Shown: positions 1 to 64,000 of the stretch, piece by piece | Layout: every line of letters starts with the position of its first letter | How positions within the stretch are numbered: position 1 is the first letter of the stretch | Origin: Candidatus Bathyarchaeota archaeon | GTDB lineage: Archaea; Thermoproteota; Bathyarchaeia; Bathyarchaeales; DTEX01 | Assembly (NCBI GenBank): GCA_963714275.1 | Contig: CAVQNT010000002.1 | Coordinates: forward strand, 942,576 to 1,006,575 | DNA length: 64,000 bases | Direction: 5' to 3' | The notes under the pieces: model-generated | Told to the model about the DNA's origin: nothing | The model's database searches: none | Seen by the model: the letters and a program-made list of their open reading frames with translations, nothing else | Program-made: the position numbers and the translations under genes

Positions 1-677
1 AGAAAAATTCCTAGAAATGCGTTAGAGCCGTTGATGCAAACATGCGAATGGATAAGTTGGGAGACGAAAAAGAAGCCTTCCGAGATTTTCAAGTATTTTC
101 TGAGCCTGATGAGTAAATATGAGGATTATTTTTACAGTCAGCCTTGGCCAAAAAATTATGACCATGAGAAAGCTACTAGTTTTACTGATGAAGACTTGGA
201 CTTTTTAGAAACTGAAAATGACTTCGACGAGAGACTTACAACTGTTGCCCTCAAAAAAAACATATATTTTCAGGGGTTTATGGGATACTTCGGCATGGTC
301 TGGACGCGGAAGGCTTTTCATAAACAGTTTATTAGGCCTCTTTATAAGCCTATTTTGGAAGCTTTCGAAAGCCGTATGCAAGAAAGTAATGATGCCCAGA
401 CTGTTGTGAACAAATTAAAAGAGGACTATAGTATTCAGTTGATTCACGACAGTCTTAGTTGATCTATTTGATTATGAGTATCCAGACACGCCTAAGAGAA
501 AGTTGATTAACGAAATATGTGAATACCTACATACAGTTGAAGGACTACCATCATGCAGAGACGCTACATGCAAATGGTACTATAAACAAAAGTATCCGCA
601 GACAAAAACCAATAATGGATAAACAAATTGAGGCTATATCTAAGGTCGTGCCCAGGCCTGTCTTCAACGAACGATAA
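1..677 (+). CDS. Hypothetical protein, 5'-truncated by window edge, frameshifted near 460 and ~540
   Basis: Frame is open from base 1 through ORF 31..462. Similarity to 33724-33963 continues past the stop at 462 in shifted frames (DYEYPDTPKRKLINEICEYLH..) to a TAA at 675-677. Confidence 0.5.
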
Positions 678-1165
678 TAGATTATCTGGCTTATTTGAGA
701 TTCTAAGAATCTTTGACAATCTAGCTCACTCTTTAGTTTATGAGAGGCTACTTTGAGGTCTGCAATGTTCTATAAGAATATTACATGTTATTTTAATTAT
801 TGATCTGAACTTTAATCTGAAGCCAAATAGGTGTCTCTTTATAATTGGATTTATCTTCGACATCAAAAGAAGAGGAGGAAGACAAAGGGTTCTTTTAGGA
901 AGTTGAGAAAGTGAGACTTTTACCCAGAATAACTAATTAACTAAAATATGTCTAGTATTTAGTTATATAATTTTGTTTCACAACACTTTTACTAATAAAA
1001 AAATATATAAAAAAAGATTTAAAATGACTGAAAAGCCAGAAAAACAAGCCAGATACGAGACGGATCATCATAAGCGAGAGCTAATTTCTCTTATTGAAAA
1101 GCTTAACAAGAAAGCTGAACTCCAACAAATAACAAAGAAAAATGACCTGTCAGAAGAGGAACATA

Positions 1166-1410
1166 TTAGCTCACTAAGTTTTTTATTTCTTTCTCGTGTT
1201 CTTCAGCTATTTTGCAAGCTTCCTTGTATTCAGCACAGAGCTTATCAGTTTTTCCTCTTTCAAGAATAACTTTAGGCTTGTCTTTCCCATTTTTACTACT
1301 TATCCTTAATGTCACCATCCCTTCTTTCATCCGATAAACTCCGTACCGTATACATTCGTATTGACTGAACAGCAACTTTGTTATTGTCTTCCATCTGAGA
1401 TAACGGTTAA
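1166..1410 (-). pseudogene. Gene remnant of unknown function
   Basis: ORF 1166..1375 is open upstream to about 1410, has no convincing start, and is bounded by TAGCTCACTAA (1167) and AGCTAACTCACTAA (1411). Confidence 0.3.
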
Positions 1411-1615
1411 AGCTAACTCACTAATTCCCACTGGTAGCATCCAGCACAATTAAGTGGTATATCTTGTGAAGTCAGCTTATCTCTAAGGAACATGTCTCCA
1501 TAAGCTTTGCCATACAGTTTCCCTGTCTTCTCGTAATAATCCCATTTCACATCAACTTCCTTAACTAGGAAGTAAGTTGTGAGGTGCCACGAAAACTGCC
1601 TAACCTTATGTGTGA

Positions 1616-1640
1616 ATTAAAATTTAATCCCAAACCCAAA
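1616..1640 (-). repeat. Dispersed G-tract/palindrome site, reverse-orientation copy
   Basis: ATTAAAATTTAATCCCAAACCCAAA is the reverse complement of TTTGGGTTTGGGATTAAATTTTAAT. Confidence 0.8.
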
Positions 1641-1671
1641 AAATAACTAACTAACGCGCGTTCTGTTTATT

Positions 1672-2553
1672 TCATGGGGGAGTCACGGTTACACTGAATG
1701 TCCAGATACCAATAGAATTTCTAAACCAATAAGCATCAACGTTGACAACACCAAGTTCAAAAACAAAATATCCATCTTTTGGAATTGTAAACCTCGGCGG
1801 ATCATCCAAGCTGATTTGTTCACATGCGATATCACCTAGTTCGCTACCATTATTCAAAAATACGTAATTGTATCTCAGATACCATCCTTCTGTTACATCA
1901 GAAGGATAATCAAGAAGTCTCAAAACAACAACATCTCCCTTTCTCAATTGGATACTTTGATTGAGGCTGTCAATTATGTGCATAGCGCTCCCTCGTATGT
2001 ACCACTCATTTTGAAATTTGGCAAGCGCGTTTGCTTCAATTGGGGGATTGTATTCAATTTCTATTTTGAAGGTCTGTTTCAGTTTACCAAGTTTCTGAAA
2101 GTGGTCAAGAATCCTCGAATCGTTTCTAGGGTCTACGCCCTTAAAAAAATCTGAGGAAGGATACCCTTTTTCCAGCTTTATTGTACTGTCAGTTGTATTG
2201 ACAAAAGTTTCTATAACTATTCCATGATATGAAACAGATGAAATTGGAGTCCAAAAGGATCCATTATAAATCTCTTGGTTGCCTATTTTCAAAACAAAAG
2301 GCTCCCCATGGATTACACTTTCCACTTTCAATGCTTGTATTTTCTTGACTCCTTCTTCAGTGAGTTTGATTTCGTGACTGCTTTTGTTATACCACACGAT
2401 TTCGTCATCGGATATTACTAGTTCATTGTTCTTCAGAAGGTAAATCCCAAATCCCTCACTCGAGAATCTGAGTTGATTAGTTAGGTAGAATCCTCCAGCG
2501 ACTACAAGAACTGCAACTATTAGAATGACCAATGAGATTTTGATTGTTTCCAT
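1672..2553 (-). CDS. Membrane-anchored or secreted hypothetical protein
   Basis: 293 aa ORF with N-terminal hydrophobic anchor (ISLVILIVAVLVVAGGFYL); GGAG-type RBS upstream on the minus strand. Confidence 0.75.
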   Translation of the reverse strand: METIKISLVILIVAVLVVAGGFYLTNQLRFSSEGFGIYLLKNNELVISDDEIVWYNKSSHEIKLTEEGVKKIQALKVESVIHGEPFVLKIGNQEIYNGSFWTPISSVSYHGIVIETFVNTTDSTIKLEKGYPSSDFFKGVDPRNDSRILDHFQKLGKLKQTFKIEIEYNPPIEANALAKFQNEWYIRGSAMHIIDSLNQSIQLRKGDVVVLRLLDYPSDVTEGWYLRYNYVFLNNGSELGDIACEQISLDDPPRFTIPKDGYFVFELGVVNVDAYWFRNSIGIWTFSVTVTPP

Positions 2554-2837
2554 AATAGAGCTGCTCCTAAACCTTCTCTTATCTGTTTGGATTTAATTAT
2601 TAAATTCAAGATAAAGGTGAAGTAGTAGAGTTGATTTTCAAGTTATAATTGCGATAGAATATGTCCTGCTGGCGCCATCAAACACCAGTCTAAGAAAAAA
2701 AACTCGAAATAATCAGAAATCTGCGAAAGAAATAGCAGAATGCGCGTTTGATTGACTGTTCGACCATTTGAGTGATTGATTGAGATTGATAGATAGAGAT
2801 TGATAGAGAAAGAGAGAGAGTATATATAAGTGAGAAA

Positions 2838-2861
2838 GGTTGGGTTGGGATTAAAATTATC
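2838..2861 (+). repeat. Dispersed G-tract/palindrome site (degenerate)
   Basis: GGTTGGGTTGGGATTAAAATTATC preceded by GA-rich simple sequence. Confidence 0.65.
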
Positions 2862-2924
2862 TTCGAATATAGTTTTATACAGTTTGTAGATTCCAATAGA
2901 TAAAGGAGAAATCAGCTATCAGAA

Positions 2925-3596
2925 GTGGTTCAGATGAACATTGACGTTTTTCGGGATAAACTTAGCTCTCAATTAGGAGAAAACCTCAAATGTTTAGTTC
3001 ATATGGGTAGTCGTGTTAGAGGAGAGGCAAGGGTTGACAGCGACTACGACTTCGCATTGATCGTTCACAACATAAACAGAAAAGTCTTGGATGAAATTAG
3101 AAATGTCTTCTCAGATTACCAAAATGTTTCAGTCTATATTCTCGAAGAACAGGAATTAAGGCGTCTCCCAAAAGCCTTGTGCGCCACAAATTTGCAGTTT
3201 ATCTACTCTAGGGTGGTCTATGGTGAATGCTATTTCCCAAAGCCGAGTACGGAGGACATCGACACCTACATTGGCATCATGAGGAGCGACGAGATTTTCG
3301 CTATTCGACATTATCTTACTCTCTCTCACGATTTGAGTAGATTAGTTGAAATAATTGGAATGCGACTAAAGATGGTGTACTTCTGTCTAACATATCTCAT
3401 CTACAAGGAGACAGGCGTTCTCTCAAGAACAAGACTCGAGGCGATGGACTACCTTAAGAAGAAAAGCTCCCAGAGACTCGGGGTTGCTCTTCTTGAGATT
3501 TTGGAGAATTGGCAATCTATAGAAACTTCGGCAGCTGAGAGAGTACGCGAGTATCTTCACATGTTGGAGGAGTTCTGGCGTACCCTTGAAGCATAG
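2925..3596 (+). CDS. Nucleotidyltransferase (Pol-beta/MNT superfamily) with C-terminal helical domain
   Basis: GSRVRGEARVDSDYD matches the GS-x(10)-DxD NTase motif. Confidence 0.8.
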   Translation: MVQMNIDVFRDKLSSQLGENLKCLVHMGSRVRGEARVDSDYDFALIVHNINRKVLDEIRNVFSDYQNVSVYILEEQELRRLPKALCATNLQFIYSRVVYGECYFPKPSTEDIDTYIGIMRSDEIFAIRHYLTLSHDLSRLVEIIGMRLKMVYFCLTYLIYKETGVLSRTRLEAMDYLKKKSSQRLGVALLEILENWQSIETSAAERVREYLHMLEEFWRTLEA

Positions 3597-3706
3597 AATC
3601 TGGAGGAAAAAACATAGGGCTAGCTAGATGTGTTTGTTTATTTGTTTTTGTTTGTTTAGCCTTGTATTGGTAAGTATGAGTATTGGAGTATAGGGGCGTA
3701 AGTAAG

Positions 3707-3731
3707 TTTGGGTTTGGGATTAAAATTTAAT
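3707..3731 (+). repeat. Dispersed G-tract/palindrome site (consensus copy)
   Basis: TTTGGGTTTGGGATTAAAATTTAAT followed by CTTTTT. Confidence 0.85.
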
Positions 3732-3848
3732 CTTTTTCTCTCTCTCTCTCTTATTTTATTTCTTATCCACGTTACAATGTATCCCATGTATCGTGTGTAT
3801 CGTATATCACACAAAAAAACTAGAAAAAAATACGAGGGAAGCCTAGGG

Positions 3849-4115
3849 TTACTTCACCAATCCTTCGCCACGCATCTTAACCCAAAATTTATCTGCTTTG
3901 TGTCTAATATTCACTGGTCTGCAAACAATACCCTTTTCCTTCAAAAACTGAAGGGCTTTTCTCCCAAGACCCTTTCTTTGAGGAGAAGAATGCATACCAA
4001 GTATCTTCAATCCGTCTTCATCCTCCCGAAGTGCAATTCGGACTTTCCCTTCAGTGAACTTGAAGTCAATGGTACAAGAGACTACGGGTTCAACGCGCGC
4101 TTTCATGGTAACCAC
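3849..4115 (-). CDS. Small GNAT-like acetyltransferase
   Basis: QRKGLG resembles GNAT motif A; ADKFWVKM resembles motif B. Confidence 0.45.
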   Translation of the reverse strand: MVTMKARVEPVVSCTIDFKFTEGKVRIALREDEDGLKILGMHSSPQRKGLGRKALQFLKEKGIVCRPVNIRHKADKFWVKMRGEGLVK

Positions 4116-4133
4116 ATTATCAATATTGTTAGG

Positions 4134-4475
4134 TTAGGCTATTATCCTTTCCACTTCAAAACATAATAGAATGTCACCAAGAAAACTGACAGAAGCTATT
4201 GATGCTGAAAGAATTGATATTATAACACCAAATAATTCGAGATGTTGCGGGTCATACTCTTCTATAGCCACAATAATTATTCCTAAAAGAATAAAGATCT
4301 CGGCAATCACGCCAAGAGAAATTCCAACCTTGTATCCTCTGTTACGATCTACCATTTTTTCGCACACCTTACTATCGAATAGAACCAGCGATATAAAAAA
4401 TTTACGTGAGGGGAAGTACAACTTGAATATGTCTCTCAAAACTTTTAGAATTTGCGGTGTTTCCAATGCCTTCAA
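4134..4475 (-). CDS. Small membrane protein
   Basis: Two hydrophobic helices; true start may be internal (MVDRN..). Confidence 0.45.
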   Translation of the reverse strand: MKALETPQILKVLRDIFKLYFPSRKFFISLVLFDSKVCEKMVDRNRGYKVGISLGVIAEIFILLGIIIVAIEEYDPQHLELFGVIISILSASIASVSFLGDILLCFEVERIIA

Positions 4476-4584
4476 TATCTACTATCTATCTGATGACGAG
4501 ATTTTTCGTTTACACAATGGTCCTTGATCTATTGAACAAGCACAACCAATAACTATGGAAGCATATTCTTCTCTCTTGCAGAAT

Positions 4585-4800
4585 TCATTGTTCAGGCTTC
4601 CGAATGAACCTTCCCGACTTTTTGTCTCTGTATCTTATCTGAAATTTACCGTGAACCGTAACCCGTTCAATCCGCCACGTCTGAGCTTCTTGCTCAGCAA
4701 ACTTCAAACGAGCCTGACGTTCAGTGTATACGCATAAGAACTTTTTCGGGAACAGGAATGCCGATTTTTTCAGCCTTACTTTCAAAGCCAAATTTTCCAT
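4585..4800 (-). CDS. Small basic hypothetical protein
   Basis: 71 aa ATG ORF ending RDKKSGRFIRKP. Confidence 0.45.
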   Translation of the reverse strand: MENLALKVRLKKSAFLFPKKFLCVYTERQARLKFAEQEAQTWRIERVTVHGKFQIRYRDKKSGRFIRKPEQ

Positions 4801-4923
4801 AATAGCGTCACTTGCTTTCTTTTATTAGTCTTTTACTGGAAGTCCGCGGATTTCATTGAATATTTAGAAGATATCCAAAACGGAGAAAAACAGGTCTGTT
4901 AAGTAAATCGTGCGCGCTTCTCT

Positions 4924-6009
4924 TTAAGGAAACTTTTTTCTCCTCTTTCTTAATATGAACAGAGCAGTCTTTGAGACGTATCCGTAAAGAATTGCTATTA
5001 TTAGAATAGCGGAGAACGCGACAAAGGTTGTTGAAGAACTCTGAAGCCATGGGTATCCACTTGCGATACCTATAAAATGGCTAATCTGACCGTGCAGGAC
5101 GAGGCTCAGCAAGATTAAAATGGCTCCTTCAATGGGATACTGAAGGATTTCAAGCTTCGGCTTTTCTTCGAGCAGAATTTTCTCGATAACGCTTATAACC
5201 GAGAGTAATCCCGCTCCGATCAAGAGCATAAAGGTTAAGGTCTCCGCAAAGGTCGCTCTGGCTTGAAGCACTGCAGGCACTTGGATAGTAGAGGTGAAGG
5301 ATATAGCGAACAGAAATAGTGTTAGGCACACCGTGAGTCGTTGTTCAAGTTTGTCCGGTTTGATCAAGGGCAAACTGCCCAGCAGAAAGAATGAAATGAA
5401 GAGCACTGACAAAATTAGTTGGCTTGAGAACCATCTTTGAAGAAACATTTTTGTGTTAAGTTGAACAGTTTGAAAACCTTCTTTCCAATATGGCGCTATG
5501 ACATCAAACCTTTCTTCAGGCGTTCCAGTCCCTTTGTATTCATCCAAGCCGGGTATCAAGCATATTATGCCAACTTTTGTGTTGTTGTAATTGATTAGGT
5601 CAAGTGGAAGATTAACAATGAACGTGAAGTTCAGCATATATCCGTCCATTGGGTAGAATTCAGTGTTTCCCTTCGGGTGGAAAGTCATTGTCTTGATCCC
5701 CCTATAGGTGTGACCGATAGGGTCGACGACCTGCATTTCGAGTTGGTTATACTCTTCTCCATATTCTTGCGTTTGCAGCACAGACACCCTTAGATTGGGT
5801 TCAGTCAAGTTATATGGCATGTTCATGAACTCAATTTGGACTTCCGCCGTTATTTCCTGCATCTCCATCCGTCTCAGCAAAACCGTGAACGAGAAAAAGT
5901 GTCCTTCTTTCTGCTGAACAGGCTGGGAAACACAGTTTGAAGTGCCTACGACGAATGTTTCTACTAATATAAGTATTAAGGAAAAAATAACCGCATGTTT
6001 GGAATTCAT
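4924..6009 (-). CDS. Pentameric ligand-gated ion channel (Pro-loop)/DUF4436-like membrane protein
   Basis: Signal peptide, beta-rich ectodomain with FYPMD, pre-M1 Arg (LQR), and M1-M4-like helices (EQRLTVCLTLFLFAISF, P..ATFAE) plus one extra TM. Confidence 0.65.
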   Translation of the reverse strand: MNSKHAVIFSLILILVETFVVGTSNCVSQPVQQKEGHFFSFTVLLRRMEMQEITAEVQIEFMNMPYNLTEPNLRVSVLQTQEYGEEYNQLEMQVVDPIGHTYRGIKTMTFHPKGNTEFYPMDGYMLNFTFIVNLPLDLINYNNTKVGIICLIPGLDEYKGTGTPEERFDVIAPYWKEGFQTVQLNTKMFLQRWFSSQLILSVLFISFFLLGSLPLIKPDKLEQRLTVCLTLFLFAISFTSTIQVPAVLQARATFAETLTFMLLIGAGLLSVISVIEKILLEEKPKLEILQYPIEGAILILLSLVLHGQISHFIGIASGYPWLQSSSTTFVAFSAILIIAILYGYVSKTALFILRKRRKKFP

Positions 6010-6069
6010 GTTAGATAGTTCAACGATTAAACTTAAGTATTATTATAACGCGCGTTCTGTGTATGTTTT

Positions 6070-7033
6070 TCATGTTTTTGTGTGTATTAAAAGTTTATGT
6101 AACTCTTCCCCGAAACCTTTTATTTGAACGAGGGTTCCTAGGCAGGTTGCTTCGTTTGAAAGATCTTTGAAGCACTTTGAGCATTGAGATATCTTTTTGA
6201 AGTTAAGGTTTCTCAACTTGTTCATTAACTTGGATTGGTTGTAGATTGAATATAGCCGTTTTTCTCTCACGTTTCCTATGCAGAACTCTTTGAAGGCAAG
6301 TAAATGGCAAGGATAGACTGACCCTTCAGGATAGACGGTGAGAAACTTTCCTACGCCGCAGTTGAATTTATCCTTTGTCTCGCGCTTTAAATATAGCCCA
6401 AATGTTTCATACCAGAACTCCCCTACAGTCCTTTCTACCTCTTCTGGGTTACATACAATTTTTTGATCTCTAGCCTTTCCTGCAAGCCTCAAAGGGGAGA
6501 CATGGATCTTAAGGATCCCATTTCTGATCATGAAGTGCATAAAGTCTTTCAGATGTGGGAGGTTCAAGGAAGTAACAGTGATGAATGCCACAGGGTCTCC
6601 TCCAGCCTTCAGTATGTATCTAAAGGCATTTATTGCCCCCTCAAATGTTCCTTTGCCTCTTAATTTTTCGTTGACTTCTTCAAAGCCATCGATACTTATC
6701 CTTATCTCGTGAAAACTGTGAACCAGGTCACTTGCATTCTCTTCTTTTATCAAAGTGCCGTTCGTCGTCAAACACAGACTTTATGTCGTTTCCCGCATTC
6801 TTAAGTGATTGGGCAAGTTCCAGAATGTCATTTCTGAGTAAAGGTTCGCCACCTGTGAAGATGATTCTCCTCGGGTTAAGCAGAGAGGCATCCCTGAGAA
6901 CTGGAAACATCTCCTCTGTCGAGAGCTCTTTCTCGAAGGGCTCTCCAGCTGAGAAATAACAATAAACGCAGCGGAGATTGCAAGCCTTCGTGACATGAAG
7001 ATAAACCGTGTCTAATGACCTGATAACTTCCAC
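6070..7033 (-). CDS. Radical SAM/SPASM protein, frameshifted near 6780
   Basis: CNLRCVYC and FTGGEPLL in 6728..7033; SIDG and SPASM CGVG..GSVYPC..GNV..CSKC in 6070..6771. Confidence 0.9.
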
Positions 7034-8686
7034 GCCTCCTCGCTGAGGAATGCGGCGGGATCGTAAGGTGGATTCCCTCTACGTTTCAACTCGTTTGTCG
7101 CTATTTCCCTCTGAGACTCAAAACTTAGGTTGCCTTCGTCAAAAAAACTGCAAGACCAAGAAATTGTCACCTTAATATCTCTTCTCTGTGATATTTTATG
7201 CAAAATATTACTTGAGATCTGTGTAGGAATATTACAGAGTTCAAGAATTGCCTCCTTGTTCTCTTTCAAATCATAGTGGTAAGTTCCAGAGTCTTTACCT
7301 GTATCAATACGATCGGGTTTTTTGATTCTTGGTACTTTAAGTATTAGAGCAGTATAGTCGCCAAAAAGAGTTCTCATTTTATCATACCAATCGCTAAAGA
7401 ATCTATCAATGTTAGCCCATAAAGGATATGGAAATTCAGAAAACAACCAATCTATAATTGCCTCTGCGCTTCGTAAGTCTCCTATTTTTCCAAGAGCAAA
7501 TGCTACTGCTTGTCGAGTCCTCCAATATTCCTCCCAAAGGTCCTCCTCTCCTTCTCTTGGTTTCCTTAGAACCTCAATGAGCGGTTCTACTGCTCTCGCA
7601 TCGCCTATGTCTACAAGAATGCTTATTGCTTCCAACCTGAGATCTTTATACTTTAAGGCTTGAATAAGTGGTTCAACAGCCGGCTTCCCTGTAATCTTAG
7701 TAAGGGCTCTATTCATTGTATCTATGAAAATGCCTTTTTCGTAAGGCATAACTTGAATAATAGGTTCTATGGCTCTTGCATCTCCTATCTCCCCAAGGAC
7801 CTCTGTTGCTTCCCTTCGAAAATTGCTGTATCTTAGGGCTTGGATGAGGGGTTCAACAGCTGGCTTTCCCAGTTCAGCCAGTAGTTCCCATTGCTTTTTC
7901 ATAATTAGGTAATACGCTCTCTCCGTAGCGTCTTGTGGCTTCCAACCTATTTTATCGAGAGCTGCCTCTACATACCCTAAGGTTTCGATGGGTCGTATCG
8001 CCGGGTCACCTTCCTTAAATGTTTGAATAAGAGCTATCGCTGGTTTTCCAATTTTAACTCCTATCTTAACTAGAGCATCTATTACTACAAATCTTATTAA
8101 TTTAAGGTGCTCAAGAGCCAAAATAAAATCTTCTTTCTTTAGTGAACGTGTGTCTCCCAAGGTTTTACTAAGGGATTCTACCGCTCTCGGATCACCCATC
8201 TCTCCAAGACCCTCAGCAGCCTTTTTCCGAACCTCCCAATTTTCGTCTTCTAGAGCTTGTATGAGGTAATCTACAGCCCTTTCGTCCCCTATCCTGCTGA
8301 GGGCATTCACAGTCAACAATCTGACAATAGCAGATTTATTCCCCAAGGCTTGAATTAAAGCCTCAAAAGTCTGGTTTTCCGATTTTAGCAAGAGCTGAGG
8401 CTGCCTCTTTTGCAGCGATGTCGTCCCGCCTTAAAACATCAGCAAGTGGTTCTATGGCTTGCGTGTTGCCTATCTCACCAAGAGCAGTTGCAGCAATTAT
8501 TCGTAAACGAGGATTTTCACCTTTTAGGATTTTAATGAGGTGCTCAACTGAGGGCTCTCCTATCCTGACAAGTGCTCTAGTTGCCGCACCTACTATTTCC
8601 AGATCCTTATATTCTAAAGCTTTTACTAGACCATTAACATCTTTTGCCTTTTCCATCTTTTCAACATTAGGCTTGAATAACCACAT
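7012..8686 (-). CDS. HEAT/PBS-lyase repeat protein, frameshifted near 8370
   Basis: Repeated ALGEIGDxRAVEPLIQAL units in both ORFs (8363..8686 and 7012..8391). Confidence 0.85.
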
Positions 8687-9020
8687 TAGCCTGTATCCTT
8701 CCTAAAACCATAAGGACAAATTGCACTTATTAGTATATTTCGCGCGAGCTATATTGCGTGTTTCTCGGGTGTGTGGATACATTGGTGCGTCTGAAGGGGT
8801 CAAGCCCTATTATGGCGAGACAACCTTTACCGGAGACTATCTTTATGAGAATCGGTTCTATATTACCCAAGGTTAGATGATTAGTACTAAATTCTAGGCT
8901 TCCAAGCTTCTCGTTCATCTCTTTGGAAATTCGCAAAAAGTAAAGCCTCTTTTTTCTTAAAACTTTAGAAAAGTCTTATAAATGCTCGGAAAATAGTTAG
9001 AGTAAATATATTTTTAGCTA

Positions 9021-10139
9021 GTGGAAAGAATGGGTGAAGAAGAGAAGAAGGGGTTCTTTTTCAAGATTCAAGAGAAATATGAGTCGTACAAGAAGGAAGT
9101 CGAACAGAAACAGCAGGAGAGGTTAGAAAAAGAAAAGCAAAAAACTGTTAATGAAGTCAGCAAATGGATGAATGACTCTCTCAAAGACTTGGTCAGTCTG
9201 CCTACGGAATTTAAGCCCTTATCTGTCGGCGGCACTTTCGGCGTCGTTGGCGGATTCACAACTAAAGATAACGTGCCAGTAATCTCCTATATCACAATAA
9301 GATCTTATGAGAAACTGGTTTATCCAATGGATTATATTTTTGGAAGTTACGCAGAACGATCTGTTCCAACATCAATTATTGCAAAGAAGATTTCCACACG
9401 TTTTATGCGTTCAGAGAGGGTGTTAATACCATTTGAGTCGCAACTTGGGGTAACGTTCGATGCCAAGGCAGTCTGGGAGAGAAAGACAGGCTGGAATCCA
9501 TTGGTTGAGACAATGAACAATGATAAAGCCCTTATTTCAGCTCTAACATCATTGCCTAACCAATCTACTGTCTCCATTACTTCTAAGAGATATTTAACGT
9601 ACAAGATCGATGATGCGAACGAAAAGAATCTTGAGTGTCAGTGTCAGATTATACCTTACGAGAACTTGGCATTCATCGGTATAAGGGCTATAGGACTTGT
9701 ACGCAAGGATAATGTAAAGAATATTGTCAATTTGTTCAGAATCATGAGGGGCCACATATTGAGTTACGGACACACTGTGCCTACAAGTGGTCATGTCGCC
9801 CAAGACTGGATAAAGCTTCCCATTTTCATCATGAATGACTACTTTTTACCCGTGAAGCAGGCATTAACTGCAAAGCCTAAAGATAGAGAGGAAAAATCCG
9901 CTCAGGAAGTCTTGGATAGCGAGCGCACGCGCTTAAAACGGTTCTTGGTGCCAATAGAAGCTTATAAAAAAGCTTTCGTTGGAGAGAAGAAAGGAAGCTT
10001 TTCTTATCTTGTTGACGCAGAGAACCCTGAAGAAGCGAAGAAGAAAGTAATCGAAATGTTCAATGAGAAGCAGGTTCCTGAAGGGTTCTCCGTTAGAAAT
10101 ATATCAGATCCAACTGACATGACAGACTATTGGGGCTGA
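9021..10139 (+). CDS. Hypothetical protein with N-terminal coiled coil
   Basis: 372 aa ORF; TATA-like CTTATAAA at ~8975. Confidence 0.75.
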   Translation: MERMGEEEKKGFFFKIQEKYESYKKEVEQKQQERLEKEKQKTVNEVSKWMNDSLKDLVSLPTEFKPLSVGGTFGVVGGFTTKDNVPVISYITIRSYEKLVYPMDYIFGSYAERSVPTSIIAKKISTRFMRSERVLIPFESQLGVTFDAKAVWERKTGWNPLVETMNNDKALISALTSLPNQSTVSITSKRYLTYKIDDANEKNLECQCQIIPYENLAFIGIRAIGLVRKDNVKNIVNLFRIMRGHILSYGHTVPTSGHVAQDWIKLPIFIMNDYFLPVKQALTAKPKDREEKSAQEVLDSERTRLKRFLVPIEAYKKAFVGEKKGSFSYLVDAENPEEAKKKVIEMFNEKQVPEGFSVRNISDPTDMTDYWG

Positions 10140-10418
10140 CGTCAGCAAGCAATATCCCTTAGGAATGTTGCTTCGACCAATATTGATTGAAAAAAGGTAG
10201 CTAGCCTAGAGTGCTACACCATTTAACAAGCACTATTATAGCGCGCGTCATCTCAATTTTAGATTCGATTCTTTAAGAGTTAAAATAAAAAAAAGGAAAA
10301 AAAAGACAATGTTATTCGGTGTATAGTTTGGAGGAAATAGATGAGGCTTTTAACTGGCTTGTGCTGATTCTTGGCACGCTGGCTGCGACTTTGATTGAAT
10401 CTATACATACCTATTTAG

Positions 10419-11027
10419 ATGAAAGGAGGTGTAAAAATGGGTCTATTTAAAAGGTTTACAAAGCCATCTAAAAAAGAGGCAGAAGAACATGATTTCAACC
10501 ATTTAATTGATATTCTTTTGCATGATGAGAGCGTTGAGAAAAGGTACGATGCTGCCGTAAGACTTGGCAGCCTACATGATGCCCGAGCTGTTCCAGCTCT
10601 AATTCAAGCATTCGGAGATGGCGGATCAATACATATCAAAGGTGTCGCTGTTGTATATGTTAGTGTAGCAGCGGTAGAAGCGTTAGGCGAAATCGGAGGT
10701 CCAGAAGCAACTCAAGTACTGAGTAAGGTGCTTCGAGTAAGCTCTAGTGGTATGTCATTCGCAGCAAAGAAAGCACTCAAAAAGCTCGGTGCCACAGACA
10801 TACTCAGAAAATATGCTCCATTTTCTAATCAGTCTTGGGAGGCCATAACATTAGATGAAAGCGGAAATACTTATCGTGGATATGGTGTTCAAGGGCGGCA
10901 AGAGAGTCTTCAAAAGCTCACTGGACCTGGGGATTATGTCCTCCTAGAGTGCTCCATCGCCGATATCTACGAGGAGAAAGGTGAAAGGAAGGCTTTACCC
11001 GATGGTGCTCCCCGTCCGTATAAATAG
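10419..11027 (+). CDS. HEAT-repeat protein; probable start 10437, may extend to ~11266 via frameshift
   Basis: AAVRLGSLHDARAVPALIQA and AVEALGEIGG; GGAGGTG RBS before ATG 10437. Confidence 0.75.
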   Translation: MKGGVKMGLFKRFTKPSKKEAEEHDFNHLIDILLHDESVEKRYDAAVRLGSLHDARAVPALIQAFGDGGSIHIKGVAVVYVSVAAVEALGEIGGPEATQVLSKVLRVSSSGMSFAAKKALKKLGATDILRKYAPFSNQSWEAITLDESGNTYRGYGVQGRQESLQKLTGPGDYVLLECSIADIYEEKGERKALPDGAPRPYK

Positions 11028-11334
11028 GTTGGGAAGGTACTTATTGAGGCTGAAACGCCTTATCCGAAATCATCTCTAACCAATGGGTTAGTTAGTTTAG
11101 AAGCACGCAGACTACATCTCGACCATGCCTTTAATGAGGAGATTTCAGTGATAGACTTGGCTGGCGACCCCGTAGAGTTGCTTTCAGTTCAGAAGAAAGC
11201 CTTTGTGGACTTTTCAAGAGTAGATACCTCTGGTTTAGAACAACTAAAGAACTTGATGATTTTCTGAGTCGCGATCTAGCTCAGCTAAACTTTCAGACTC
11301 TTTCTTAACCAGCACTGTCTCATGTTCAATCTAG

Positions 11335-12021
11335 CTAGGCTTTTTTTCGAGAATATTCAGCTTCTGCTTTTCCTTTTCGGAAAATGTGGTTTCCTATAAG
11401 CACTATTAGTGCACATGTTAGGGAAATAACAGTGTAAGCAGGAATTCCCTGCGTAACCATTCCCCAAAAGTAAAATATGAAAAGAAGGAGCCCAGCAAGC
11501 ATAATATATACCCCAAAGATTCTTAGAGCCATGGGAAAAACTCTTTCAAAAAATGGAAAGGTCTTTCCAAGTAACATTTGAAATCCAATGATAAACAGCA
11601 TCAAGCTTGGTATACAGAAAACAGCAGTACTTATAGAATATAGTATGAAAGGTGGTAAAAAAGAGTTTTTTATCATCGAGTAAAAAACAATAAGTAGGAT
11701 AATGCCAATCAGTAAAGCAATTAATCCATAAAATTTTTCTTTTCCTGTAGACTCATCGTAGGACTGGGTTCCAGGATGTAAAGGAGCAACCTTGGATTTC
11801 CTCAGGCTTCTATAGCCAAAATATATTATTGCGATTGAAGGGATTAGCCCAAACGCAATTACCAGAGCTATCACTAAGGCTGGATCAACGCCTTGAGGTA
11901 CAGTTGCCATCATGGGGTATAAACCAGCAAGAACACTTACCAACCAATATATTCCAATGATGAACAGAAGGATGGCAATCGCCTTCCCTTTATTCATGAT
12001 TAATCCAATCCTCCTTCTCAA
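11335..12021 (-). CDS. Multi-pass membrane protein (~6 TM)
   Basis: Six hydrophobic segments; the stop codon lies inside a CTAGCTAG motif. Confidence 0.75.
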   Translation of the reverse strand: MRRRIGLIMNKGKAIAILLFIIGIYWLVSVLAGLYPMMATVPQGVDPALVIALVIAFGLIPSIAIIYFGYRSLRKSKVAPLHPGTQSYDESTGKEKFYGLIALLIGIILLIVFYSMIKNSFLPPFILYSISTAVFCIPSLMLFIIGFQMLLGKTFPFFERVFPMALRIFGVYIMLAGLLLFIFYFWGMVTQGIPAYTVISLTCALIVLIGNHIFRKGKAEAEYSRKKA

Positions 12022-12167
12022 AACACAATTATAATCGATTTAATTTAAGGATCTGCCATTTTTATCGTTTCTGGTATAGCTAGCTGACTTAATAGCACAG
12101 ATTATTTTCTGATGCTTGTGGCCCAAGCTGCAATTTCATGTTTCATTTGAAATCTGATATTGCGCAG

Positions 12168-12476
12168 TTATCCTCTCCACTCACCAATTCCATCCCAAGC
12201 GTGGTCGAGATAACGGCCTGTGAGATGCCCCTTCTTATAGACTCGGTCATATACCTTCCGCATCAGGTTCATGCCGCCCTTTTCGTTTAGTTCTTCGCCG
12301 AACTTGAATAATTGGTTGTCAATTGCTTTCCACTCATTGTTCAGCGGGGTTCCCACCTTCGTGGCATTCAAATAGTCCTCTGCACAAATCTGGTCTATCC
12401 TATTAAGCAGTCGGATAATCTCGTCTACCATCCTCTCATTAACGGGAGGACCGAACAAACGACCTAGAAAACCCAT
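12168..12476 (-). CDS. Hypothetical protein
   Basis: 102 aa ATG ORF ending AWDGIGEWRG; GGTG RBS and TATA-like CTTAAG upstream. Confidence 0.7.
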   Translation of the reverse strand: MGFLGRLFGPPVNERMVDEIIRLLNRIDQICAEDYLNATKVGTPLNNEWKAIDNQLFKFGEELNEKGGMNLMRKVYDRVYKKGHLTGRYLDHAWDGIGEWRG

Positions 12477-12705
12477 TTCTTAAACACCAAGATTGATCAA
12501 TATCAATCTTATTACTTAAGACTATTTTGTGATTATCGCGCGCAAAGAAGAGCCCTCATAATTTCGATCAACGTTAAAAACATTTAAAGAAGTATGAATA
12601 CTAGGCAATAGGAGAAATAGGTGGATTGTTTTTGGAAAAAAGAAAATGTCTGCTTCAAGGAAACCATCTTAGGAATAGCTCACTCGCTTTAACGTAGAAG
12701 GTTGA

Positions 12706-15019
12706 GTGTGTTTACTAATGGGCAAGATAGTTTTAAAGCTAGTTTCCGCAATCATATTCTTACTTGCTTTATCGCCTTTCTTTTTGATGTTGGCTTCAGC
12801 TTCTCCTGATGTTGTAGTTATTAATCCAACGGTTGTGACGGTTGAGCTGATAGCAGACTCCTATGTTAACAGTACCGATCCTGACGTGAATTATGGAGAA
12901 AATACACGCTTGAGTGTAGGGTCCGAAAAAATCACGTATTTAATGTTTGGACTGCCTGATCTTCCATTGAACGTTTCTATTGGGGAGGCAAGGCTAGAGC
13001 TGTATGCATCGAGTGGATCAACGTCAGGGTATATTGATGTTTATCATTGCCCTGATAATTCTTGGATTGAGAGCGGCATTACGTGGAACAACAGACCCAG
13101 CTACGATCCTGAAAGGATAGACAGGATTGACCCAAGTGCCTGGACAGGGTGGGAAAATCCGTGGCATGTAACTGAAGTTGTACAAACGTGTTACTGGGAG
13201 GGCGACATGAAACTTACGCTGGTAATCGTCTCCTCAAATGCTTGGGCTTATTATAACTCGCGAGAATCATATAATAAACCGCGTTTAATAATCAGTTACT
13301 TAACGCCTCCGACCTATACAGTTCATGTCGAGTCAACTGATGAAACTGGCAGGACCTCTAATGAAGGCTCTATAACTATTTCAGGTCAATATTGCTCCCT
13401 TCCGAATGAAGTACTTGTAAAGCCTGGAAGTCTATCCGCTAGAGTTTTTTGGCGATTATGAATTTGTTAGGTGGGAAACAGACGGGGCAATCAGCGTTGC
13501 AAGCGCAACAGCGGAGGTAACTGATGTCGAGATTCAAGGCGCAGGCTTGATTAGAGCTGTCGGAAGAAGCGCAGAACTCGCCCTTGAATCGGTCCAAAAT
13601 ACGGGCACCACGTCGAACATGGGCTACATAATTATTGAAGATGAAATCTATGCAGAACGTTACTTCCTGCCGCAAAACATTCCGTTGATCAAGCCTGGAA
13701 CATATAATGTTTCTTATGAGGGCGGATACTCATTCATTAGATGGGAGACTGTCGGCAACATATCCGTCTCAAATCCGACTCAGCCAACAACAACCGTAAT
13801 GATTTCCGCTGGCAGCAGCACCCTTAGAGCGGTAGGAAGCGTGGAGATCATGGAGTATGCTTATGACGATGGCCAAACTGGAACATATAACTATGAAAGT
13901 GGAGATGCAGGATCGATGTATGCGGTAAGGTTCACTCCCCTCTTTTCAGGAAAGCTGCTAAATGCTCGTTTCTACATTGTTACGGAACCAAACATCTTCA
14001 AGATTCATATAATGGACGAGAATAGAAACCAAATAATTGCTCCCTTCACATGCAATCCTGCCGCCGACGGTTGGTTCGTTGTTGATCTTTCCACCTTCAA
14101 CATTCATGTAGAGGCAAGAAAAGATTTCTACGTCGGTGTTGAGTGGGTTCAGGAAGGAAAACCCAGCATAGGCTATGATGATGATGATTTGCCACGTGAT
14201 GATAGAAGTTGGTTTTGGAACGGCACAAGCTGGGACCAATATCCTGTATACCACGACCTTATGATACGAGCTCAAATTGAAACAACCATGTATCCCAGTC
14301 AGATCACATGTTCCCTTAATCTAGTTTCAATGGCCTACAAGGAAGAGACTGAAATCTCCGGTTCAATATATCCTTTAAACCTAGAAACAGCAGAAGGCCT
14401 TGTGACGCTTCAATACGGTTCTTTTTCTCAATACGGTTCTGACGGCGTTTCATGGTTCAACATTACAACCGTCTCTTGTGCTTCATCAAGCTATTCTTAT
14501 TCTTGGAGACCAACATTGCCAGTCGGAAGCTGATCTTATAGAGCTGCTTGGCAAGGATCTGAAACATATTTCGGATCTAAAAGTGAAACTCAGGAACTAG
14601 CCATAGTAAAGGCATACTCAACTTTGACCTGTTCGTTCGACGTCGAAAAAAAAGAGATTAACGAGGATGTAACCGTATCTGGGCAGATCAATCCCGTGAT
14701 TAGGAACACAGAAATAATCTTGATGTTTACCAATCCGGAAGGGGTTCAATCTAACCAAACGGTTTGGACATCATCAGACGGTCGCTTCGACACCACTATG
14801 GCACCTAACAAGGAGGGAACATGGAATGTGAAGGCCTACTGGGCTGGAGACGAAAACTATCATAGTGCCGAAAGCTCGATTTCTGAACTGGACGTTGCAC
14901 TTCCTTTCCCTTATTGGATTATAGGTCTAGCCTTCATGGTTGTCATGGCAGGACTAATAATATTCTTCATATACAGAAGAAAGAGAAAAAGATCAATTCC
15001 AATGCCCCTCATTCGTTAA
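12706..15019 (+). CDS. Cell-surface protein with DNRLRE/CBM96-like and Ig-like domains and a C-terminal TM anchor; two frameshifts
   Basis: ADSYV..PDVNYG..YLMF..WIESGITWNNRP..SRE..PRL; later ORFs 13547..14533 and 14624..15019 carry G(T)WxVxAxWxGD repeats and a TM plus RRKRK tail. Confidence 0.8.
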
Positions 15020-15126
15020 CATCCTACAAAATGGCAAGGTTTTAGTAGTTCGACTTGCACCTGCATAAAAACGTTTAGCGCGCGTGCTATTAGTCGACTC
15101 ATCTTTTATTCAAGTAACTTTATGCT

Positions 15127-15555
15127 TTAGAAGTCTTTAGGATGCACTCTTTGGATTAAGTCTACTTTGTCGTATTCTTTGTCCTCGCTGACTATTTTTG
15201 CTAAGTCGTGTTCAAGCATTGTTGCCACATTTATTGCGTCTTTAGGTCGTTTCAGCGGTGTGATCTCCATGATCTCAAGTGCGTGTTCAAAAGTGGCTGG
15301 TTTAATTTCATATTTCATAATTTTAGTCATTTTTAGATAGTCATAAGTGACACGGATGGCTGTTGATGGGGAGGTAAGCTTGGATAGAATGAAAAGGGTC
15401 TCTTCCAAGGTTTCTAGGCTGATAGCAGCGTTTACCTCTCCCTTTGCGGCTTTACTTATGATATTTAGGCATTCTTTGTGGTATTCTGCACTCTTGTCTA
15501 TAGCGTGTATGAGTGTTGTAGAATCTAGGAAATAGGTGGGTTCATTTCGGTTCAA
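15127..15555 (-). CDS. vapC: PIN-domain toxin (VapC family)
   Basis: FLDSTTLI, LEE, DAINVATM and SEDKEYD acidic PIN motifs. Confidence 0.9.
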   Translation of the reverse strand: MNRNEPTYFLDSTTLIHAIDKSAEYHKECLNIISKAAKGEVNAAISLETLEETLFILSKLTSPSTAIRVTYDYLKMTKIMKYEIKPATFEHALEIMEITPLKRPKDAINVATMLEHDLAKIVSEDKEYDKVDLIQRVHPKDF

Positions 15556-15571
15556 GGAGTGCGACCCAGTC

Positions 15572-15844
15572 TTATTTTATAAGAAACTCTTTTAATCTTT
15601 CCTCATCTGCCTTCTTTTTTAACTCTTCTGCGGATAGTCCTATTGATATTGTTTTTGATAGCTCGGTTAAGTCCTGTAGGGGGTCCTCGGAAACTTTGCG
15701 AAGGCGTATGCTTATTTCCTTGCCTCTTGCGATTATGATGGCTTCGTCTCCTGTGCGAACGTCGTGGGCTTCACGCAGTTGTTTAGGCAATACGATTCTT
15801 CCTTGCCTCCCAACCCTTACCTTATATATTGATGTCATAATCAA
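15572..15844 (-). CDS. AbrB/MazE/SpoVT-family antitoxin
   Basis: VGRQGRIVLPKQLRE; directly upstream of the PIN gene. Confidence 0.9.
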   Translation of the reverse strand: MIMTSIYKVRVGRQGRIVLPKQLREAHDVRTGDEAIIIARGKEISIRLRKVSEDPLQDLTELSKTISIGLSAEELKKKADEERLKEFLIK

Positions 15845-16053
15845 TCCTCTGTGTCCATAATAAATCTAGTGGCATTATTTAAGGTTAGTGGTAATAAACT
15901 TTATAACTAGCTAGCAAAGACGCAAGCCATAAAGGGCCAACTGAAAATATTCCAAGTCTAGCTGGCTAATGGCCCTATGTAAGGGCGCGCTAAAATGTAG
16001 TTATTTTTTTATTCTAAGGAGATGATAATGATAAAGATATAGGAGTTGATTAA

Positions 16054-16470
16054 ATGTCTGAGAAAAAACCTGACATTAGAGTTGGCTTTAAAAAAGAAAT
16101 TATAGTTGTGGATAAGCTTCCGAAGCCGACCTTGCCATATTCTAATTGTGTAAAAGCTGGAAATCTCTTATTCGTTGCAGGACAGGTTGGAATAGACCCA
16201 GCAAACAATCAGTTAAAAGGCAGTTCAATTAGAGAGCAGGTAGATCAGGCTCTAAAAAACATGTCCAACATCCTTAAAGTTGCTGGAAGTTCCATGGAAC
16301 ATGTTGTCAAGACAACAGTATTCATATCAGACTTTGGAGATTTTGATGAAATGAACAAGATTTACTCGAAATATTTCCAAACCAATCAACCTGCACGCAG
16401 CACGGTTCAGGTCATCCTTTATAACGGATTCAAAGTCGAAATCGAAGCTATAGCAATAATCCCTTCATAA
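16054..16470 (+). CDS. ridA: RidA/YjgF enamine-imine deaminase
   Basis: PYS..LFVAGQ..VVKTTVFI..MNKIY..PARSTV..VEIEAIA. Confidence 0.92.
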   Translation: MSEKKPDIRVGFKKEIIVVDKLPKPTLPYSNCVKAGNLLFVAGQVGIDPANNQLKGSSIREQVDQALKNMSNILKVAGSSMEHVVKTTVFISDFGDFDEMNKIYSKYFQTNQPARSTVQVILYNGFKVEIEAIAIIPS

Positions 16471-16914
16471 AACATGTGTTGTTCAAATCTATAAAAAAAG
16501 ATGCCCAAATGAGTAAACCCTAGGTCATTTATTAGAGATAATAGGGGTGAAATTTACTTTATTAGTCTTTTAACCATCAAATTGATTGATAAAATGAAGA
16601 AAACGAACGTAACAGCCACCAGCTATAAGAATCTAAGAAGCATTGAAAGATCAGGCATGGTTGTGCCCAACAAATGATTAATTCATATGATTTCTCTTCC
16701 TTCAATTGTAGGACAGCGGTGAATGCTATTTTATGATAAGTCTGTTTCAGTCTGTTTTTTTTAAACAGGGTTTGAATTTGGCTTATCTCACGTATACAGA
16801 AGGTTGCAGAAGGCTACAAAAGGTGTTAGAAGTACAGGGAAGGCTGGTTGAAACATGCCCTTAACTGAAACTGTAGCTAGCTCAGCTGGTTTATTTTTGA
16901 GTCTTTAGTATTGA

Positions 16915-17253
16915 GTGGTGGCGAAATGTGATAGTTTTTCCGACATATTTATTAATGTAAGATGCTTTATACTTTGTAAGGCGGAATTGGCTTTGGTGGA
17001 AACTGTAACAGTCAGTTCGAAGGGTCAAGTAACGATTCCCTCAAGGTTGAGAAGGGAACTGAGGATAGTGAAAGGTGAGAAATTCTTAATTGTTCGCGAG
17101 GGCGACGTGATTAAAATGATTCCAATGCCCAAATTGTCGAATTTAGCGGGTGTAGATAAAGAAGTGTTCAAGGGTAGAAAGCCTTCTGAGGAAATTGAAA
17201 CCATGAGAAAGGAGTGGACTATGGAATTTGAAAAACGAATCCATCAAGCCTAA
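16915..17253 (+). CDS. AbrB-family antitoxin (true start probably ~16993)
   Basis: VSSKGQVTIPSRLRRELRI. Confidence 0.88.
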   Translation: MVAKCDSFSDIFINVRCFILCKAELALVETVTVSSKGQVTIPSRLRRELRIVKGEKFLIVREGDVIKMIPMPKLSNLAGVDKEVFKGRKPSEEIETMRKEWTMEFEKRIHQA

Positions 17254-17671
17254 GATTGTTTTGGACACGAAGCCTTTGATTAAGCTCTTTGCACAGGAGG
17301 AAGGTTGGGACGCGGTTCAGAAAATCTTGTCTCGGGTTGAAGCTGGAGATTTAGAGGCAGCGATAAGCGTGGTTACGCTAACCGAAATCTATTACAAGTA
17401 TATGAAGGAAAAAAGGGCAGATCTGGCTGAAGCCAGAATGAACCAACTAAGGTACGCTTTGTATCTTAGGAAAGTTGGGATAAATGAGGATGTTGCAGTT
17501 AAGGCTGGCGATTTCAAAGGTAGATATGATATTTCGATAGCTGATGCTTTCATAGCAGCCACTGCGTATTTTGAGGAGTCAACCATAATTAGCGATGACC
17601 CTGATTTTGAAAAAATGCTAGAAGTCAAAACACTAACTGAAAAGCACTTTGCGCACATGTTAAAACAATGA
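17228..17671 (+). CDS. vapC: PIN-domain toxin (VapC family)
   Basis: VLDTKPLI, TEIYY, SIADAFIAATA, SDDPDF; overlaps the antitoxin. Confidence 0.9.
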   Translation: MKNESIKPKIVLDTKPLIKLFAQEEGWDAVQKILSRVEAGDLEAAISVVTLTEIYYKYMKEKRADLAEARMNQLRYALYLRKVGINEDVAVKAGDFKGRYDISIADAFIAATAYFEESTIISDDPDFEKMLEVKTLTEKHFAHMLKQ

Positions 17672-17754
17672 AACTATAGTGCAATTCGAAAATTATGGTT
17701 TTTTGTTCAGAAGAAAAGTGAAGGTTATCCATGATTGTCTATGTTGGCTAGCTA

Positions 17755-17869
17755 GATTCTTATATTTAGGAGCCATCCTATGTCTTGGCTCCACCATATT
17801 AGGTAGATCTCTTTGAATCCATTTCGCAGGATAACTTCAACGGCTTTCGTTAGGTTCATAGTGTAATAG
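17755..17869. repeat. 115-bp gene-fragment repeat (other copy 33033-33147)
   Basis: Shared CCATCCTATGTCTTGGCTCCACCATATT and GCTTTCGTTAGGTTCATAG; bracketed by CTAGCTAG and AGCTAGCT. Confidence 0.85.
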
Positions 17870-18168
17870 TGAGCTAGCTATCCTAAACCAACTTTAACGC
17901 GTTCAACGTGGTATAAAATTCTGATTTTTTAAGAAGAATGTTTCTGAATTTTCAAAATAGAAAAAATTGTTATCAGAAAAATATGTTCTGTAATTTAGTT
18001 ACTTATTATTCTAAATATTAAATATAAATATGTTGTATGTTTAGGTGAATGACTTGCGAAAGCATTCATTACCATATTTATTAATTTTAGCTAGATAGCT
18101 GTTCTAAGCCCTTTTTCATGCGGACTGTGTGCTAAAGCAATGATCCTATATTATTCAACTTTACCTTT

Positions 18169-19414
18169 CTAGGTAACATTTTTTGTGTGTCTTCCAGTCT
18201 TTTCTGTTTTAATCCATCTTCTTGGCAGTCTAAGGATCATCTGCAGAAAAGCTGTGGCTGTTAGGATGCTTTGCAGGTTCCAGTAAGCGTAAATAAATGG
18301 CAGCCAGATAACGTTTTTTATTTTCACTGGCTTCGTAACGTATATTAAGGCTACGCCTAAGGTCAGAATAGTGGCAATTGCAGAAACCAATGTACCCTCT
18401 GCCATTACATTAAGTATTGGGTCGTGAATGGGGAACAAGGAGAGGTATAGCGACATTATGTAGCTTAGGAAGAAGAAGGATAGCACGTATGGTCCCATCA
18501 TTGTAACTTCGGCGTCGAATGTTTTTCTCTCTAACCTTTTTAAGAATCGTCCGTACTTTACAGCTACTTCCATGTAGCCTCGGTACCATCTTAGCCGTTG
18601 CTTAATCAGTTGAGAAAGATTTGAGGTTGCTTCTTGCCATGAGATAAGTTCAGGAGCTAATTTTATGCCGTAACCTTTCTCCGTAATTCTTAGTGACATC
18701 TCCAAGTCCTCAGCCAAGCAGTTTTCGTTCCATAATCCAACCTCTTCAATGACTTCTCTACGGATAAATTGGCAACTTCCAGCTTAGGGATACAAAAAGG
18801 TTGAGGGCGTCCTTTCCCTGTAAAAAGGTTTTAAGCCAAACTACCTCCTCATAGGATACTATCTTGGTCAACATGTTCTCATCAGCATTTATTGTACAGG
18901 TGGTTCCCTGAACTGCTGCAATAGACGGATCTGTAAAGTATTCGGCTGCGTTTAGTAAGGTGTCAGGTTCAGGAACATTGTCTGCGTCGAAAACGGCGAC
19001 AATCTCTCCTTTTGCCTGTTTGAATCCGAAGTTTATGGCTGAAGGTTTTCCTGTTGAAACGTCACGGTGAAAGTACTTTATGGTCTCGGGGCAGCGTGTA
19101 GCATAATCTTTACATATTTCTGGCGTTCTGTCGGATGAGCCGTCTTCAACTAATACTATTTCCTTTTTTTCAGGTGGGTAGTTAAGCCGTATGAGGGCGT
19201 TCAATAGCCTTTCAGCAACTTTTTCTTCGTCCTTAAGAGGTACAACAATACTCATTGCGGGAAGATTGACGCTTGGCATTGCCTTGTTTTTTCTGTTTTT
19301 TGAATTCGATTGATGGAAGTGCCTTATTCCCATGGCTAGGATGGGGATGTTGTAGGCTGCCCAGACGTATATTAGAATCGTTAGAATGTAAGCAATCGCT
19401 AATATTAGGTTCAT
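18169..19414 (-). CDS. Processive GT2 glycosyltransferase (cellulose-synthase-like), frameshifted ~18780
   Basis: EDGSSD, GKPSAIN, FDAD, (L)AEDLE and KQRLRW (QxxRW); TM helices at both ends. Confidence 0.9.
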
Positions 19415-19638
19415 CCAGTCTTCCTTTATTCGTTTTTTTTGAATATTCTGCGAGAAGCGAAAGGTTCTTCTTCCCCTTTCATTCTCTCTCAGTGGGCAAT
19501 TACCATTATTCTTCTAATATATATATGAAATTAATGTTACCAATCCTTTTACGTCGTGGTGACAAGATTCGGGGTGTTGGAGCTTAGTTGGCTAGCTTCA
19601 GAAGATATGAAATGTTTTTTTGGAGTCGAGTTGGGTCT

Positions 19639-19730
19639 TTGTGAATAAAAATTGGTAACTTTTAAATGTTTTTTGTCACTTTTTGTTACTGGTGTTATAT
19701 TTGGAGCAGTTTGTTGCGAGGGTTTTTCAA
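19639..19730 (+). repeat. Truncated copy of the promoter and first 10 codons of the AbrB gene at 33373
   Basis: Matches 33311-33402 (ATTGGTAACTTTT..TGTCACTTTTTGTTACTGGTGTTA..CAGTTTGTTG.GAGGGTTTTTCAA). Confidence 0.8.
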
Positions 19731-19902
19731 TTCAATTTTTTATTGGATAGTTCGTGCGTATTGGTATAATCTTGTATTCTTAATATTTGGTGTTTCGTCA
19801 CTGGCTTTGGGAATAATCGTTACGTTGTATGAAAGAAAAAAAGGCCTATTCCTTCGTTTGCGTCGACTAATAGTGAGTTATGAATTATGTATGCTAGAAG
19901 TG

Positions 19903-21939
19903 CTACCCTTGTTTTACATTGAATGAGACGTGAGCATTCCCCGTATACTCATAGTATTCGAGGCGGAGCGTATGGTCAGCGGTGTTTGAAAAGCTCGTTT
20001 TAAAGGAATAAGTGGTGTACGCTTGATTCTTCCAGCCGTTAATTACCAGCTTGTTATCGATGTATAAGCGGACGCCATCATCTCCGCCAATCGTGAACGT
20101 CCATGAACCTGCTGCAAGGTTCACTTTTCTTGTTGACACGAACCCGATTTTGTCTGACCGGCTGTAAGCTATCGTCTTGGAGCCCCAGTTGTTATCAAAG
20201 TTCAAGTTGTTTTCATTTGGGCCTGAACCGAGTAGCTGCCCCCATGGACTATATCGGTTTCCCGAGTACACATACCATGTACGCGCCCATGACTGTACGC
20301 TGTTCCAGTTAAATGTAATAGTCTTGGGACCGTTCATAACTATTGAGCCGCTTGTTCCAGAGCTTGATGCGTCTCCCGAATAGCCGGTGCAAGTATACTG
20401 TGTTCCTGTGCTATCGCTGGCAGGTGAGGTTACTGAGAATGATGCAGTAGAGTCTGAATTGTACCAGCCTGCTCCGACTGGGGAATCGTAGGCTGAGTTG
20501 ACTGTTAAGTAATATTGGGTTTGATAGTTCGCTGTAACTGTTTGAGGTGACGAGGGAACTGTGTAAATTATGTTACTTCGAGTTCCACCATCACTCCAAT
20601 CAACCCAAACATATTTTGTTCCACTTTCACTGCTGACCAGCGATATAGCTTCCAAAGTATGCTCAGAACCTGTATTCCATGAGTAGGTTTGTGGAGTTGT
20701 TACTGCGTTGCCATCAACCTTGACAAAGCCTAAGCCTGTTGGGTTTGATGTTATCGTAATTGTTACAGGTTGCGATTCTTCAGTATGTAATGGATGCTCG
20801 CTGAGCCAGTCAAAAATCTCCATTTCTCTGCTGCTGATCAGAATTGAAGCGTCATGAGCAACACCTGGTACTTCAATATACTTCACTGTGTATCCGAGTG
20901 CACTCAGGCTCTGGTATAAATTACGTGATTGACTTACACTTACTACGTTATCAGCGGTTCCATGCAGTATCAATACCGGTGTTTGGCTAAAACGTTGTTC
21001 ATTTCCTAGGGCGCTTTCGTCTGCGTATATGTCAGGAACGTCGCCTGGAGTTCCTCTATATGCCGCCATCAGCGAGTCTTTGTAGGTTGATGTTTCGAAG
21101 TAGAATTGGGTGAAATCGGTAATTCCGTGTATGTCCACCAGGCTTGCTATTACATGGTTGCTAAACATGGCGTATTTGAGTGCTCCGCCTCCGCCCATGC
21201 TGTTTCCCATGATGTGTATGTGGTTGGTGTCGATGTTGTAGTCGCTTCTTATTGTGTTCATAACATCGGTTATGTCACGTCTTGATGGTTCAGTGTACCA
21301 GTTCTGGTAACCGCTGACTGTACGGCAGTCTACTGATGCAACTATCCAAATGTTGCTTTGGAATGTTTGCCTCAAAGACGAGTACTTTTGTGGGTAGCTG
21401 AGTCTGCTGCCTCCGTAGCCGTGTAAGAATATTACGAGGGGAGTGGGTGCTGAATTGTCAAAATTGTCAGGTAAATCCAGCCAGTAGTATCTTGTGCTGC
21501 CATCGTAGCTGGCTGTGAACGTCATGTCTCCTCGGAAGAGGTTTATTGTTATTGTTCGTTTCTGACTACTGATTGTGGTTGTTCCATCAAAGCAGGTTAT
21601 CCACCACCGATACTGTCCATTTAGTATGGGAGAGGAAGGTGTAATTGTGGTAGATACACTACTTACCACATTATTGTTAGTTCCATAAGACTTTGGAGTC
21701 CTGGATGAGGTTTTTTGAAGCCAAAGGGTACAGCTTACCGTTGAAACACTAGAATCTAATGTAAAACTGAAATCAGGCTCATTATCCATCGTTACGGTGT
21801 AATCTAGCGGGGAATCAAGGGTGATTGACATTGCCGCCGCCGTGTTCGACGGCACCAACATTGGTATTAGAAAAAGAATTAATACGAATGAGACTGCAAT
21901 CTTCTTGGTCTTGGGATCAACGATAAAATTTTTTATCAT
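19903..21939 (-). CDS. Secreted alpha/beta-hydrolase (esterase/peptidase) with Ig-like repeats and C-terminal PA14 domain
   Basis: Signal peptide; LHGYGG, GNSMGG, HGTADNVV and GVAH catalytic motifs; GDDGVRLYID..LEYYEYTG PA14 signature. Confidence 0.88.
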   Translation of the reverse strand: MIKNFIVDPKTKKIAVSFVLILFLIPMLVPSNTAAAMSITLDSPLDYTVTMDNEPDFSFTLDSSVSTVSCTLWLQKTSSRTPKSYGTNNNVVSSVSTTITPSSPILNGQYRWWITCFDGTTTISSQKRTITINLFRGDMTFTASYDGSTRYYWLDLPDNFDNSAPTPLVIFLHGYGGSRLSYPQKYSSLRQTFQSNIWIVASVDCRTVSGYQNWYTEPSRRDITDVMNTIRSDYNIDTNHIHIMGNSMGGGGALKYAMFSNHVIASLVDIHGITDFTQFYFETSTYKDSLMAAYRGTPGDVPDIYADESALGNEQRFSQTPVLILHGTADNVVSVSQSRNLYQSLSALGYTVKYIEVPGVAHDASILISSREMEIFDWLSEHPLHTEESQPVTITITSNPTGLGFVKVDGNAVTTPQTYSWNTGSEHTLEAISLVSSESGTKYVWVDWSDGGTRSNIIYTVPSSPQTVTANYQTQYYLTVNSAYDSPVGAGWYNSDSTASFSVTSPASDSTGTQYTCTGYSGDASSSGTSGSIVMNGPKTITFNWNSVQSWARTWYVYSGNRYSPWGQLLGSGPNENNLNFDNNWGSKTIAYSRSDKIGFVSTRKVNLAAGSWTFTIGGDDGVRLYIDNKLVINGWKNQAYTTYSFKTSFSNTADHTLRLEYYEYTGNAHVSFNVKQG

Positions 21940-22120
21940 TTACCTTACCACTAATATAAAGAAAGGGGGTATTTTTCCTATTATTACTTGTGAAAAAAGT
22001 AATTGAGTGTTCTAGAAATTAATGCGTGTTTGAATGTGTTGTTGTGTGATATACGGGATATACGTGATACGGAGTAAGGTAGAGAGAGATAGAATAAGAA
22101 TAAAAGTGTGTGTGGTGACT

Positions 22121-22650
22121 AAATTTTAATCTTTTTCTTCTTATTTGTTCTCATGCGTTCGTGTATGTTTGTGCTTAGTGTATAGGTGAAGGTGTAAGTG
22201 TGTTTCACTAGCTCTATTTGCGAAGTTCGTAGCTTGTGATCTTGACAAATCTAATTCATTCGTTTTTGTTTCCTTCCCAACTACATAACCTAAACCCAAA
22301 AAGCCTAGAATCGTTCGCATTATAGTGTAAAAGTAAGCGTTCCACCAGCCCATCTTGAAAAACGGGGAAAACTCCCAGTAACTTACGCTATAGTACCAAC
22401 TGTTAAATCTGGGAGCTACAATCATCCAGTCTAAGTCAACAAGTCCAGAAGTTAACAAAACGACGGAGCCGAGAAGCAATAACACGGTTTTATCATTCAA
22501 TGTTTTTCCCTCAACGTTTCTTCTAGACTTAGACTATGATTTTCATTCAGACTTCAATTCTCCAAAAAAAATTAAGGAAGCCAATAATAAATGTATGAGA
22601 ATGAAAATTATGAATTTTACCTTCCTCTAATAACCAAACCAAAATCAAAA
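22121..22650 (+). repeat. ~530-bp direct repeat, copy 1 (copy 2 at 34511-35044)
   Basis: Near-identical sequence starting at the AAATTTTAATCTTTTTC palindrome site. Confidence 0.95.
22141..22500 (-). CDS. Small membrane protein (duplicated)
   Basis: Paralog of 34604..34906 with two hydrophobic segments. Confidence 0.6.
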   Translation of the reverse strand: MNDKTVLLLLGSVVLLTSGLVDLDWMIVAPRFNSWYYSVSYWEFSPFFKMGWWNAYFYTIMRTILGFLGLGYVVGKETKTNELDLSRSQATNFANRASETHLHLHLYTKHKHTRTHENK

Positions 22651-22692
22651 CCTTTTCCTATTTTATATTTATTTTACACAAATAGCTAGCTA

Positions 22693-22853
22693 AGTGTTTG
22701 GAATCATGGAAAAGGGGGAATCAGTTTCAAGGCATATTATGCCCCCTTAACCAGACGGGATTCACGATGTTTCCACTCAAAATCGCATGATAAAAAGTCT
22801 TATAAAAATTAGAGAACCATTAATAGCCATAAAACCGTTAGCTGCAGGTAATA
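22693..22853 (+). pseudogene. Internal remnant resembling an aldo/keto-reductase-like protein
   Basis: Reads MAPLNQTGFTMFP..PLIAIKPLAAG; bounded by AGCTAGCT and GCGCGCGC. Confidence 0.4.
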
Positions 22854-22980
22854 GCGCGCGCTAGCTAGAATGCAAGTCACGGAATCTACAGGAAAATGTG
22901 CATATAGCTCAAGTCCAGTTTTTATCTATTCAAAGACTTCTTTCTTAACCATGAATTTGTTCACTAAACAAAGGAAAACT

Positions 22981-23824
22981 TCACTGTATCATTTTGCCCA
23001 CTACACCTTTGGAGATTATGTGACCATGAGCTCTCCAGAGCTTGAACAAACTGCTCATTATCCCATCTATCGAAATCGTAGAGGCACAACCCGACAATAT
23101 CCATGTTGAATTGCCTACCCAGAAGCTCTTCGTATCTTAGTAGCTCAGTAGTCTTTGCATAGTCAACGAAAACCTCAGGTTCTCCAGCAACACGTAGTCC
23201 CGTAAATCCAGCTTCTTCTTCTCTTCAACAAGTGCCGTCCAATTGGATATAATTGTTTCAGATTTAACCTTTCCCCTTTTCAATGAACCATTCATAAGCT
23301 GACTTCAATGTAAAAGCTTCTTTTTCTAAGTTGTCAAGGTCAATGCCATATCTCTTGGCTTCTCGAACCTTCGAATCCAACTTGTTTTCCGATACTAGGT
23401 ATACAACCGCTTCATTTTTGAGTAGTCCCGCTTTTAGGTATGGAAATGTTATCCTGTTTTTGAAGTCTTCATCAGTATATAATGCTAAGGCATGGTCTCC
23501 TAACCTAAGATTTTGGGCATATCTCGCGCATTCTGAGCAAAACAAAATAATTGAACGAAAATCCTTAATCACTCCAGTCAATAACCTTCCTTTGTAAGTT
23601 AAACGGTATTTCTTACTTGAAGGCTCAAGTTCAACGAACTCCTTCAGAATTCTTAAATGATAACCAAAATCGCCATGATTACTCTTACCAATCATGTTAA
23701 GGAGTTCTATAAATGACAAATTTCTATCCAGCAAACATTCTACAATCTCTCTCCTAGCGGGATGCGAGATGACTTTAAAGAATCCATTATTAAACTCGTT
23801 CTGAAGATTCATAACTTCAAGCAT
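22981..23824 (-). CDS. ArsR-type wHTH plus MEDS sensory-domain regulator, frameshifted ~23265 and ~23220
   Basis: FKVISHPARREI..GYHLRIL..YRLT.KG, then DHALALY..YLKAGL..EAVVY; continues GFTGLRVAGE..LLRYE..LCLYD..H to TGA at 22981. Confidence 0.82.
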
Positions 23825-24194
23825 GAAAGAATATTATCAATTATTTATCTGTTTGGTGAAATAAATTTCACTTGTTGTAACTGATTAGCTACGGCATTTT
23901 TACTTAGCTTTGGCTATATCTAAGGCTGGTGTAACCACAAGTGATGATGGCAGCGACAGCTTCTTCAAGTAGTGAGCTATTTCACCTATTGGAACAGATT
24001 TCCAGATAACAGGACCTTAATTGAACAGCCTAATCCAATAAAAATTAAAGTTAAGATTCCAGTTCCTAGCTTTTGGCTTATAATACCCTTAACAATTGCA
24101 GTCTTTTTAAAAAACTATCATAGTCTGATCATTCTACGTGTGATGTGGAGAAAAGTGTAGATATGGAAGAAAGAAGGTGGGAGTGCGTAGAAAT

Positions 24195-24220
24195 GTGTGT
24201 ATGGAGATTAAATTTTAATC
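24195..24220 (+). repeat. Dispersed palindrome site
   Basis: GTGTGTATGGAGATTAAATTTTAATC. Confidence 0.65.
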
Positions 24221-24292
24221 CTTGTTATTAGCCAAGTATTTGAGAGACGGAAAAGAACCGTGGATGCCAAGGATTGCAGTTACATCAGGTAT

Positions 24293-24532
24293 CTAATGTT
24301 TTGATCTTACATTTGGAAGTTTTCCCAGTTCATCTAAGCCTATCAGGAAGGTAGAGATTGAAGATAAGGCAGTAGACACTAGGAAGATTGTTAATAATTG
24401 GTTGTTTTGGGTTAAGGGGAAAGTGGGTGTTACCAAATTGGTTATGGGAAGGTAAATTGCCAGAAGCGAAACTATCCATATATTTAGAATAATAAAAAGA
24501 AAAATGTATAGTAGCTTCTTTTTCGGGTTCAA
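24293..24532 (-). CDS. Small 2-TM membrane protein
   Basis: Directly downstream of 24544..25071; two hydrophobic helices. Confidence 0.6.
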   Translation of the reverse strand: MNPKKKLLYIFLFIILNIWIVSLLAIYLPITNLVTPTFPLTQNNQLLTIFLVSTALSSISTFLIGLDELGKLPNVRSKH

Positions 24533-24543
24533 GTTCTGTTTGC

Positions 24544-25071
24544 CTAAGTGCTTTCAGCTGTCACTGTGATAGTTACAATAGTTGACTGATTTGAGGTAAC
24601 TGATTTAGCTGTGGTGGTTACTTCGAAGTCGAAGGTCCAAGTTCCTAGCACGTCTAGAGTGATTGCGCCAGAGTTTGGCGAAGCTAATGATAACGTGCAT
24701 ACTATTTCATTTATGCTATGGGCTCCTCCGGAGGGTTTTGTGATAATTTTTACGGCAACGTTGAATGTTGAGTAATAGGTGCTTTGGCTTGCTAGGTTAC
24801 TGCTCAAGTGCATGTAAACGTTGGTTTTTGTTGTTGTAAGCGTAATGGCTGCTCCAAGATTCGTAACATTTGATTTCGTATAAAATAGAGTCTGTCCCTC
24901 TTCCAGATTATCTAAAGTAGAATTTTTCAAAGTTATAGTTGCAATCTCTTTAATGGTCTGCGTTACTTGTTGCTGTGCTTGTTCATAGACATATGCTGAA
25001 ACCGAAACTGCAGCAATGCTCAGTATTAGAAAAAGAACACTGAGTAAATTCTTTCTTTCCAATATAGACAC
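24544..25071 (-). CDS. Secreted Thr-rich beta protein, candidate fibre or pilus subunit
   Basis: Signal peptide ending VSA-YVYEQ; Thr-rich with a terminal beta strand (IVTITVTAEST). Confidence 0.7.
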   Translation of the reverse strand: MSILERKNLLSVLFLILSIAAVSVSAYVYEQAQQQVTQTIKEIATITLKNSTLDNLEEGQTLFYTKSNVTNLGAAITLTTTKTNVYMHLSSNLASQSTYYSTFNVAVKIITKPSGGAHSINEIVCTLSLASPNSGAITLDVLGTWTFDFEVTTTAKSVTSNQSTIVTITVTAEST

Positions 25072-25185
25072 TCCTGTATTTTTTTTAATTTAACTTGAAT
25101 TCAGTAATTTAAAAAACGTTATGAACATACTGTATGAACCCTTAATTCATTATTTTGAAATACTGATTATACAACTGTTTTTTTA

Positions 25186-26256
25186 ATGACTAAAAAATCG
25201 GTTCAGTTGGTTTTCCTATTAATCATAATAAATTTTATGATACCTAGCTTTGCATATGCTTTCATTTATGAGCAGCAATCACTTAACTTCACTCAAACAA
25301 TAATGAAAAAGTGGTTTAATAATAATTGGAATTATCGAAAAAGTCATATTATTAGTGGGATTGGAACAAACGCAGGAACTAACTACCAGATTAGGATTGT
25401 TGTAGTAAATGGTACTGGAACTGACAACGGAGAGACGGTATATATTAATAATAAGGTTAGAAGCGATTTCGGTGATATCCGATTCACTACTGTAAACGGA
25501 ATTCTATTGGATTATTGGCGGGAATCTTTGAATGTTGATAAGAATGCAACTTTTTGGGTAGAGATAGCAGGCAACTTAACTGGACAAATACAAACAATCT
25601 ATCTTTATTATGGCAATCCCATAGTAACTACAACAAGCAGTGGAGATAATACCTTCATATTCTTTGACGATTTTAGCGGAGACTTGAGCAAATGGAATAT
25701 TCACATAGATACGGATGTAGTCATTACATCTAGTTATGGTAATCCGGCTCCAAGTTTGGAAATAGGTGGGGGTTTTACAGATTGGCCTTATGGATTTGCC
25801 GTTATTGGTTCAGACGCAATTTATACTGGGTTCCAAAATGGCATAATAGAGGCTGATGTTTACCCGGCAACAGACGCACTTCCCGAAATTATATTCAGAG
25901 GAAATTATTCAGCAAATACTGGCTATAAAGGAAGATGGGATTGCCGTTCTGACGAGGAATCACCATGGATGACACCTCCATATAGCGATTGGGAAGCTTT
26001 CGGCGACGATGTAACGAGATTTGGCATTGCAAATCAGTGGCAAAAAGTAAAACTAGCCATAAATGATTCCACATTCGAGATATACAGCAATAACAACCTT
26101 AAGTCCACTGTAACAGAAACACAGTATTCAGGACCAGGTGAAATTGGATTAGCAAATCATTATGGGGCATACGCCAGGTTTGATAATGTCAGAGTAAGAA
26201 AATATGTAGAGCCTGAACCTTCACATGGCATTTGGGGCAACGAACAAACCCGTTAA
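25186..26256 (+). CDS. Secreted DUF2341-domain protein with ConA/LamG-like domain
   Basis: WNYRKSH..NYQIRI..DFGDIRFT..LDYWRE..FWV..IYLYYGN..TFIFFDDF..FDNVRVRKY..EP. Confidence 0.88.
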   Translation: MTKKSVQLVFLLIIINFMIPSFAYAFIYEQQSLNFTQTIMKKWFNNNWNYRKSHIISGIGTNAGTNYQIRIVVVNGTGTDNGETVYINNKVRSDFGDIRFTTVNGILLDYWRESLNVDKNATFWVEIAGNLTGQIQTIYLYYGNPIVTTTSSGDNTFIFFDDFSGDLSKWNIHIDTDVVITSSYGNPAPSLEIGGGFTDWPYGFAVIGSDAIYTGFQNGIIEADVYPATDALPEIIFRGNYSANTGYKGRWDCRSDEESPWMTPPYSDWEAFGDDVTRFGIANQWQKVKLAINDSTFEIYSNNNLKSTVTETQYSGPGEIGLANHYGAYARFDNVRVRKYVEPEPSHGIWGNEQTR

Positions 26257-26272
26257 TGTATTGTAAATAGAG

Positions 26273-26464
26273 TCAGCGAGCTCTCATGCAACGATGTAAA
26301 TGTTGTGTCTTGATTTCTCGTTCACATCTTTCCATTTCACGATATTTTCCGCAGTAGCCTACCTCGCCAAGGTTACGGCATGTGAACGTACTCGGCTGAT
26401 AATATTTGCATTTATATGAGTATTTACATGCGAAGAAATTCTTTAGAATCGTGGTAATCTGCAC
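26273..26464 (-). CDS. Small Cys-rich protein (duplicated at 37908..38075)
   Basis: CKYSYKCKYY..TC..YCGKYR retained in both copies. Confidence 0.5.
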   Translation of the reverse strand: MQITTILKNFFACKYSYKCKYYQPSTFTCRNLGEVGYCGKYREMERCEREIKTQHLHRCMRAR

Positions 26465-26676
26465 ATAGGGTCACTCGAGTATTATAATGCCTAGTATCTT
26501 TCTGCAGAGAGAACTAATGATTTGTGAAACGCACATTCAGAGTTCAGTTTAGAAGGACTGACTCATAGGAAAAGAAAAAGTGAAAAAACAAGAATGAAAG
26601 AACGAGAAAACGGATAAAAGGTTTGGGTTAAGGGATTGAAATTTATTAGATGACTGCTAGAAGATATCTGGAAGAC
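26278..26676 (+). repeat. ~400-bp direct repeat, copy 1 (copy 2 at 37888-38289); contains a G-tract/palindrome site at ~26621-26647
   Basis: Near-identical sequence in both places. Confidence 0.95.
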
Positions 26677-26736
26677 TTAATATTATATAGTCTTTTATCA
26701 ACCGATTTTACGGACAATTATCTTTGCCCACTAATG

Positions 26737-26982
26737 TTAGTTAACCGAACGAACCTTCCCGTCTTCAAATCTCTTCTCTCTCCAATGTAATATAATGACC
26801 AACCAATGAACCATAAGAAACCAGATTGCTGGAAGAGCTGCAAAAACAAACAGTCTACTTTTGCCATGCCTACCTTCAATTGACATAATAGCAAAACATA
26901 ATCTCACTAGAAAAAGCGTTAAGCAGAACACCTGATCCCAAGGAGTACAATATCGGCATAATATGATCATGATGCCCAGCAT
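26737..26982 (-). CDS. Small membrane protein (start uncertain)
   Basis: Hydrophobic 81 aa ORF divergent from 27067. Confidence 0.4.
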   Translation of the reverse strand: MLGIMIILCRYCTPWDQVFCLTLFLVRLCFAIMSIEGRHGKSRLFVFAALPAIWFLMVHWLVIILHWREKRFEDGKVRSVN

Positions 26983-27066
26983 AATGAGAAAATAAAAATA
27001 CCCCTAAAAGATTCACCTAGCATTGTGATGATACATCGTCAAAGTTTGTCAAAGAGTGTGAAATAG

Positions 27067-27279
27067 ATGGAACAAAAATCAAAAATGCTTGGAGCGATCG
27101 TTATTATTGGGTTTGTCGGATTTCTATTAGGCATAGCGGTTAACTTCGTCTACTTTAAAGCATTGCCAATCCTTCTTGAGGTCTTTCCTCAAATCTTGGA
27201 GATGGATTGGATAATGTGGGGACTTGTCGGAGCTTTTCTAGCAATAATATGTTGCCTAATCTACGCATATCTACCATAA
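27067..27279 (+). CDS. Small 2-TM membrane protein
   Basis: ATG ORF with two helices and a GTGTGA-type RBS. Confidence 0.7.
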   Translation: MEQKSKMLGAIVIIGFVGFLLGIAVNFVYFKALPILLEVFPQILEMDWIMWGLVGAFLAIICCLIYAYLP

Positions 27280-27318
27280 AGGATGAGGTAGTGTTCTCCC
27301 GAACCTAAAGCCTTTGAG

Positions 27319-28011
27319 GTGAGATGTTTGATAAATGAATCTACTCTTCAATATATTTCGTCAAGGTGGACGGATTCTGAAGGACAGATGATTTCAACAT
27401 GTTCAGTTTATGATCCAGTTCAAATTGAAATACAAGTTGAGAATCCAATGCGAAAAAAAACAATTTCAAGCCTAGTAGAGGTGGAGATCTACAGAGATAC
27501 TGTCACCTTACTTGCCGAGAAGGTAATGAAAGAATTCTTCGCGTTGGCACTTTCTCCGCTTTCAACTGAAAAAACGCTTGTCAATTTCACACCTTCGCAG
27601 GAATCAAGATATCACTACAAGATTCGAATCGAAAAAAAGGAAATCTACTGCCAACCGAAAAGTAATCCTCCAAGGCTATATGCTTCTAAGAAAGAAAGTA
27701 CTCTCACTTTAGACGAACCCTTAAGTATCGTTCAGGCAAATTCAACTATACATTTCACTGGAAAAATGGTCAGCACTAATGAAGGAGAAAGCATAGATGG
27801 AGCCAGAATCCATATTTTTGACGTAAGACGTACGAGGAGGGATAACCTTATGGCTTCTGGGACTACTAGAAGCGATGGGACTTTCAACATAGAATGTATA
27901 GTCAAAAGAATGGGTTGGTGGCGCAACACCATTGATATCTATTCAAAGTTTGATGGAGACGACGTATATAAGCCATCGGTAGGCAATCGATACACTATTA
28001 GGTTGACATAA
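27319..28011 (+). CDS. Hypothetical protein with Ig-like domains
   Basis: GKMV..GESIDGARI..TRSDGTF..FDGDDVYKPS Ig-like signature. Confidence 0.7.
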   Translation: MRCLINESTLQYISSRWTDSEGQMISTCSVYDPVQIEIQVENPMRKKTISSLVEVEIYRDTVTLLAEKVMKEFFALALSPLSTEKTLVNFTPSQESRYHYKIRIEKKEIYCQPKSNPPRLYASKKESTLTLDEPLSIVQANSTIHFTGKMVSTNEGESIDGARIHIFDVRRTRRDNLMASGTTRSDGTFNIECIVKRMGWWRNTIDIYSKFDGDDVYKPSVGNRYTIRLT

Positions 28012-28241
28012 AACTCGAATAGTCAGCTAAGTAACGGCAATGTACTTTTAACATCTAGCTGGTTAACGATGAGTCCAGAAAAAGAATTTAGGTATAGCTC
28101 TTGGATTTGGTGGTTTGCCTGTTACTACCACAGAAACAAGCTTAGACATACATGTTTTCGTCTAGAGTTTTTTGTGCGATATATGTCTGTCTGTCCGTCT
28201 CTCCGTCTGACTGATCGTCACGGAAGGTAGAGAGAGCGTGT

Positions 28242-28268
28242 GTTTGGGTTTGGGGATATAAATTTAAT
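28242..28268 (+). repeat. Dispersed G-tract/palindrome site
   Basis: GTTTGGGTTTGGGGATATAAATTTAAT. Confidence 0.75.
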
Positions 28269-28375
28269 TACTTAGATGCTGTTAATACGAGATGAATATT
28301 CAGAATACTTTTTTTACCATTGGAATCTGAAAAAGTAGAATTCTTAACGGTTCAATTAGCTGTTTTCAATTTACT

Positions 28376-29575
28376 TTACATTGCTGTTGATGGTGCCAAT
28401 TTGTTGCCGCACTTGTTACAGTATGTTGAGTCGCCCGCGTTTTCTGTTCCGCAGTTTGAACAAATCAACATCGTGTTGTTAGGTGTAATCTTCCTTGTCG
28501 TGTTCACGTTGTCCAGAGAGAATGGAGGTGCCCACTGGAAGCCTTTTTTGTACGAGTAAATGTAGGGTATGGCGAGGTCTACGTTTTTGCTTGCTTGTAT
28601 TGCTTTGTAGACCTTTTTCGAAATTTCGTGTATTACTATAGGTCTGTCCGTGGCTAAGGTCATAAACCTGAGCCTCATAAAGACGCCGTACCAGTCAGTC
28701 ATATCCGCTCGGATGTATGGCTCTTGGCCCGTTTTTTTGATAACATCTGCAGTCACTTCTTTTGCTGCGTCGAGGAGAATTTTTTCTGCTTCATCCCAGT
28801 CTGAGTCGAAGCTCAGCCGCAATACGAACTCGTCAAGCATGAAGGCGGATTGAGGCGACCCAGCCATTGCTTTACGTTTGTTCGACAGCTCAATGAGTTC
28901 GCCCTGATCCTTCGGAGTGTAATTTATTACAAGCGCACTGAACAGCATGGCGTTTGGGATCAAAATGGTTCTGTTCGCAGGCTCCTCGCTTCCTACGCTT
29001 CCTCCTACCTGATTCAATATCGTGTACAAGGGCGTAATGTGGACGACATCGCCCACAAGCGCATAAGAGGGAAGCTGGACCCTGTCTCCGACGCTGAACG
29101 GTCTGATTACAGAAACGAGAAACCAAGCTGCGAGACCGCTTATGGGTCCCTGTAGAGACCATCCTAGGAACATTCCGCCGAAGGATGCGAAGATAACTCC
29201 AAGAGTTCCTAACGAAAACCAACTTGACAATAACGTGAGTATTCCAACCGTTATTATGATGAACTTGTAGACTCCCTGAAGCATGCCGACCTCGCCTTCT
29301 TTTCCTCCCATTTTCAGCATCAGCGACTTGAGGAAAAACGAGCCTATTCTGTAAAGAACTATAAGGCTGGCAATGACAAGGACCAAAACAATGAGTTGAT
29401 TCGTGTATTCGAAGGGAGCAACAAGCGATTCTCCGCCGAGCTTAAAGTACCAGAAAAGAAAAATGCCTGTGATGACAATTGTTAAAGGCAGAACCAATTG
29501 CTCTTTTTTCATTTCGAGCACGACTCCGAGTGATAAAACTATTAAAAGAAGCAACCATTCATTTAAGTGTTCCAT
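28376..29575 (-). CDS. MscS-family mechanosensitive channel with C-terminal zinc ribbon
   Basis: GWSLQGPISGL..RPFSVGDRV..GDV..IPNAML..INY; C-terminal CSNCG..YCNKCG. Confidence 0.88.
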   Translation of the reverse strand: MEHLNEWLLLLIVLSLGVVLEMKKEQLVLPLTIVITGIFLFWYFKLGGESLVAPFEYTNQLIVLVLVIASLIVLYRIGSFFLKSLMLKMGGKEGEVGMLQGVYKFIIITVGILTLLSSWFSLGTLGVIFASFGGMFLGWSLQGPISGLAAWFLVSVIRPFSVGDRVQLPSYALVGDVVHITPLYTILNQVGGSVGSEEPANRTILIPNAMLFSALVINYTPKDQGELIELSNKRKAMAGSPQSAFMLDEFVLRLSFDSDWDEAEKILLDAAKEVTADVIKKTGQEPYIRADMTDWYGVFMRLRFMTLATDRPIVIHEISKKVYKAIQASKNVDLAIPYIYSYKKGFQWAPPFSLDNVNTTRKITPNNTMLICSNCGTENAGDSTYCNKCGNKLAPSTAM

Positions 29576-29602
29576 TACATATGAGTGACAAAGCTAGCTA
29601 GC

Positions 29603-29822
29603 AAGCATATCAAGAACAGAAAAGACAGTAACAGCAATTATTGATTCTTGGTGCAATCGTAGTAATAGTGGTTGTAGTCGTCGTAGCAGTGATGATGCGA
29701 AGAAAAAGATAAAAACGGCGTCTTTTCTGCTGTTAATTTTCGATAGACTCGATTCTCACTCCTTTGTCCGCAACTTTCGTGATGTAAGCTTCTCCGCCTT
29801 CCTTGTTTATGGCTTGTGCAAC
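29603..29822. pseudogene. Remnant made of the 3' end of a TM-anchored surface gene (+) and the convergent 3' end of a GHMP kinase (-)
   Basis: (+) LLILGAIVVIVVVVVVAVMMRRKR*; 29703-29822 matches 44951-45070; flanked by AGCTAGCTAGC and CTAGTCAGCTAG. Confidence 0.8.
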
Positions 29823-29874
29823 TAGTCAGCTAGCGTTCTCGCACTCTCTGAGATTTCTTTCGTGTTCATTTGAG

Positions 29875-30279
29875 TTAAATGGTTTCTGGCTTTATTCGTG
29901 TTAGTCCGGGGACTCTGTCATAGGCTTGGTCGAATGAGATGATCTTTCGGTCCAGGTTCAGTGAGGCTGCTGCATAGTGTGAATCGAAGAATGTTAGGTT
30001 CAGGGTTTGTCTCAGATAAACGCTTGCAACAGCTGTGTCGGGTTTCAGTGCGACGTATTCTACGTTGGGCAGGGCTGCTATTGCGGCTAGGTCTCTCAAC
30101 AGTTTATTTTCCATTTTTTCGGCTCGGTAAATCAGCTCCATTTCAATTAGGCTGACGCTTGAAACTTCTACCGTGATTTCTCCATTCTTAAGTTTTTGGA
30201 AGATTGTTTCAGCGGTTTCGTGGTTGGGGTCATACTCGTTTAAGTAGGCGAAGATGACGTCGTTTTCTAAGAGGGGCAT
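29875..30279 (-). CDS. vapC: PIN-domain toxin (VapC family)
   Basis: LLENDVIFAY, IEME, TFFDSHYAA, SFDQAYD. Confidence 0.88.
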   Translation of the reverse strand: MPLLENDVIFAYLNEYDPNHETAETIFQKLKNGEITVEVSSVSLIEMELIYRAEKMENKLLRDLAAIAALPNVEYVALKPDTAVASVYLRQTLNLTFFDSHYAAASLNLDRKIISFDQAYDRVPGLTRIKPETI

Positions 30280-30527
30280 CTGTTTCTACTCCGTTCTTTC
30301 TTTGCCTCGTCTTCAGCGATTAATTCTGCCTCTTTTCTCAGATTTTTGAATGGTTTTTTGATGTTGAATGCGCCGTGTAGGATTCGTAGCGGATCGGATG
30401 GCAGCGGGATTATCTTAATGTGGTCTCCAGCATTCACTATTAGCACTTTTTTCTTGATGTCTAGAGACTCCCGGATTTCCTTTGGCAGTGTGAGTCTTCC
30501 TTTGCTGTCCATATTTAAAATGCTCAA
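30267..30527 (-). CDS. AbrB-family antitoxin
   Basis: MDSKGRLTLPKEIRE; overlaps the PIN gene. Confidence 0.9.
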   Translation of the reverse strand: MSILNMDSKGRLTLPKEIRESLDIKKKVLIVNAGDHIKIIPLPSDPLRILHGAFNIKKPFKNLRKEAELIAEDEAKKERSRNRCPS

Positions 30528-30575
30528 ATTTCCACCTGAGCGGAAATTTAGCGTTAGGTGGGATTTAAACTTTAT
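30527..30575 (-). promoter_or_regulatory. TA operon promoter with inverted-repeat operator
   Basis: AAATTTCCACCT..AGGTGGGATTT imperfect inverted repeat next to minus-strand AAAGTTTAAAT (BRE/TATA-like). Confidence 0.5.
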
Positions 30576-30793
30576 TGCCTTTAAAGTGGGACATTATTCA
30601 GATTGCGCGTGATGTTTCAGTTATCTGGCATTTTAGAATTTGCCTCTGAGCCTTCTTTATTAGGAAGGCTTTATTCATTAACAGGAAATTGGTTTCGGCG
30701 GATTTTTAATGTTCATGCGTTTTTTCTGTTTAAAGCCATTTTATGGTTTTTGTTAAGCCTTCTTTCAAGTTCACCTTGGGCATCCATAGCTGA

Positions 30794-31027
30794 CTAAAGC
30801 GCTTTATCAAGTTTTGAGGAGTTTGTCTTCACTCCGGTGTTGTCGGGTTCTATGTTAAACAAGGGGTCCTCATCAATAGCGATTTGTGTACTGATCCAGT
30901 GCTGAACGGCTTCCCGTACGCCTTCCTTTATAGTCAGCTTCCTCTTCTTCGCAGCCTTCACGAGGAACTCGTATTCTTTCTCATCGAGCTCGGTCTGGAC
31001 CGCTTTTCCATTAGCCAAATCATTCAC
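30794..31027 (-). CDS. Ribbon-helix-helix/CopG-like orphan antitoxin, probably 3'-truncated
   Basis: VQTELDEKEY..AKKRKLTIKEGVREAV..DPLF..SSKLDKAL; stop falls in a TAGCTGACTAA motif and no toxin follows. Confidence 0.65.
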   Translation of the reverse strand: MNDLANGKAVQTELDEKEYEFLVKAAKKRKLTIKEGVREAVQHWISTQIAIDEDPLFNIEPDNTGVKTNSSKLDKAL

Positions 31028-31116
31028 CGTTTAAATGAGAAAATCACATTTTTATTAAACATTTTTGTTTTTCAACGGCTGAAACCATTGTTTCCATACG
31101 GCTGTTGCTCAAGCGC

Positions 31117-31341
31117 TCATCGGTTTTCAGGACATTTAACATTTTGGTTTTGGAGTTTCTCGGCATCCTCGTCTTCCAAGTAGAGTTCCAGTGCTTCTTC
31201 GAGGTTTCTTAAGGCTTCCTCCATGCTTTTGCCTTGGTTAGCTGCATCTAGCTTTGGGCATGATGCTACGTAGATGTTTCCTTCTTTCCAGACGACAGCT
31301 GAGAATCCTAAGGTTTTGGCGACTTCCATGAGCGTCTTCAC
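31117..31341 (-). CDS. hicB: HicB-like antitoxin (orphan)
   Basis: VVWKEGNIYVASCPKL..QGKSMEEALRNLEEALELYLE. Confidence 0.82.
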   Translation of the reverse strand: MKTLMEVAKTLGFSAVVWKEGNIYVASCPKLDAANQGKSMEEALRNLEEALELYLEDEDAEKLQNQNVKCPENR

Positions 31342-31461
31342 CTATAACCATACGAGAGTAAAGGCCTTGAGATAAGCATCTCTTTCCTATTTGTCTTGTT
31401 TGTTCTTTTTGAGGTTCTGGTAAGAGAGGTTGAAGGCTTCCCAGCAGCTTTCGGGGTTTCT

Positions 31462-31875
31462 CTACTCCCGTATCTTCTGCATCTGGATGTCTAGTTCCTT
31501 GAATTCCTTGTCGCTACCTGTTATCAGCTTGGCTTTTAGGATCTTTGCTGTTGCGGCTGCGTACGCGTCTGCGAGCGAGAGTGTGTGGGCGCTCTTGATT
31601 TTGGCGGCTTCACGCCACAATTTGTCGTCTCTTACCGGTACAACCTTTAGGCCGTAGAGGCGGAGGTTCCTAACTTTTTCTTCGGCGAGTTTGGGGTCTA
31701 CTCTGTGCAGAATGTAGTAGATTTCGGTTAGGTTGATTATGTTTATGTATCCTTCGGCTTTTCCGTTTTGTATTTTTTCGAGGCTGTCTCTTACGAGTTC
31801 CCCGCCTTCTTCGCCGAGGTAAAAGGCTAGAATAGCTTCAGAGTCAAACACCAGCTGCTCTGACACGTTTCTCAA
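31462..31875 (-). CDS. vapC: PIN-domain toxin (VapC family)
   Basis: VFDSEAILAFY, NLTEIYY, SLADAYAAATA, TGSDKEF. Confidence 0.9.
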   Translation of the reverse strand: MRNVSEQLVFDSEAILAFYLGEEGGELVRDSLEKIQNGKAEGYINIINLTEIYYILHRVDPKLAEEKVRNLRLYGLKVVPVRDDKLWREAAKIKSAHTLSLADAYAAATAKILKAKLITGSDKEFKELDIQMQKIRE

Positions 31876-32129
31876 TCTTCCTGTCTTTCGTCTGTTCTTC
31901 TTTTCTGGCCTCTTCCAGTAATTCTTTTGAGCTTTTGTCTCTGAAGAGGGTTTTTAGTGAGGCTGAAGTCTTGGCTGGGCGTGGGAACGGGTTTCAGAAC
32001 AATCTTTCCTTCTTCCTCTTCTATGAGCACCTTGTCTTTTATGCCGTATTTTCCTCTCAGTTCTTTGGGTATGGTTGCTTGCCCCTTCTTCGTGACGCTG
32101 ACAACTGTAACCAATCTAGACACCGTCAT
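31872..32129 (-). CDS. AbrB-family antitoxin (probable frameshift near C-terminus)
   Basis: VTKKGQATIPKELRGKYGI. Confidence 0.88.
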   Translation of the reverse strand: MTVSRLVTVVSVTKKGQATIPKELRGKYGIKDKVLIEEEEGKIVLKPVPTPSQDFSLTKNPLQRQKLKRITGRGQKRRTDERQED

Positions 32130-32385
32130 TACTTAGTAGGAAAGTAATACTTAAGTCTTTTATCCTTACCAGCTGGTTCAGTATTAAGCGAAGCATGAAT
32201 ATTCATGAATACGTTTTCGGACTTCCATGTTTCGGGCATTTCCTTTGTTCGCGGTTCCTGTAACGTGAGCTTCTTTTGGTTCATAGTACCATCTCTGTTT
32301 TTAGATTTGCTATCCGGTTTGCGTTTTTCGAAGTCCTGCATTCTGAAGAGAAGTAGTAGTCTCCATAATATTTAGGTCAGTTAGC

Positions 32386-32562
32386 TTAGCTTTTGGAAAG
32401 TAAGCCTCGTCCTATCTGTTCGCCTTTGTGGACTGGAACAACTGTTACTCGCCCATCAGCGTGTTTCAATATCACGTGACTGCCTCGTTGTCTCACAGGC
32501 TTAAAGCCGATCTTTTCAAGTACTTTTATGATCTTCCTAGCTGGAAGCGGTCTTAAGCTCAC
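32386..32562 (-). pseudogene. hicA: HicA toxin, C-terminally truncated (absent from the ORF track)
   Basis: Hand translation from GTG: SLRPLPARKIIKVLEKIGFKPVRQRGSHVILKHADGRVTVVPVHKGEQIGRGLLSKS*; stop lies within TTAGCTTAGCT. Confidence 0.82.
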
Positions 32563-32782
32563 TGGTTGGAACCTCTATGAACTGGATGCCTATGAGTTCT
32601 TTCTTCTCTTCAATTGCGGAGCCTTCAACCTCTAGGTAAAGCGACACCGCCTCGTTAATCCTCTTCATTAGTTCGTCTATTGTTTTAGCTTGGGTGTGGC
32701 AGCCTGCGAGCTCAGGAACAGACGCAACGTAATAGCTGTCCTCGTCCTTCTCAATAATGACGCTGAACTTCAAGAAAACCAC
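32537..32782 (-). CDS. hicB: HicB antitoxin
   Basis: IIEKDEDSYYVASVPELAGCHTQAKTIDEL..EAVSLYLE; overlaps hicA. Confidence 0.9.
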   Translation of the reverse strand: MVFLKFSVIIEKDEDSYYVASVPELAGCHTQAKTIDELMKRINEAVSLYLEVEGSAIEEKKELIGIQFIEVPTSELKTASS

Positions 32783-32986
32783 TGTCTTACTGGTATTCCG
32801 TGGCTCTTATATTCTTTTTCTCAGACATTGTTATCCCGCGTGCTTTTTATAATATCTTTAATGTCTGGAATAACCGCACGATAGAGTGAAGCTCTCGCTT
32901 TTCCGTGTTTTTCGTTTTGTCCGTCCTTTGTTTTAGAGGTCGGCGCGAAGCCTTAAGATATATGGGTTGTTTGGGACTTAATTAAC

Positions 32987-33147
32987 GCCCAGAGAATTCT
33001 CAGGTTGGCTTTAAGGGTGCCTCCGGTTCTGGGATTCTTATATTTGGGTACCATCCTATGTCTTGGCTCCACCATATTAAGTAGACATCTTTGAACCCGT
33101 TTTGTTGGGCTACTTCAACAGCTTTCGTTAGGTTCATAGCGTAATAG
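32987..33147. pseudogene. Chimeric remnant: GT2 3' fragment joined to the 115-bp repeat
   Basis: 32987-33039 resembles 44278-44330 and 33033-33147 matches 17755-17869; the two overlap at GATTCTT. Confidence 0.75.
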
Positions 33148-33372
33148 ATCATTATGCTGGCTTAGCTTCATGCTGTATTCAAATGATATTTTTAAAAAAA
33201 AAGTTTTATTTTTCCAAAAATAAAAAAAGTCAGCTAGCTACTATTTTTATATAAAAGACTTATGTGGTCATTCATTTTACTCATAGAAAAGTATATTTTA
33301 TGTTGATTTTTTGTGAATTGAAATTGGTAACTTTTTAATACTTTTTGTCACTTTTTGTTACTGGTGTTAATT

Positions 33373-33519
33373 ATGGAACAGTTTGTTGTGAGGGTTTTTC
33401 AAGGTGGAAAGGTTACTATTCCTAAGCGTTTGAGGGAGTTGTTTGAAGTTAAGGATGGGGATTATGTTAGGCTTACGTTGGTTGAGGTTATTAATCTTAA
33501 AGTAAAGAAGAAATCTTAA
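33373..33519 (+). CDS. Small AbrB/SpoVT DNA-binding protein (48 aa, below ORF-track cutoff)
   Basis: Hand translation MEQFVVRVFQGGKVTIPKRLRELFEVKDGDYVRLTLVEVINLKVKKKS. Confidence 0.82.
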   Translation: MEQFVVRVFQGGKVTIPKRLRELFEVKDGDYVRLTLVEVINLKVKKKS

Positions 33520-33610
33520 GCACATCATTGCTGGTTGTTTCCCCCTCCCTTGTTTTTCACATATGTTTTAAAAGGTAATTTATATGATTCTGGATTTTTG
33601 AGGTTCCTGA

Positions 33611-33985
33611 TTGAGCGCTTTGAAGCATGGTTTATTCAGAATTGGGTTTATGCTTTGTGATCGTTGCGTTTTAAATGGTGAATGCGAGAAATTTCAGCCT
33701 AAAGCTCAGTGTTTGTTGGAGAAGGAGGCTTTTGAAAGCTTTGCGCAAGGAAGTAATGATGCCCATAATGTGGTGAATAAATTGAAGGAGCAGTTTAGTG
33801 TTAAGTTGATTCATGACAGCTTAACTGATTTGCTTGAGCATGAGTATCCAGACGACTCTAAGAGAAAGTTGATTGATGAAATGTGCGAATTACTACATAG
33901 GATGAAGGGTTACCATCATGCAGAGAAACTAGATGTAAATGGTACTATAGGCATAAGTATCCGTCATAACCGAGAACACAGTTAG
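33611..33985 (+). pseudogene. Chimeric ORF: Cys-rich N-terminus fused to a paralog of the gene at 1..677
   Basis: From EAFES onward it aligns with 31..462 and its continuation; ends at GTTAGCTAAGCT. Confidence 0.6.
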
Positions 33986-34037
33986 CTAAGCTAAAAATAG
34001 AGTCGATGTGTATAAGCAAACCCCAAACATTAGTGAG

Positions 34038-34280
34038 CTATTCTAACTCTTCTTTCATCTTCAGGTATTGCTCTGTTGCTATCTCTCCCCTTGCATATCG
34101 TTCTTTGAGTATCTCAAGAGGTCTTTCGCTGGTAGATGGTGTTCTAGTGAATTCAGTGACGAAGCAGTATGCTCCAATCGCCACCAGTACGAGGAACACT
34201 ATCGATATTAGGGGTGCGAGCCCCCAGCCATATCCCATCATACTCATCATCCCGTGTGTGAATCCTGTTAATGGTCTCAA
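34038..34280 (-). CDS. SHOCT-domain membrane protein
   Basis: MMGYGWG, a TM helix, then PLEILKERYARGEI..EQY.KMKEEL. Confidence 0.85.
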   Translation of the reverse strand: MRPLTGFTHGMMSMMGYGWGLAPLISIVFLVLVAIGAYCFVTEFTRTPSTSERPLEILKERYARGEIATEQYLKMKEELE

Positions 34281-34488
34281 CCATAGTAGGGGTGAGATGA
34301 CGACACTCCAATTAGAACGAACAGCAAAATCAGGCTGTTCCTATTTCCAGTCACTTCAGTCCCTCAGTTATAACGACGTTATAGAGGCATATAAACGTGC
34401 CGCCAGAAGACATGTGCTGAAGCGATCAATCTATCCTCTCACATTACACTTATCCTATCACGATCGTTGGTGTTGCTCTATCTGAATC

Positions 34489-34525
34489 TTTGGGTTTGGG
34501 ATTGGGATAAAAATTTAATCTTTTT
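34489..34525 (+). repeat. Dispersed G-tract/palindrome site at the left edge of the 530-bp repeat
   Basis: TTTGGGTTTGGGATTGGGATAAAAATTTAATCTTTTT. Confidence 0.8.
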
Positions 34526-35044
34526 CTTCTTCTTTGTTCTCATGCGTCCGTGTATGTTTGTGCTTAGTGTATAGGTGAAGATGTAAGTGTGTTTCACTAG
34601 CCTCTACCTGCGAAGCTTCGTAGCTTGTGATCTTGACAAATCTAATTCATTCGTTTTTGTTTCCTTCCCAACTACATAACCTAAACCTAAAACGCCAAGA
34701 ATCGTTCGCATTATAGTGTAAAAGTAAGCGTCCCACCAGCCCATCTTGAAAAACGGGGAAAACTCCCAGTAACTTACGCTATAGTACCAACCGTTAAATC
34801 TGGGAGCTACAATCATCCAGTCTAAGTCAACAAGTCCAGAAGCTAACAAAACGACGGAGCCGAGAAGCAATAACACGGTTTTATCATTCATTGTTTTTTT
34901 CCTCAACGTTTCTTCTAGACTTAGACTATGGTTTTCATTCAGACTTCAATTCTCCAAAAAAAATTAAGGCAGCCAATAATAAATGTGTGAGAAAGAAAAT
35001 TAAGAATTCAACCTTCTTATCATATAACCAAACTAAAATAAAAA
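34511..35044 (+). repeat. ~530-bp direct repeat, copy 2
   Basis: Matches 22121-22650. Confidence 0.95.
34604..34906 (-). CDS. Small membrane protein (duplicate)
   Basis: Paralog of 22141..22500. Confidence 0.6.
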   Translation of the reverse strand: MRKKTMNDKTVLLLLGSVVLLASGLVDLDWMIVAPRFNGWYYSVSYWEFSPFFKMGWWDAYFYTIMRTILGVLGLGYVVGKETKTNELDLSRSQATKLRR

Positions 35045-35168
35045 TGCGTAACCGTCAAATATTTTCCAGCGAATATAGCTGAGTTAGCTATACACACGCA
35101 AAGGTTTCAGGTTAGAAATTAGCCATGCTAAAAGTGGTTGAATAGGACAAAGGAGAGCGCGCGTAATT

Positions 35169-37295
35169 CTAGTTTATCACTTCTACCACTTCTTTTATTC
35201 TTATGCATAATGTTCCGTCCATCCTATAAAGGTCGGCAGCTGCCTTGAACCTTGAGTTCTTCTTTATCAATGCTTTAGGTCCGTTGTATTCTTCAGGTGT
35301 AAGCCGAGCCCTCCATTTGTCGTTCACTATGACCACTGCTATGTTTGGATATATCTTTTCAACGGCTACCTCGTACATTTTTTCGCCGACCGCCTTTACA
35401 GCTGATGCGACGGCATAGCGATCTTGTCCTATCTCCGTAACAAGGCCTTCTCTAACCATCTTTCCAACTGTTGCTTTCAGAACTTGAGGCGAACTCCTTC
35501 ATACTCCATGTCTGAAGCTATTTGACCTATATCTGCGCCGGAACCTCCTCTTTCCAAAAGTTTCATATACAGTATTCGTGAGGTACATTCAACCTTCCTG
35601 TTAAACTCTCTTAATAATTTCAGCTTCAGGTTTCACTGCTTCAGGTTCAGCCTTAACCTGCCTAGCTTCCTCCTCCAGCGTTCTTATCTCCATCTGTGTC
35701 AGCGGGTTTGAAGTCGGCTTAGAATGTTTTCTGACAAGAGGCTGAAGCTTCAGGTTCATGTTCTCAGCTATAGTCTTCATCTTCTCAGTTCTTCTTCTGC
35801 TGGCGTAGAGGTAGATCATGTCGAGGCTTTCGTTCGCCGCTAAGATTGTGACTTTGCCAGGGGCTTTTCTCCCTGTTCTGCCGCGTCGCTGGATATATCT
35901 TATTTCGCTTGGTATAGGCTCATAAAATATGACGTGGTCCACTGCTGGAATGTCCAAGCCTTCCTCAGCGATTGAGGTTGCCACTAAAACATTCAGTTCG
36001 CCTTCTTCAAGCATTCTTATCCTTTCAGCCTGCTCTTCCTGAGTCAAACCTTTATCCATCAGTCTTTGAGGCTTGACCGACAAACCTATCAGCCTTCACG
36101 CCTGGAACCGCGTTTAGCTCTTCAACCAGATGGCTTGCTGTATCCCTATACTGTGTGAAGACAAGCATCCTTGATGACGGCTTTTTCTCAATTTGTTCCT
36201 TCACTATTTGTTTCAGAAGTTCAGCCTTCGGATGTTCCGTGGAGCTGTTTTTAACAGAGGTCTCTAATTTCCCATATTCCGAGTCACTTACAAGTATGGC
36301 ATAGCTGCGCTTCTCCCGTTTCTCCAGTTCAACCTTTTTTAGGAAAGCTCTCAGCGTATGGAGTCCTTGAGTCTCCAATAATTCAAGCATATGAAACAAT
36401 GTTAAGGCCAGTGACTGGTTTATTATGGCTGTGAAAATGTTGCCTCTTTCCTCCTCTATGCTTTCTTCAAGCATGAACCTGAGTTCATTTCCAGCCTCAA
36501 TCAGGCTTCTTCTGGTAACGTATTCTAGTCTGCGTTTGATTATGCCCCTGCCAATCAGCCAGTTCACCCTTCTATCCAGCATAGTCCTGATTTGAAACCT
36601 ATATCCAAGTATTCTTTTGGCAGGTTTACTCGTTTCCATTCAACCTCTATCGGCTGGATGTAAGGCTTGACATCTGAGTCTTCTTCGCTTCTGTACTCAA
36701 CCCCTTCAATGTACAGGTTTCTGCAGACCGCTAACACTCTGTCTAGGTCTGAGCCTGGAGAAGCCGTCATACCCAATATAAGCGGATAACGGGCTTGAGA
36801 AACGTAGAGCTGAGCAATGTCAGTGTACGCATATTCTTTCACGGCTTTGTGACACTCGTCAAAGACAACTAAGCCATAGTTTTCGAGCGATAACCTATGT
36901 TCATGGAGGTCGTTTCTTACCACTTGAGGCGTAGAGAAAACTATTCTAGCCTCGCCTTCCCAAACTAGATGTCTATAATCTGGAGACGTCTCCCCCGTTA
37001 AGAGCACCGTATCCTTTTCCCGAAGCTTGAGCAGCCTTAAGAAACTGTTCCTATGCTGCAAAACCAAAGGCCGCGTAGGCGCCATAACCAAGACCTTAAA
37101 GTCCTTGTAGTTGTAAAGCACATTTGCTGCTACAATTACTGAGATAACAGTTTTGCCTAACGCGGTTGGCAGGATAACCAGCGTGTTTCTTTCTGAGGCT
37201 ACATCCGCTATATGTTTCTGGTAGAGCCTGAACTCTACAGTCTCAGGCCAGATCAAGGGATGCTCGAAGTATTTTGGGCCGTATGCTTCCAGCAT
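35169..37295 (-). CDS. Hef/FANCM-like SF2 DEAH helicase with no recognisable ERCC4 nuclease; split by frameshifts
   Basis: RLYQ, PTALGKT, PTRPLV, DECH, GMTASPG, VFTQYRDT, FVGQA, ATSIAEEGLDIP and QRRGRTGR across four ORFs. Confidence 0.9.
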
Positions 37296-37300
37296 AACTG

Positions 37301-37627
37301 CTACAGCTCTATAACCTCTTCTCCCTTCCTACCCTTCCCTGCCTTAACTTTAGGGTTAACCGAGTCGATCATGCTCAACAGCTTAGGCAGCTTCTCGTTT
37401 TGGAACATCTCCTTGAACTCTTCAAGTTCAGCGCTTGATCTCAAGACCAGCCCCCGTCGCTTCTTGGGGGTGCCAGTCTCGTCAACAGGGTTAAGTTCCG
37501 CGACTAAGCGTGCTGGAGAGGTCTTGTAAGGTGGAAGCTTCAGCACAAAGACGCCTGGAACACTTGTTCTCGTTCTGGACCAGTCTTTCCCAGTCTTAAG
37601 GAAATCCGCAAGTTTCTCTTCAGACAA
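37301..37627 (-). CDS. Hypothetical protein co-transcribed with the helicase
   Basis: 108 aa; ends 5 bp before the helicase start; GGTG RBS and AAAGTTTTAA TATA-like sequence upstream. Confidence 0.75.
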   Translation of the reverse strand: MSEEKLADFLKTGKDWSRTRTSVPGVFVLKLPPYKTSPARLVAELNPVDETGTPKKRRGLVLRSSAELEEFKEMFQNEKLPKLLSMIDSVNPKVKAGKGRKGEEVIEL

Positions 37628-37887
37628 AACGTAACACCAAAATCATTATCAACTTGTAGAGAGTTAAAACTTTCCGTAATACTACCACTTCATTTTCCTT
37701 ATTTAACAGCAACCAGATAAGCTCGCGCGCGCCAAACTTACTTTCCTTCTTTTTTCAGACTAGCTAGTACCAGCTTTCAAAAAGTACAGTATATTTCCAC
37801 GGTGGTTTTTTTGGACTAAGTGGATGACTGATGAAGAGCATGAGTTGTTTAGGTCTTTTTGGAAGAACATCAAGAAACTTAAACAGT

Positions 37888-38289
37888 GAGCTTGTCATGC
37901 AACGATGTTAATATTGTGTCTTGATTTCTCGTTCACATCTTTCCATTTCACGATATTTTCCGCAGTAGCCTACCTCGCCAAGATTACGGCATGTGAACAC
38001 ACTCGGCTGATAATATTTGCATTTATATGAGTATTTACAGGCGAAGAAATTCTTTAGAATCGTGGCAATCTGCACATAGGGTCACTCGAGTATTATAATG
38101 CCTAGTATCTTTCTGCAGAGAGAACTAATGATTTGTGAAATACACATTCAGAGTTCAGTTTAGAAGGACTGACTCATAAGAAAAGAAAAAGTGAAAAAAC
38201 AAGAATGAAAGAACGAAAAAAAACGGATAAAAGGTTTGGGTTAAGGAATTGAAATTTATTAGATGACTGCTAGAAGATATCTGGAAGAC
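37888..38289 (+). repeat. ~400-bp direct repeat, copy 2 (includes Cys-rich ORF 37908..38075, minus strand)
   Basis: Matches 26278-26676. Confidence 0.95.
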
Positions 38290-38543
38290 AATAAATAATT
38301 ATAAAGCAATATTTTATTAGAAAAAATCTATATAATTTTACGTTTTCTTCACTTTATTCCGAATATGATGAAAGTGCACTATTTAGCCAGTATACAGCGG
38401 TTAAAATGGTATATTCTTCAATTTTGAATGGTAGCCCGGATTACGTGACTTATCTCGTTTAAATTTCTCAAAACTGGGAAATTCTTTCAGGTTAAACAGA
38501 TTGTCTTTTTTGTTGGTTTCCTATACAGTCTCTCGACATATGT

Positions 38544-39127
38544 TTACCGTTGTTTTGTGGATACCAACGCCCATCTATCCGCCATCATGGGATTACCCCT
38601 CCACTCGACTCTGAACCCCTCAAGTATTTTCTCCCACTCCGCTTGGTCCACATAACTAAAGAAACCTCCGGTCACGCTAAGGTACGCCAGTCCTTTTGGC
38701 TTGAGGATACGCCTTATTTCGTTCACAGCTGATTCATGGTGTTGTGGTGCCATAGAACACAACAGTCCATTGGCGAGAACGAAGTCAATTGACCCGTCTT
38801 TTATGAAGCTCAGGTCGGAGGCAGATGAAGCGTGCGCTTCGACGTTGTTGTAACCACGTTTATCCGCTTTTTTTTCCAGCGTTCGATGGCCTTTTCATCC
38901 GAATCAACTGCGTAGACTCTTCCTTCAGGACCAACGCATCCAGCCAAAGCGAGTGTATAATAACCTGGATCACAGCCAAGGTCAGCAGCCACCTGACCTT
39001 TTGTGACGTATGGACAATATTTGTTTGGGTTACTGAACAGCCTTCTGAGCGGGTTATCATGCGCAAAGAGGGGGAAGTGCTTGTCTCGTTTCTCTTCGCT
39101 CGTGGTCACTTCCTGAACCTGCCTCAT
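38544..39127 (-). CDS. Class I SAM-dependent methyltransferase, frameshifted
   Basis: ADLGCDPG..VGPEGRVYAVD; downstream SIDFV..EIRRILKPKG. Confidence 0.8.
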
Positions 39128-39187
39128 GCCCTGATTCGTATGTGCTCGGTAAAATACTTTCTCGAGTTGGGTTCAAACATTGCGCAA

Positions 39188-40543
39188 TCAACGCCCGTTT
39201 CTCAGCTCAGCTGACTCGTATGGACTCAGGATAACAGGCTCTTGGCATTCCCTGAATTTGAGGGCTACTCGATTATGTCGATTCTGGAGATTATTGGTAT
39301 TGTAAGCATCGCTATGATTGAGGCAAGAACAAATCCTACTGTATAACCATAGGACGGTTATCACCAGACCTCCAAGAGCTGAGCCAATTGCGTTGGCTAC
39401 TCCAATTGATGACTGGAGTTCTCCTTGGACGCTTCCTTTACGATCTGCGGGAGCCTGTGAGATAGCGAAAGTCGTGATTGGAAGCCAGATCATGGCGTAG
39501 AAGATGCTCCAAATGATGGAGATTATGAGAGGAAATATGAAGACAAAGGATACTGGATAGAAAAAGAATATTGGAAGCGCGGCCCAGCATAGTATTAGAC
39601 CGCCTCTGACGAGAACGACGCGATTGAGTAACTGTTTGTGATCCGAATTTATGCGCGGAGCGATCCTGACAAAGGCGATGGCTTGCGCCACGCCTGCTGC
39701 ACTGCTAACTGCCAGTATGAGACTATCTGAGAGCCCAAGAACTCTCATCAGCGGTATCTGGCCTACGCCGAAGAAATTTATGCCTATCCAATGCACAAAG
39801 GCGGCCAAGAAGAGCAGTTGGAGCGGCTTCAGCTGTTTCAGGTTTTTGGGAATCTTGAATCTCCTTATGTCCAAGTAATGCAAGACAGGCTTAGGTGAAA
39901 AGAATCTTTCTACGTCATGGAAGCTTCTCACTTGGAAAGGATGCCTTTCAAGTGTTATTTCAGGTTCTTGTCCCGTCCTCCAGAGCAGGAGAGCCGCAAG
40001 AAAGCACATGGCAGCTGAGATGTAAAAGAGCCAGCGGGTCTCATAGAATTGCGCTGCAACCGTGTATGTTAAGAGTCCCAATATGTTGCCCACACTAGTG
40101 ACAGAATTATATCTTGCAACTCCGCCTTGCCAATTCTTACCCTTACAACATTCCACAGTGTACATTACGGCAATAGGGGCTACGCCACTAGTAATACTAA
40201 CAAGTACAGTATAGAGGAGAATCAACTGTGGAACAGAGTTTGCCATACTTAATGCTAGGAATATTGGACCTAGGATTATGAAGAAGAAGAGGAGATACTT
40301 CTTCCTCCTTCCAGAAAAGTCAGAAAGTCTTCCCCATACCGCAGAAAGTACGATTGTTGCCACAGCTCCAGCAGCGGTCATAACTCCAATATCGGCTACA
40401 TTTGCACCCAAGGATAGAGCGACCAAAGTTGCGAGAAGCCCAGGGGAGCCGATCGCCATGTAAAGAGGGATTAGGGAAAGATGCCAACGCGTTTCCGGCT
40501 TTTCATTCGGTTTCACAGGATCGACAGCACCCGTCTGACTCAC
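39188..40543 (-). CDS. MFS transporter (likely frameshift near C-terminus)
   Basis: WGRLSDFSGRRK motif A; about 12 TM segments. Confidence 0.9.
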   Translation of the reverse strand: MSQTGAVDPVKPNEKPETRWHLSLIPLYMAIGSPGLLATLVALSLGANVADIGVMTAAGAVATIVLSAVWGRLSDFSGRRKKYLLFFFIILGPIFLALSMANSVPQLILLYTVLVSITSGVAPIAVMYTVECCKGKNWQGGVARYNSVTSVGNILGLLTYTVAAQFYETRWLFYISAAMCFLAALLLWRTGQEPEITLERHPFQVRSFHDVERFFSPKPVLHYLDIRRFKIPKNLKQLKPLQLLFLAAFVHWIGINFFGVGQIPLMRVLGLSDSLILAVSSAAGVAQAIAFVRIAPRINSDHKQLLNRVVLVRGGLILCWAALPIFFFYPVSFVFIFPLIISIIWSIFYAMIWLPITTFAISQAPADRKGSVQGELQSSIGVANAIGSALGGLVITVLWLYSRICSCLNHSDAYNTNNLQNRHNRVALKFRECQEPVILSPYESAELRNGR

Positions 40544-40745
40544 CTCTTTTGTCTATCAACGTAGATAAAGTCGCGTCTTCAGCGCTCCAAGAGTGACGAT
40601 ACCGATGAGAAGAAGTCTCATTTATCTTTTTATTTTTTTGAGGTCTCCATCTTTGGTTTTTAGGAATTCTAGCGCTTGCGTCTTTTTATTAAAGAACAGT
40701 ACAAAACGATGGTGATATCTTCCCAACTAGCAGAAGAGAGAGAAA

Positions 40746-40780
40746 GATTAAAATTTAATTCCTTCCTTCCTTCCTTCCTT
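40746..40780 (+). repeat. Palindrome core GATTAAAATTTAAT followed by a (TTCC)n microsatellite
   Basis: Read directly from the sequence. Confidence 0.7.
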
Positions 40781-41051
40781 ACAAGAATGCTAGCTCAGCT
40801 AGATTCTTTAGATTTCAACCGATAACATGGGAGGATACTCTTCAGCCATTCTGAAAATAAGTTCCTCTTCCCAGTAGACCTTAAGGTAGAATCCATGTCC
40901 TAGCTAAGCTCACTAACTATCCATAATGCTATACTTCACTCTCTAACAGAGAGATAGATAACAAACACGCAACACAAAAAAATAACTTTGAAGAATTTAT
41001 AAGACATAAAAGTATATATATTTATATTATCGGAAAAAGGGTTAGGTTGAT

Positions 41052-42062
41052 ATGAAAAAAATTTTAAATGAGCCTTCGGGATTTGTCGACGATATGCTTC
41101 AGGGCATCTTAAAAGCCTATCCAAACCACCTGCGTCTTGTTGAAGGTAGTAGACGAGCTTCAGCTCGGGTTGAAGCTCCCGTTAAAGAAAAAGTAGGTAT
41201 TGTTACAGGCGGAGGTTCAGGTCACCTTCCAGTATTTCTGGGATATGTCGGAAAAGGACTCGTTGACTCGGTTGCAGTTGGAGATGTCTTCAACTCTCCC
41301 ACTATGGATGATGTGCTGGCGGCTACTAAGGCAGTAAACGCTGGTGAAGGAGTTCTGTACCTTTATGGGAATTATATGGGGGATGTTCTTAACTTCGACA
41401 TGACTGCTGAAATGGCCGAAATTGAGGGCATAAAAGTTGAAACGGTCTTAGTTAGCGACGACGTGGCTTCAGCTCCTAAAAACCAATGGAAAAGAAGAAG
41501 AGGAATCGCTGGCTTATTTTTTGCCTATAAAATTGCAGGCGCAAAGGCTGAAGAGCGTGGTAAACTAGATGAAGTTAAAGCAGTAGCCGAGAAAACTGTA
41601 TTTAACACCCGTTCGATGGGTGTAGCCTTATCTCCATGCACAATCCCCGCTGTCGGTAAACCAACATTTAGTATTAGCGAAGATGAGATGGAGTTAGGCA
41701 TGGGCATTCACGGTGAACCTGGTATTGAACGAACCAAAATGATGACTGCTAATGAAATTGCGAATATATTAACTAATAAGATTCTGGAAGATTTACCTTT
41801 CAAGAAGGAAGATGAAATAGCCATTTTAGTTAATGGCTTAGGCGCTACCCCTCTTGAAGAATTATTCATCGTCTATAGCAAAGTAAACGAAATTCTGAAT
41901 GAAAAAGCGATTATCGTGCATAAAGCCTACATAGGAGAGTATGCTACCTCTATGGAAATGTCAGGCTGCTCATTAAGTCTTCTTCGACTTGATGAAGAAC
42001 TGAAAATACTTCTTGACACGCAAGCTTTCTCACCATTCCTTATGCAATGGGGATGCTATTGA
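41052..42062 (+). CDS. dhaK: Dihydroxyacetone kinase subunit K family
   Basis: GGGSGHLP, GNYMGD, DDVAS, RRGIAG, GMGIHGEPG, NGLGAT. Confidence 0.93.
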   Translation: MKKILNEPSGFVDDMLQGILKAYPNHLRLVEGSRRASARVEAPVKEKVGIVTGGGSGHLPVFLGYVGKGLVDSVAVGDVFNSPTMDDVLAATKAVNAGEGVLYLYGNYMGDVLNFDMTAEMAEIEGIKVETVLVSDDVASAPKNQWKRRRGIAGLFFAYKIAGAKAEERGKLDEVKAVAEKTVFNTRSMGVALSPCTIPAVGKPTFSISEDEMELGMGIHGEPGIERTKMMTANEIANILTNKILEDLPFKKEDEIAILVNGLGATPLEELFIVYSKVNEILNEKAIIVHKAYIGEYATSMEMSGCSLSLLRLDEELKILLDTQAFSPFLMQWGCY

Positions 42063-42707
42063 AAGATAAGATAACGTCTGCTTACTTAATCAAAATATTC
42101 GAAAAAATAGCTAATGATGTTACAGAATCTAAAGATTTCATCCGTGAACTTGATGCAGCCGTAGGAGATGGCGATCTCGGGGTAACCACATCCGACTGGA
42201 TTAAAGAGTTTAAGAAACGGTCTTGTTGAACTTTCAGACAGTGATATAGGAACCATCCTGATTAAATGCGGTATAAACTATAACAAGTCTGGGGCATCTA
42301 CCTTTGGAACGCTATTAGCCATAGCATTAATGAAAGCAGGAAACGAGGTAAAGGGTAAAAATGATGTTGATCTACTCGACCTTGTAAAAATGGCTAATGC
42401 AGCTGTTCAAGAAATCAAAGATCGTGGAAAGGCGCAAATAGGCGACAAGACGATACTCGACGTTTTAGTGCCCGCTACTGAAGCGTTGCAAAGTGCATAT
42501 AACCACAAAAAGAATATGGCAGAGGCTTTGGATGAAGCTTTAAATGCTGGTGAAGAAGGCTTAAAGTCAACCATACAAATGAGGTCGAAGGTTGGTCGTT
42601 CCAGCTGGCTGGGAGAAAAAACAATAGGAAAACAAGATCCAGGCGCTACTGTAATTTATCTAATGCTTAAATCATTCACCGAATTTGTGAAATCACTAGC
42701 TGACTAG
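42047..42707 (+). CDS. dhaL: Dihydroxyacetone kinase subunit L family, frameshifted ~42195
   Basis: LDAAVGDGDLG; RGKAQIGDKTILD; GRSSWLGE..DPGA. Confidence 0.88.
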
Positions 42708-42900
42708 AAAAGCAATAGTGGTTTATGATTCTAAATTCGGTAATACCGAGAAGATCGCAAAAGCACTTAGTTGGGGAATGAGAAAGAATGGTTTCTCGGT
42801 CGACTGCGTTAAAATAGATACTGTTGACCCAACAAAACTCGCAGACTACGATCTGCTGGCTATAGGGGCTCCCACACAAGCTTTAGGTATATCTGGACCG
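42708..42900 (+). pseudogene. Flavodoxin N-terminal remnant
   Basis: KAIVVYDSKFGNTEKIAKAL..YDLLAIGAPT; the original start appears lost at CTAG and similarity stops at the CGCGCGCGC run. Confidence 0.85.
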
Positions 42901-42972
42901 CGCGCGCTGTCTCTTCTTTTTTGGGGTTTCTTGATTATTGCTTCTTTCAGGCTATTGAATTCTTTTTACCTC

Positions 42973-43967
42973 TTATTTGAAGACTTTGACAACCTTGTCG
43001 TAGTATGTTTCCACTTCTTCGTCTGTTCCTTTTCTAGGATAGGTGAGAAAGGTGGTCACGCCTATATCGATGCGCTTCTGTATCTGATCGATGATTTCGT
43101 CAGTAGTGCCAATTAGGTTCCAATCAACATACTCTTGCGTCAAAGGCATTAGGCCTCGAGTGAATTTCAGACCCGGAGTCCTCTCAACTATGTCGACCAG
43201 CTCCTCTTTGCGACGATAAATTATTAACTCAGAACTCCACTGTTTCTTTATCTCATCATAGTTTCTACCCACTACCTCACAATGCTTCTTCAAAACATTC
43301 AACTTATGCTTATACGATTCCACACTTCCAAAAAAGTTCCATTCGTCAGCCTCCCGAGCGACTACCCTGAGGGTCAGTGCTCTCCTCCGCCGCCAATCAT
43401 TATTGGTGGTCGGGGTTTCTGAACGGGTTTAGGCTCACAAATCGGATTGTCAATTTGGAAGTATTTTCCCTTCCATTTTGGACTCTTCTCAGTCCACATC
43501 ATCTTGCATATTTTCACGGCTTCCCTCAACTGTGCGATTCTAATCGCTGGCTTGGGGAATAGCATACCATAGCCTCTATACTCTTGTTCGGCCCATCCTG
43601 CTCCGATGCCCAATATGACTCTTCCATGTGAAATAAAGTCTATGTTAGCCACCATTCTCGCTAGGACGGCGGGATTGCGGTAGCCGACGGCGACGACCGT
43701 CTCTCCCAGTTGGGCTCTCTTCGTTACGGCTGCGATGGCTGCTTTGGTTGTCCCCCATTCAAGCATTGCTCCTCCTTCCCAGGATAGGTGGTCGCAGCCA
43801 TAAATGGCATCGTAGCCCAGTTCATCACATTTTATGGCCATGCTTGCGACTTTATCCCAGTTGACTTCCGATTTTGTCTGACCTGCCACATCTCTATACC
43901 AGTGACATCGATCGAGGATAATTCCAAATTTTATTTTAGCCAATTTAGTCACCACATCGAATGTCAA
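42973..43967 (-). CDS. LLM-class (luciferase-like) flavin/F420-dependent oxidoreductase, frameshifted ~43375
   Basis: GYDAIYGCDH, RNPAVLARM..DFISHGRVILGIGAGW..EY, PKPVQKPRPPIMIGGGG. Confidence 0.9.
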
Positions 43968-44019
43968 CTTTTAAAATAAAAGATTTTATGGTTGAATTGA
44001 TTCGCGCGTGCTTTGAATT

Positions 44020-44054
44020 GGTTTGGGATTTGGGTTTGGGGATTAAAAATTAAT
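44020..44054 (+). repeat. Dispersed G-tract/palindrome site
   Basis: GGTTTGGGATTTGGGTTTGGGGATTAAAAATTAAT. Confidence 0.8.
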
Positions 44055-44243
44055 GATGATTATTGGCATCAAAACAAGCCAGTTTCGATGGACATAGTGC
44101 ACTATACTATTCTACTTTGAGTGTAAGTCAGTTTGAAGGCATCTGGGATTCTTTTTAGCTAGCTTAGCTAATTTTTAAATCTCAACAGGGCAATGACTTG
44201 AATAAAGTAGAGGGACACGTTATTCCTGTACCAATATCTTTTT

Positions 44244-44888
44244 TTAAATGAGGTCGATTTCCAGGCACTCGGCCAGTGCCCAGAGAATTCTTAAGTTGGC
44301 TTTTAAGGTTCCTCCGATTCTGGGATTCTTCCTCCTGACTGATTCATAGAGTGTTTCGCCTATCTTGAATCCTTTCTTTTTGGCGATTACTAGGAGTTCT
44401 CCGCCGAAGGTTTCGTCGCATTTCAAGTTAAAGTTTGAGACGGTCTCCTTCTTGTAGACTCGGAAGTTTGAGAAAACATCCTTCACACCGAGTAGTTTGC
44501 CCAAGGTTCCGGACGCTAGTTTCTCGGATATTCTGGGCAGCTTTGTGCGTGAAGCAACGAGAATGTCGCATTGTTCAGCTTTTTCGACAAGCTCGGGTAT
44601 GAGTTCTGGAGGGTTCTCGAAGTCAGCGTCGATTGTGACTATGACTGGGTATTTTGCCAGCTTCATCCCGTGGAGTAGGCCTTTCGTTTGTCCTTCTCTG
44701 GCCTTTCTGATTGTTTTGTCTGCAAGTTTCTCAGCGATCTCTGCAGTCCCGTCTGTTGAGCTGTCGTCGACGACTATGATCTCGTGTGGCATGTTCTTGA
44801 GTGTGTTCTGTATGGTCTGGATTAGAAGTTTAATGTTTTCTCGTTCATTCCATGTTGTTGTTACGACGGATACTCCATCCGCATTCAT
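44244..44888 (-). CDS. GT2 glycosyltransferase (polyprenol-phosphate sugar synthase-like)
   Basis: TWNERENI, VVDDSSTDGT, TIDAD..PPELIP, ASR. Confidence 0.88.
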   Translation of the reverse strand: MNADGVSVVTTTWNERENIKLLIQTIQNTLKNMPHEIIVVDDSSTDGTAEIAEKLADKTIRKAREGQTKGLLHGMKLAKYPVIVTIDADFENPPELIPELVEKAEQCDILVASRTKLPRISEKLASGTLGKLLGVKDVFSNFRVYKKETVSNFNLKCDETFGGELLVIAKKKGFKIGETLYESVRRKNPRIGGTLKANLRILWALAECLEIDLI

Positions 44889-44980
44889 GGTTTAAGTCTC
44901 TAAATGAAAGGGTAGATAAACGGTTGGTTCCTGAATAACCAAGGTTGCCTAAAAAGATAAAAACGGCGTCTTTTCTATTG

Positions 44981-46117
44981 TTAATTTTCGATAGACTCGA
45001 TTCTCACTCCTTTGTCGGCAACTTTCGTGACGTAAGCTTCTCCGCCTTCTTTGTTTATGGCTTGTGCAACCTTTACTTCGTCTCCGGGTTCACATAGGGC
45101 GATCATGCATCCGCCGCCTCCTGATCCTGAAAGCTTCGCTCCTAATGCACCAGCCTTAAGAGCTGCTTCTATTAGTTCGTCGAGTCTTGACGGTGACACT
45201 GGGCAGTCTCCTGAAACTTGGAGAAATTTTTTTAAGTAATGCTGGTTTTCGTTCATCAACTCACCTATTCTACTACAGTTTGGTGAAGGTTTCTCGAGTT
45301 CTTCTTTGGCTTTTCCAACAATTTTGTTTATGTTTTCCATGCCTTCAATGAACTTTTGTTCTCTACTTTGAATCGTTCACCGAGCCAACCTAGTACTTTC
45401 GGCGTATCCTTTGGTTGCATTGTGTCTCCTATCACTAACGGAAGATCTGTTTTGGGTTTTAACCGGTGAATTTTCGCAGGTTCTTCGGTGCAGTCGATGT
45501 GCAGGATTCCTCCAAAAGCTGAGGCATACTGATCCATCTGGCCGCAATTAATGCCTAATTCCTTCCTTTCACCGGTGTATGCCATGTTTGCATAGAGGGT
45601 TAACGTCTCTGGTTTTGATGTATACTCTAGAATAGTAGTGGAGTCCTGTTGCTCGATTTCTGGAAAACGGTGGGTCAAGTCAACCGCGGCTGAGATGACT
45701 ACACACATCGCAGCTGATGATGACAAGCCCTTACTTACTGGCAGATCCTTTAAAGCCTCTTTCTTGCCTTCTTGTCTTAACCGTTCCTGAACTTCCTCAG
45801 ACTCTTAGGAACCGCATCTTCATCCCTCCCAAGATATATGGCAGATCCTTTTTTTTCTGGAAAGCTCTTAGCACCCCTCCAACATATTTAAGATCGGAAT
45901 TCCAGTTCAGAATTGCATTGTTCACCTCGAACTTGTCATATACTGTGAATGGGCTGTAGGAAAACACTTCAGCAACCTTGCTGCTGGTAACCTCAGCTTC
46001 AACGAACGACCTCATATCTACGGCGCAAGCAAGTACTTTATGCCTGCACCAATCCATGTGTTCACCGAAAAGGCATATTCTTCCTGGAGCGGATACAATA
46101 ATTTTACTAATTATCAA
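44981..46117 (-). CDS. GHMP kinase (galactokinase-like sugar kinase), two frameshifts
   Basis: APGRICLFGEHMD, GLSSSAA, CGQMDQ, GAKLSGSGGGGC. Confidence 0.88.
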
Positions 46118-46179
46118 TCACCTTTTTATGAAATGGATACTTGTTAGTTTGAACATGCATTCTTCTTTGTTGCTTTGCT

Positions 46180-47055
46180 TTAGTTTTGGCTATGCTTTCT
46201 GTTTTTCAGGTTTTGGTAGGAGATGTTAAACGATTGCCAACAACTTTCTGGGTTTCCTATGTCGATTAGTATCCCGTCAGGTGGTAATTTGACAGCGTAG
46301 ACTTTCAGGCCTTGGTCAATCATCTCTTGAATTCCGTCTGTTATCTGCACTTCGCCCCCTTTTTTTTGTTGTGCGGTATCTTCAAGGGCTTTGAAAATTT
46401 TCGGATTGAAGATGTATACAGGTATTATTGCAAGATTGGTTTGAGGTTTCTCGGGTTTCTCGACGGCTTTTTCTACGTTGTATATTCCGTTTTCGATTTC
46501 TTTTCCTTCAATCACCCCATAGATTTCGGGGTTCTCAACTTCTTTAATCAGCATGGTTGCGTCAGCCTTATACTTTTCGTGGCTTGATATCAAACGGCGG
46601 ATATGATTGCAGTCTTTATCTAATATAGTCATATCTCCTGCATGTACTAGGAAGGTTTCATTTATGAAGTATTCAGCTCTTAAGACGGCGTCTCCGAAGC
46701 CTTTAGGTTCTGGTTGGTTTATGAAGACGATGGTGGAGTTGTTGACTCGCCAATAGAATCTTCTAAGTTCTTCAGCGAGCTCAGCCTTGTTCATTTTTTC
46801 GAGTTCTCTTACAAATTCTTCATCAGGTGTGAAATGGTCTTCTATAGATCTTTTCCCCCTACCCACTATGAAGCCGAACTCTCTGAACCCAGTGTCGTAA
46901 AGCTGCTCATAAATGGCTTGAACAATCGGCTTCAAACAAGGTCCACCATTCACACTGTCCAGAAAGATGGGCAGCATCTCCTTAGGCATCTCCTTCGTCA
47001 TCGGAAGAAGCCTAGTCCCCAAACCAGCCACAGGCAAAACAGCCTTCCTAATCAT
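46180..47055 (-). CDS. galU: UTP--glucose-1-phosphate uridylyltransferase
   Basis: KAVLPVAGLGTRLLPMTKEMPKEMLP, QPEPKGFGDAV, VEKP, GEVQITD. Confidence 0.88.
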   Translation of the reverse strand: MIRKAVLPVAGLGTRLLPMTKEMPKEMLPIFLDSVNGGPCLKPIVQAIYEQLYDTGFREFGFIVGRGKRSIEDHFTPDEEFVRELEKMNKAELAEELRRFYWRVNNSTIVFINQPEPKGFGDAVLRAEYFINETFLVHAGDMTILDKDCNHIRRLISSHEKYKADATMLIKEVENPEIYGVIEGKEIENGIYNVEKAVEKPEKPQTNLAIIPVYIFNPKIFKALEDTAQQKKGGEVQITDGIQEMIDQGLKVYAVKLPPDGILIDIGNPESCWQSFNISYQNLKNRKHSQN

Positions 47056-47107
47056 AAAAACAACCTTTACAAAATTCTTTCATTATGTGTTTATATGTTT
47101 TTTAGGC

Positions 47108-47177
47108 ACATAGGAGTAAGGTTGTTATTGATATTGCTGAGCCAGCGTAGAATAGGTTTTGGGGCTAAAATTCTAGC
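47108..47177 (-). repeat. Diverged fragment matching the 3' end of the large GT-C gene (48398-48467)
   Basis: Shared GCGTAGAATAGGTTTTGGGG; ends at CTAG. Confidence 0.75.
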
Positions 47178-47455
47178 AAAATGGTGCTCAGGAAGTAACT
47201 ATTTTGGAGCCTGCAAAGAAAATTAAAGAATTAACAAAAAGTGAGCCTGGGTTGAGTTTTCATCCTGTATCTAAGGATGATCCGAAAAGACGATGCCCAG
47301 ACACAGGCAAACTGGAAAAGCTATTAGGATGGAATCCAAATATAGACTCCAAAGAAGGACTTAAAAGAACAATCATATTGTTCCCACAAAAAAGGTCGAT
47401 CGATACTAAAAATGTAAAGGAAATGCGTTGGTGTCATGAAATTAAGATGGTTTGA
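47178..47455 (+). pseudogene. C-terminal remnant of an NAD-dependent epimerase/UDP-glucuronate decarboxylase
   Basis: EVTILE.AKKIKELT..DDPKRRCPD..KLEKLLGW.P....EGLKRTI; N-terminal Rossmann fold absent. Confidence 0.8.
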
Positions 47456-48155
47456 GTCTATAATTACCAAATGGGGAATCAATATTGATAGAGGTCTAGT
47501 GTTAGACATCGGCTGCGGCAACGGTAGGATTTCGCTTGTCGTGAAGAAGACTTTACCTCAAGCGGAATTAGTATCATTGGATCTCTCGAAAACCTGTGTA
47601 AAACATGTAAAGGAGAATATTAGTGACGAAGCCATTGTTGTGGACGGCACACGATTGCCCATTCGAGACGAAAGCGCCAACCTGATAGTGTGCGACCAAA
47701 TGATCGAACACATAGAGCGGCAGGATGATTTGGTCAGAGAGATGAGTCGTGTTCTTAAAACTAGAGGCAATATTCTCGTAGGTTCAGTGCTACGAAGAAA
47801 GTTTGCTCTGAGTCCATATCGGAATAGAGAAGGAAAAATGACCTTAAGTCCAGACCATCTCAGAGAATTTGAGAGCAATGAGCAATATACAAGCCTGTTC
47901 CGAGATCGCTTCGAAATTCTGGAAATCTCGACAATACCAATTACTCATCCTCTCCTCATTACCCTGTACAACGTTCTGTTTTCTTTGGGTTTAGTTAAGT
48001 CTGACTTGTATGTTCGCCTTCAAAGACACAACCCGGAATTGATCTACAAGGACTCGCTGCTGACTCTGATTACGATACCACGTCCGCGATTCTCATATAT
48101 ATACATTTTAGCTGAGAAGAAGAGATGCCGTGATATCGCTGTAGCCAAGCGGTGA
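47436..48155 (+). CDS. Class I SAM-dependent methyltransferase
   Basis: VLDIGCGNG, LDLS, DGTRLP, IEHI, RVLKTRG. Confidence 0.9.
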   Translation: MKLRWFESIITKWGINIDRGLVLDIGCGNGRISLVVKKTLPQAELVSLDLSKTCVKHVKENISDEAIVVDGTRLPIRDESANLIVCDQMIEHIERQDDLVREMSRVLKTRGNILVGSVLRRKFALSPYRNREGKMTLSPDHLREFESNEQYTSLFRDRFEILEISTIPITHPLLITLYNVLFSLGLVKSDLYVRLQRHNPELIYKDSLLTLITIPRPRFSYIYILAEKKRCRDIAVAKR

Positions 48156-48325
48156 TACACCGTATGCTGGTAATTGGTCAAAAAGTACTATTATTTGGCT
48201 AAATTTTAAGGCAAGGAAACTAATGTGAAACCCGCCCGACGAAAGAGGCTCCTCTTTGAAATACTAAAAAAAAGCTCAAACCTATTCGAAAGAATTTGCT
48301 ATATTCATCTTAGGGAGTATTTGCG

Positions 48326-51300
48326 CTAGATGCTTGGTTTGTTCTTGGCGTACTTTTGGAGTATGATTTTGATTTTATCTTTGTTTATGTATACTGTACA
48401 TAGTATTAGCGTAGTTATCGATATTGCGGAGCCTGCGTAGAATAGGTTTTGGGGCCAAAATTCCAGCGTGATGGTGAATGTGCCTGTTTTGTTGATGTAC
48501 CAGCCGTTGGCGAAACCGTTGGCGGTGAAATGGTATTCGTTTGACACTTGTTGGTCCGTCGATGTACGCAATCCAATTGTTATCATAGGATTCGCTGAAG
48601 ACGAGGTAGAATGGGGTTTGAGGCGTTAACGTGGACGGCGTATTTGGTGGGGTTGATTTTTTCGTAGGTGATTGATGGGTTGTCTGTTTGGCTGGAGGAG
48701 AGCAGGTTATTGGCGTCTGCAAAGTTCTCGCCGTTTTTCAGTGAGTAGAGTAGCATGTTCTCCATTTTTGGTGGATTGGTTTTTAGGGTAACAGTGTCTG
48801 CTTTGTGGTTTATTTGCATGATGGCTTTTTGGTGAGTGGGAATTATTATTGGGAAAGTAACAGGTTTTGTGCTCATTCCCATCCAGCCTGTTTCCCACCA
48901 TACTCCATTGATGTCTGACGTTGTGTTTCCATCGGTCAATATTTCGTCTATACGGAGTGGGTTGTCACCTGCGACTAAATATACTAAAGTTGAGTTGTAG
49001 GCGTTCCAGCTTGTGAAGTCTAGTGGGAAGGTGTATGGGCATTGGTCTATTGTGGGGAAGCTTAGTGTGTCCCATGGTTCTGACCCGTCGGTTCTTACGA
49101 CTGCTTTCCATTCAGGGTAGTATCTGGCAGCGTAGTTTTGGTTTGTGAATGCTGGAGGTCCAGTTTATTGGGTTTGTCAGTCCGTCATAGACGGGTATTG
49201 AAGTGTTTTGTCCGGATGTTGATATTGTGTGGTAGCCAGCTGTTAGGGTGATTGGCCCGATGTATTTGTAGATGAAAACTGGTCCTTGTTCTTGAGAATG
49301 GGTATTAATGCTGAAGGTTTGGTCGTCAATTTTTGTTAAGAGGTTTCCGTAGCCGTATCCTGTTGCGACTTTTATTGCTAATAGATAGTTTCCTGCTTTG
49401 GGGGTGAATATGGTGGTTGAGGTGTCGGATGGTGCTTGGGTGGGTGGGGGGTTTGTCCGTCCGTCTATTACTGGAAGCGTTATTGTGCCGCTGTCTGTTT
49501 GAAGAGTGATATTACTTGCTTGCTGGTTTACCTGAATAATTGCTCTTTGATTCGGAGGTATGGTTATGGGCCAGCCCGTTCTCCAAGAGGTATCTGTTTG
49601 CCACCATGCGCTGGCGGCGACTTGCGTTTCATCGGCTTTGATGGAGTTGATTGTTAATGCTGATGAGCCTGTTGTTATGTAAATCAGCGTGGAGTTGTAG
49701 GCGTTCCAGCTTGTGAAATTCATAGGAAAAGCACTGATATATGGACAGTCATTAGGTGATGGAAAAATGAGCATGCCTGAATCGCCTTGCCCGTTAGTGC
49801 TTATCACACCCTTCCATCCTGAGTAGTAGCGAGCGGTGATGAATGGCGGGGGTTCTATTGCATAGACAATTCGCCCTTTACTTAGGGCGCTGGAAACTGC
49901 ATCATAAGTTGAGTGGAGTTTTGATATTGAATGAATATCGTATTCAGTGGAAGGGCTGAGATTTGGTTGGCATAAAGCTGATCCGACAGCAACAAAACTG
50001 AGTTTTCAGGCTTGAAGTCATTTCTTTCCATAATTTTTGCAGTCTGGTTTAAGCCACCGTCTATTAGAATGTTGTTGGTTGTCGCATAGATGTGCGTGGG
50101 GCTCCAATAGTTGTTTCTGTAGAAATCGAGTTTTCCAAATTTCTTTTCAAGAGAGAGTGCACCGCTAGAGCCCAAGATTGATTGAAGCTGTTCAGGCGAA
50201 CTTGAAATCCATGAAGGATTATCCGCTATGTACAGCCAATTTGTGTCTTCGTGGAAGAGAACATATTTGACGTCCATTAAAGCTAGTATTTTGCTTGCTG
50301 CTGTGGTTGAGTTTTCAATTATTAGCTGTGCTGCTAGACCCGCTAGGCCATTCCCAGCTAACGAGAAGGATATCACTGCTTTTGGAAACAACCATTCGGC
50401 TGGATACGGTCCGTCGTAGCCACCATTTTCCCATTTAAATTCTGCATAACCAATTTTGGATATAGGGAGAACGATAATTTTGAAGTCCGATGCGTCAGTT
50501 CCTAGCCAATCACTGGCAGCCTGATAATAAGTTGGCATTTGATATCGGCTTGACTGTATGACGGTGGTACTAGGTCGAATTACATCACCTGTCCATAAGG
50601 GAAAAGCATAAACGCCGACGATTAGGAAAAGGATGAAAACTATCGGAGCGCCGCTTATTATTGGGCGTGCGAGACCTCCAACTTTTTTGAGATGCGATTT
50701 GAAGCGATTGAAGAATTCTGAAAGAGCAAAGCCTATTAGAAAAGCATAAGCGAGGCTAACATACATTCCAAACCTCAGATACGGCGTACTGAAAAACACT
50801 TCAAACAGAGGAATATATGAGAATATCAAATTTCCTAAAGGAGAGTAACTACCGTTAACAAGTAACAGGCTTATTAACGCAAAAGACGCGAAGAAGAGCA
50901 CATGTTTGTTTCTGGGTTTTAATAATGTTGGAATAAATGCCAAAAATGGTACTATGAAGCTTATGATTATGAGGAGAGGATTCTGATATGCTGAACTCCA
51001 GACAAAATAGGGATCGCCTTTGGAGCCTGAGTCCAAACCCCAGTATCCAAGAAGACGCATGGCACCGAGAATAGGCGCACTATTTAACTGCACCGCGGAT
51101 TGAAAAGCCACACCAACACTACTATAGGCGCTTGCAACATTTGCAAGTTCATTTGAGGAAAAGTACGCATCTGGAAGTAACCAATATAGGTTCAGCAGTA
51201 TCCAAGTTATCATGAATCCTGTGGCGAATTTCAAAGATGAGAACAAAGCCGCTCTCTTAGGGTTAGTCAAAATAAAGAATATTAAGTATATGAGCAACGG

Positions 51301-51945
51301 CAAAAAAGTCAAAAGAGCATATGACGGGTCTACATATACCGATGTAGCCAACAACATGCAAAAAGCAGCAATCACAGCGAATTTAAGAGATTTTTTCTCA
51401 TTTAACCCCTTAATAAAAAGCCCTAAAATTAAAGGGAGGAAAGCATAAATTATGAAACTTGTTTGCCGTATTGGCATAATATTAATGGCCACATAAGGGT
51501 TCAGCATATAAAAAACGCCCGAAATCAAACCAGCCAAACGTTTGAGCAGAAGAGGTCTGTTACCTAACAAAGTCGTAGTCAAATAATACATAGACAAACC
51601 GCTGAATGTGAAAACAAAATAGAAAAGGATCTTTTCGGTGGCGACCACGGAAAGACCTATAATTTCGGAAAATGCAAAAAATGCCCATATCGGAACTGTA
51701 AAAGCCAATATTCGGGGATTGGCACTTCCTGCAGATCTGGAATCCCACATGTAAAAGTTCGCATTAAAACTTCTGATTCTATTGAGTGGCATTGAAAAAT
51801 CTCCTGAGGCTATTAAGTAGTCTCCACCAAACCACGAGATAGAAAGGAGACCGATAAGCCCTATGATTAATAGATCGATAGCCATGCTTCCATATAAGTC
51901 AGAGAACCTCCTGAAAGCCCTTGAAAAACCGGTTCCAACCAACAT
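48326..51945 (-). CDS. Large multi-TM GT-C-like protein (AftD/DUF3367-like) with repeated extracellular domains; several frameshifts
   Basis: N-terminal GDF..P, AG..FYMLNPY, ~12 TM, PTYY..A..WL and VKYVLFHED; downstream ORFs carry a repeated WNAYNSTL unit and end KINPTKY.V..LVFSESY..W..ANGFANGW..F.PQ plus a TM. Confidence 0.72.
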
Positions 51946-52137
51946 AACTAGACGACTGTGATGAGTGTGACTATATTAGTTAGTCTGTATGAGTCAATTT
52001 CCGAATTAGCATAACTTCTGAAGACCTGATACTGATAGAGTGTTTAATACCAACTAGCTGTATGTTAACAAGATCTTAAAATATCAATGAAAATGTGCAT
52101 TGTTTTCAATAGTCACCATATTCTTAATCAAGAATCA

Positions 52138-53163
52138 TCATTCTGCCCAGTCGCGCATCCACCAACTGAAATAACAAGTACAATTATTACAAAGCGGTAT
52201 TTTATAAAAATCTCCAACCACGTGCACTTTTCGGTTTTTTTTCAACTTTTCTCCGCCCCATACATCTCGTATGGATTCGTTTTTCAAGTCTCCAATAACT
52301 ATCTTGTCATCATAATCTATACAGCATAGAGGAACTTTTCCATCCCAGGAAACGACAAGTTCAGTCCATAGAAGTCTACATGGATAGACTCGTCTAGCAA
52401 GAACTCTTTTTGTTTTTACTTCAGCTTTACCAGACCAGTCATGCGTATTCGATATCCATATTTGCCCATATTTGTTCCATTCCCTTACGAAATCTTTAAC
52501 TTGGATCTTATTTTCCTCCGTGCTACAAAAGTTGAGTATTATGGCGGGTTTTTCTTTGTTTCTAGAATTTTTAAGTTCAATGAACCGCTTTATGTTTTTT
52601 TTAACTATATCATAATTTAGCCCTTTTCTTATTCTCTCGTAAACCTCTTTGGAGTTAGCATCAAGACTAATGTAGATTATGTCTAAGCCCGAGTCTAAAA
52701 TTTTGATCGCAGTCTCTTCGGTTAAGAGAGAAGCATTTGTGTTAGTTGATACGATTTCAATTCCTGCCTTCTTGGCATAAGCAACTTTTTCCGAAAAATC
52801 TGGATCTAGCAGAGGTTCGCCAAGCCTGTAAATAGCTACCTCCTTCACTTTAAGATTTGCACAATCAGCAATTATTTTTCTAAATAAGGAAAAATCCATG
52901 AACCCTGTTTTTCGAGTCAATTTGTCGTGAACGCAAAAGACACAATGTGCATTACAGGCATTTGTATTTTCAATTATGACTTTTGTAGGTCCATCTTTTT
53001 GTTTTTCCATTACTCGTTTCATCTGCTTTTTATGCAGATGAGCGTAAAGTGGATTTTTACTCAATATCTGAGAATTAAGTAGAAAAGACGCAAGTTTACT
53101 TACACGGGAGTTCGACTTTGTCAAGTCTATTACTTTATTGGTGAGTTTTGCTCTTTTTCCCAT
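52138..53163 (-). CDS. Radical SAM/SPASM(Twitch) protein
   Basis: CNAHCVFC, GEPLL, TNASLL; CRLLW..DGKVPLCCID..CNNC. Confidence 0.92.
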   Translation of the reverse strand: MGKRAKLTNKVIDLTKSNSRVSKLASFLLNSQILSKNPLYAHLHKKQMKRVMEKQKDGPTKVIIENTNACNAHCVFCVHDKLTRKTGFMDFSLFRKIIADCANLKVKEVAIYRLGEPLLDPDFSEKVAYAKKAGIEIVSTNTNASLLTEETAIKILDSGLDIIYISLDANSKEVYERIRKGLNYDIVKKNIKRFIELKNSRNKEKPAIILNFCSTEENKIQVKDFVREWNKYGQIWISNTHDWSGKAEVKTKRVLARRVYPCRLLWTELVVSWDGKVPLCCIDYDDKIVIGDLKNESIRDVWGGEKLKKNRKVHVVGDFYKIPLCNNCTCYFSWWMRDWAE

Positions 53164-53166
53164 TTC

Positions 53167-53551
53167 CTATTCTCCATAAGTATCGGGGTTTTTCGGATCA
53201 AAAACTTCGTTAACTATTGATATCAAATGACACTTCACTCTTTCCAATATTTTGGAAAGTATGCGCTACGTATGGATGTATTTCTACTGATACCGGGTTT
53301 TCTTCTGACAAAGTCAGTTCTTTTGTTTCTTTTGTATTGACGTCTTCCAACATCAGCTTTGCCACTCCTTTAACAACACAAAACCATTCGACCTTTCTTT
53401 TATGATAATGTTTTCCTCTTATTGCATTGGGTTTAGATATCGAAAAATGAATGTGCTTTATTTCTTCGTCGATTGCATCGCCTCTCAGTACTTCTATAAG
53501 CCATCCCCGTGCGTCTTCATGTTTTTCAATTTTCCTTATGTCAACTCGCAT
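53167..53551 (-). CDS. Cupin sugar epimerase/isomerase (CapF C-terminal/WxcM-like), frameshifted near 3' end
   Basis: HEDARGWL, RGKHYHKRKVEWFCV, AH; NEVFDPKNPDTY in a shifted frame. Confidence 0.82.
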
Positions 53552-54476
53552 CGAGCAACCTCACAGCTTTCTTAAAATCTGCTTCTTTTTCCTTCATTGA
53601 GACTATTCCTTCCAAAATAGTGCGCGTCCTCTTCCCTAGCGCATCTTCGACTTTGGAAACGTTTAACGAGATGTTCTTGGGACGATTCGCAACTAAAGAA
53701 AACTTTTTCTTAAACTCATCAAGGCTAACTGGTTTTATGAAACCACTATTTAGATTAAACACGTCTGCAACCGCTAGGGAAAAATGATATTTTGACATTG
53801 AATCAGAACTTGCCACATTGTAGATGCCAGTTAAGTTACGCTCAAGCATTTCAATTAGAATATTGGCAAAATCGTTCGTAAACATTAAAGAACTAATTTG
53901 ATCGGTAACAAGAAAACCCTCCTTTTTTCTCGAGGAATTAATAATTGACGACGATAGACTCGATTTGATGGGATTTGGATTCCACCCATGTAAACTCGTC
54001 CGGATGCTTAGAAAATCATCATAATTTTTCACTATTGTCTCCTCTCCCCGCAGTTTAGTTTTTGCATAAGCAGATATTGGGTTTGGTTCATCGATTTCTG
54101 AGTAGTGCCCTCTTTCTCCATCAAAAATGTAGTCCGTACAAACATAAACCAATTTGGCACCACATTTTTTTGCAGCTTCAAGTACGTTTTTTGTCCCGTT
54201 TACATTTACTTCATGGGCTAATTCGGGGTTTTTTTCACAAAATTCTAGGTCAGTTAATGCAGCGGCATGTATTATTATATCTGGTGATGCCTTTTCTATT
54301 TCGCCAAGGGAGCCAGTTGCAATGTCAATCTTTAAAGATTTAAAATTCTCATTCACGATTTCTATACCACTAGAACGGTAGCAACAAGTCACTTTGTACT
54401 TTTTTATGAACTCGAAACATAGAGCGCTTCCCAGTAGTCCGTTACCGCCTGTTATCAAAACATCCATTATACCCAT
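53541..54476 (-). CDS. RmlD-like NDP-4-keto-6-deoxyhexose reductase
   Basis: ITGGNGLLG, HAAALT, TDYIFDG, YAKTK. Confidence 0.88.
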   Translation of the reverse strand: MGIMDVLITGGNGLLGSALCFEFIKKYKVTCCYRSSGIEIVNENFKSLKIDIATGSLGEIEKASPDIIIHAAALTDLEFCEKNPELAHEVNVNGTKNVLEAAKKCGAKLVYVCTDYIFDGERGHYSEIDEPNPISAYAKTKLRGEETIVKNYDDFLSIRTSLHGWNPNPIKSSLSSSIINSSRKKEGFLVTDQISSLMFTNDFANILIEMLERNLTGIYNVASSDSMSKYHFSLAVADVFNLNSGFIKPVSLDEFKKKFSLVANRPKNISLNVSKVEDALGKRTRTILEGIVSMKEKEADFKKAVRLLDAS

Positions 54477-55471
54477 CCTTCCGCAGAAAGCAAAGAAATG
54501 ATCCCGTCTTCATCAAGCATTTCTGTGTTATTTGAGGTATATTCTGTTATATTTCTCAAGAGTTTGGGTCGTATCAAATCCTCATGTGGACATACAATGT
54601 AATGAGTCTCCGTTTCAATTGCTCTACGCATTTCCTCCTCAGAAACTAATACCTCATGGATTTTTTCCCCGGCCGAATACCGACCTTTTTTATTGGATAA
54701 TCTTCTCTTCCAGTGATTGCCTTAGCCATAGCCTTTGCCAAGTCGACTATTTTGCATGCGGGCATTTTCTTAACAAACAGTTGCCCACTCGTGCCTTCAA
54801 TGAGTGGCGGTGAAAACCAAATCAATGGCCTCATTTAGTGTCAACAAAAATCTTGTCATCTCAAAACTGGTTACAGGCAGAGAGTGGTTGGCTTTTATTT
54901 TTTCTTTAAATAATGGAATGACACTGCCTCTGCTTCCGATTACATTTCCGTACCTTACGCAGAGAAAACTTGTGTTCCATTTCTTCGTTGCAGAATTGTT
55001 CAGATTCAACATTATTTTTTCCTGAATTGCTTTGGTCATTCCCATAACATTTATGGGTTTGACAGCCTTATCTGTGCTGATTGCAACAAGAACTTCAACA
55101 TTGTTTTCTATTGCGGCTTTTCTAACATTTTCGGCGCCTAGAATATTTGTCTTAACAGCTTCCATAGGATGAAACTCGCAGTTTGGCACTTGTTTTAAGG
55201 CTGCTGCGTGATATACAATGTCAATGCCCTTCATTACTTCGTAAACTCTATTGTAGTCTCTTACATCGCCAATAGCGAATTCCAGAAGATCATTATTTTT
55301 GAATTCATCTTGCATGTCATACTGTTTCTTTTCATCTCTGCTGAAGATGACGATTTTATTTGGCTTCAACTCTAATAGTCTGGAAACAATTCTATGTCCA
55401 AAGCTACCGGTTTCTCCGGTTACAAGGATGTTTTTATTGTCTAGATTCTTTGGTTTTTTCATTTCTATCAA
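54467..55471 (-). CDS. UDP-GlcNAc 4,6-dehydratase/epimerase (CapE/FnlA/WbjB-like), frameshifted
   Basis: TGSFG, FSRDEKKQ, HAAALKQVPNCE, STDKAV.P.NVMGMTK, RYGNVIGSRGSV, MTRF, GIRPG. Confidence 0.9.
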
Positions 55472-55479
55472 CTTCAGTG

Positions 55480-56793
55480 TTAGTCCATATCAATAATGCA
55501 AACTTTTCTTACCTTGTTTAGCGTCTCTTTAGCCATTTTGTCCCAATCCCAATTCTTGGCGAAATTCATTGCCTCTTTGCTTAGGTTATGGTAAAAACTT
55601 TCATCCTCCAGTAATTTAAGAATTTTATTGGCGAATATTTTCAAATCATAACACGGGATTTTAATCATACCTTTGGGATAATAGACTTTCAGACTTTGCA
55701 AGTCAAACGAAACGCCAGGTAAACCACAGACCATCGCTTCACACGCAGCCATACCTCCACTATCCATTATGGACGGGTGAACCACTACTTTGCTATCTTT
55801 TATGAACTTAAATTTCTCGACGCCATCTACGAATCCGAATGTCTTAACATTACCAGCTAGACCATATTGCTTTATTTTATTTTGAACTTGGTTGATTAGT
55901 GGACCCGAGCCGAGTATAGCCAATTTAGCGTCTTTTCTCTTTTCACAAACATATTTCCAAATGTCGATAAGCTCTAAAACCCCTTTTTCTGGAACTAAGC
56001 GCCCAATGAAGATTGCATCAAACTTCTTTTCTCTAGGTTCAGGAATCAACAATGGCGTCTTGGCATCTACTCCACCACTAATAGCGACAACCTTATCAGT
56101 TGTTAGTCTTTCGCCGTCTATAAATCTCCATCTGTCTAATTCATTCGTAACCCAAACCATATCAGCATATTTCTGAATAAGCCGATATGTAGGTCTTTGA
56201 GACAAGTAGTAGATTAAACCTTTTAACTTACTCAATCCCTTATAAGAAGACTCGCTACTGAAAGGATTTGGGGCAAAAAGAAAACACGATGCCATCCATT
56301 TTGCGTTTTTATTTCTCATCTTAATTAACCAGCCAGGTATTGAGTCGGGCCAAAAATCTGAAGGGGAGAAAACTATGTCGAACCTCGATAAATTGCGAAT
56401 TCCAACAGCCTCTTTAATTCCTTTAATTAAAGAAGAGAGTGTATGAAGTAGAAGTGTGGACATATTATACTTCTTAAATGCAGGTGTATTGAGCACATTA
56501 TACTGAACATGTCTGTTCGGTGAGAGATACTTTTGATACATTTGTTTCCCACTAGTGCTCGTCATGATTATTATTGTGTTACCGCACGCGGCCCATCGCT
56601 TTAAATTTTCAAGTGCTATGCGATCACCGCCACTTAACCCAGGCTGCAATAGACCACCACCGGCCGTATTTGCGATAACAAAGAAGCGTAATGGCACTGT
56701 TCTATGCTCAGAGATATTGGCGCACATGAATTCAATCACACCACTCTGAAAGTGCTTCATCAAATATCTTTTCCCAACCCAGTTCAGAAGCAA
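55480..56793 (-). CDS. GT4 glycosyltransferase (start probably internal)
   Basis: SGGDRI, FIGRLVPEKG, DSGGMAACEAMVCGLP. Confidence 0.9.
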   Translation of the reverse strand: MLLNWVGKRYLMKHFQSGVIEFMCANISEHRTVPLRFFVIANTAGGGLLQPGLSGGDRIALENLKRWAACGNTIIIMTSTSGKQMYQKYLSPNRHVQYNVLNTPAFKKYNMSTLLLHTLSSLIKGIKEAVGIRNLSRFDIVFSPSDFWPDSIPGWLIKMRNKNAKWMASCFLFAPNPFSSESSYKGLSKLKGLIYYLSQRPTYRLIQKYADMVWVTNELDRWRFIDGERLTTDKVVAISGGVDAKTPLLIPEPREKKFDAIFIGRLVPEKGVLELIDIWKYVCEKRKDAKLAILGSGPLINQVQNKIKQYGLAGNVKTFGFVDGVEKFKFIKDSKVVVHPSIMDSGGMAACEAMVCGLPGVSFDLQSLKVYYPKGMIKIPCYDLKIFANKILKLLEDESFYHNLSKEAMNFAKNWDWDKMAKETLNKVRKVCIIDMD

Positions 56794-57887
56794 ATTCTAT
56801 CACATTCTTTCGGCAATTCGCATAAAACTCGTTACCGCTAAGAAGCTTAATAATAGCGTCAGACAATTCGGCCTCGCTATAGTCGACTACAACACCCATA
56901 GTATTTTCTTCGATCTTCTCAGCAATCCATGGAACTCTAGTGATAATCACTGGCAACCCACAAGCCATATATTGTTTGGGTTTACTTGGATCAGTATACT
57001 GCGTGATGCTATCAGGATTAGGCTCGTATATTGCAAGCCCAACGGCGCATTTTACAAGCATATTTTCAACATCTCTATGATCTTTGACAAACCCCTTGAA
57101 TTCAATATTATTACTTACTCCCAACTCATTCGCCATTTTCTTCAGATAATTTTCAAGTCTGCCCAGTACCAATAATGAGAAGCTTAATACTAGGTATTTT
57201 TTTGACAATTTTCGGCAAAGCCTGAATTATTAGTTCCAGCCCTTGCCCTTTCCTAAGATGACCCATATAAACGACACAGTTTCTGTTGATTTCTCCAAGA
57301 GATAGACGTTTTATCCTGTTGAAATTGACCCCAATCGGAACAACTATCTGCTTATCATCCTTTAAAACGCCTTTTTTCTCTCTCTCCACGGCCATCCTAG
57401 GCGAAAGATTCCAAATCTGATCACTATGCATAACACAATGACTGTCCAGCCGATGATACAGCCAGTTTAAAGATTTATTATTAAACCTTTTTGGAACATA
57501 ATCGATTGTGTACATAATTACTTTGCGTGTTTTTTTAATTTTGTTTAGAAAAATTCCTGCGAAACAGTTAAGCGGGTCTACTCCAACGAATATATCAAAA
57601 TTTTTCCTTGCTTTAGCAGTCCACAAAAGGGTATAAAAAAAATCTTTAAAATAAACGATAAGTTCTGGCAACTTCAAAGCGACCCCTTTTCTTTCTTTTA
57701 TTAGTTTGCCATTTTCATATATCTTGTAAAAGGATCGTGCGTCTTTTGCATATGAAAAAGGATGACCAATGAACATTAAGGTGTTAACTTTACTCTTTAA
57801 GTACTCTTCTAATTCTTGAGACGGCCCTGTTGCAAAAACATGAGTTACTATGGCCACGTTAAGTTCTTTTAATTTTGAGTACTTCAT
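56732..57887 (-). CDS. GT4 glycosyltransferase, frameshifted ~57160
   Basis: YMGHLRKGQG; PSKPKQYMACGLPVI. Confidence 0.85.
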
Positions 57888-58846
57888 TTTTATACCAATC
57901 GATTGTCTTCTCTAATCCTTCTCTAAGACTTGTTTTTGCTTCGAAGCCAAATTCTCTTTTAGCTTTGCTGATGTCAAAACATCTTCGCGGTTGCCCATCT
58001 GGCTTTGAGGTATCCCACATAATATTCCCTTTATAACCATACTCCGCTATTAGAGATACAAATTCGCTTATTGTAATTTCCTTGCCCGCTCCAATATTCA
58101 CTGGATCTGGCTTATTGTACTTCTCAGCTGCAAGAATATGCCTTCGGCAGCATCTTCAACATATAAAAACTCACTCGAAGCCTTGCCAGTTCCCCATACT
58201 ATGATCTCTTTTTTATTATCCCATATGCCTTTACAAATTTCCTTATCAGCGCAGGTATCACATGAGAGTGCTCTAGGTTAAAGTTATCCATTGGACCGTA
58301 TAAATTGACCATCAGAAGATGTATACCGTTAAACCCATACTGCTGCCTATATGCTTGAGACTGAACTAACATCATTTTCTTGGATAGACCATAAGCAGCA
58401 TTAGTTTCTTCCGGATAACCATCCCACAAACTTTCCTCTTTGAAAGGCACAGGCGCATATTTTGGATATGCACATACAGTTCCAATTCCGACAAATTTTT
58501 CGACACTCTCTTGTCTTGCAGCCTCCATCAGTTGACTATTCATGACAATATTATCATAAAAAAGCAGACCAGGATACTTTCTGTTGTATTCTATTCCCCC
58601 ACCTTTGCCAGCCAAATGTATGACAATGTCAACATCCTTAATAACCTCAACACACTTCTCCCATTTTCTCAGATCCGTGTTTGCACTCCTTGGAACCTTA
58701 ATATTTTCTTTGCGAACTTTTTTTTCCCTAATTAAGCGATCTACTACAAAAGAACCCAGGAAACCCGCGCCTCCCGTCACTAAAATTTTTTTCTTATCCC
58801 AAAAGCTCATCATTAACAGCTCCAAATGCCTTAACAACGTAATCAA
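57859..58846 (-). CDS. fcl: GDP-L-fucose synthase/ColC-like epimerase-reductase, frameshifted; start probably ~58808
   Basis: [52 protein letters not shown]. Confidence 0.88.
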
Positions 58847-60034
58847 GATCCTCCGTTGTTAAATACTGATGGCAACCAATGTAGAACCCATTTGAACCCA
58901 CAAATTTTGCAACAGGCAACAATCCTTCATACTTGTCTTTCAAGTAACTGTACGCTGGTTGCTGTGTAGGTATGCAACCAAACAACGGCCTAGTCTCGAT
59001 CCCCCTCTGCTCCAATTCCATTCTAATTTTCTTCCGGGCTGTCTCCTTTGGGTTTTTGACGACAATAGGATAGGCCATGTAACTCACGTTTTCATCATAT
59101 TTAGGCAATTGTATTACACTTGAAAACTTCTCTAGCCTCTCATTTAGATATTTAACGTTCTCCCGCCTACGTTCTATGATCCAATCTATTCTTTTCAATT
59201 GCGTTAACCCTAGAGCGGTCTGGAGTTCCGTTGTTTTGAAATTATACCCTATTATATCGTGAGTAAATCTTGGGTCAAAGTCGTTTTGATTTATTCTCAT
59301 CTTTGGACAACCGGCAGTGTTTCTTGTGCAGACGGGGCAATCGCACATTCTTCCATTGGTCTTTATTTTCCTAATCAACCTGATTATTTCGTAATCGTTA
59401 GTTGTTACTGTGCCCATCTCGCCTACTTGGATATTGTGGGCGATGTAGAATGAGAAATCAGACAATAGGGATAGAGAGCCAACTTTCTTTTCCTTGTACA
59501 AAGTGCCGTGAGCCTGTGCTGAATCCTCAAAGACACATAATCCATACTCCTTGGCGATTTTATTTATCTCATCCATATCGCAGGGAAAACCCATCAGATG
59601 GACAGGCAATATCAAGGAGTATTCTTCAGGATCATCCACCTTTTCTAGGTGCGCTCGAATATTTTCTGGTGTTATGCAAAACGTATCCTCATCAACATCG
59701 ACGTAGATGGGCTCGAAACCGCTCAAGATTATTGCATTGCTCGTTGCAATGTATGATATTGGTGTAGTAATAATTTTGGTATTCTCCCTTATAGGATCTT
59801 TGCAAATATGTTTCAAAGCATTCAATCCGGCTATCAAGGCGGAAGTGCCAGAATTCAAAGCAACCGAAAACTTTGTTCCAATGTACTTTGCCCATTCTTG
59901 CTCGAACTTTCGGACTGTTTCTCCCTCAGAGATTCTCCCAGAGTCCAAGACTTTGATTATAGCGTTTCTTCCCGCTCTCTCAATTCTAAATTCTCCAACT
60001 GATATTCTGACATGCTTATTGATGAGGTTAATCT

Positions 60035-60038
<4 letters not shown>
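58794..60038 (-). CDS. DegT-superfamily PLP/PMP enzyme with His in place of catalytic Lys (ColD/RfbH-type 3-dehydratase)
   Basis: [38 protein letters not shown]. Confidence 0.85.
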
Positions 60039-61085
<1,047 letters not shown>

Positions 61086-61120
61086 TGTTTTCTCCCAACT
61101 TTTTGTTTATGAATACTAAA

Positions 61121-61938
61121 TTATACAGAAACATGATGTCGCTTCGTGCTTTGAAGGTATCCTATGGCGACTCTAAGTCTTAAGCAATACATAGCAATCG
61201 TGAATAGCGGGTGTCTTACCAGCTTTTTCCATTTGTCTTTTTCAACAAAAACACCCATCAGCCTGTACCATATGCCTACTTGCTTCATTGTTTCTGGGTC
61301 GATAGATCCCCATTTTCTAACGTAATTTTTATTCCATCAGCATAGTAATTTTTCTTTTTCAAATATCGTTTCATATCGAAACCGCCTTCATTATGATAAA
61401 GAGCCGAATTGGTTATTCCAGTTCGACCGATTTTTCTTATTCTCCTGTCAAAGTCCCAGTCTTCAGCGCCAACGAGACTTTCGTCGAATCCTCCAATCCT
61501 CTCGAATAAATCTTTTCGAATGAATCTCACTGCGTCTACGACTGTTCCGGTGTAGAAGCTTCTCTCAAAATCTCTAACTTTTATCCAAAAGCCTTCTCCA
61601 ACTATTCGTTCCGGAATATAAAGCGCATCAAACCTATCGCGTTCACACTTTTCCACACATTCTTCTATTACATTTGGGCTCAAAATCATGTCCGCATCCA
61701 GATAAAGCAGATATTCACCAATAGCAACTTTAGCCCCAAAATTTCTTTGCGAAGATCTTTCGGATCCTTTTAAGTAAACTTTTGACGTGTAATTTTTGGC
61801 AATTTCAACAGTTTTGTCTTCTGAGAAATTATCAACCACGATTAATTCAATGTTTTTAAAAGTTTGACCTTTTATTGATCGTAAACAATTTTCGATGTTT
61901 TTCTCTTCATTTTTCGTAGTTATAATCACAGAAACCAA
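61121..61938 (-). CDS. GT2 glycosyltransferase, frameshifted near 3' end
   Basis: SVIITTKNEE, VVDNFSED, RNFG, LDADM, GGFDE..EDWD. Confidence 0.88.
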
Positions 61939-61988
61939 AGGATCGGTTCTTTACTTGCGCAGAGTAAAGGACAGGTTTCTGCACAAGG

Positions 61989-63458
61989 TTACTTGTTTTT
62001 TGCAAAATCTTTCACATGCCCCAAAACTTTTGCAGCGCCTTTAACAGAGTACTTAACATCTCTCAGAGACCGTATCCGAACTAATTGTTTAAGCATATAC
62101 TTCGGTGACAAAAATACCTTGTAAATTTCGTCGCAAATCTTCATTACTTCCTCAGGCACCATATCTGGCGTACTAAGAACAGGTTCCTTCATATCAAAAC
62201 GATCATAATCCTTCGGATCAACTCTGAACCAGCCATTCTCCAACGCTTCCGCATACAATTTGGTTCCAGGATAAGGCATAACAACCGTGGACTGAAGAGT
62301 AGCAGCCCAACCATTCTCCATCAACATCTTTGCAAGCCTCAATGTCCTCAACGCATCTTCACGATTCTCCCATGGATAACCAACCATGATCGTTATGTGC
62401 GGCTCCAAACCAGCCTCCCTAGCCATTCTGCAACCATCGATAGTGTCTTGGACATTAATCCCCTTATTCAGCCAATCAAGAGTTTCTTGGTTGCCTGATT
62501 CAAGACCAAAAAGCAACATCCGGAAGCCCGCTTTCTTTATAAACTTGTATTCCTCAAAGGTTAGTGCACCAAACCTCATGTTACACTGAAGGAAACCTTT
62601 TCATTATAGCCATATTCAACCATGAACTTACAGAACTTTCTTAACCAGTTTCCAACGGGAAAAGTACCCGTATCATCAAAAACCTCTTTGACTTCATATC
62701 TTTCTATTAGCATTCCAATCTCATTCACTAAGAGTCAGGGCTTCTCGTCCTAAAGACGGGATATAATGTGGGCCAAGAGCAGAAAGTGCATCCGCCATTC
62801 TTCCTCCACCAGCAGTCTCGTCCAACCATGGTGTAAGTGCCCGGGGTAACTTTGAAATTGCCATTCTTGTAAGCATACAAATGCCATTTAGTCAGATCTC
62901 TGTCAATGAAGGGAAGAACATTGAGATCGTGATTAAGCAGAAACTTGCCAGTAGTTTTAACTTCACCATCCGTTTTGTACCATATTCCTGTCTCAAGAAC
63001 CTTTGCTTTACCATTCAAATATTCAAGCAAGTTCAAAAGAAGAAAATCATAGTCACCACCAGTTAGAACATAATCTACCTCACTGTTCTTCATCGATTCC
63101 TCGGGTAAAGCGGTAACATGGTCGCCAACAAGGACAACCTTAGTTTCAGGACTAACCCTTTTAATATCTCCACAATCTTCCAGTGTCGCCTAACAACAGG
63201 GGTCTTCGTCTCAACCATCATAACATCAGGCAGAGCCTTTTCGACCCCCCTCAACCATTGATCATAAGTCTTCTCTTCGGCTATCGCATCATCCCAGACA
63301 ACATTATAACCAGACTTCTCAAGCAGAGAAGCCGCATAGGCTGGAACAACAGGATAAATATAAGTTGTCTCCGAAAACCATTGGAACTGGCGGTTCTGCG
63401 AAAGCAAAGGAACACCTTTTTTGTTCTCTAGAGGTGGGTAAGAAATGTGAACTTTCAT
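61989..63458 (-). CDS. B12-binding radical SAM protein, frameshifted
   Basis: N-terminal cobalamin-binding-like region; RDCWWRKNGGCTFC; FGLESGNQ, MVGYPWE, PYPGTKLY. Confidence 0.85.
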
Positions 63459-64000
63459 CTTTCAAGGTCACTCTTAATTATACCAATTATAAAAGAGATG
63501 CCGTAAGACAAGTGAGTTAAAATCGTCCCCAACCAAACAATAGGAATCAACTTTAACGCTTTAACCGTGATGAACGAAGCGACGAGAGAAGGACCAAGTA
63601 TCCAGCTACTAATAATAAAAACAAAGTTAGAGCGAAATCATTGAAAAGAGATAGCATGCTTCCTGCAAAAAGAAAGGCGACAAGAAACGAGGGCGCGAAA
63701 TATAAAGACCTTAGAGAGTTTTCCTTGAATTTTTTAGCGAAGAAACCTCTGTGAAGACCGTAACTTGACACTTGCTTTAAATGCTTCCGGAATAGAGGCC
63801 TCCGATGATGATAGACAACTACATCAGGAGCCTCAACTAATTTTTTGCCCAGACTCTTTATCGCTCTGCAAATTAGCGTGTCTTCACCAGGCCAATATTT
63901 CTCATTCCATCCGCCGGTCGTCACTAGAACAGATTTACGGCCTATAAAATTACACGAATGAACATCATCCGATTCACAAGCATATTTAGAATCATACCTT
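63455..64000 (-). CDS. GT2 glycosyltransferase with C-terminal TMs (partial, frameshifted)
   Basis: GGW..YWPGEDT..C, VYHHRR..HLKQ...YG.HRG. Confidence 0.82.

What the first reader, a model, noticed from the sequence alone, without database searches (positions are those of the whole stretch)
720..47177. AGCT/CTAG tandem scars at the ends of gene remnants
Seen: CTAGCTAG, AGCTAGCT, AGCTNAGCT and variants near 3620, 10198, 11276, 11331, 12078, 15907, 16876, 17748, 17872, 22684, 22861, 29593, 29822, 30787, 32377, 33230, 33981, 35076, 37760, 40788, 40900, 42696 and 44156. They coincide with the truncation of hicA and the RHH antitoxin, and with both ends of the 17755-17869 and 29603-29822 remnants. 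Established: IS630- and IS5-family elements favour CTAG targets, and end-filling a 4-nt CTAG or AGCT overhang then ligating gives exactly these tandems. Inference: they are footprints of repeated transposon excision or adjacent deletion, or of restriction cutting with end-joining repair, which would be unusual for an archaeon.
Basis: partly seen in the sequence, partly recalled or inferred. Interest (0 to 1): 0.78.

Follow-up and report, generated by a model that had tools for sequence, protein, structure and literature searches.

The report
Short palindromic junction motif between genes
A 10-13-base palindrome built on TAGCT...AGCTA is scattered between the genes of a patchwork region of an archaeal-looking genome, is avoided inside genes, and often sits where gene fragments were joined, which most likely marks repeated DNA insertion and removal at one preferred site.

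Summary
All 23 listed positions carry the motif. Each phase of the (AGCT)2 8-mer occurs 7 times against 0.6-1.0 in shuffles. 1.22 Mb of unrelated loci show no excess.

The tandems belong to one wider family: Y-TA-GC-TA-R, TAGCT-N-AGCTA (4 vs 0.05) and TAGCT[C/G]ACTA (8 vs 0.21). The core hexamers are about 6-fold enriched in non-coding DNA and depleted in genes. GCTAGC occurs 0 times against 5.5 expected under synonymous shuffles.

Sites lie exactly at 3 of 32 duplication breakpoints against 0.31 expected. They bracket gene fragments and a vapBC module, and supply the stop codon of six ORFs.

They are not attC-like. They show no significant link to TATA-like boxes or T/A runs and only a weak bias to gene 3' ends.

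Filling in a 4-nt overhang cannot make the gap-1 or asymmetric classes. The anatomy (TA + 2-3 nt + 2-3 nt + TA inside CTAG) fits IS630/Tc1-type excision footprints at a palindromic hot target. No transposase, MITE or relative genome could be found to confirm this. A dRS3/NIME-like recombination site is the main rival. Confidence 0.35.

The parts
720..729 (.). weak family member CTAGCTCACT (right TA missing)
1167..1176 (+). asymmetric class TAGCTCACTA
3620..3627 (.). CTAGCTAG, 24 nt after the stop of ORF 2925-3596
10198..10209 (.). compound TAGCTAGCCTAG
11277..11287 (.). gap-1 palindrome TAGCTCAGCTA
11331..11338 (.). CTAGCTAG; supplies the TAG stop of ORF 11335-12021 (minus strand)
12077..12090 (+). 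compound TAGCTAGCTGACTT; 14 nt identical, inverted, to 33227-33240
15907..15915 (.). CTAGCTAGC between divergent vapB and the RidA-like gene
15959..15968 (.). one-mismatch copy TAGCTGGCTA
16874..16887 (.). compound TAGCTAGCTCAGCT upstream of vapBC 16915-17671
17747..17755 (.). GCTAGCTAG; left cap of the hicA-like fragment; supplies its stop codon
17756..17866 (-). hicA-like 5' fragment (35 codons), 86% copy of 33033-33147, bracketed by motifs
17867..17880 (.). compound TAGTGAGCTAGCTA; right cap of the hicA-like fragment
22683..22692 (.). perfect 10-bp palindrome TAGCTAGCTA at the decayed end of duplication 22121-22650
22860..22868 (.). GCTAGCTAG directly abutting a (GC)4 run
23970..23979 (-). 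asymmetric class TAGTGAGCTA
28020..28031 (-). asymmetric class TAGTCAGCTAAG, 9 nt after the stop of ORF 27319-28011
29591..29602 (.). AAGCTAGCTAGC; 17 nt upstream of the MscS-like start; left cap of the composite remnant
29603..29821 (.). composite remnant: about 100 nt of unidentified sequence (29603-29702) plus a 96% copy of the galK 3' end and downstream DNA (29703-29822)
   Evidence: left half not identified
29822..29834 (-). CTAGTCAGCTAGC; right cap of the remnant; left arm of a 10-bp inverted repeat around vapBC 29875-30527
30787..30797 (+). TAGCTGACTAA; right arm of that inverted repeat; supplies the TAG stop (30794-30796) of the RHH-like ORF 30797-31030 (minus strand)
32379..32392 (.). 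AGTTAGCTTAGCTT; supplies the TAA stop of hicA 32386-32574 (minus strand)
33229..33240 (-). GTCAGCTAGCTA in the 33-kb patchwork of ectopic fragments
33983..33993 (.). gap-1 palindrome TAGCTAAGCTA; supplies the TAG stop of ORF 33611-33985
34031..34040 (-). asymmetric class TAGTGAGCTA
35076..35090 (.). TAGCTGAGTTAGCTA at the decayed end of duplication 34510-35044
37760..37767 (.). CTAGCTAG, 28 nt from a (CG)4 run
40789..40801 (.). GCTAGCTCAGCTA, 46 nt after a copy of motif B
40900..40914 (.). compound CTAGCTAAGCTCACT upstream of dhaK
42696..42707 (+). CTAGCTGACTAG; supplies the TAG stop of dhaL, 11 nt before the flavodoxin-like ORF
44156..44170 (.). compound TAGCTAGCTTAGCTA

Best explanation
The AGCT/CTAG tandems are the commonest members of one family of short, TA-bounded, nearly palindromic junction sequences. 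The forms are Y-TA-GC-TA-R (CTAGCTAG), TA-GCT-(N)-AGC-TA and TA-GCT-[C/G]-AC-TA. The most likely origin is repeated insertion and excision of a TA-duplicating cut-and-paste transposon of the IS630/Tc1-mariner type at a CTAG-centred palindromic target. Insertion duplicates the TA. Excision leaves both TA copies plus the 2-3 terminal nucleotides of each transposon end, here GC or GCT...AGC. A GC overhang is self-complementary, so the two donor ends could be sealed by annealing and ligation alone. Each footprint recreates CTAG, so the site can be hit again. That would give longer and compound forms. Two elements that moved the DNA between them, or made adjacent deletions, and then left would produce gene fragments and small modules capped by the motif on both sides. 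The hexamer core would be counter-selected in genes because it is a hot target.

Shown here: the enrichment, the shape of the family, the non-coding location with depletion in genes, and the coincidence with breakpoints.

Inferred: the transposon, its end sequence, the sealing route and the reason for the depletion.
For: (1) Anatomy. Outer flanks are T at -1 in 29 of 40 half-sites and C (20) or T (13) at -2, with no information further out. Among the 16 CTA-NN-TAG octamers only NN=GC is enriched, 7 vs 0.48. Among all strand-merged TA-N6-TA decamers the two clear outliers are TAGCTCACTA and TAGCTGACTA, 4 each vs 0.06 and 0.11.
(2) The outside is conserved and the centre varies in content and length. 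AGCT-AGCT is enriched at gap 0 (7 vs 0.9) and gap 1 (8 vs 1.2), with gaps 2-4 at background. This is how footprint series look: the Sleeping Beauty preprint lists two canonical and six non-canonical footprints, all TA-flanked (10.1101/659086, passages).
(3) IS630 is listed with target CTAG and a 2-bp duplication (PMC2577343, Table 1). IS630, Tc1, Tc3 and mariner are said to leave 2-bp footprints.
(4) Compound sites share a TA between two units (10198, 12077, 16874, 17867, 40900, 44156).
(5) Breakpoints: 3 of 32 duplicate endpoints within 3 nt vs 0.31 (P=0.003), and 6 of 32 within 40 nt vs 1.54. Fragments 17756-17866 and 29603-29821 are capped on both sides.
(6) vapBC 29875-30527 is flanked by a mirrored pair of the asymmetric form, 10 of 10 nt.
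(7) Six ORFs take their stop codon from the motif, as expected if the TA of a TAG or TAA stop was the target (the sixth from my reading).
(8) The enrichment is absent from 1.22 Mb of unrelated loci.
Against: No transposase, transposase remnant or MITE was found. 79 large ORFs were scanned against Pfam, and subsets against NCBIfam, PHROGs and PADLOC. 110 of 215 small ORFs were scanned against Pfam; the other 105 were not scanned. Among 329 TA|GCT...AGC|TA candidate pairs the best inverted-repeat match is 14 of 24. A general search for TA-flanked inverted repeats gave 2 hits against 0-2 in controls.
About 25-30 footprints in 37 kb with no element present is a very high ratio. I know of no prokaryotic precedent; this is recalled, and one search listed none by title.
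The model does not directly predict depletion of GCTAGC (0 vs 5.5) and TAGCTA (1 vs 7.6) inside genes.
Two distant sites share 14 identical nt including non-TA flanks, which looks more like copying than independent formation.
The asymmetric centre cannot be derived from one pair of perfect terminal repeats.
No filled-versus-empty pair exists among the internal duplicates.
Whether this organism can join ends is unknown.
Confidence: 0.35

Rival explanations
1. The palindrome is a recombination or insertion site for an unidentified site-specific enzyme encoded elsewhere. It would be comparable to the dRS3 repeats of neisserial intergenic mosaic elements. DNA modules and fragments are exchanged or inserted at the sites, so each junction keeps a copy. 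Sites inside genes are purged.
For: The core is depleted in genes and enriched between them. Sites bracket modules and short ectopic fragments. Distant sites share 12-14 identical nt. The tract length varies from 8 to 11 nt, as out-of-register exchange within a 4-nt periodic core would give. dRS3 elements are likewise short inverted repeats with a variable centre. They flank 50-150-bp units in dynamic arrays and are used by a phage recombinase (PMC1797815, passages). Site density is confined to the mosaic part of the window: 1.77 per non-coding kb in 10-47 kb against 0 in 47-64 kb.
Against: No recombinase was found in the ORFs scanned. Information is confined to about 12 nt, which is short for known recombinase sites. 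Spacing between half-sites varies (0, 1, and one with 5), which is unusual for a protein-recognised core. Only 3 of 32 duplicate endpoints are exactly at a site.
Confidence: 0.25
2. The palindrome is a functional DNA or RNA signal kept between genes by selection. It could be a binding site for a dimeric protein acting as an insulator or roadblock, or an all-frame translational stop. The ideal form (CTAG)3 has a stop in all six frames.
For: The core is enriched in non-coding DNA and counter-selected in genes beyond the in-frame stop constraint. Both copies of the 22-kb/35-kb duplication keep a motif at the same relative place while the surrounding spacer has diverged. There is a weak bias toward gene 3' ends: median 95 vs 205 nt, P=0.03. 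Six ORFs stop in it.
Against: There is no link to TATA-like boxes (4 of 24 vs 3.1, P=0.37) or T/A runs (8 of 20 vs 5.6, P=0.17). All gap types are occupied alike (3/7, 3/8, 7/16, 4/7), and 16 of 34 gaps are occupied, no more evenly than random (P=0.27). No site lies in the 2.0 kb of non-coding DNA at 47-64 kb. A generic three-stop motif is only weakly enriched on one strand: 20 vs 11.4, and 9 vs 13.8 on the other. Gap-1 forms do not stop all frames. Out-of-frame stops would not be harmful in genes, so the stop function does not explain the depletion.
Confidence: 0.12
3. The tandems come from mutation and repair bias. Candidates are slippage of a palindromic tetranucleotide repeat or a methylation-dependent short-patch repair that creates palindromes, as proposed for cyanobacterial HIP1.
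For: There are two self-complementary simple repeats, (AGCT)n and (CG)n, and they are the top enriched words in non-coding DNA. Tract length varies from 8 to 11 nt. HIP-type palindromes are known to be 15-300-fold over-represented (PMC5861425, abstract) and have been tied to methyltransferases (PMC4390886, abstract as listed).
Against: Single AGCT and CTAG are not enriched. [quoted passage not shown] Slippage explains neither the gap-1 and asymmetric classes nor the breakpoint association. No DNA methyltransferase was recognised in the window; only generic class I SAM methyltransferase domains were found.
Confidence: 0.08
4. One reading: restriction cuts at CTAG or AGCT leave 4-nt overhangs that are filled in and blunt-ligated.
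For: The exact 8-mers CTAGCTAG and AGCTAGCT are what such a fill-in gives, 7 each. GCTAGC is depleted in genes, as a restriction target might be.
Against: It cannot give TAGCT-N-AGCTA or TAGCT[C/G]ACTA. It would need two enzymes, each cutting outside its 4-bp word. Restriction avoidance should also deplete non-coding DNA, where the core is about 6-fold enriched. Bases flanking CTAGCTAG are not those of one 6-bp site (G..A three times, and T..G, A..C, G..C and A..T once each). No restriction-modification genes were found in the window.
Confidence: 0.05
5. Artefact: chimeric joins or linker sequence introduced during library construction or assembly.
For: The ideal form equals a synthetic stop linker (recalled, not checked). 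The window holds many frame-shifted genes, which raises a question about sequence quality.
Against: The forms are diverse and partly decayed. Duplicated fragments next to them are 80-96% identical, so they are old. The core is depleted within genes across the window, which is an evolutionary signature. ORFs use the motif as their stop. Reads were not available.
Confidence: 0.04

Closest known systems
Excision footprints of Tc1/mariner/IS630-type transposons
   Same: There are two TA copies with 2-7 nt between them. The outer context is C...G, as for the CTAG target listed for IS630. The series has a conserved outside and a variable centre.
   Different: No cognate element or transposase was seen. 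The density is far above anything I know from prokaryotes (recalled). The core is depleted in genes. The asymmetric centre is not explained by perfect terminal repeats.
Neisserial intergenic mosaic elements (dRS3 repeats flanking RS units)
   Same: Both are short inverted repeats with a variable centre that flank short, unrelated non-coding units and lie at rearrangement and insertion points (PMC1797815).
   Different: The sequence, length (12-13 vs 20 bp) and spacing rule differ. Here the repeats bracket whole genes and gene fragments, not families of RS units. There are no long regular arrays. The organism looks archaeal.
Highly iterated palindromes (HIP1) of cyanobacteria
   Same: Both are short palindromic oligomers many-fold over-represented, with function still debated (PMC5861425 abstract).
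   Different: HIP1 is abundant and conserved inside ORFs as well. This core is absent from or rare in ORFs and is concentrated in one 37-kb mosaic region.
Integron attC sites, including archaeal integrons
   Same: Both are boundary sites between small, often toxin-antitoxin cassettes, with the ORF stop lying in or next to the site (PMC9668308, passages).
   Different: There is no single-strand fold: 19 of 20 sites have |z|<2. ORFs lie on both strands. The site is 12-13 bp long. No integrase was found in the window.
Palindromic staggered-cut target sites of DDE transposons (e.g. Tn10/IS10, NGCTNAGCN with 9-bp duplication)
   Same: The gap-1 class contains GCT-N-AGC, the IS10 consensus quoted in PMC4574204 and PMC2577343. 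Motif pairs flank short inserts.
   Different: The duplication lengths implied by the three best pairs are inconsistent: 6, 8 and 7 bp (my reading). The inserts have no terminal repeats.

Membership tests
IS630/Tc1-mariner excision footprint | Two copies of the TA target flank the residual nucleotides | tested here: met
   T at -1 in 29 of 40 half-sites. Only GC is enriched among CTA-NN-TAG octamers, and the top TA-N6-TA decamers belong to the family.
IS630/Tc1-mariner excision footprint | The residual nucleotides equal the termini of a cognate element present in the genome | not testable with these tools
   No element in the window.
IS630/Tc1-mariner excision footprint | A DDE transposase of the family is encoded | tested here: not met
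   No transposase domain in 79 large ORFs or in 110 of 215 small ORFs of the window. This covers the window only and says nothing about the genome.
IS630/Tc1-mariner excision footprint | The empty site (single TA or CTAG) is seen at the same position in a relative or paralogue | tested here: inconclusive
   Internal duplicates give no clean filled/empty pair. No orthologous DNA was available.
Integron attC site | An imperfect inverted repeat of tens of bases that folds as single-stranded DNA | tested here: not met
   120-nt ssDNA folds of 20 sites gave z from -2.44 to +1.69, with 19 of 20 at |z|<2.
Integron attC site | Cassette ORFs mostly in one orientation, next to an IntI integrase | tested here: not met
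   Genes lie on both strands. No tyrosine recombinase domain was found. The criterion is as described in PMC9668308.
NIME / dRS3 | A 20-bp repeat with conserved 6-bp inverted arms and an 8-bp centre | tested here: not met
   The arms here are YTAGCT with a 0-1 nt centre. The dRS3 definition is from PMC1797815.
NIME / dRS3 | The repeats flank short unrelated units and mark variable, recombining regions | tested here: met
   Five close pairs flank 42-220-nt segments. Breakpoint association P=0.003.
HIP1-type highly iterated palindrome | Many-fold over-representation of one short palindrome | tested here: met
   7 vs 0.5-1.0 per 8-mer.
HIP1-type highly iterated palindrome | Abundant and conserved inside ORFs as well as between them | tested here: not met
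   GCTAGC 0 vs 5.5 and TAGCTA 1 vs 7.6 in 41,361 nt of coding sequence.
Restriction fill-in scar | Only exact duplications of the overhang occur | tested here: not met
   The gap-1 class (8 vs 1.2) and the asymmetric class (8 vs 0.21) are equally enriched.
IS10-type target duplication | A fixed-length direct duplication of the palindromic target flanks the insert | tested here: not met
   The longest shared flank words of the three best pairs are 6, 8 and 7 bp (sequences).
REP/BIME-type extragenic palindrome | A hairpin-forming imperfect palindrome of 20-40 nt | tested here: not met
   Information is confined to about 12 nt and no fold signal was seen. The REP definition is recalled.

The most novel reading that the evidence does not exclude
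An archaeal counterpart of the neisserial mosaic-element system. A 12-13-bp palindrome, YTAGCT(N0-1)AGCTAR, would be the working site of an as yet unknown DNA breakage-and-joining enzyme. That enzyme inserts, exchanges and truncates gene modules (toxin-antitoxin pairs, horizontally acquired operons such as dhaKL, and gene fragments). The site regenerates itself at every junction and doubles as a stop in up to six frames. This would be a new kind of minimal cassette boundary, unrelated to attC.
Probability: 0.2. Interest if true: 0.75.

Novelty: new variant of a known kind. Interest (0 to 1): 0.55.

Why it matters
If the footprint reading is right, this region is an unusually dense fossil record of cut-and-paste transposition and end sealing in an archaeon. 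It would show how such elements move and truncate toxin-antitoxin and other modules. It would also imply an end-joining or cohesive-end sealing route in a lineage where that is little documented.

If the recombination-site reading is right, it is a new, very small site that organises a mosaic gene region.

Either way the motif is a practical marker for module boundaries and rearrangement points in this lineage. The hypothesis is cheap to test once the whole genome or sister genomes are in hand.

Tried and rejected
1. attC-like folded sites: ssDNA folds of 20 sites show no signal.
2. Structured small RNAs between motif pairs: 8 RNA folds, all |z|<2. Rfam found nothing in the window.
3. A 26.6-kb element integrated within hicA (17756-44330): rejected. 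The 44278-44330 piece is the natural C-terminus of the GT2 protein and not a hicA half.
4. One site per gene gap ('punctuation'): 16 of 34 gaps are occupied, no more even than random.
5. Promoter element: TATA-like boxes are not associated.
6. Terminator element: T/A runs are not associated, and there is only a weak 3'-end bias.
7. Antitoxin operator: distances to the TA operon starts range from 28 to about 370 nt (my reading).
8. Fixed-length target-site duplication: the implied lengths are 6, 8 and 7 bp.
9. Longer half-site or shared element termini: flanks carry no information beyond -2.
10. IS or MITE in the window: none. ORF 1672-2553 between 44-nt inverted repeats has no family or atlas hit, and its ends are copies of the common intergenic motif B.
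11. TAG recoding: TAA 23, TGA 21, TAG 20 among 66 gene ends, 2 of which were mis-set coordinates.
12. Frameshifts as homopolymer errors: only 3 of 12 zones hold a run, so this is undecided.
13. tRNA D-arm origin of TAGCTCAGCTGG at 16878: no tRNA was found, and the idea was dropped.
14. Relatives: the single genome-contig scan, with DhaK as query, returned only distant and mostly bacterial loci at ≤66% identity. Plasmid megablast found no match.
15. Literature: searches found no description of this motif in archaea. This is judged from titles and listings only.

Full report
OBSERVATION. The window is 64,000 nt at 40.6% G+C. It has no tRNA and no Rfam match at gathering scores. 14 are exact 8-nt periodic AGCT/CTAG tandems, 5 are AGCT-N-AGCT, and 4 are looser variants.

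The single words are ordinary: AGCT 283 and CTAG 172, with order-2 Markov ratios of 0.91 and 0.97. The tandems are not ordinary. Each of the four phases (CTAGCTAG, AGCTAGCT, TAGCTAGC, GCTAGCTA) occurs 7 times against 0.56-0.98 in 200 dinucleotide-preserving shuffles, maximum 4. They are the top four of 240 tandem-duplicated tetranucleotides. They rank 1, 2, 4 and 7 among all 8-mers against an order-3 Markov model. In 1.22 Mb of unrelated loci fetched for another purpose the same words occur 6 times against 5.6 expected. The excess therefore belongs to this DNA.

ONE FAMILY, THREE FORMS. AGCT-AGCT pairs are enriched only at gap 0 (7 vs 0.9) and gap 1 (8 vs 1.2). Gaps 2-4 are at background, and a gap-5 signal (5 vs 1.4) comes at least partly from compound sites. 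CTAG-CTAG is clearly enriched only at gap 0 (7 vs 0.65), with a weaker gap-5 excess (3 vs 0.73). The 11-bp palindrome TAGCT-N-AGCTA occurs 4 times against 0.05.

With one mismatch allowed, TAGCTAGCTA has 13 matches against 1.8, and TAGCTNAGCTA has 8 against 2.2. A third, asymmetric form, TAGCT[C/G]ACTA, is as strongly enriched: 8 vs 0.21. Its two versions are the clear outliers among all TA-N6-TA decamers.

Outside the outermost AGCT, only T at -1 (29 of 40 half-sites) and C or T at -2 (20 and 13) carry information. Among the 16 CTA-NN-TAG octamers only NN=GC is enriched. The family is therefore Y-TA-GC...GC-TA-R, about 12-13 bp, with a conserved outside and a centre that varies in content and length. 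Several sites are compounds of two units sharing a TA.

WHERE THE SITES LIE. All 16 GCTAGC hexamers lie in the 19.7% of the window outside ORFs of 70 aa or more. In 14,950 nt of non-coding DNA, counted on both strands, GCTAGC occurs 32 times against 5.3 and the 8-mers 12-14 times against 0.5-0.8. The only comparably enriched words are alternating CG runs.

This is more than the trivial exclusion of in-frame TAG. In 59 credible genes (41,361 nt), 300 synonymous-codon shuffles give 5.5 GCTAGC (observed 0; 1 of 300 shuffles as low) and 7.6 TAGCTA (observed 1; 2 of 300). AGCTAG gives 7.8 (observed 3). TCTAGA, ACTAGT, CCTAGG, AAGCTT and CAGCTG are not depleted.

Site density per non-coding kb is 0.36 in 1-10 kb, 1.77 in 10-47 kb and 0 in 47-64 kb. 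Within 10-47 kb, 16 of 34 inter-gene gaps hold a site, no more evenly than random (P=0.27). Convergent, divergent and tandem gaps are occupied alike. There is no association with TATA-like boxes (4 of 24 vs 3.1) or T/A runs (8 of 20 vs 5.6). There is only a weak bias toward 3' ends: median 95 vs 205 nt, P=0.03. All three stop codons are in ordinary use (TAA 23, TGA 21, TAG 20).

Six ORFs take their stop codon from the motif (and my reading):
- ORF 11335-12021
- the hicA-like fragment
- the RHH-like ORF 30797-31030
- hicA 32386-32574
- ORF 33611-33985
- dhaL 42330-42707

JUNCTIONS. A self-comparison finds ten duplicated pairs. I kept eight after dropping a HEAT-repeat internal match and a motif-B match. 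Of their 32 endpoints, 3 lie within 3 nt of a site (0.31 expected, P=0.003) and 6 within 40 nt (1.54 expected, P=0.005). The other 26 do not.

The 17756-17866 piece is the first 35 codons of a hicA-like gene. It is 86% identical to 33033-33147 and is capped on both sides. The right part of the 29603-29821 piece, 29703-29822, is a 96% copy of the last codons of galK and the DNA downstream of it. The left 100 nt could not be identified. Both outer ends of this piece are capped.

The two copies of the 0.5-kb duplication (22121-22650 and 34510-35044) each reach a motif 32-34 nt beyond the well-conserved part, through decayed sequence. The vapBC pair at 29875-30527 is flanked by a mirrored pair of the asymmetric form, 10 of 10 nt. 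Near 33 kb, short ectopic copies are joined without a motif, one junction by a 7-nt microhomology. These copies are a GT2 tail, the hicA-like head and a vapB-like head.

The label was not confirmed: Pfam gives no RHH family, and the best PDB match is E=0.75, to a chain named AvtR.

WHAT IT IS NOT. It is not an attC-type site: 19 of 20 sites have ssDNA fold |z|<2, ORFs lie on both strands, and there is no integrase. The criteria are as described for archaeal integrons in PMC9668308 (passages). The inter-motif segments are not structured RNAs. The sites are not the ends of one mobile element, because their flanks share nothing.

No transposase, recombinase, restriction-modification or Ku/LigD domain was found. 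79 large ORFs were scanned against Pfam. 22 of them were also scanned against each of NCBIfam, PHROGs and PADLOC. 110 of 215 small ORFs were scanned against Pfam. No TA-flanked inverted-repeat element was found.

MECHANISM. That route yields only exact 8-mers, so it fails for the gap-1 and asymmetric classes. A sharper version fits the anatomy. According to Table 1 of PMC2577343, IS630 targets CTAG and duplicates 2 bp. According to the introduction of preprint 10.1101/659086 (passages), Tc1, Tc3, mariner and IS630 leave 2-bp footprints and Sleeping Beauty 3-bp ones. These always lie between two TAs and show many non-canonical centre variants.

C-TA-GC-TA-G is such a footprint for an element whose ends begin GC. 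TA-GCT-(N)-AGC-TA is the longer form. A GC overhang is self-complementary, so sealing could need only a ligase (inference). Each footprint recreates CTAG and can be hit again, which explains the compound and lengthened sites (inference). Pairs of elements that moved the DNA between them, or made adjacent deletions, and then excised would leave fragments and modules capped on both sides. A stop codon's TA is a natural target (inference).

The weak points are serious. There is no element anywhere in 64 kb, and the footprint density is very high. The depletion in genes is not predicted unless the core is itself the preferred palindromic target. Two distant sites share 14 identical nt. I put this explanation at 0.35.

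The main rival (0.25) is a dRS3/NIME-like recombination or insertion site (PMC1797815, passages). It explains the depletion and the copied sites better, and the variable centre worse. Lower-ranked rivals are a selected signal (0.12), mutation or repair bias of the HIP1 kind (0.08), restriction plus fill-in (0.05) and artefact (0.04).

LIMITS. The organism is not identified. One protein's only named relatives are Bathyarchaeia and Nitrososphaeria MAG proteins at 50-56% identity, while its best matches (86-87%) are unnamed. The single genome-collection scan returned no close relative. No orthologous 'empty site', whole-genome IS inventory, methylome or junction validation was therefore possible.

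Many genes in the window are frame-shifted. Only 3 of 12 shift zones hold a homopolymer run, so pseudogenisation and indel error remain undecided. Some of the 'remnants' may therefore be less decayed than they look.

The statement that the motif is undescribed rests on searches, judged from listings only. Supplements were not consulted.

Noticed in passing
1655-1660, 4912-4917, 6049-6054, 8741-8746, 10241-10247, 12537-12543, 15078-15084, 15985-15990, 22854-22861, 35157-35163, 37724-37732, 44003-44008 (plus 4094 and 42899 inside ORFs); L041 1661-1669 and 1818-1826: Alternating (CG)3-4 runs occur almost only between genes. CGCGCG is counted 22 times on both strands against 1.6 expected in non-coding DNA. 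Four runs lie 5-15 nt after stop codons of minus-strand genes. Several lie within 100 nt of an AGCT-type site, and one abuts it directly. The only Bathyarchaeia contig fetched also has two such runs. None occur in 47-64 kb.
   Followed up: partly
3706-3731, 22105-22138, 26622-26647, 28243-28268, 34494-34519, 38235-38260, 40746-40781, 44029-44054; inverted at 1612-1640: A second recurrent intergenic motif, TTTGGGTTTGGGATTAAAATTTAAT-like, has G-runs followed by an A/T palindrome. It is often followed by a CT or TTCC microsatellite. It lies at gene boundaries in either orientation. Its function was not examined.
   Followed up: no
60035-61106, 35601-37295, 44981-46117, 56732-57887, 18169-19414, 6070-7078, 22967-23824: Many genes are split by frameshifts while the pieces still score strongly against their families. 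GDP-mannose dehydratase is in at least 5 pieces, and the helicase and galactokinase are in 3 each. Only 3 of 12 shift zones contain a homopolymer run, so pseudogenes and indel errors cannot be told apart here.
   Followed up: partly
41052-42707: The nearest relatives of dhaK found in the genome collection are bacterial MAGs at ≤66% identity, with one Bathyarchaeia contig at 57%. This suggests horizontal acquisition. dhaL lacks the first 58 profile positions. The pair is bracketed by family sites at 40900 and 42696.
   Followed up: partly
32987-33402: A patchwork of short ectopic copies is joined head to tail: the C-terminal codons of the GT2 gene at 44278-44330, the head of a hicA-like gene (copy at 17756-17869) and the head of a vapB-like gene (copy at 19630-19730). 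One junction has a 7-nt microhomology (GATTCTT).
   Followed up: yes
22121-22650 / 34510-35044 and 26274-26690 / 37884-38306: Two modules of about 0.5 kb are each present twice at 94-95% identity and in the same order, with different cargo between them. One copy holds MEDS-domain and DUF2341 genes and the other an SF2 helicase. This looks like conserved ends with exchanged content.
   Followed up: no
30797-31030 (minus strand): An RHH-like small ORF is not followed by a toxin gene, and its stop lies in the motif. The plus-strand ORF 30884-31183 listed by the ORF finder is probably its antisense shadow. The RHH label is unconfirmed.
   Followed up: partly
2740-2815: A run of GATTGA/GATAGA-type short repeats lies upstream of ORF 1672-2553. 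It accounts for part of the excess of TTGATTGA (8 vs 2.3).
   Followed up: no

Follow-up and report, generated by a model that had tools for sequence, protein, structure and literature searches.

Casposons are the closest described systems to the elements considered here. As set out in PMC4046053, their terminal inverted repeats range from 25 to 602 nt, their target-site duplications have a median length of 15 nt, and PolB is present in all casposons by the published definition. Tandem casposon insertions have also been described (PMC6563490), and the casposase of Nitrosopumilus koreensis is reported to use a 13-bp duplicated target with a 3-bp leader (PMC8464041). The present analysis deals with a 64,000-nt stretch (hereafter the window) of a 2.64-Mb Bathyarchaeia genome, for which the initial annotation had listed 13 intergenic places carrying a G-tract joined to a palindrome, proposed to be sites of site-specific recombination or integration, or conserved ends of integrative elements. 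We consider it highly probable that the motif is the footprint of small (3.6-7.7 kb) Bathyarchaeia transposons with a stand-alone Cas1, casposon-like but devoid of PolB. That is, the idea of an integration site or conserved element end is borne out by the direct core, the inverted-repeat tips and the Cas1-carrying segments described below, but that of site-specific recombination is not, the elements having a Cas1 and no recombinase.

The repeated site itself is real and occurs far above shuffle expectation. Of the 13 places named initially, 11 passed a screen that required a core differing from ATTAAANTTTAAT at no more than 3 positions, next to either a left flank poor in C and rich in G or a right flank poor in G and rich in C; those at 2585 and 32964 are only weak variants that failed the core screen, and the one at 40746 has a GA-rich arm and no G-tract. 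A further candidate, absent from the initial list, was found at 30563-30575. The 15-mer GATTAAAWTTTAATC, with at most one mismatch, matched six times in the window, compared with a mean of 0.03 and a maximum of 1 in 100 dinucleotide-preserving shuffles of the same window. The genome scan that the initial annotation had suggested gave 40 exact and 55 one-mismatch copies of the 13-bp palindrome ATTAAAWTTTAAT, i.e. 95 sites at one mismatch or less. The core is flanked by G-rich sequence on the side reading in and by C-rich sequence on the side reading out, the share of C being at most 8% across positions -18 to -2 (132 half-sites). Furthermore, 31 of the 34 TTTGGG-type arrays in the genome have a core at most 7 nt downstream, compared with a core within 7 nt for 2 of 71 control G-runs with short spacers. 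Arm types are mixed (TTTGGG, GT, GA/CT and TCCT), and the G-arm lies on the left in 10 of the 11 window sites possessing one, in agreement with the near-uniform orientation noted earlier. A CRISPR array was rejected, as the window sites are 0.9-18 kb apart and not 23-47 bp repeats at a regular 50-100 bp spacing; with this lack of regular spacing, and with zero family matches in an Rfam search, neither a CRISPR repeat nor attC nor an 11-6-11 dif site is indicated, as had been stated from the start.

By our own crude gene calls, 91 of the 95 genome sites are intergenic, as are all sites in the window, where this had already been claimed (the 24207 core adjoins a Cas1 pseudogene remnant). Such a location would suit a motif that is chiefly a transcription signal, either a symmetric and maybe bidirectional archaeal BRE/TATA element or a promoter/terminator module that the Cas1 elements merely carry or prefer. 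In line with this, GAGAAAAAG-ATTAAAAT resembles the upstream regions of tRNA genes in this genome, with AAAAG followed by TTTAAAT or CTTAAAT (29 tRNAs, compared by eye), the 40747 site, between divergent genes, is flanked on either side by GA-rich sequence resembling a BRE, and the T-runs past the core (TTTTAATCTTTTTCTT) are of a kind compatible with archaeal transcription termination. However, gene contexts look random (26 ++, 24 --, 22 convergent and 19 divergent), and convergent gaps are not depleted among the sites, in a genome where only 410 of 2582 intergenic gaps are convergent. The orientation of sites with a GA-type arm agrees with that of the downstream gene in about 17 cases and disagrees in 13 (hand count), and distances between site and gene are mostly 100-900 nt. 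Moreover, the strict 15-mer is present in only 3 of 41 related genomes, which argues against a general promoter, and a promoter role leaves unexplained the direct 13-mers outside inverted repeats described next. We therefore regard a primary role in transcription as unlikely; a minus-strand BRE/TATA promoter is nevertheless possible as a side property of the motif.

Three segments of the genome (E1, E2 and E3; Table 1), each 4.4-6.4 kb long and carrying a Cas1 gene, have inverted repeats of about 60-140 bp at their borders, beginning at the core. The end of E3 lies about 5 kb ahead of the window start. In all three, the core reads identically on the + strand at both ends, and in E3 it is the asymmetric ACTAAATTTTAAT at both ends. 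A CCCAAA tract is found inside the element in E2 but outside in E1 and E3, and the flanks of E1 gave no DNA match in six other species of the genus. The architecture of inverted repeats and direct 13-mers recurs with Cas1 in other MAGs. Genome contigs yielded 57 loci with this Cas1, of which 26 were scanned; among the 16 with at least 3 kb of flank on both sides, Cas1 is enclosed in nine Bathyarchaeia loci by inverted repeats, 32-154 bp long and directly adjoining a 13-mer similar to the core, and seven showed no inverted repeat by the criteria used. The 12 bounded elements are 3.6-7.7 kb long, and the 13-mer is direct in 11 of them, the exception being L016, in which the centre base is inverted. 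Beyond the centre base, the 13-mer is asymmetric in six elements (two with ACTAAATTTTAAT, two with A(T/C)AAAACTTTAC, and one each with ATTTAATTTTTAT and ACTAAACTTTCGC), so that its direct orientation is unambiguous there.

This arrangement also bears on whether the motif could be used by a tyrosine recombinase for attachment or crossover, as in integron- or shufflon-like cassettes or in integrated plasmids and viruses. The sites do lie at edges of duplicated units, at least 14 Phage_integrase matches above the Pfam cut-off occur in the genome, and three paralogous loci (C2:300-308 kb, C6:364-370 kb and C10:14-22 kb) each combine two sites with an integrase. When co-location with integrases was checked, as the initial annotation had suggested, however, no integrase (PF00589) match occurred in the window or in E1-E3, and most site clusters (C7, C4:99-146 kb, C3:62-115 kb and C2:916-987 kb) lie more than 5 kb from any integrase. 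In addition, att sites are direct repeats without terminal inverted repeats, whereas in the present case the direct 13-mer borders on inverted repeats 32-154 bp long, and attC is contradicted by the lack of a long imperfect palindrome, the pairing core being 13 bp of A/T only. A recombinase site thus appears extremely improbable.

The Cas1 protein of the elements scores 160.7 bits with TIGR00287 (cut-off 71.7), and residues E162, H227, D239 and E242, which align to the Cas1 motifs of 4n06, are invariant in all 13 aligned sequences. Its closest PDB sequence is that of the CRISPR Cas1 4n06 (E 4.4e-24), the Methanosarcina mazei casposase 6opm being a weaker match (E 3.8e-11). All seven Pfam Cas1 matches in the genome lie between or beside motif sites. 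With tblastn, 25 Cas1 loci were found, of which 17 are within 3.5 kb of a site, a zone that makes up 18.8% of the genome (binomial P 1e-7); the other eight are fragments more than 3.5 kb from every site. A search of the genome (91% complete) for Cas2 (PF09827) was negative, and none was found inside the elements; a crude repeat-spacing scan of the whole genome detected no CRISPR array, and no tandem array was found near E2. PolB matches (PF00136) occur at C7:153900, C2:470903 and C3:240001, all outside E1-E3, and there was none within the 12 bounded elements examined. Pfam scans of the element proteins revealed no polymerase domain; the PF03175 profile gave zero matches, but was silent on the control sequences too.

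The conserved genes found alongside Cas1 in the elements encode proteins of about 170 aa and 110-150 aa, and an AbrB-like protein that is small and has the AbrB/MazE fold (PF04014, E 1.3e-7 and 1.6e-5). The last of these could be taken to favour a motif bound by a dimeric protein, for instance a chromatin protein or a regulator of the Lrp/FFRP or AbrB type, marking accessory islands, and dimeric regulators do bind odd-centred AT palindromes of the shape of this 13-bp core. Such binding would leave the inverted repeats, the direct duplication and the link to Cas1 unexplained, and the exact 13-15 bp with G-tracts in fixed phase (31 of 34 arrays) exceed the conservation usual for regulator sites. 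As the main explanation it is very unlikely, but binding by a regulator, e.g. of the element's AbrB-like protein to its own ends, could be additional to a transposon origin.

Because of the direct core, the abutting inverted repeats, the presence of Cas1 and the absence of Cas2, array and PolB inside the elements, the most fitting interpretation is that the motif combines a target-site duplication with the terminal-repeat tips of Cas1 transposons that are casposon-like but lack PolB. Since the enzyme carried by the elements is a Cas1 homologue and no recombinase of the tyrosine or serine type, they are suggested to transpose by way of a staggered cut of 13 bp. Mobility, enzymology, recognition by the enzyme and the order of events would, as we infer them, be as follows. 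The Cas1 homologue, acting as a casposase, would hold both 3' ends of the element, i.e. the tips of the terminal inverted repeats (ending ...GAGAAAG-3' in A-type and ...TTTGGGTTTGGG-3' in B-type elements), and the two strands of the AT-rich 13-bp palindrome A(T/C)TAAAWTTTAAT would be attacked 13 bp apart. Gap repair would then leave one copy of the 13-mer at each element end as the target-site duplication. The target would mostly have a G-run on its 5' side and a C-run on its 3' side, comparable to the short leader needed by known casposases. Each insertion would yield a second target, and the B-type tips (CCC...) would restore GGG-core-CCC, so that new insertions could settle beside old ones. 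Decay of elements by deletion would finally produce solo ends, consisting of a core and a G-poor arm of 12-150 nt. On this reading, the TTTGGG tract would be a B-type terminal-repeat tip or a leader-like target flank, the CT-rich tract after the core an A-type end tip, and the purine-rich stretch before some cores an A-type end seen from the other strand. The boundary between target and terminal repeat is tentative, owing to the heterogeneous arms and to the position of CCCAAA, inside E2 but outside E1 and E3.

Table 1. Motif sites, gene remnants and repeated units in the window, and the three Cas1-carrying elements of the genome
Feature	Location	Strand	Description
Remnant similar to E2 147-aa protein	1211..1504	-	33% identity over 106 aa; tblastn E 1.4e-6 (window)
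Site	1616..1640	-	Core ATTAAAATTTAAT (1616-1628), then CCCAAACCCAAA tip, read as left end of B-type (CCCAAA) terminal repeat
Weak variant	2585..2607	+	GTTTGGATTTAATTATTAAATTC; about 32 nt upstream of start of gene 1672-2553
Site	2838..2862	+	GGTTGGGTTGGG arm and half-decayed core ATTAAAATTATCT (2850-2862), 3 mismatches
Site	3707..3751	+	TTTGGGTTTGGG (B-type right-end tip), exact core 3719-3731, CTTTTTCTCTCTC (A-type left-end tip)
Remnant of conserved 110-150-aa element protein	4591..4689	-	70% identity over 33 aa to E3 copy, E 5.6e-11
Cas1 C-terminus remnant	8890..8964	-	Residues ~317-340; intergenic gap
Site	22106..22650	+	GT-rich arm, core ACTAAATTTTAAT (22118-22130), A-type tip CTTTTTCTTCTT opening 530-bp unit
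Site	24195..24284	+	GT-rich arm, exact core 24207-24219, then last ~23 codons of Cas1 gene (LLLAKYLRDGKEPWMPRIAVT)
400-bp unit with 26621 site	26274..26687	+	Ends in GTTTGGGTTAAGGG and decayed core ATTGAAATTTATT (26635-26647)
Site	28242..28268	+	GTTTGGGTTTGGGG and core ATATAAATTTAAT (28256-28268); between two converging genes
Weak decayed variant	32964..32990	+	GGGTTGTTTGGGACTTAATTAACG; contig junctions at 32968
Site	34489..34538	+	TTTGGGTTTGGGATTGGG, core ATAAAAATTTAAT (34507-34519), A-type tip
Site	38233..38260	+	Copy of 26621 site within 400-bp duplication; core 38248-38260
Site	40725..40775	.	AGAGAGAGAAAG (A-type right-end tip), exact core 40747-40759, (TCCT)n arm; divergent gene gap
Site	44020..44054	+	GGTTTGGGATTTGGGTTTGGGG (B-type tip) and core ATTAAAAATTAAT (44042-44054)
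E1	C4:99115-105172		6.06 kb; ~140-bp inverted repeat at 100%; Cas1 344 aa, PF01867 E 3.2e-41
E2	C7:143210-147638		4.43 kb; inverted repeat ~60-75 bp; Cas1 intact
E3	C2:931102-937519		6.4 kb; inverted repeat ~125 bp; Cas1 frameshifted

What the window contains are worn ends of elements and remnants of their genes, among them a Cas1 tail at one core. The first 25-35 nt of element termini match the window sites at 1616, 3707, 22106, 34489, 40746 and 44020. That is, 26 nt of the 1616 site match the E2 terminus at 96%; the 3707 site matches the L016 and L020 tips on its left and the E1, L021, L028, L030 and L036 tips on its right at 91-97%; 25 nt of the 22106 site are identical to the E3 terminus; at the 34489 site, the left side corresponds to the L020 tip and the right side to the E3 tip; the E1 and L028 tips match the 40746 site at 25 of 25 positions; and the E2 and L020 tips match the 44020 site at 91%. 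Arms of two different types flank a single core at most window sites. The remnant similar to the E2 protein lies 112 nt from the 1616 core, and the Cas1 tail that abuts the 24207 core has a counterpart in a congener (L003:2288-2363). The 1616 and 2838-2862 sites, with CCCAA tips facing inward around the single gene 1672-2553, may form a mini-element, and the 2585 variant may be the promoter of that gene itself. The window has neither an intact Cas1 nor clearly paired ends, and a search there for short elements of uniform build whose two ends match gave none. Genome-wide, just 3 of the roughly 95 sites bound a Cas1-carrying element; most sites are therefore read, by analogy, as solo or decayed ends.

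Both duplications described in the initial annotation have a border at or near a core. The stretches 22121-22650 and 34510-35044 match at 94.4%, beginning inside the core, with unlike left flanks, and a third copy of this 530-bp unit lies at C2:86800-87328. The 400-bp unit at 26274-26687 has a copy at 37884-38303 (95%) and extends 40 bp beyond the core, slightly more than the 30 bp or so first given; its terminus at the 26621 site represents a B-type element's right end in worn form. Furthermore, metagenome contigs from other samples switch partner at motif sites (26648, 28240, 34493, 34535, 38261 and 44029). These junctions are no more than a hint of transposition; their short sides (21-45 nt) lie in repeated sequence, and they may be assembly artefacts.

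A further and more speculative proposal, which we consider possible but rather doubtful, is that the elements form a separate branch of Cas1 transposons without PolB, which would replicate via the protein of about 170 aa, a miniature primase-polymerase-like one, home to the 13-mer with its leader-like G-tract, accumulate repeat-insert-repeat clusters and form outward promoters. If this were true, the cluster of about 11 mostly co-oriented sites in the window would be a living analogue of the proposed step from casposon to CRISPR array. Likewise, the duplicated core joined to a GA-rich element end would be an outward BRE/TATA promoter, and with such a promoter brought in by every insertion, transcription of the genes nearby could be rewired.

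Compared with known systems, the window resembles MITE-like or solo-end transposon remnants in having many transposase-less termini scattered in intergenic DNA and at rearrangement borders, but it lacks a uniform two-ended short element and mostly shows two arm types around one core. The duplication of CRISPR repeats by Cas1-Cas2 is similar in that staggered cuts by a Cas1-family enzyme border a short, often palindromic leader-side sequence that is duplicated with each insertion; unlike in CRISPR adaptation, the inserts here are multi-kb with inverted repeats instead of 30-40-bp spacers, and there is no Cas2, regular array or effector gene. From casposons the elements differ by their lack of PolB at 3.6-7.7 kb, by their companion genes (the ~170-aa, 110-150-aa and small AbrB-like proteins) and by their target, a dispersed intergenic palindrome in dozens of copies and not the 3' end of tRNA-Pro or the EF-2 gene. 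As in casposons, Cas1 stands alone, retains its catalytic residues and is accompanied by neither Cas2 nor a CRISPR array; terminal inverted repeats are present (32-154 bp here, within the 25-602 nt of PMC4046053), the target duplication is direct and 13-15 bp long (median 15 nt in PMC4046053), and the same target is used repeatedly, giving neighbouring insertions, tandem insertions of casposons being described in PMC6563490. As far as PMC8464041 describes it, the family 1 casposase of Ca. Nitrosopumilus koreensis has TTT as leader, as opposed to GGG here, its elements carry a protein-primed PolB, and its target lies in the ef-2 gene and is not reported as a palindrome; in common with the present elements it has a 13-bp duplicated target and a short leader (3 bp there, a G-run in most elements here), and in both cases the Cas1 (344 aa here) lacks a long HTH extension at its C-terminus.

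The window spans the final 64 kb of contig C2 in the host assembly (2.64 Mb in 10 contigs, C1–C10; about 43% G+C). The initial annotation had listed 13 sites in it that combine a G-tract with a palindrome, and at 11 of these the AT-rich 13-bp core was found with 0–3 mismatches to ATTAAANTTTAAT, flanked by sequence that is C-poor and G-rich on the 5′ side or G-poor and C-rich on the 3′ side. The sites at 2585 and 32964 proved weak, and at 40746 the core is present but a GA-rich arm takes the place of the G-tract. An additional G-run with a core-like 13-mer (GGTGGG-ATTTAAACTTTAT), absent from that list, lies at window 30563–30575. When one mismatch is allowed, the window contains six copies of the 15-mer GATTAAAWTTTAATC versus a mean of 0.03 in shuffled sequences, and genome-wide the 13-mer is present in 40 exact copies and in 55 with one mismatch. 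By the crude gene calls made in this analysis 91 of 95 sites are intergenic across the genome. The G-tract is closely tied to the core: a core lies within 7 nt after 31 of the 34 TTTGGG-type arrays in the genome, compared with 2 of 71 other G-run arrays. When 66 well-flanked sites were aligned as 132 halves, each oriented with its 3′ end towards the core, C amounted to at most 8% at positions −18 to −2 and remained low out to −60. Since the inward flank is C-poor in both halves, the motif is symmetric, with a G-rich arm, an AT palindrome and a C-rich arm; the kinds of arm and the regions where sites are clumped are listed in the Table. Short stretches such as TAACTAACTAAC, CTAGCTAGCTAG and GCTGAGCTAAG, with stop codons in each of the three frames, are common in the arms adjoining sites, at window 1641–1660 and in many arms genome-wide.

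An ordinary promoter or terminator as the main reading was rejected because of the random-looking orientation and gene context of the sites. The GA-rich arm plus core does resemble the BRE/TATA region upstream of host tRNA genes; nevertheless, sites occur between tandem (26 and 24), convergent (22) and divergent (19) genes, mostly at 100–900 nt from a gene, a context unlike that of a promoter. In a hand count of GA-arm sites, about 17 pointed at a co-oriented gene and about 13 did not. A tRNA gene or known RNA was likewise rejected, since neither tRNA genes nor members of Rfam families were found at the sites, as were IS200/IS605-type elements, given that neither TnpB nor the Y1 transposase had a match in the genome. 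A link to tyrosine integrases was discarded because these co-locate with sites at only three paralogous loci (C2:300–308 kb, C6:364–370 kb and C10:14–22 kb), each with two sites and the integrase a few kb off. These three loci may be a different integrated element, either hit by or carrying the same target.

On contig C4, two sites separated by 6 kb share the same inward flank and differ in the outward one. The segment that they bound, E1, has inverted repeats that are identical over about 140 bp and begin exactly at the core, and its interior encodes a 344-aa Cas1 (PF01867, E = 3.2e-41). Each of the seven Cas1 genes that Pfam detects in the genome is either enclosed by motif sites or next to one, and two further bounded Cas1 segments, E2 and E3, are described in the Table. 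A tblastn search returned 25 Cas1 loci, mostly short C-terminal remnants, 17 of which are at most 3.5 kb from a site, a range covering 18.8% of the genome (P ~1e-7). The catalytic residues of Cas1 are conserved, and its nearest homologues are from Bathyarchaeia; as a check on a viral source, a relative of the Cas1 was found on 2 contigs out of 2.9 million viral ones. There was no Cas2 match in the genome, no CRISPR-like array in a repeat scan of it, and no PolB inside the elements. Of the 25 Cas1 fragments, some 20 consist of the last 25–45 codons alone and end near residue 342, and in some MAG elements the C-terminal part is a separate ORF of about 82–86 aa (L021:6189–6437 and L034:8816–9076). 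Either deletion derivatives retain the 3′ end of the Cas1 gene, or this part is a separate small gene.

Locations and properties of the elements, element types, motif arms, clumped sites and remnants (window, window coordinates; C, host contigs; L, loci with the Cas1 family, most from other Bathyarchaeia MAGs)
Feature	Location	Size	Description
Element E2	C7	4.43 kb	Bounded element, Cas1 intact
Element E3	C2	6.4 kb	Cas1 frameshifted; end about 5 kb before window start
A-type elements	E1, E3 and seven MAG elements		Start CTTT(C/T)TCTCTC
B-type elements	E2, L016, L020		Start CCCAAACCCAAA
Arm kind			(TTTGGG)n / (CCCAAA)n
Arm kind			(GT)n / (CA)n
Arm kind			GAGAGAAAAAG / CTTTTTCTCTC
Arm kind			(TCCT)n
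Clumped sites	C2:345–391 kb; C2:916–987 kb; C3:62–115 kb; C4:99–146 kb; C5:168–186 kb; along C7		C2:916–987 kb includes the window
Element-gene remnants	window 1211–1504 and 4591–4689
Cas1 C-terminal remnant	window 8890–8964		Cas1-tail fragment
Cas1 C-terminal remnant	window 24168–24284		Cas1-tail fragment; begins directly at the 24207 core
Other Cas1-tail fragments (examples)	C1:90050; C2:327961; C2:483593; C4:95919; C5:87756
Apparently split or truncated genes	window 18169–19414; 35601–37295; 42330–42707; 43374–43967; 44981–45340
Toxin-antitoxin-type cluster	window 29875–32782		Two PIN-domain proteins and a HicB-like antitoxin, between motif sites
Possible small membrane-protein ORF of the 530-bp unit	window 22141–22500 and 34604–34906		Minus strand

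In E1, E2 and E3 the core has the same + strand reading at both ends, and both copies in E3 are the asymmetric ACTAAATTTTAAT. Among 57 related loci with an element Cas1 from other Bathyarchaeia MAGs, 26 were scanned and 16 had at least 3 kb on both sides. Inverted repeats of 32–154 bp around Cas1, with outer ends abutting a core-like 13-mer, were found at nine of these 16 well-flanked loci and were absent by the same criteria from the other seven. Eleven of the 12 bounded elements carry the 13-mer as a direct repeat, and its direct orientation is unambiguous in six, because it is clearly non-palindromic there (e.g. ACTAAACTTTCGC, ATTTAATTTTTAT and ATAAAACTTTAC). The exception is locus L016, whose inverted repeats extend through the core into GTGTGTGTGC, an arrangement that could be explained by gene conversion between both arms. 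Judging from this layout of repeats, the core is best read as the target-site duplication of the Cas1 elements. The presence of Cas1 elements with inverted repeats and a direct 13-mer also supports the initial annotation, which had interpreted the motif as an integration site or the conserved end of a family of integrative elements. In a comparison with the six other congeneric species, made to find an empty E1 site, the flanks gave no orthologous DNA match; E1 has repeated arms as its outer flanks, present at 4–6 other places, which fits insertion beside older ends. An exact core at C6:491605, located 135 nt beyond the 3′ end of the 16S rRNA gene (C6:491752–493254, minus strand) and after a T8 run, has an arm that belongs to one family with E1's outer left flank. 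In a related genome (G002), homology to host C2:134124–136182 stops about 80 nt from a site, and the host has no site there; this break is suggestive only.

Two groups of elements, A-type and B-type, were defined by gene content and by tips (Table). Outside the duplicated core most A-type elements have a G run on the left and a C run on the right (E1, E3, L028, L030, L031, L034 and L036), so that the preferred target looks like GGG-core-CCC, with ATTAAAWTTTAAT as the putative core; a B-type end rebuilds this same form. Combining the tips of both types with the form of the target, the canonical site of the initial annotation, TTTGGGTTTGGG-core-CTTTTTCTC, reads as the right end of a B-type element and the left end of an A-type element on either side of a single core that they share. 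At a given site the G-tract may be the tip of a terminal repeat or a leader-like flank of the target.

From these features we infer the activity of Cas1, its recognition of the target and the history of the elements. Most likely, a Cas1-family integrase would join the 3′ ends of the element to both borders of the 13-bp palindrome, and repair would then duplicate the palindrome. Duplicated targets would be used again, and solo ends would spread through this reuse and the decay that comes after it.

No intact Cas1 is present in the window. The termini (first 25–35 nt) of complete elements match the sites at 1616, 3707, 22106, 34489, 40746 and 44020 at 89–100%, and a junction of core and Cas1 tail like that at 24207 is also found in a congener (L003). 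Both duplications that had been described from the sequence are real and placed as claimed. In the 530-bp unit, the possible ORF keeps a core of about 85 aa between copies, and its C-terminal end differs by frame-changing indels. Window 19881–28998 and C2:80457–89565, about 880 kb apart, form an inverted segmental duplication of 9.1 kb with 98% identity, which has four motif sites inside and its own ends away from motif sites. Together with the many broken genes, this duplication marks the region as a rearranged and decaying accessory area. The broken genes include a family 2 glycosyltransferase in two ORFs, a Dak2 fragment, a lone GHMP kinase C-terminus and a luciferase-like monooxygenase with about half of its profile covered; three adjacent ORFs resemble, by eye, a split Hef-type helicase. 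Contigs of four metagenome runs switch partner at sites (26648, 28240, 34493, 34535, 38261 and 44029), junctions that count only as a hint because the matching sides are short.

With 2239 Cas1 homologues at E ≤ 0.001 and presence in 19 of 41 relatives, this family of Cas1 transposons is apparently abundant among Bathyarchaeia; it seems to be without PolB and to have as its target a short palindrome with a leader-like flank. The roughly 95 target copies and 25 Cas1 remnants that it has left in one genome make it a natural system for studying how a palindromic target is selected by a Cas1 enzyme, how clusters of repeats arise when targets are duplicated again and again, and how such elements remodel the accessory regions of a sediment archaeon that is globally common and uncultured. 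In genome annotation, the motif is of practical use as a marker for the borders of elements and for points of rearrangement.

Nine of the 12 elements encode a conserved protein of about 170 aa (L005:6616–7149, i.e. host C4:102616–103149, and relatives), for which neither Pfam nor NCBIfam gave a match. Its alignment contains, by eye, a DxD/E-like motif. Its structural model (pLDDT 76.8) had AEP primases as the best Foldseek match, weakly (E = 4.8e-3), and comparison with AEP primases by VIA gave weak Z scores of 4.8–5.9, under the noise bound of 8; in its atlas cluster, PF24387 is found in 54% of members. On these three weak leads, an AEP-like primase-polymerase is a possible identity for the protein.

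The adaptation machinery of CRISPR systems has been proposed to descend from casposons. To our knowledge, few casposon families have been described, all with PolB by definition, and they insert at one or few gene ends. Searches of full-text literature returned no account of Bathyarchaeia casposons or of casposons without PolB, and the one paper with both 'casposon' and 'Bathyarchaeota' names them in separate contexts; a similar palindromic target may be among the tabulated duplications and inverted repeats of known casposons. In gene content and architecture, the elements described here show four defining features of casposons but lack the internal PolB. Inverted repeats of 25–602 nt and target duplications with a median of 15 nt are reported for casposons (PMC4046053), and for the Nitrosopumilus koreensis casposase a 13-bp duplicated target with a 3-bp leader (PMC8464041). 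The direct repeat of 13–15 bp outside the inverted repeats, combined with a stand-alone Cas1, corresponds to the published casposon signature (PMC4046053).

Follow-up and report, generated by a model that had tools for sequence, protein, structure and literature searches.

Short runs of alternating C and G recur at gene boundaries in the window (the whole 64-kb stretch of DNA analysed), and they raise the question of whether such runs are scars of a CGCG-specific insertion or recombination process, as the original prediction held, or elements of another kind. The 15 runs that the prediction had listed are all present (15/15), out of a total of 28 CG runs of at least 5 nt. They are given below by their coordinates in the window, with no strand assigned; X1, X2 and X5 designate other strains whose contigs were compared.

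1655..1660: CGCGCG, 6 nt, 12 nt beyond the stop of gene 1672-2553(-); an 81% paralogous segment (C4:126675-127083) begins 11 nt later, and X5 contigs depart nearby, at 1641/1642
2742..2746: GCGCG, 5 nt, an unenriched length class; an X1 contig spans the site
4912..4917: GCGCGC, 6 nt, 7 nt beyond the stop of 4924-6009(-); in X1, X2 and X5, T>C at position 4911 extends the run to 9 nt
6049..6054: CGCGCG, 6 nt, 40 nt from the start of 4924-6009(-) and 16 nt from the stop of 6070-6771(-); longer through A>G at 6048 in 4/4 other-strain datasets compared
8741..8746: CGCGCG, 6 nt, 55 nt before the start at 8686(-); an X1 contig spans the run
10241..10247: GCGCGCG, 7 nt, 102 nt past the end of a gene at about 9021-10139(+)
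12537..12543: CGCGCGC, 7 nt, between divergent starts at 61 and 163 nt; an X1 contig spans the run
15078..15084: GCGCGCG, 7 nt, between convergent gene ends at 59 and 43 nt; spanned by X1 and X2 contigs, while one X2 contig departs at 15071
15985..15990: GCGCGC, 6 nt, 64 nt before the RidA gene, within the strain-variable segment 15947-16658
22854..22861: GCGCGCGC, 8 nt, with TAGCTAG directly after; in the interior of a 9.1-kb, 98% duplicate (19881-28998), away from its end
30605..30609: GCGCG, 5 nt, of the same length class as 2742
35157..35163: GCGCGCG, 7 nt, 6 nt beyond the stop of 35169-35459(-)
37724..37732: CGCGCGCGC, 9 nt, 97 nt before the start at 37627(-); the repeat C2:920295-920424 starts 32 nt later
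42899..42907: CGCGCGCGC, 9 nt, where a truncated flavodoxin gene breaks off
44003..44008: CGCGCG, 6 nt, 36 nt before the start at 43967(-); a G3T3-like tract (44020-44034) comes next

Few runs had been seen in coding DNA, and this was borne out: among the 14 runs of at least 6 nt, 12 lie outside gene calls; of the other two, 8741 falls inside a 68-aa call, itself a weak one, and 4094 inside a gene. The placement described earlier is also correct, several runs lying shortly past the stop codons of genes that end at 1672 (12 nt), 4924 (7 nt), 6070 (16 nt) and 35169 (6 nt), and others about 35-100 bp before the starts at 6009 (40 nt), 8686 (55 nt), 12476 (61 nt), 37627 (97 nt) and 43967 (36 nt), with AACGCGCGTTCTGT common to the sites at 1655 and 6049. 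The hexamer GCGCGC is found 13 times in the window, where 100 dinucleotide-preserving shuffles led one to expect 3.75 ± 2.19, and none of these (0/100) attained 13. The first 44 kb, with 12864 intergenic nt, contain 12-13 runs where about 2.3 were expected. The glycan cluster at 44-64 kb had been said to lack CGCGCG, and indeed only four runs, all of 5 nt, occur 3′ of 44008; however, this absence is uninformative because the region has 3061 intergenic nt, in which 0.55 runs are expected at the genome rate.

Genome-wide, 69 runs of at least 7 nt are intergenic and 17 are coding, a 14.7-fold difference in density calculated from our own crude gene calls, which underlie the intergenic/coding split. 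Intergenic DNA has a GC content of 38% and coding DNA of 45%, yet the runs are enriched intergenically; no other GC-only hexamer exceeds an enrichment of 1.84-fold. For runs of at least 5 nt the intergenic/coding ratio is 1.08, that is, no enrichment, so that the 5-nt sites at 2742 and 30605 carry no weight. The notion of a local array must be abandoned, as there are 102 intergenic runs in the genome and the motif turns up in other members of the class.

The runs conform to the consensus (T)A-GCGCGCGC-T(A). Their modal length is 8 nt and their range 6 to 14 nt in this genome, where intergenic occurrences of A(GC)nT number 2828, 48, 5, 17 and 5 for n = 1 to 5. Of 145 G-edged flanks, 98 have an A at position -1; no conservation was found beyond 2 nt on either side of the run (204 flanks). 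Runs of this form could be neutral by-products, (GC)n microsatellites or the outcome of mutation bias, generated by slippage and tolerated only outside genes. Their variable length (6-14 nt) is consistent with this, as is the fact that dinucleotide repeats of at least 8 nt are all mostly intergenic (AG 91/150, AC 78/115, AT 62/96, CG 50/56), like the simple repeats (AGCT)n (63/68) and (AAACCC)n (13/13). The alternation of C and G over 6-14 nt is also that of Z-DNA-prone tracts, so that the runs may be prone to this form as judged by sequence; they differ from such tracts and from microsatellites in their preferred length of 8, their fixed A/T flanks and their over-representation. Slippage sits poorly with a length distribution that peaks at 8 rather than decaying smoothly, with the strong A(GC)nT phase and flank preference, and with a frequency several-fold above the runs' own order-4 (maximum-order Markov) expectation. 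Close relatives differ hugely, from 0 to 119 copies, and the strain differences at runs, among those listed (4911, 6048), are substitutions and not slippage indels. Alternating CG tracts are known for genetic instability, and GC6/GC8 patterns and simple repeats are generally suppressed in prokaryotes, according to a survey (PMC4060949); an over-represented GC-alternating tract is unusual because of this reported suppression, which also argues against a neutral origin. We regard such an origin as highly improbable.

The distribution of the runs along the chromosome is strongly uneven. Per 10 kb of intergenic DNA there are 2.94 runs in the top repeat quartile versus 0.68 in the bottom one (20-kb bins; rho 0.44), and 2.66 at the lowest versus 0.43 at the highest coding score. 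The runs gather in low-GC, repeat-rich regions of short genes and are not peculiar to the window. With respect to genes, 46 runs lie within 80 nt of an end (31.6 expected) and 11 within 40 nt of a start (17.8 expected), and the four intergenic types contain 35, 32, 19 and 16 runs, in proportion to their length. No upstream peak was found relative to gene starts, nor the fixed distance and orientation of a promoter (BRE/TATA) or terminator, and the flank survey revealed no T-tract after the run. Their appearance is that of marks left at insertions or junctions, and not that of promoters or terminators.

A different kind of cis-acting intergenic element has nonetheless to be weighed: a dimeric-protein site, an insulator, a bidirectional terminator or a Z-DNA-prone supercoil sink, which mobile elements would use as a safe site, the shared intergenic position then explaining the breakpoints described below. 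A palindromic 10-12-mer with a sharply preferred length of 8 would suit such an element, and so would the bias towards stops over starts. The runs are moreover stable across strains, two of those in the window being longer elsewhere. The distribution, however, speaks against it. Runs are 6-fold rarer per intergenic nt at high coding score, and core regions are nearly run-free, the exact 10-mer AGCGCGCGCT being absent from G083:C1:1-165 kb in a relative; this scarcity counts against a terminator or insulator because a general one should serve core genes too. The lack of preference among the four intergenic types and of a T-tract points the same way.

REP/BIME palindromic units are targets of IS1397/ISKpn1-type insertion sequences, and the runs resemble them as short palindromic intergenic repeats that number in the tens to hundreds, largely confined to intergenic DNA (69 of 86 runs of at least 7 nt) and used as IS insertion sites. 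They differ in being archaeal and far shorter, with a unit of 8-12 nt that has no loop or conserved extension and cannot fold into a hairpin, unlike the stem-loop of about 20-40 nt typical of REP elements. They are also concentrated in mobile islands rather than dispersed after operons, and they are found at gene-truncation junctions.

Further evidence comes from relatives within the class, probably Bathyarchaeia. In scattered genomes, AGCGCGCGCT reaches 30-119 copies; counts of the 10-mer against its reversed control are 119/1, 106/5, 83/2, 63/0, 40/3, 35/1 and 30/0 in seven of the richest, 18/0 in this genome (G000) and 0-3 copies in most of the 201 genomes searched. In the islands of one relative, G083, 55 runs lie outside ORFs and 9 inside (17.7-fold), and 37 of 80 inter-ORF gaps contain a run, which is about every second gene boundary; runs of 6 to 11 nt number 11, 8, 27, 7, 1 and 1. 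Runs and genes alternate in these islands, and the genes they carry are unrelated to one another (hydrolase, glycosyltransferase, nitroreductase, protease, transposases). Homology boundaries lie within 5 nt of a run in 11 of 34 cases, against a null of 1.3% that restriction to inter-ORF DNA would raise about four times; among non-IS segments alone the figure is 4 of 26, and 21 of the 34 boundaries are more than 40 nt from any run.

Two different DDE_Tnp_1 (IS5-family) elements have a run directly outside 12 of the 13 ends seen in G083, G077 and G080, one of these 12 runs being of 5 nt only. IS loci with CGCG at their ends, for which the original prediction proposed to look, exist in these relatives; in G000 the PF01609 transposase is absent and the two IS types leave no trace. 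As in the target-site duplications of IS4/IS5-family DDE elements, the same short sequence stands directly outside both inverted-repeat ends. Unlike such duplications, the same GC run recurs from one insertion site to the next and with both IS types, which implies either a strict target choice or that the run belongs to the end; the palindromic nature of the run makes duplication and inverted repeat indistinguishable. Most runs have no adjacent IS, again unlike such duplications. PF01609 tracks the motif weakly, being present in 10 of 16 motif-rich genomes versus 84 of 201 overall: G165 and G173 have 35 and 40 motif copies without it, and G016 has 14 matches with one motif copy.

Genes are also found truncated at a run or within a few codons of one. 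An Iso_dh gene is whole in G080, but what is left of it in G077 and G083 is a 52-aa ORF whose Pfam match covers profile positions 1-32 only; the DNA homology of this ORF to G080 ends at AGCGCGCGCT, and a complete second Iso_dh gene comes 41 nt further on. Similarly, a Peripla_BP_6 gene that lacks profile positions 1-131 begins directly after a run. Runs occupy spots where an intact orthologue or paralogue has run-free coding sequence, suggesting that they arrive with the rearrangements, contrary to what a resident cis-acting element would predict. Such an element finds some comfort in the run beside the Iso_dh remnant, identical in G077 and G083 although the remnant has decayed to 72% identity, and in two genera that keep a run at the same position upstream of the same conserved block despite unalignable spacers; this shared position also accords with the interpretation favoured below. 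Taken with the distribution of the runs, we consider a cis-acting role rather doubtful.

In G000 itself, paralogue homology ends 0-2 nt from runs at C2:244458, C3:61727, C10:3766 and C6:506487. In the window, the flavodoxin gene at 42718-43116 matches just the first half of its Pfam profile, and its paralogue alignment stops 1 nt from run 42899. Recent duplications have a run within 12 nt outside their end in 3 of 362 cases (0.6 expected) and none inside. Repeat ends as a whole are not closer to runs in this genome (7 of 1256 within 10 nt; null 0.52%), nor does the count of truncated-paralogue edges within 6 nt, 3 for 102 runs versus 23 for 2000 controls, reach significance. The strain-level variation mapped in the window includes the following segment:

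15947..16658, plus strand: strain-variable segment of 712 nt comprising a run, a promoter-like region and the RidA gene

This segment is missing in the X1 and X2 strains, which have 11 other letters in its place, and the edge of the indel is 39 nt away from run 15985. From 8964 on, a point 218 nt away from run 8741, another neighbour stands upstream of the gene at about 9021-10139(+). Both breakpoints (8964; 15946/16659) miss the runs, and runs 2742, 8741, 12537, 15078 and 15985 are spanned unchanged by contigs of other strains. The runs had been proposed to bracket self-contained units; in the cases mapped, the units that vary are different ones. Homology breakpoints at runs, likewise anticipated, exist for some segments of G083 and not in the window's two cases.

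We favour, with a probability a little below one half (about 0.45), the interpretation that the run is a very short palindromic element of a variable compartment rich in mobile DNA, in this archaeon and in scattered relatives of its class, where it marks places at which DNA is broken and joined. The idea of insertion or recombination scars, and with it that of a cassette junction, is upheld in part, the runs being non-random, tied to the mobile compartment and linked to breakpoints in relatives; it does not hold for the window's own breakpoints. We infer that the runs serve as targets or junctions and are not simply bystanders. The run would be a preferred insertion or recombination site, and each insertion might either duplicate it, as a target-site duplication, or bring it along at both ends of the incoming DNA. 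Repeated insertion of single-gene modules and insertion sequences could then produce islands in which runs punctuate the gene boundaries, those of the window being probably old, stable marks. Candidate cutters are the two IS5-family transposases of family f23, of which none was found in G000.

Could the islands be built by cassette exchange, with a GC palindrome of 8-10 bp as the sole junction and the DNA between runs moving in either orientation? We think this unlikely; the agent would be an undescribed nuclease or recombinase, or GC-clamped microhomology. The strong form of the original prediction, in which a trans-acting enzyme excises the DNA between runs and reinserts it at another run with the 8-10 bp palindrome as its only site, appears more doubtful still. 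The run-gene-run-gene layout of the G083 islands with their unrelated cargo fits it, as does the sporadic distribution among genomes, which a transferable enzyme could explain. In G083, the non-IS gene at L179 4311-5050 has runs within 2 nt on both sides, and its 95% identical counterpart in G077 has neither. Yet no recombinase or transposase domain was found in the 23 window ORFs scanned with Pfam (about 88 genes called), in line with the remark that no recombinase is visible here. Tyrosine integrase (Phage_integrase) genes and Cas1 homologues occur elsewhere in G000, and no test links them to the runs. The site-specific recombinases known to date require longer sites. The predicted empty sites or circular modules closed at CGCG were not seen; no clean empty site was found in the G077 regions examined, and L181 18010 is a possible solo site with the same 12-nt left flank. 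Finally, the window's variable units do not end at runs.

The comparison with integrons can be kept only in part. A row of single-gene modules of unrelated function, a palindromic site soon after the stop codon and arrays in the variable part of the genome all recall integron cassettes. The attC sites, however, are hairpin-forming imperfect palindromes tens of bases long (about 57-141 bp) with conserved outer boxes. Here, the site is 8-12 bp without conserved flanks, and no Rfam family exceeded threshold in the window. An adjacent IntI-type integrase (23 window ORFs scanned) and an attI are both lacking. Each module has promoter-like DNA of its own upstream, modules lie in both orientations, and the sites are scattered genome-wide. 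With neither attC nor integrase, this is not an integron.

Bathyarchaeia belong to those uncultured archaea that are most abundant in sediments. No description of such a GC-run element was found in the literature searched, whose scope excluded subscription journals and supplementary files. A 10-bp palindrome that attracts insertion sequences and marks cut or replaced genes would provide a simple sequence tag by which acquired modules could be found and dated, and a search route to the enzyme acting on it. The runs may also explain the poor short-read assembly of these islands. Cassette exchange, if true, would have the shortest known cassette junction and represent a form of gene capture unrelated to integrons.

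A second punctuation mark, overlooked in the original prediction, consists of AGCT/CTAG-type clusters. Those of at least 9 nt number 20 in the window, all before 44.2 kb, and are commoner than the CG runs; they are related to these, being tandem A(GC)nT units in which n = 1. The following seven lie at or near repeat ends (no strand assigned):

3619..3627: AGCT-type cluster GCTAGCTAG; two repeats end here (3618/3619)
16874..16887: AGCT-type cluster TAGCTAGCTCAGCT; a repeat ends at 16874
17747..17755: AGCT-type cluster; a repeat starts at 17755
17870..17880: AGCT-type cluster; a repeat ends at 17869
29826..29834: AGCT-type cluster; repeat end 29822 lies 4 nt before
33230..33240: AGCT-type cluster; repeat start 33243 lies 3 nt after
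44155..44171: AGCT-type cluster TTAGCTAGCTTAGCTAA; the 2.9-kb duplicate 44161-47059 starts here, at 44161

Recent duplications in the window terminate at these clusters rather than at CG runs.

All 15 alternating CG tracts between genes (hereafter CG runs) on which the original prediction was built are present in the window, 13 of them 6-9 nt long and two just 5 nt. Their reported distances were confirmed (6-16 nt to stop codons, 36-97 nt to starts), as was the sharing of AACGCGCGTTCTGT by two sites. The window contains 13 copies of GCGCGC where 3.75 ± 2.19 are expected, a count reached in none of 100 dinucleotide-preserving shuffles. It forms the terminal 64 kb of contig C2 in a genome of 2.64 Mb and 10 contigs, whose protein matches point to Bathyarchaeia as the probable taxon. 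Its first 44 kb hold 12-13 runs where about 2.3 are expected in 12864 intergenic bases, and the first 20 kb of the run-bearing stretch (7 runs) make up the densest 20-kb bin of the genome. The claim that runs are missing from the 44-64 kb gene cluster is true but uninformative, since that cluster contains just 3061 intergenic bases. Scanning the window for Rfam families and tRNAs gave no match.

The intergenic preference extends to the whole genome. With a crude dicodon gene caller of our own, which called 78% of the genome coding, runs of at least 7 nt numbered 17 in coding and 69 in intergenic DNA, a 14.7-fold difference in density; for runs of at least 6 nt the figures were 118 and 102. This excess outside genes exists despite a poorer G+C content (38% intergenic vs 45% coding) and concerns GCGCGC (8.5-fold denser outside genes) and CGCGCG (4.7-fold), the remaining GC-only hexamers being at most 1.84-fold denser. 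Together with their flanks, the runs conform to the palindromic consensus (T)A-GCGCGCGC-T(A). A stands at -1 in 98 of 145 G-edged flanks, and past ±2 nt the flanks carry no information. Lengths are not geometrically distributed: intergenic A(GC)nT tracts with n from 1 to 5 number 2828, 48, 5, 17 and 5. According to one survey (PMC4060949), prokaryotes generally suppress GC6/GC8 tracts, and our literature searches returned no account of such a motif in archaea. That the run is a neutral simple repeat appears quite improbable.

The four types of intergenic region hold 35, 32, 19 and 16 runs, in proportion to their lengths. Close to gene ends (within 80 nt) they are only mildly over-represented (46 vs 31.6), and genome-wide no distance peak is seen upstream of starts. 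Together these features argue against promoter function and against a terminator acting in one direction; a promoter (BRE) reading in particular was rejected for want of the distance peak. A multi-frame stop barrier was likewise set aside, as runs just mildly exceed background in this respect. Sorted by 20-kb bins, run density per intergenic base is 4.3 times higher in the top than in the bottom quartile of repeat content; it is 6 times higher where the coding score is lowest, and is raised in low-GC bins with short genes.

DNA from 4800-10400 of the window found almost no match in 30 relatives, which made it impossible to compare the window itself with orthologous DNA. The motif was surveyed across 201 genomes of the class with completeness of at least 90%, counting AGCGCGCGCT against its reversed control. 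Most genomes carry 0-3 copies, and scattered ones carry many.

Copies of AGCGCGCGCT and of the reversed control in motif-rich genomes
G077: 119 and 1
G083: 106 and 5
G154: 83 and 2
G110: 63 and 0
G173: 40 and 3
G165: 35 and 1
G074: 30 and 0
This genome (G000): 18 and 0

Twelve of 15 sites inspected in G154, G077 and G165 lie outside stop-to-stop frames of at least 90 aa. The 116 GCGCGCG matches of another relative, G004, were set aside as not comparable because they sit in GC-rich, coding-like contexts. In the short-read assemblies of G077 and G154, many copies of the 10-mer are found no more than about 1 kb from where a contig begins (G077:C32:37 and G154:C36:269 are examples), which points to assembly breaks close to repeats or variable segments bounded by runs.

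Copies in G083, a genome of 5 contigs, are grouped in islands. Five such stretches, 98 kb in total, contain 55 runs outside ORFs and 9 inside (17.7-fold), and a run is present in 37 of 80 inter-ORF gaps. Length peaks at 8 nt (27/55), and the runs are flanked by A in 40 and by T in 41 of the 55. As cargo, the islands carry unrelated genes (dienelactone hydrolase, glycosyltransferase, nitroreductase, subtilase, transposases), whose homologues are spread over many contigs of G077, a member of the same genus. The expectation that IS ends would coincide with CG runs held in relatives: for two distinct DDE_Tnp_1 (IS4/IS5-type) elements in G083, G077 and G080, a run lies directly outside 12 of 13 inspected ends. 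In the present genome PF01609 finds no match, tblastn shows no trace of either transposase, and the end sequences of the two IS types do not occur beside its runs. No clean empty site for either type was recovered from G077. PF01609 was found in 10 of 16 motif-rich genomes vs 84 of 201 overall. As a general cause it was rejected, being absent from this genome and from the motif-rich G165 and G173, and plentiful (14 matches each) in the motif-poor G016 and G157, which have 1 and 0 copies of the motif.

Junctions of other kinds also fall at runs. Among 34 homology boundaries in the G083 islands (segments of at least 78% identity), 11 have a run within 5 nt, against 1.3% for random positions, a null that would be about 4 times higher if limited to inter-ORF DNA; for non-IS segments the count is 4 of 26. 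One non-IS gene in G083 (4311-5050 of fetched locus L179) has runs within 2 nt on either side, and its 95% identical counterpart in G077 lacks both. An intact Iso_dh gene lies 3' of the aconitase small-subunit gene in G080. In G077 and G083 it is reduced to a 52-aa remnant, matching Pfam profile positions 1-32 only, whose DNA homology to G080 ends at AGCGCGCGCT; a complete second Iso_dh gene starts 41 nt beyond. In G110 the same gene is cut earlier, the junction being of GCTAGCT type, and a decayed run persists in G139. A Peripla_BP_6 gene of G083 devoid of profile positions 1-131 starts directly after a run, and in both G083 and G080 a run stands upstream of one conserved block, with differing spacers and left flanks. 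The run is a short palindrome that belongs to the mobile compartment and is often located exactly at sites of insertion, truncation or replacement. Its most likely nature, to which we give a probability of roughly 45%, is that of a preferred insertion or recombination site, at which successive insertions would multiply the run. A cis-acting boundary element merely targeted by mobile DNA would be a distinctly less probable account of the same junctions.

Within the present genome, 12% of which is repeated by self-comparison, the association with repeats is looser. Ends of all repeats show no run enrichment (of 1256 intergenic ends, 7 have a run within 10 nt; null 0.52%). At the 362 intergenic ends of recent duplications (at least 85% identity), a run occurs within 12 nt outside in 3 cases vs 0.6 expected, and inside in none. 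Homology between paralogues ends 0-2 nt from runs at C2:244458, C3:61727, C10:3766, C6:506487 and window position 42899, the last adjoining half a flavodoxin, and at these places sister copies continue into coding sequence; a controlled count of truncated-paralogue edges (3/102 runs vs 23/2000 controls) was not significant. In the window, only runs 1655 and 37724 are within 35 nt of a repeat end. Repeat ends within 4 nt were found at 7 of 18 intergenic AGCT-type clusters and at no CG run. Just outside the 362 recent-duplication ends, AGCT/CTAG-type clusters are about 10 times above chance, AGCTAG being present 29 times (expected 2.9) and a tandem pair of AGCT units 10 times (expected 0.8). Genome-wide, 63 of 68 AGCT-type arrays of at least 10 nt are intergenic. 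Under the preferred-site reading, these clusters would be short relatives of the run that mark recent events in this genome.

Repeated features of the window
AGCT/CTAG-type clusters between genes (palindromic, stop-rich, 9-17 nt): 3619, 11276, 12077, 15907, 16874, 17747, 17870, 22683, 29592, 29826, 32381, 33230, 33982, 35077, 40789, 40900, 44155
G3T3-like G-tract repeats: 26620-26634, 34492-34506, 38233-38246, 44020-44034; C-rich strand at about 1620-1640
Inverted duplicate, 9.1 kb, 98% identical, of C2:80457-89565: 19881-28998

Up to 44 kb, the window is a mosaic of many such repeats. (AAACCC)n arrays of at least 14 nt number 13 genome-wide, all intergenic, and are enriched close to repeat ends on either side. 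Intergenic segments 8884-8951 and 10326-10396, with 76-83% matches in G010 and G002, genomes of the same family, and at C1:90111 and C2:480640 of this genome, may represent small repeats or else RNA genes; neither has an Rfam match.

Parts of 6101-16100 occur in 20 metagenome sequencing runs from 18 studies, none of them listed as RNA; sediment and wetland samples are among the sources of this population. Contigs from four of these datasets, aligned to 1501-17500, covered 27-30 of 30 bins. Other-strain contigs bridge the CG runs at 2742, 8741, 12537, 15078 and 15985, and the run is longer at 4912 in three of the four datasets and at 6049 in all four. An assembly artefact was rejected, the runs being present in independent assemblies of four studies; the CG runs of the window are real and stable. 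At the two strain-level breakpoints mapped in the window, the prediction that units break at runs did not hold. Metagenomes scanned with the product of gene 9030-10139 gave a single contig, of 2.2 kb. A metagenome contig 98% identical to this gene switches context at 8964, 218 nt from run 8741, with a CTAG-type cluster at the junction. Similarly, 15947-16658 is missing in the strains of datasets X1 and X2, and run 15985 sits 39 nt inside the left edge. Single bases at 8370, 11282, 14532, 15570, 16883 and 4877 are missing from contigs of most or all four datasets. This assembly therefore carries insertions of one base, either errors of assembly or frameshifts of the strain, that split genes, among them the HEAT-repeat gene 7012-8686; the differences at the first five of these positions explain several of its split genes.

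The runs had been proposed to be scars of an integron-like capture system whose enzyme acts in trans. The array is not an integron, because no integrase was found among 23 window ORFs scanned, consistent with the recombinase absence already noted, and attC-like flanks are absent. The dedicated capture system that had been proposed seems unlikely. Elsewhere in the genome, C4:99112-105175 (1113-7176 of fetched locus L151) contains a 5.8-kb segment between 135-nt inverted repeats, 99% complementary, each including GCGCGCGCGC. It holds a Cas1 homologue (PF01867, 3e-41), multi-copy in this genome, with HTH and zinc-ribbon ORFs. As it combines Cas1 and inverted repeats with no polymerase by Pfam, it is a casposon-like element without PolB. 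DhaK (Dak1), at 41052-42062 of the window, has its closest matches in bacteria (64-66% amino-acid identity, Actinomycetes and Chloroflexia MAGs). It was likely acquired horizontally, because the best 80 matches listed, mostly bacterial and considered without synteny information, include just one from an archaeon (Bathyarchaeia). Several multi-copy proteins of this genome (413, 384, 521, 493, 338 and 86 aa) match no family in Pfam, NCBIfam or PHROGs.

Multi-copy genes of this genome, families of 384-521 aa with 4-6 copies
C6:535962-537203
C7:158617-159771
C2:745794-747359
C3:109708-111189

The 413- and 384-aa proteins were queried in the Atlas; their nearest clusters are Bathyarchaeota hypothetical proteins, and their neighbours are 100% archaeal, Candidatus Bathyarchaeota being the commonest.
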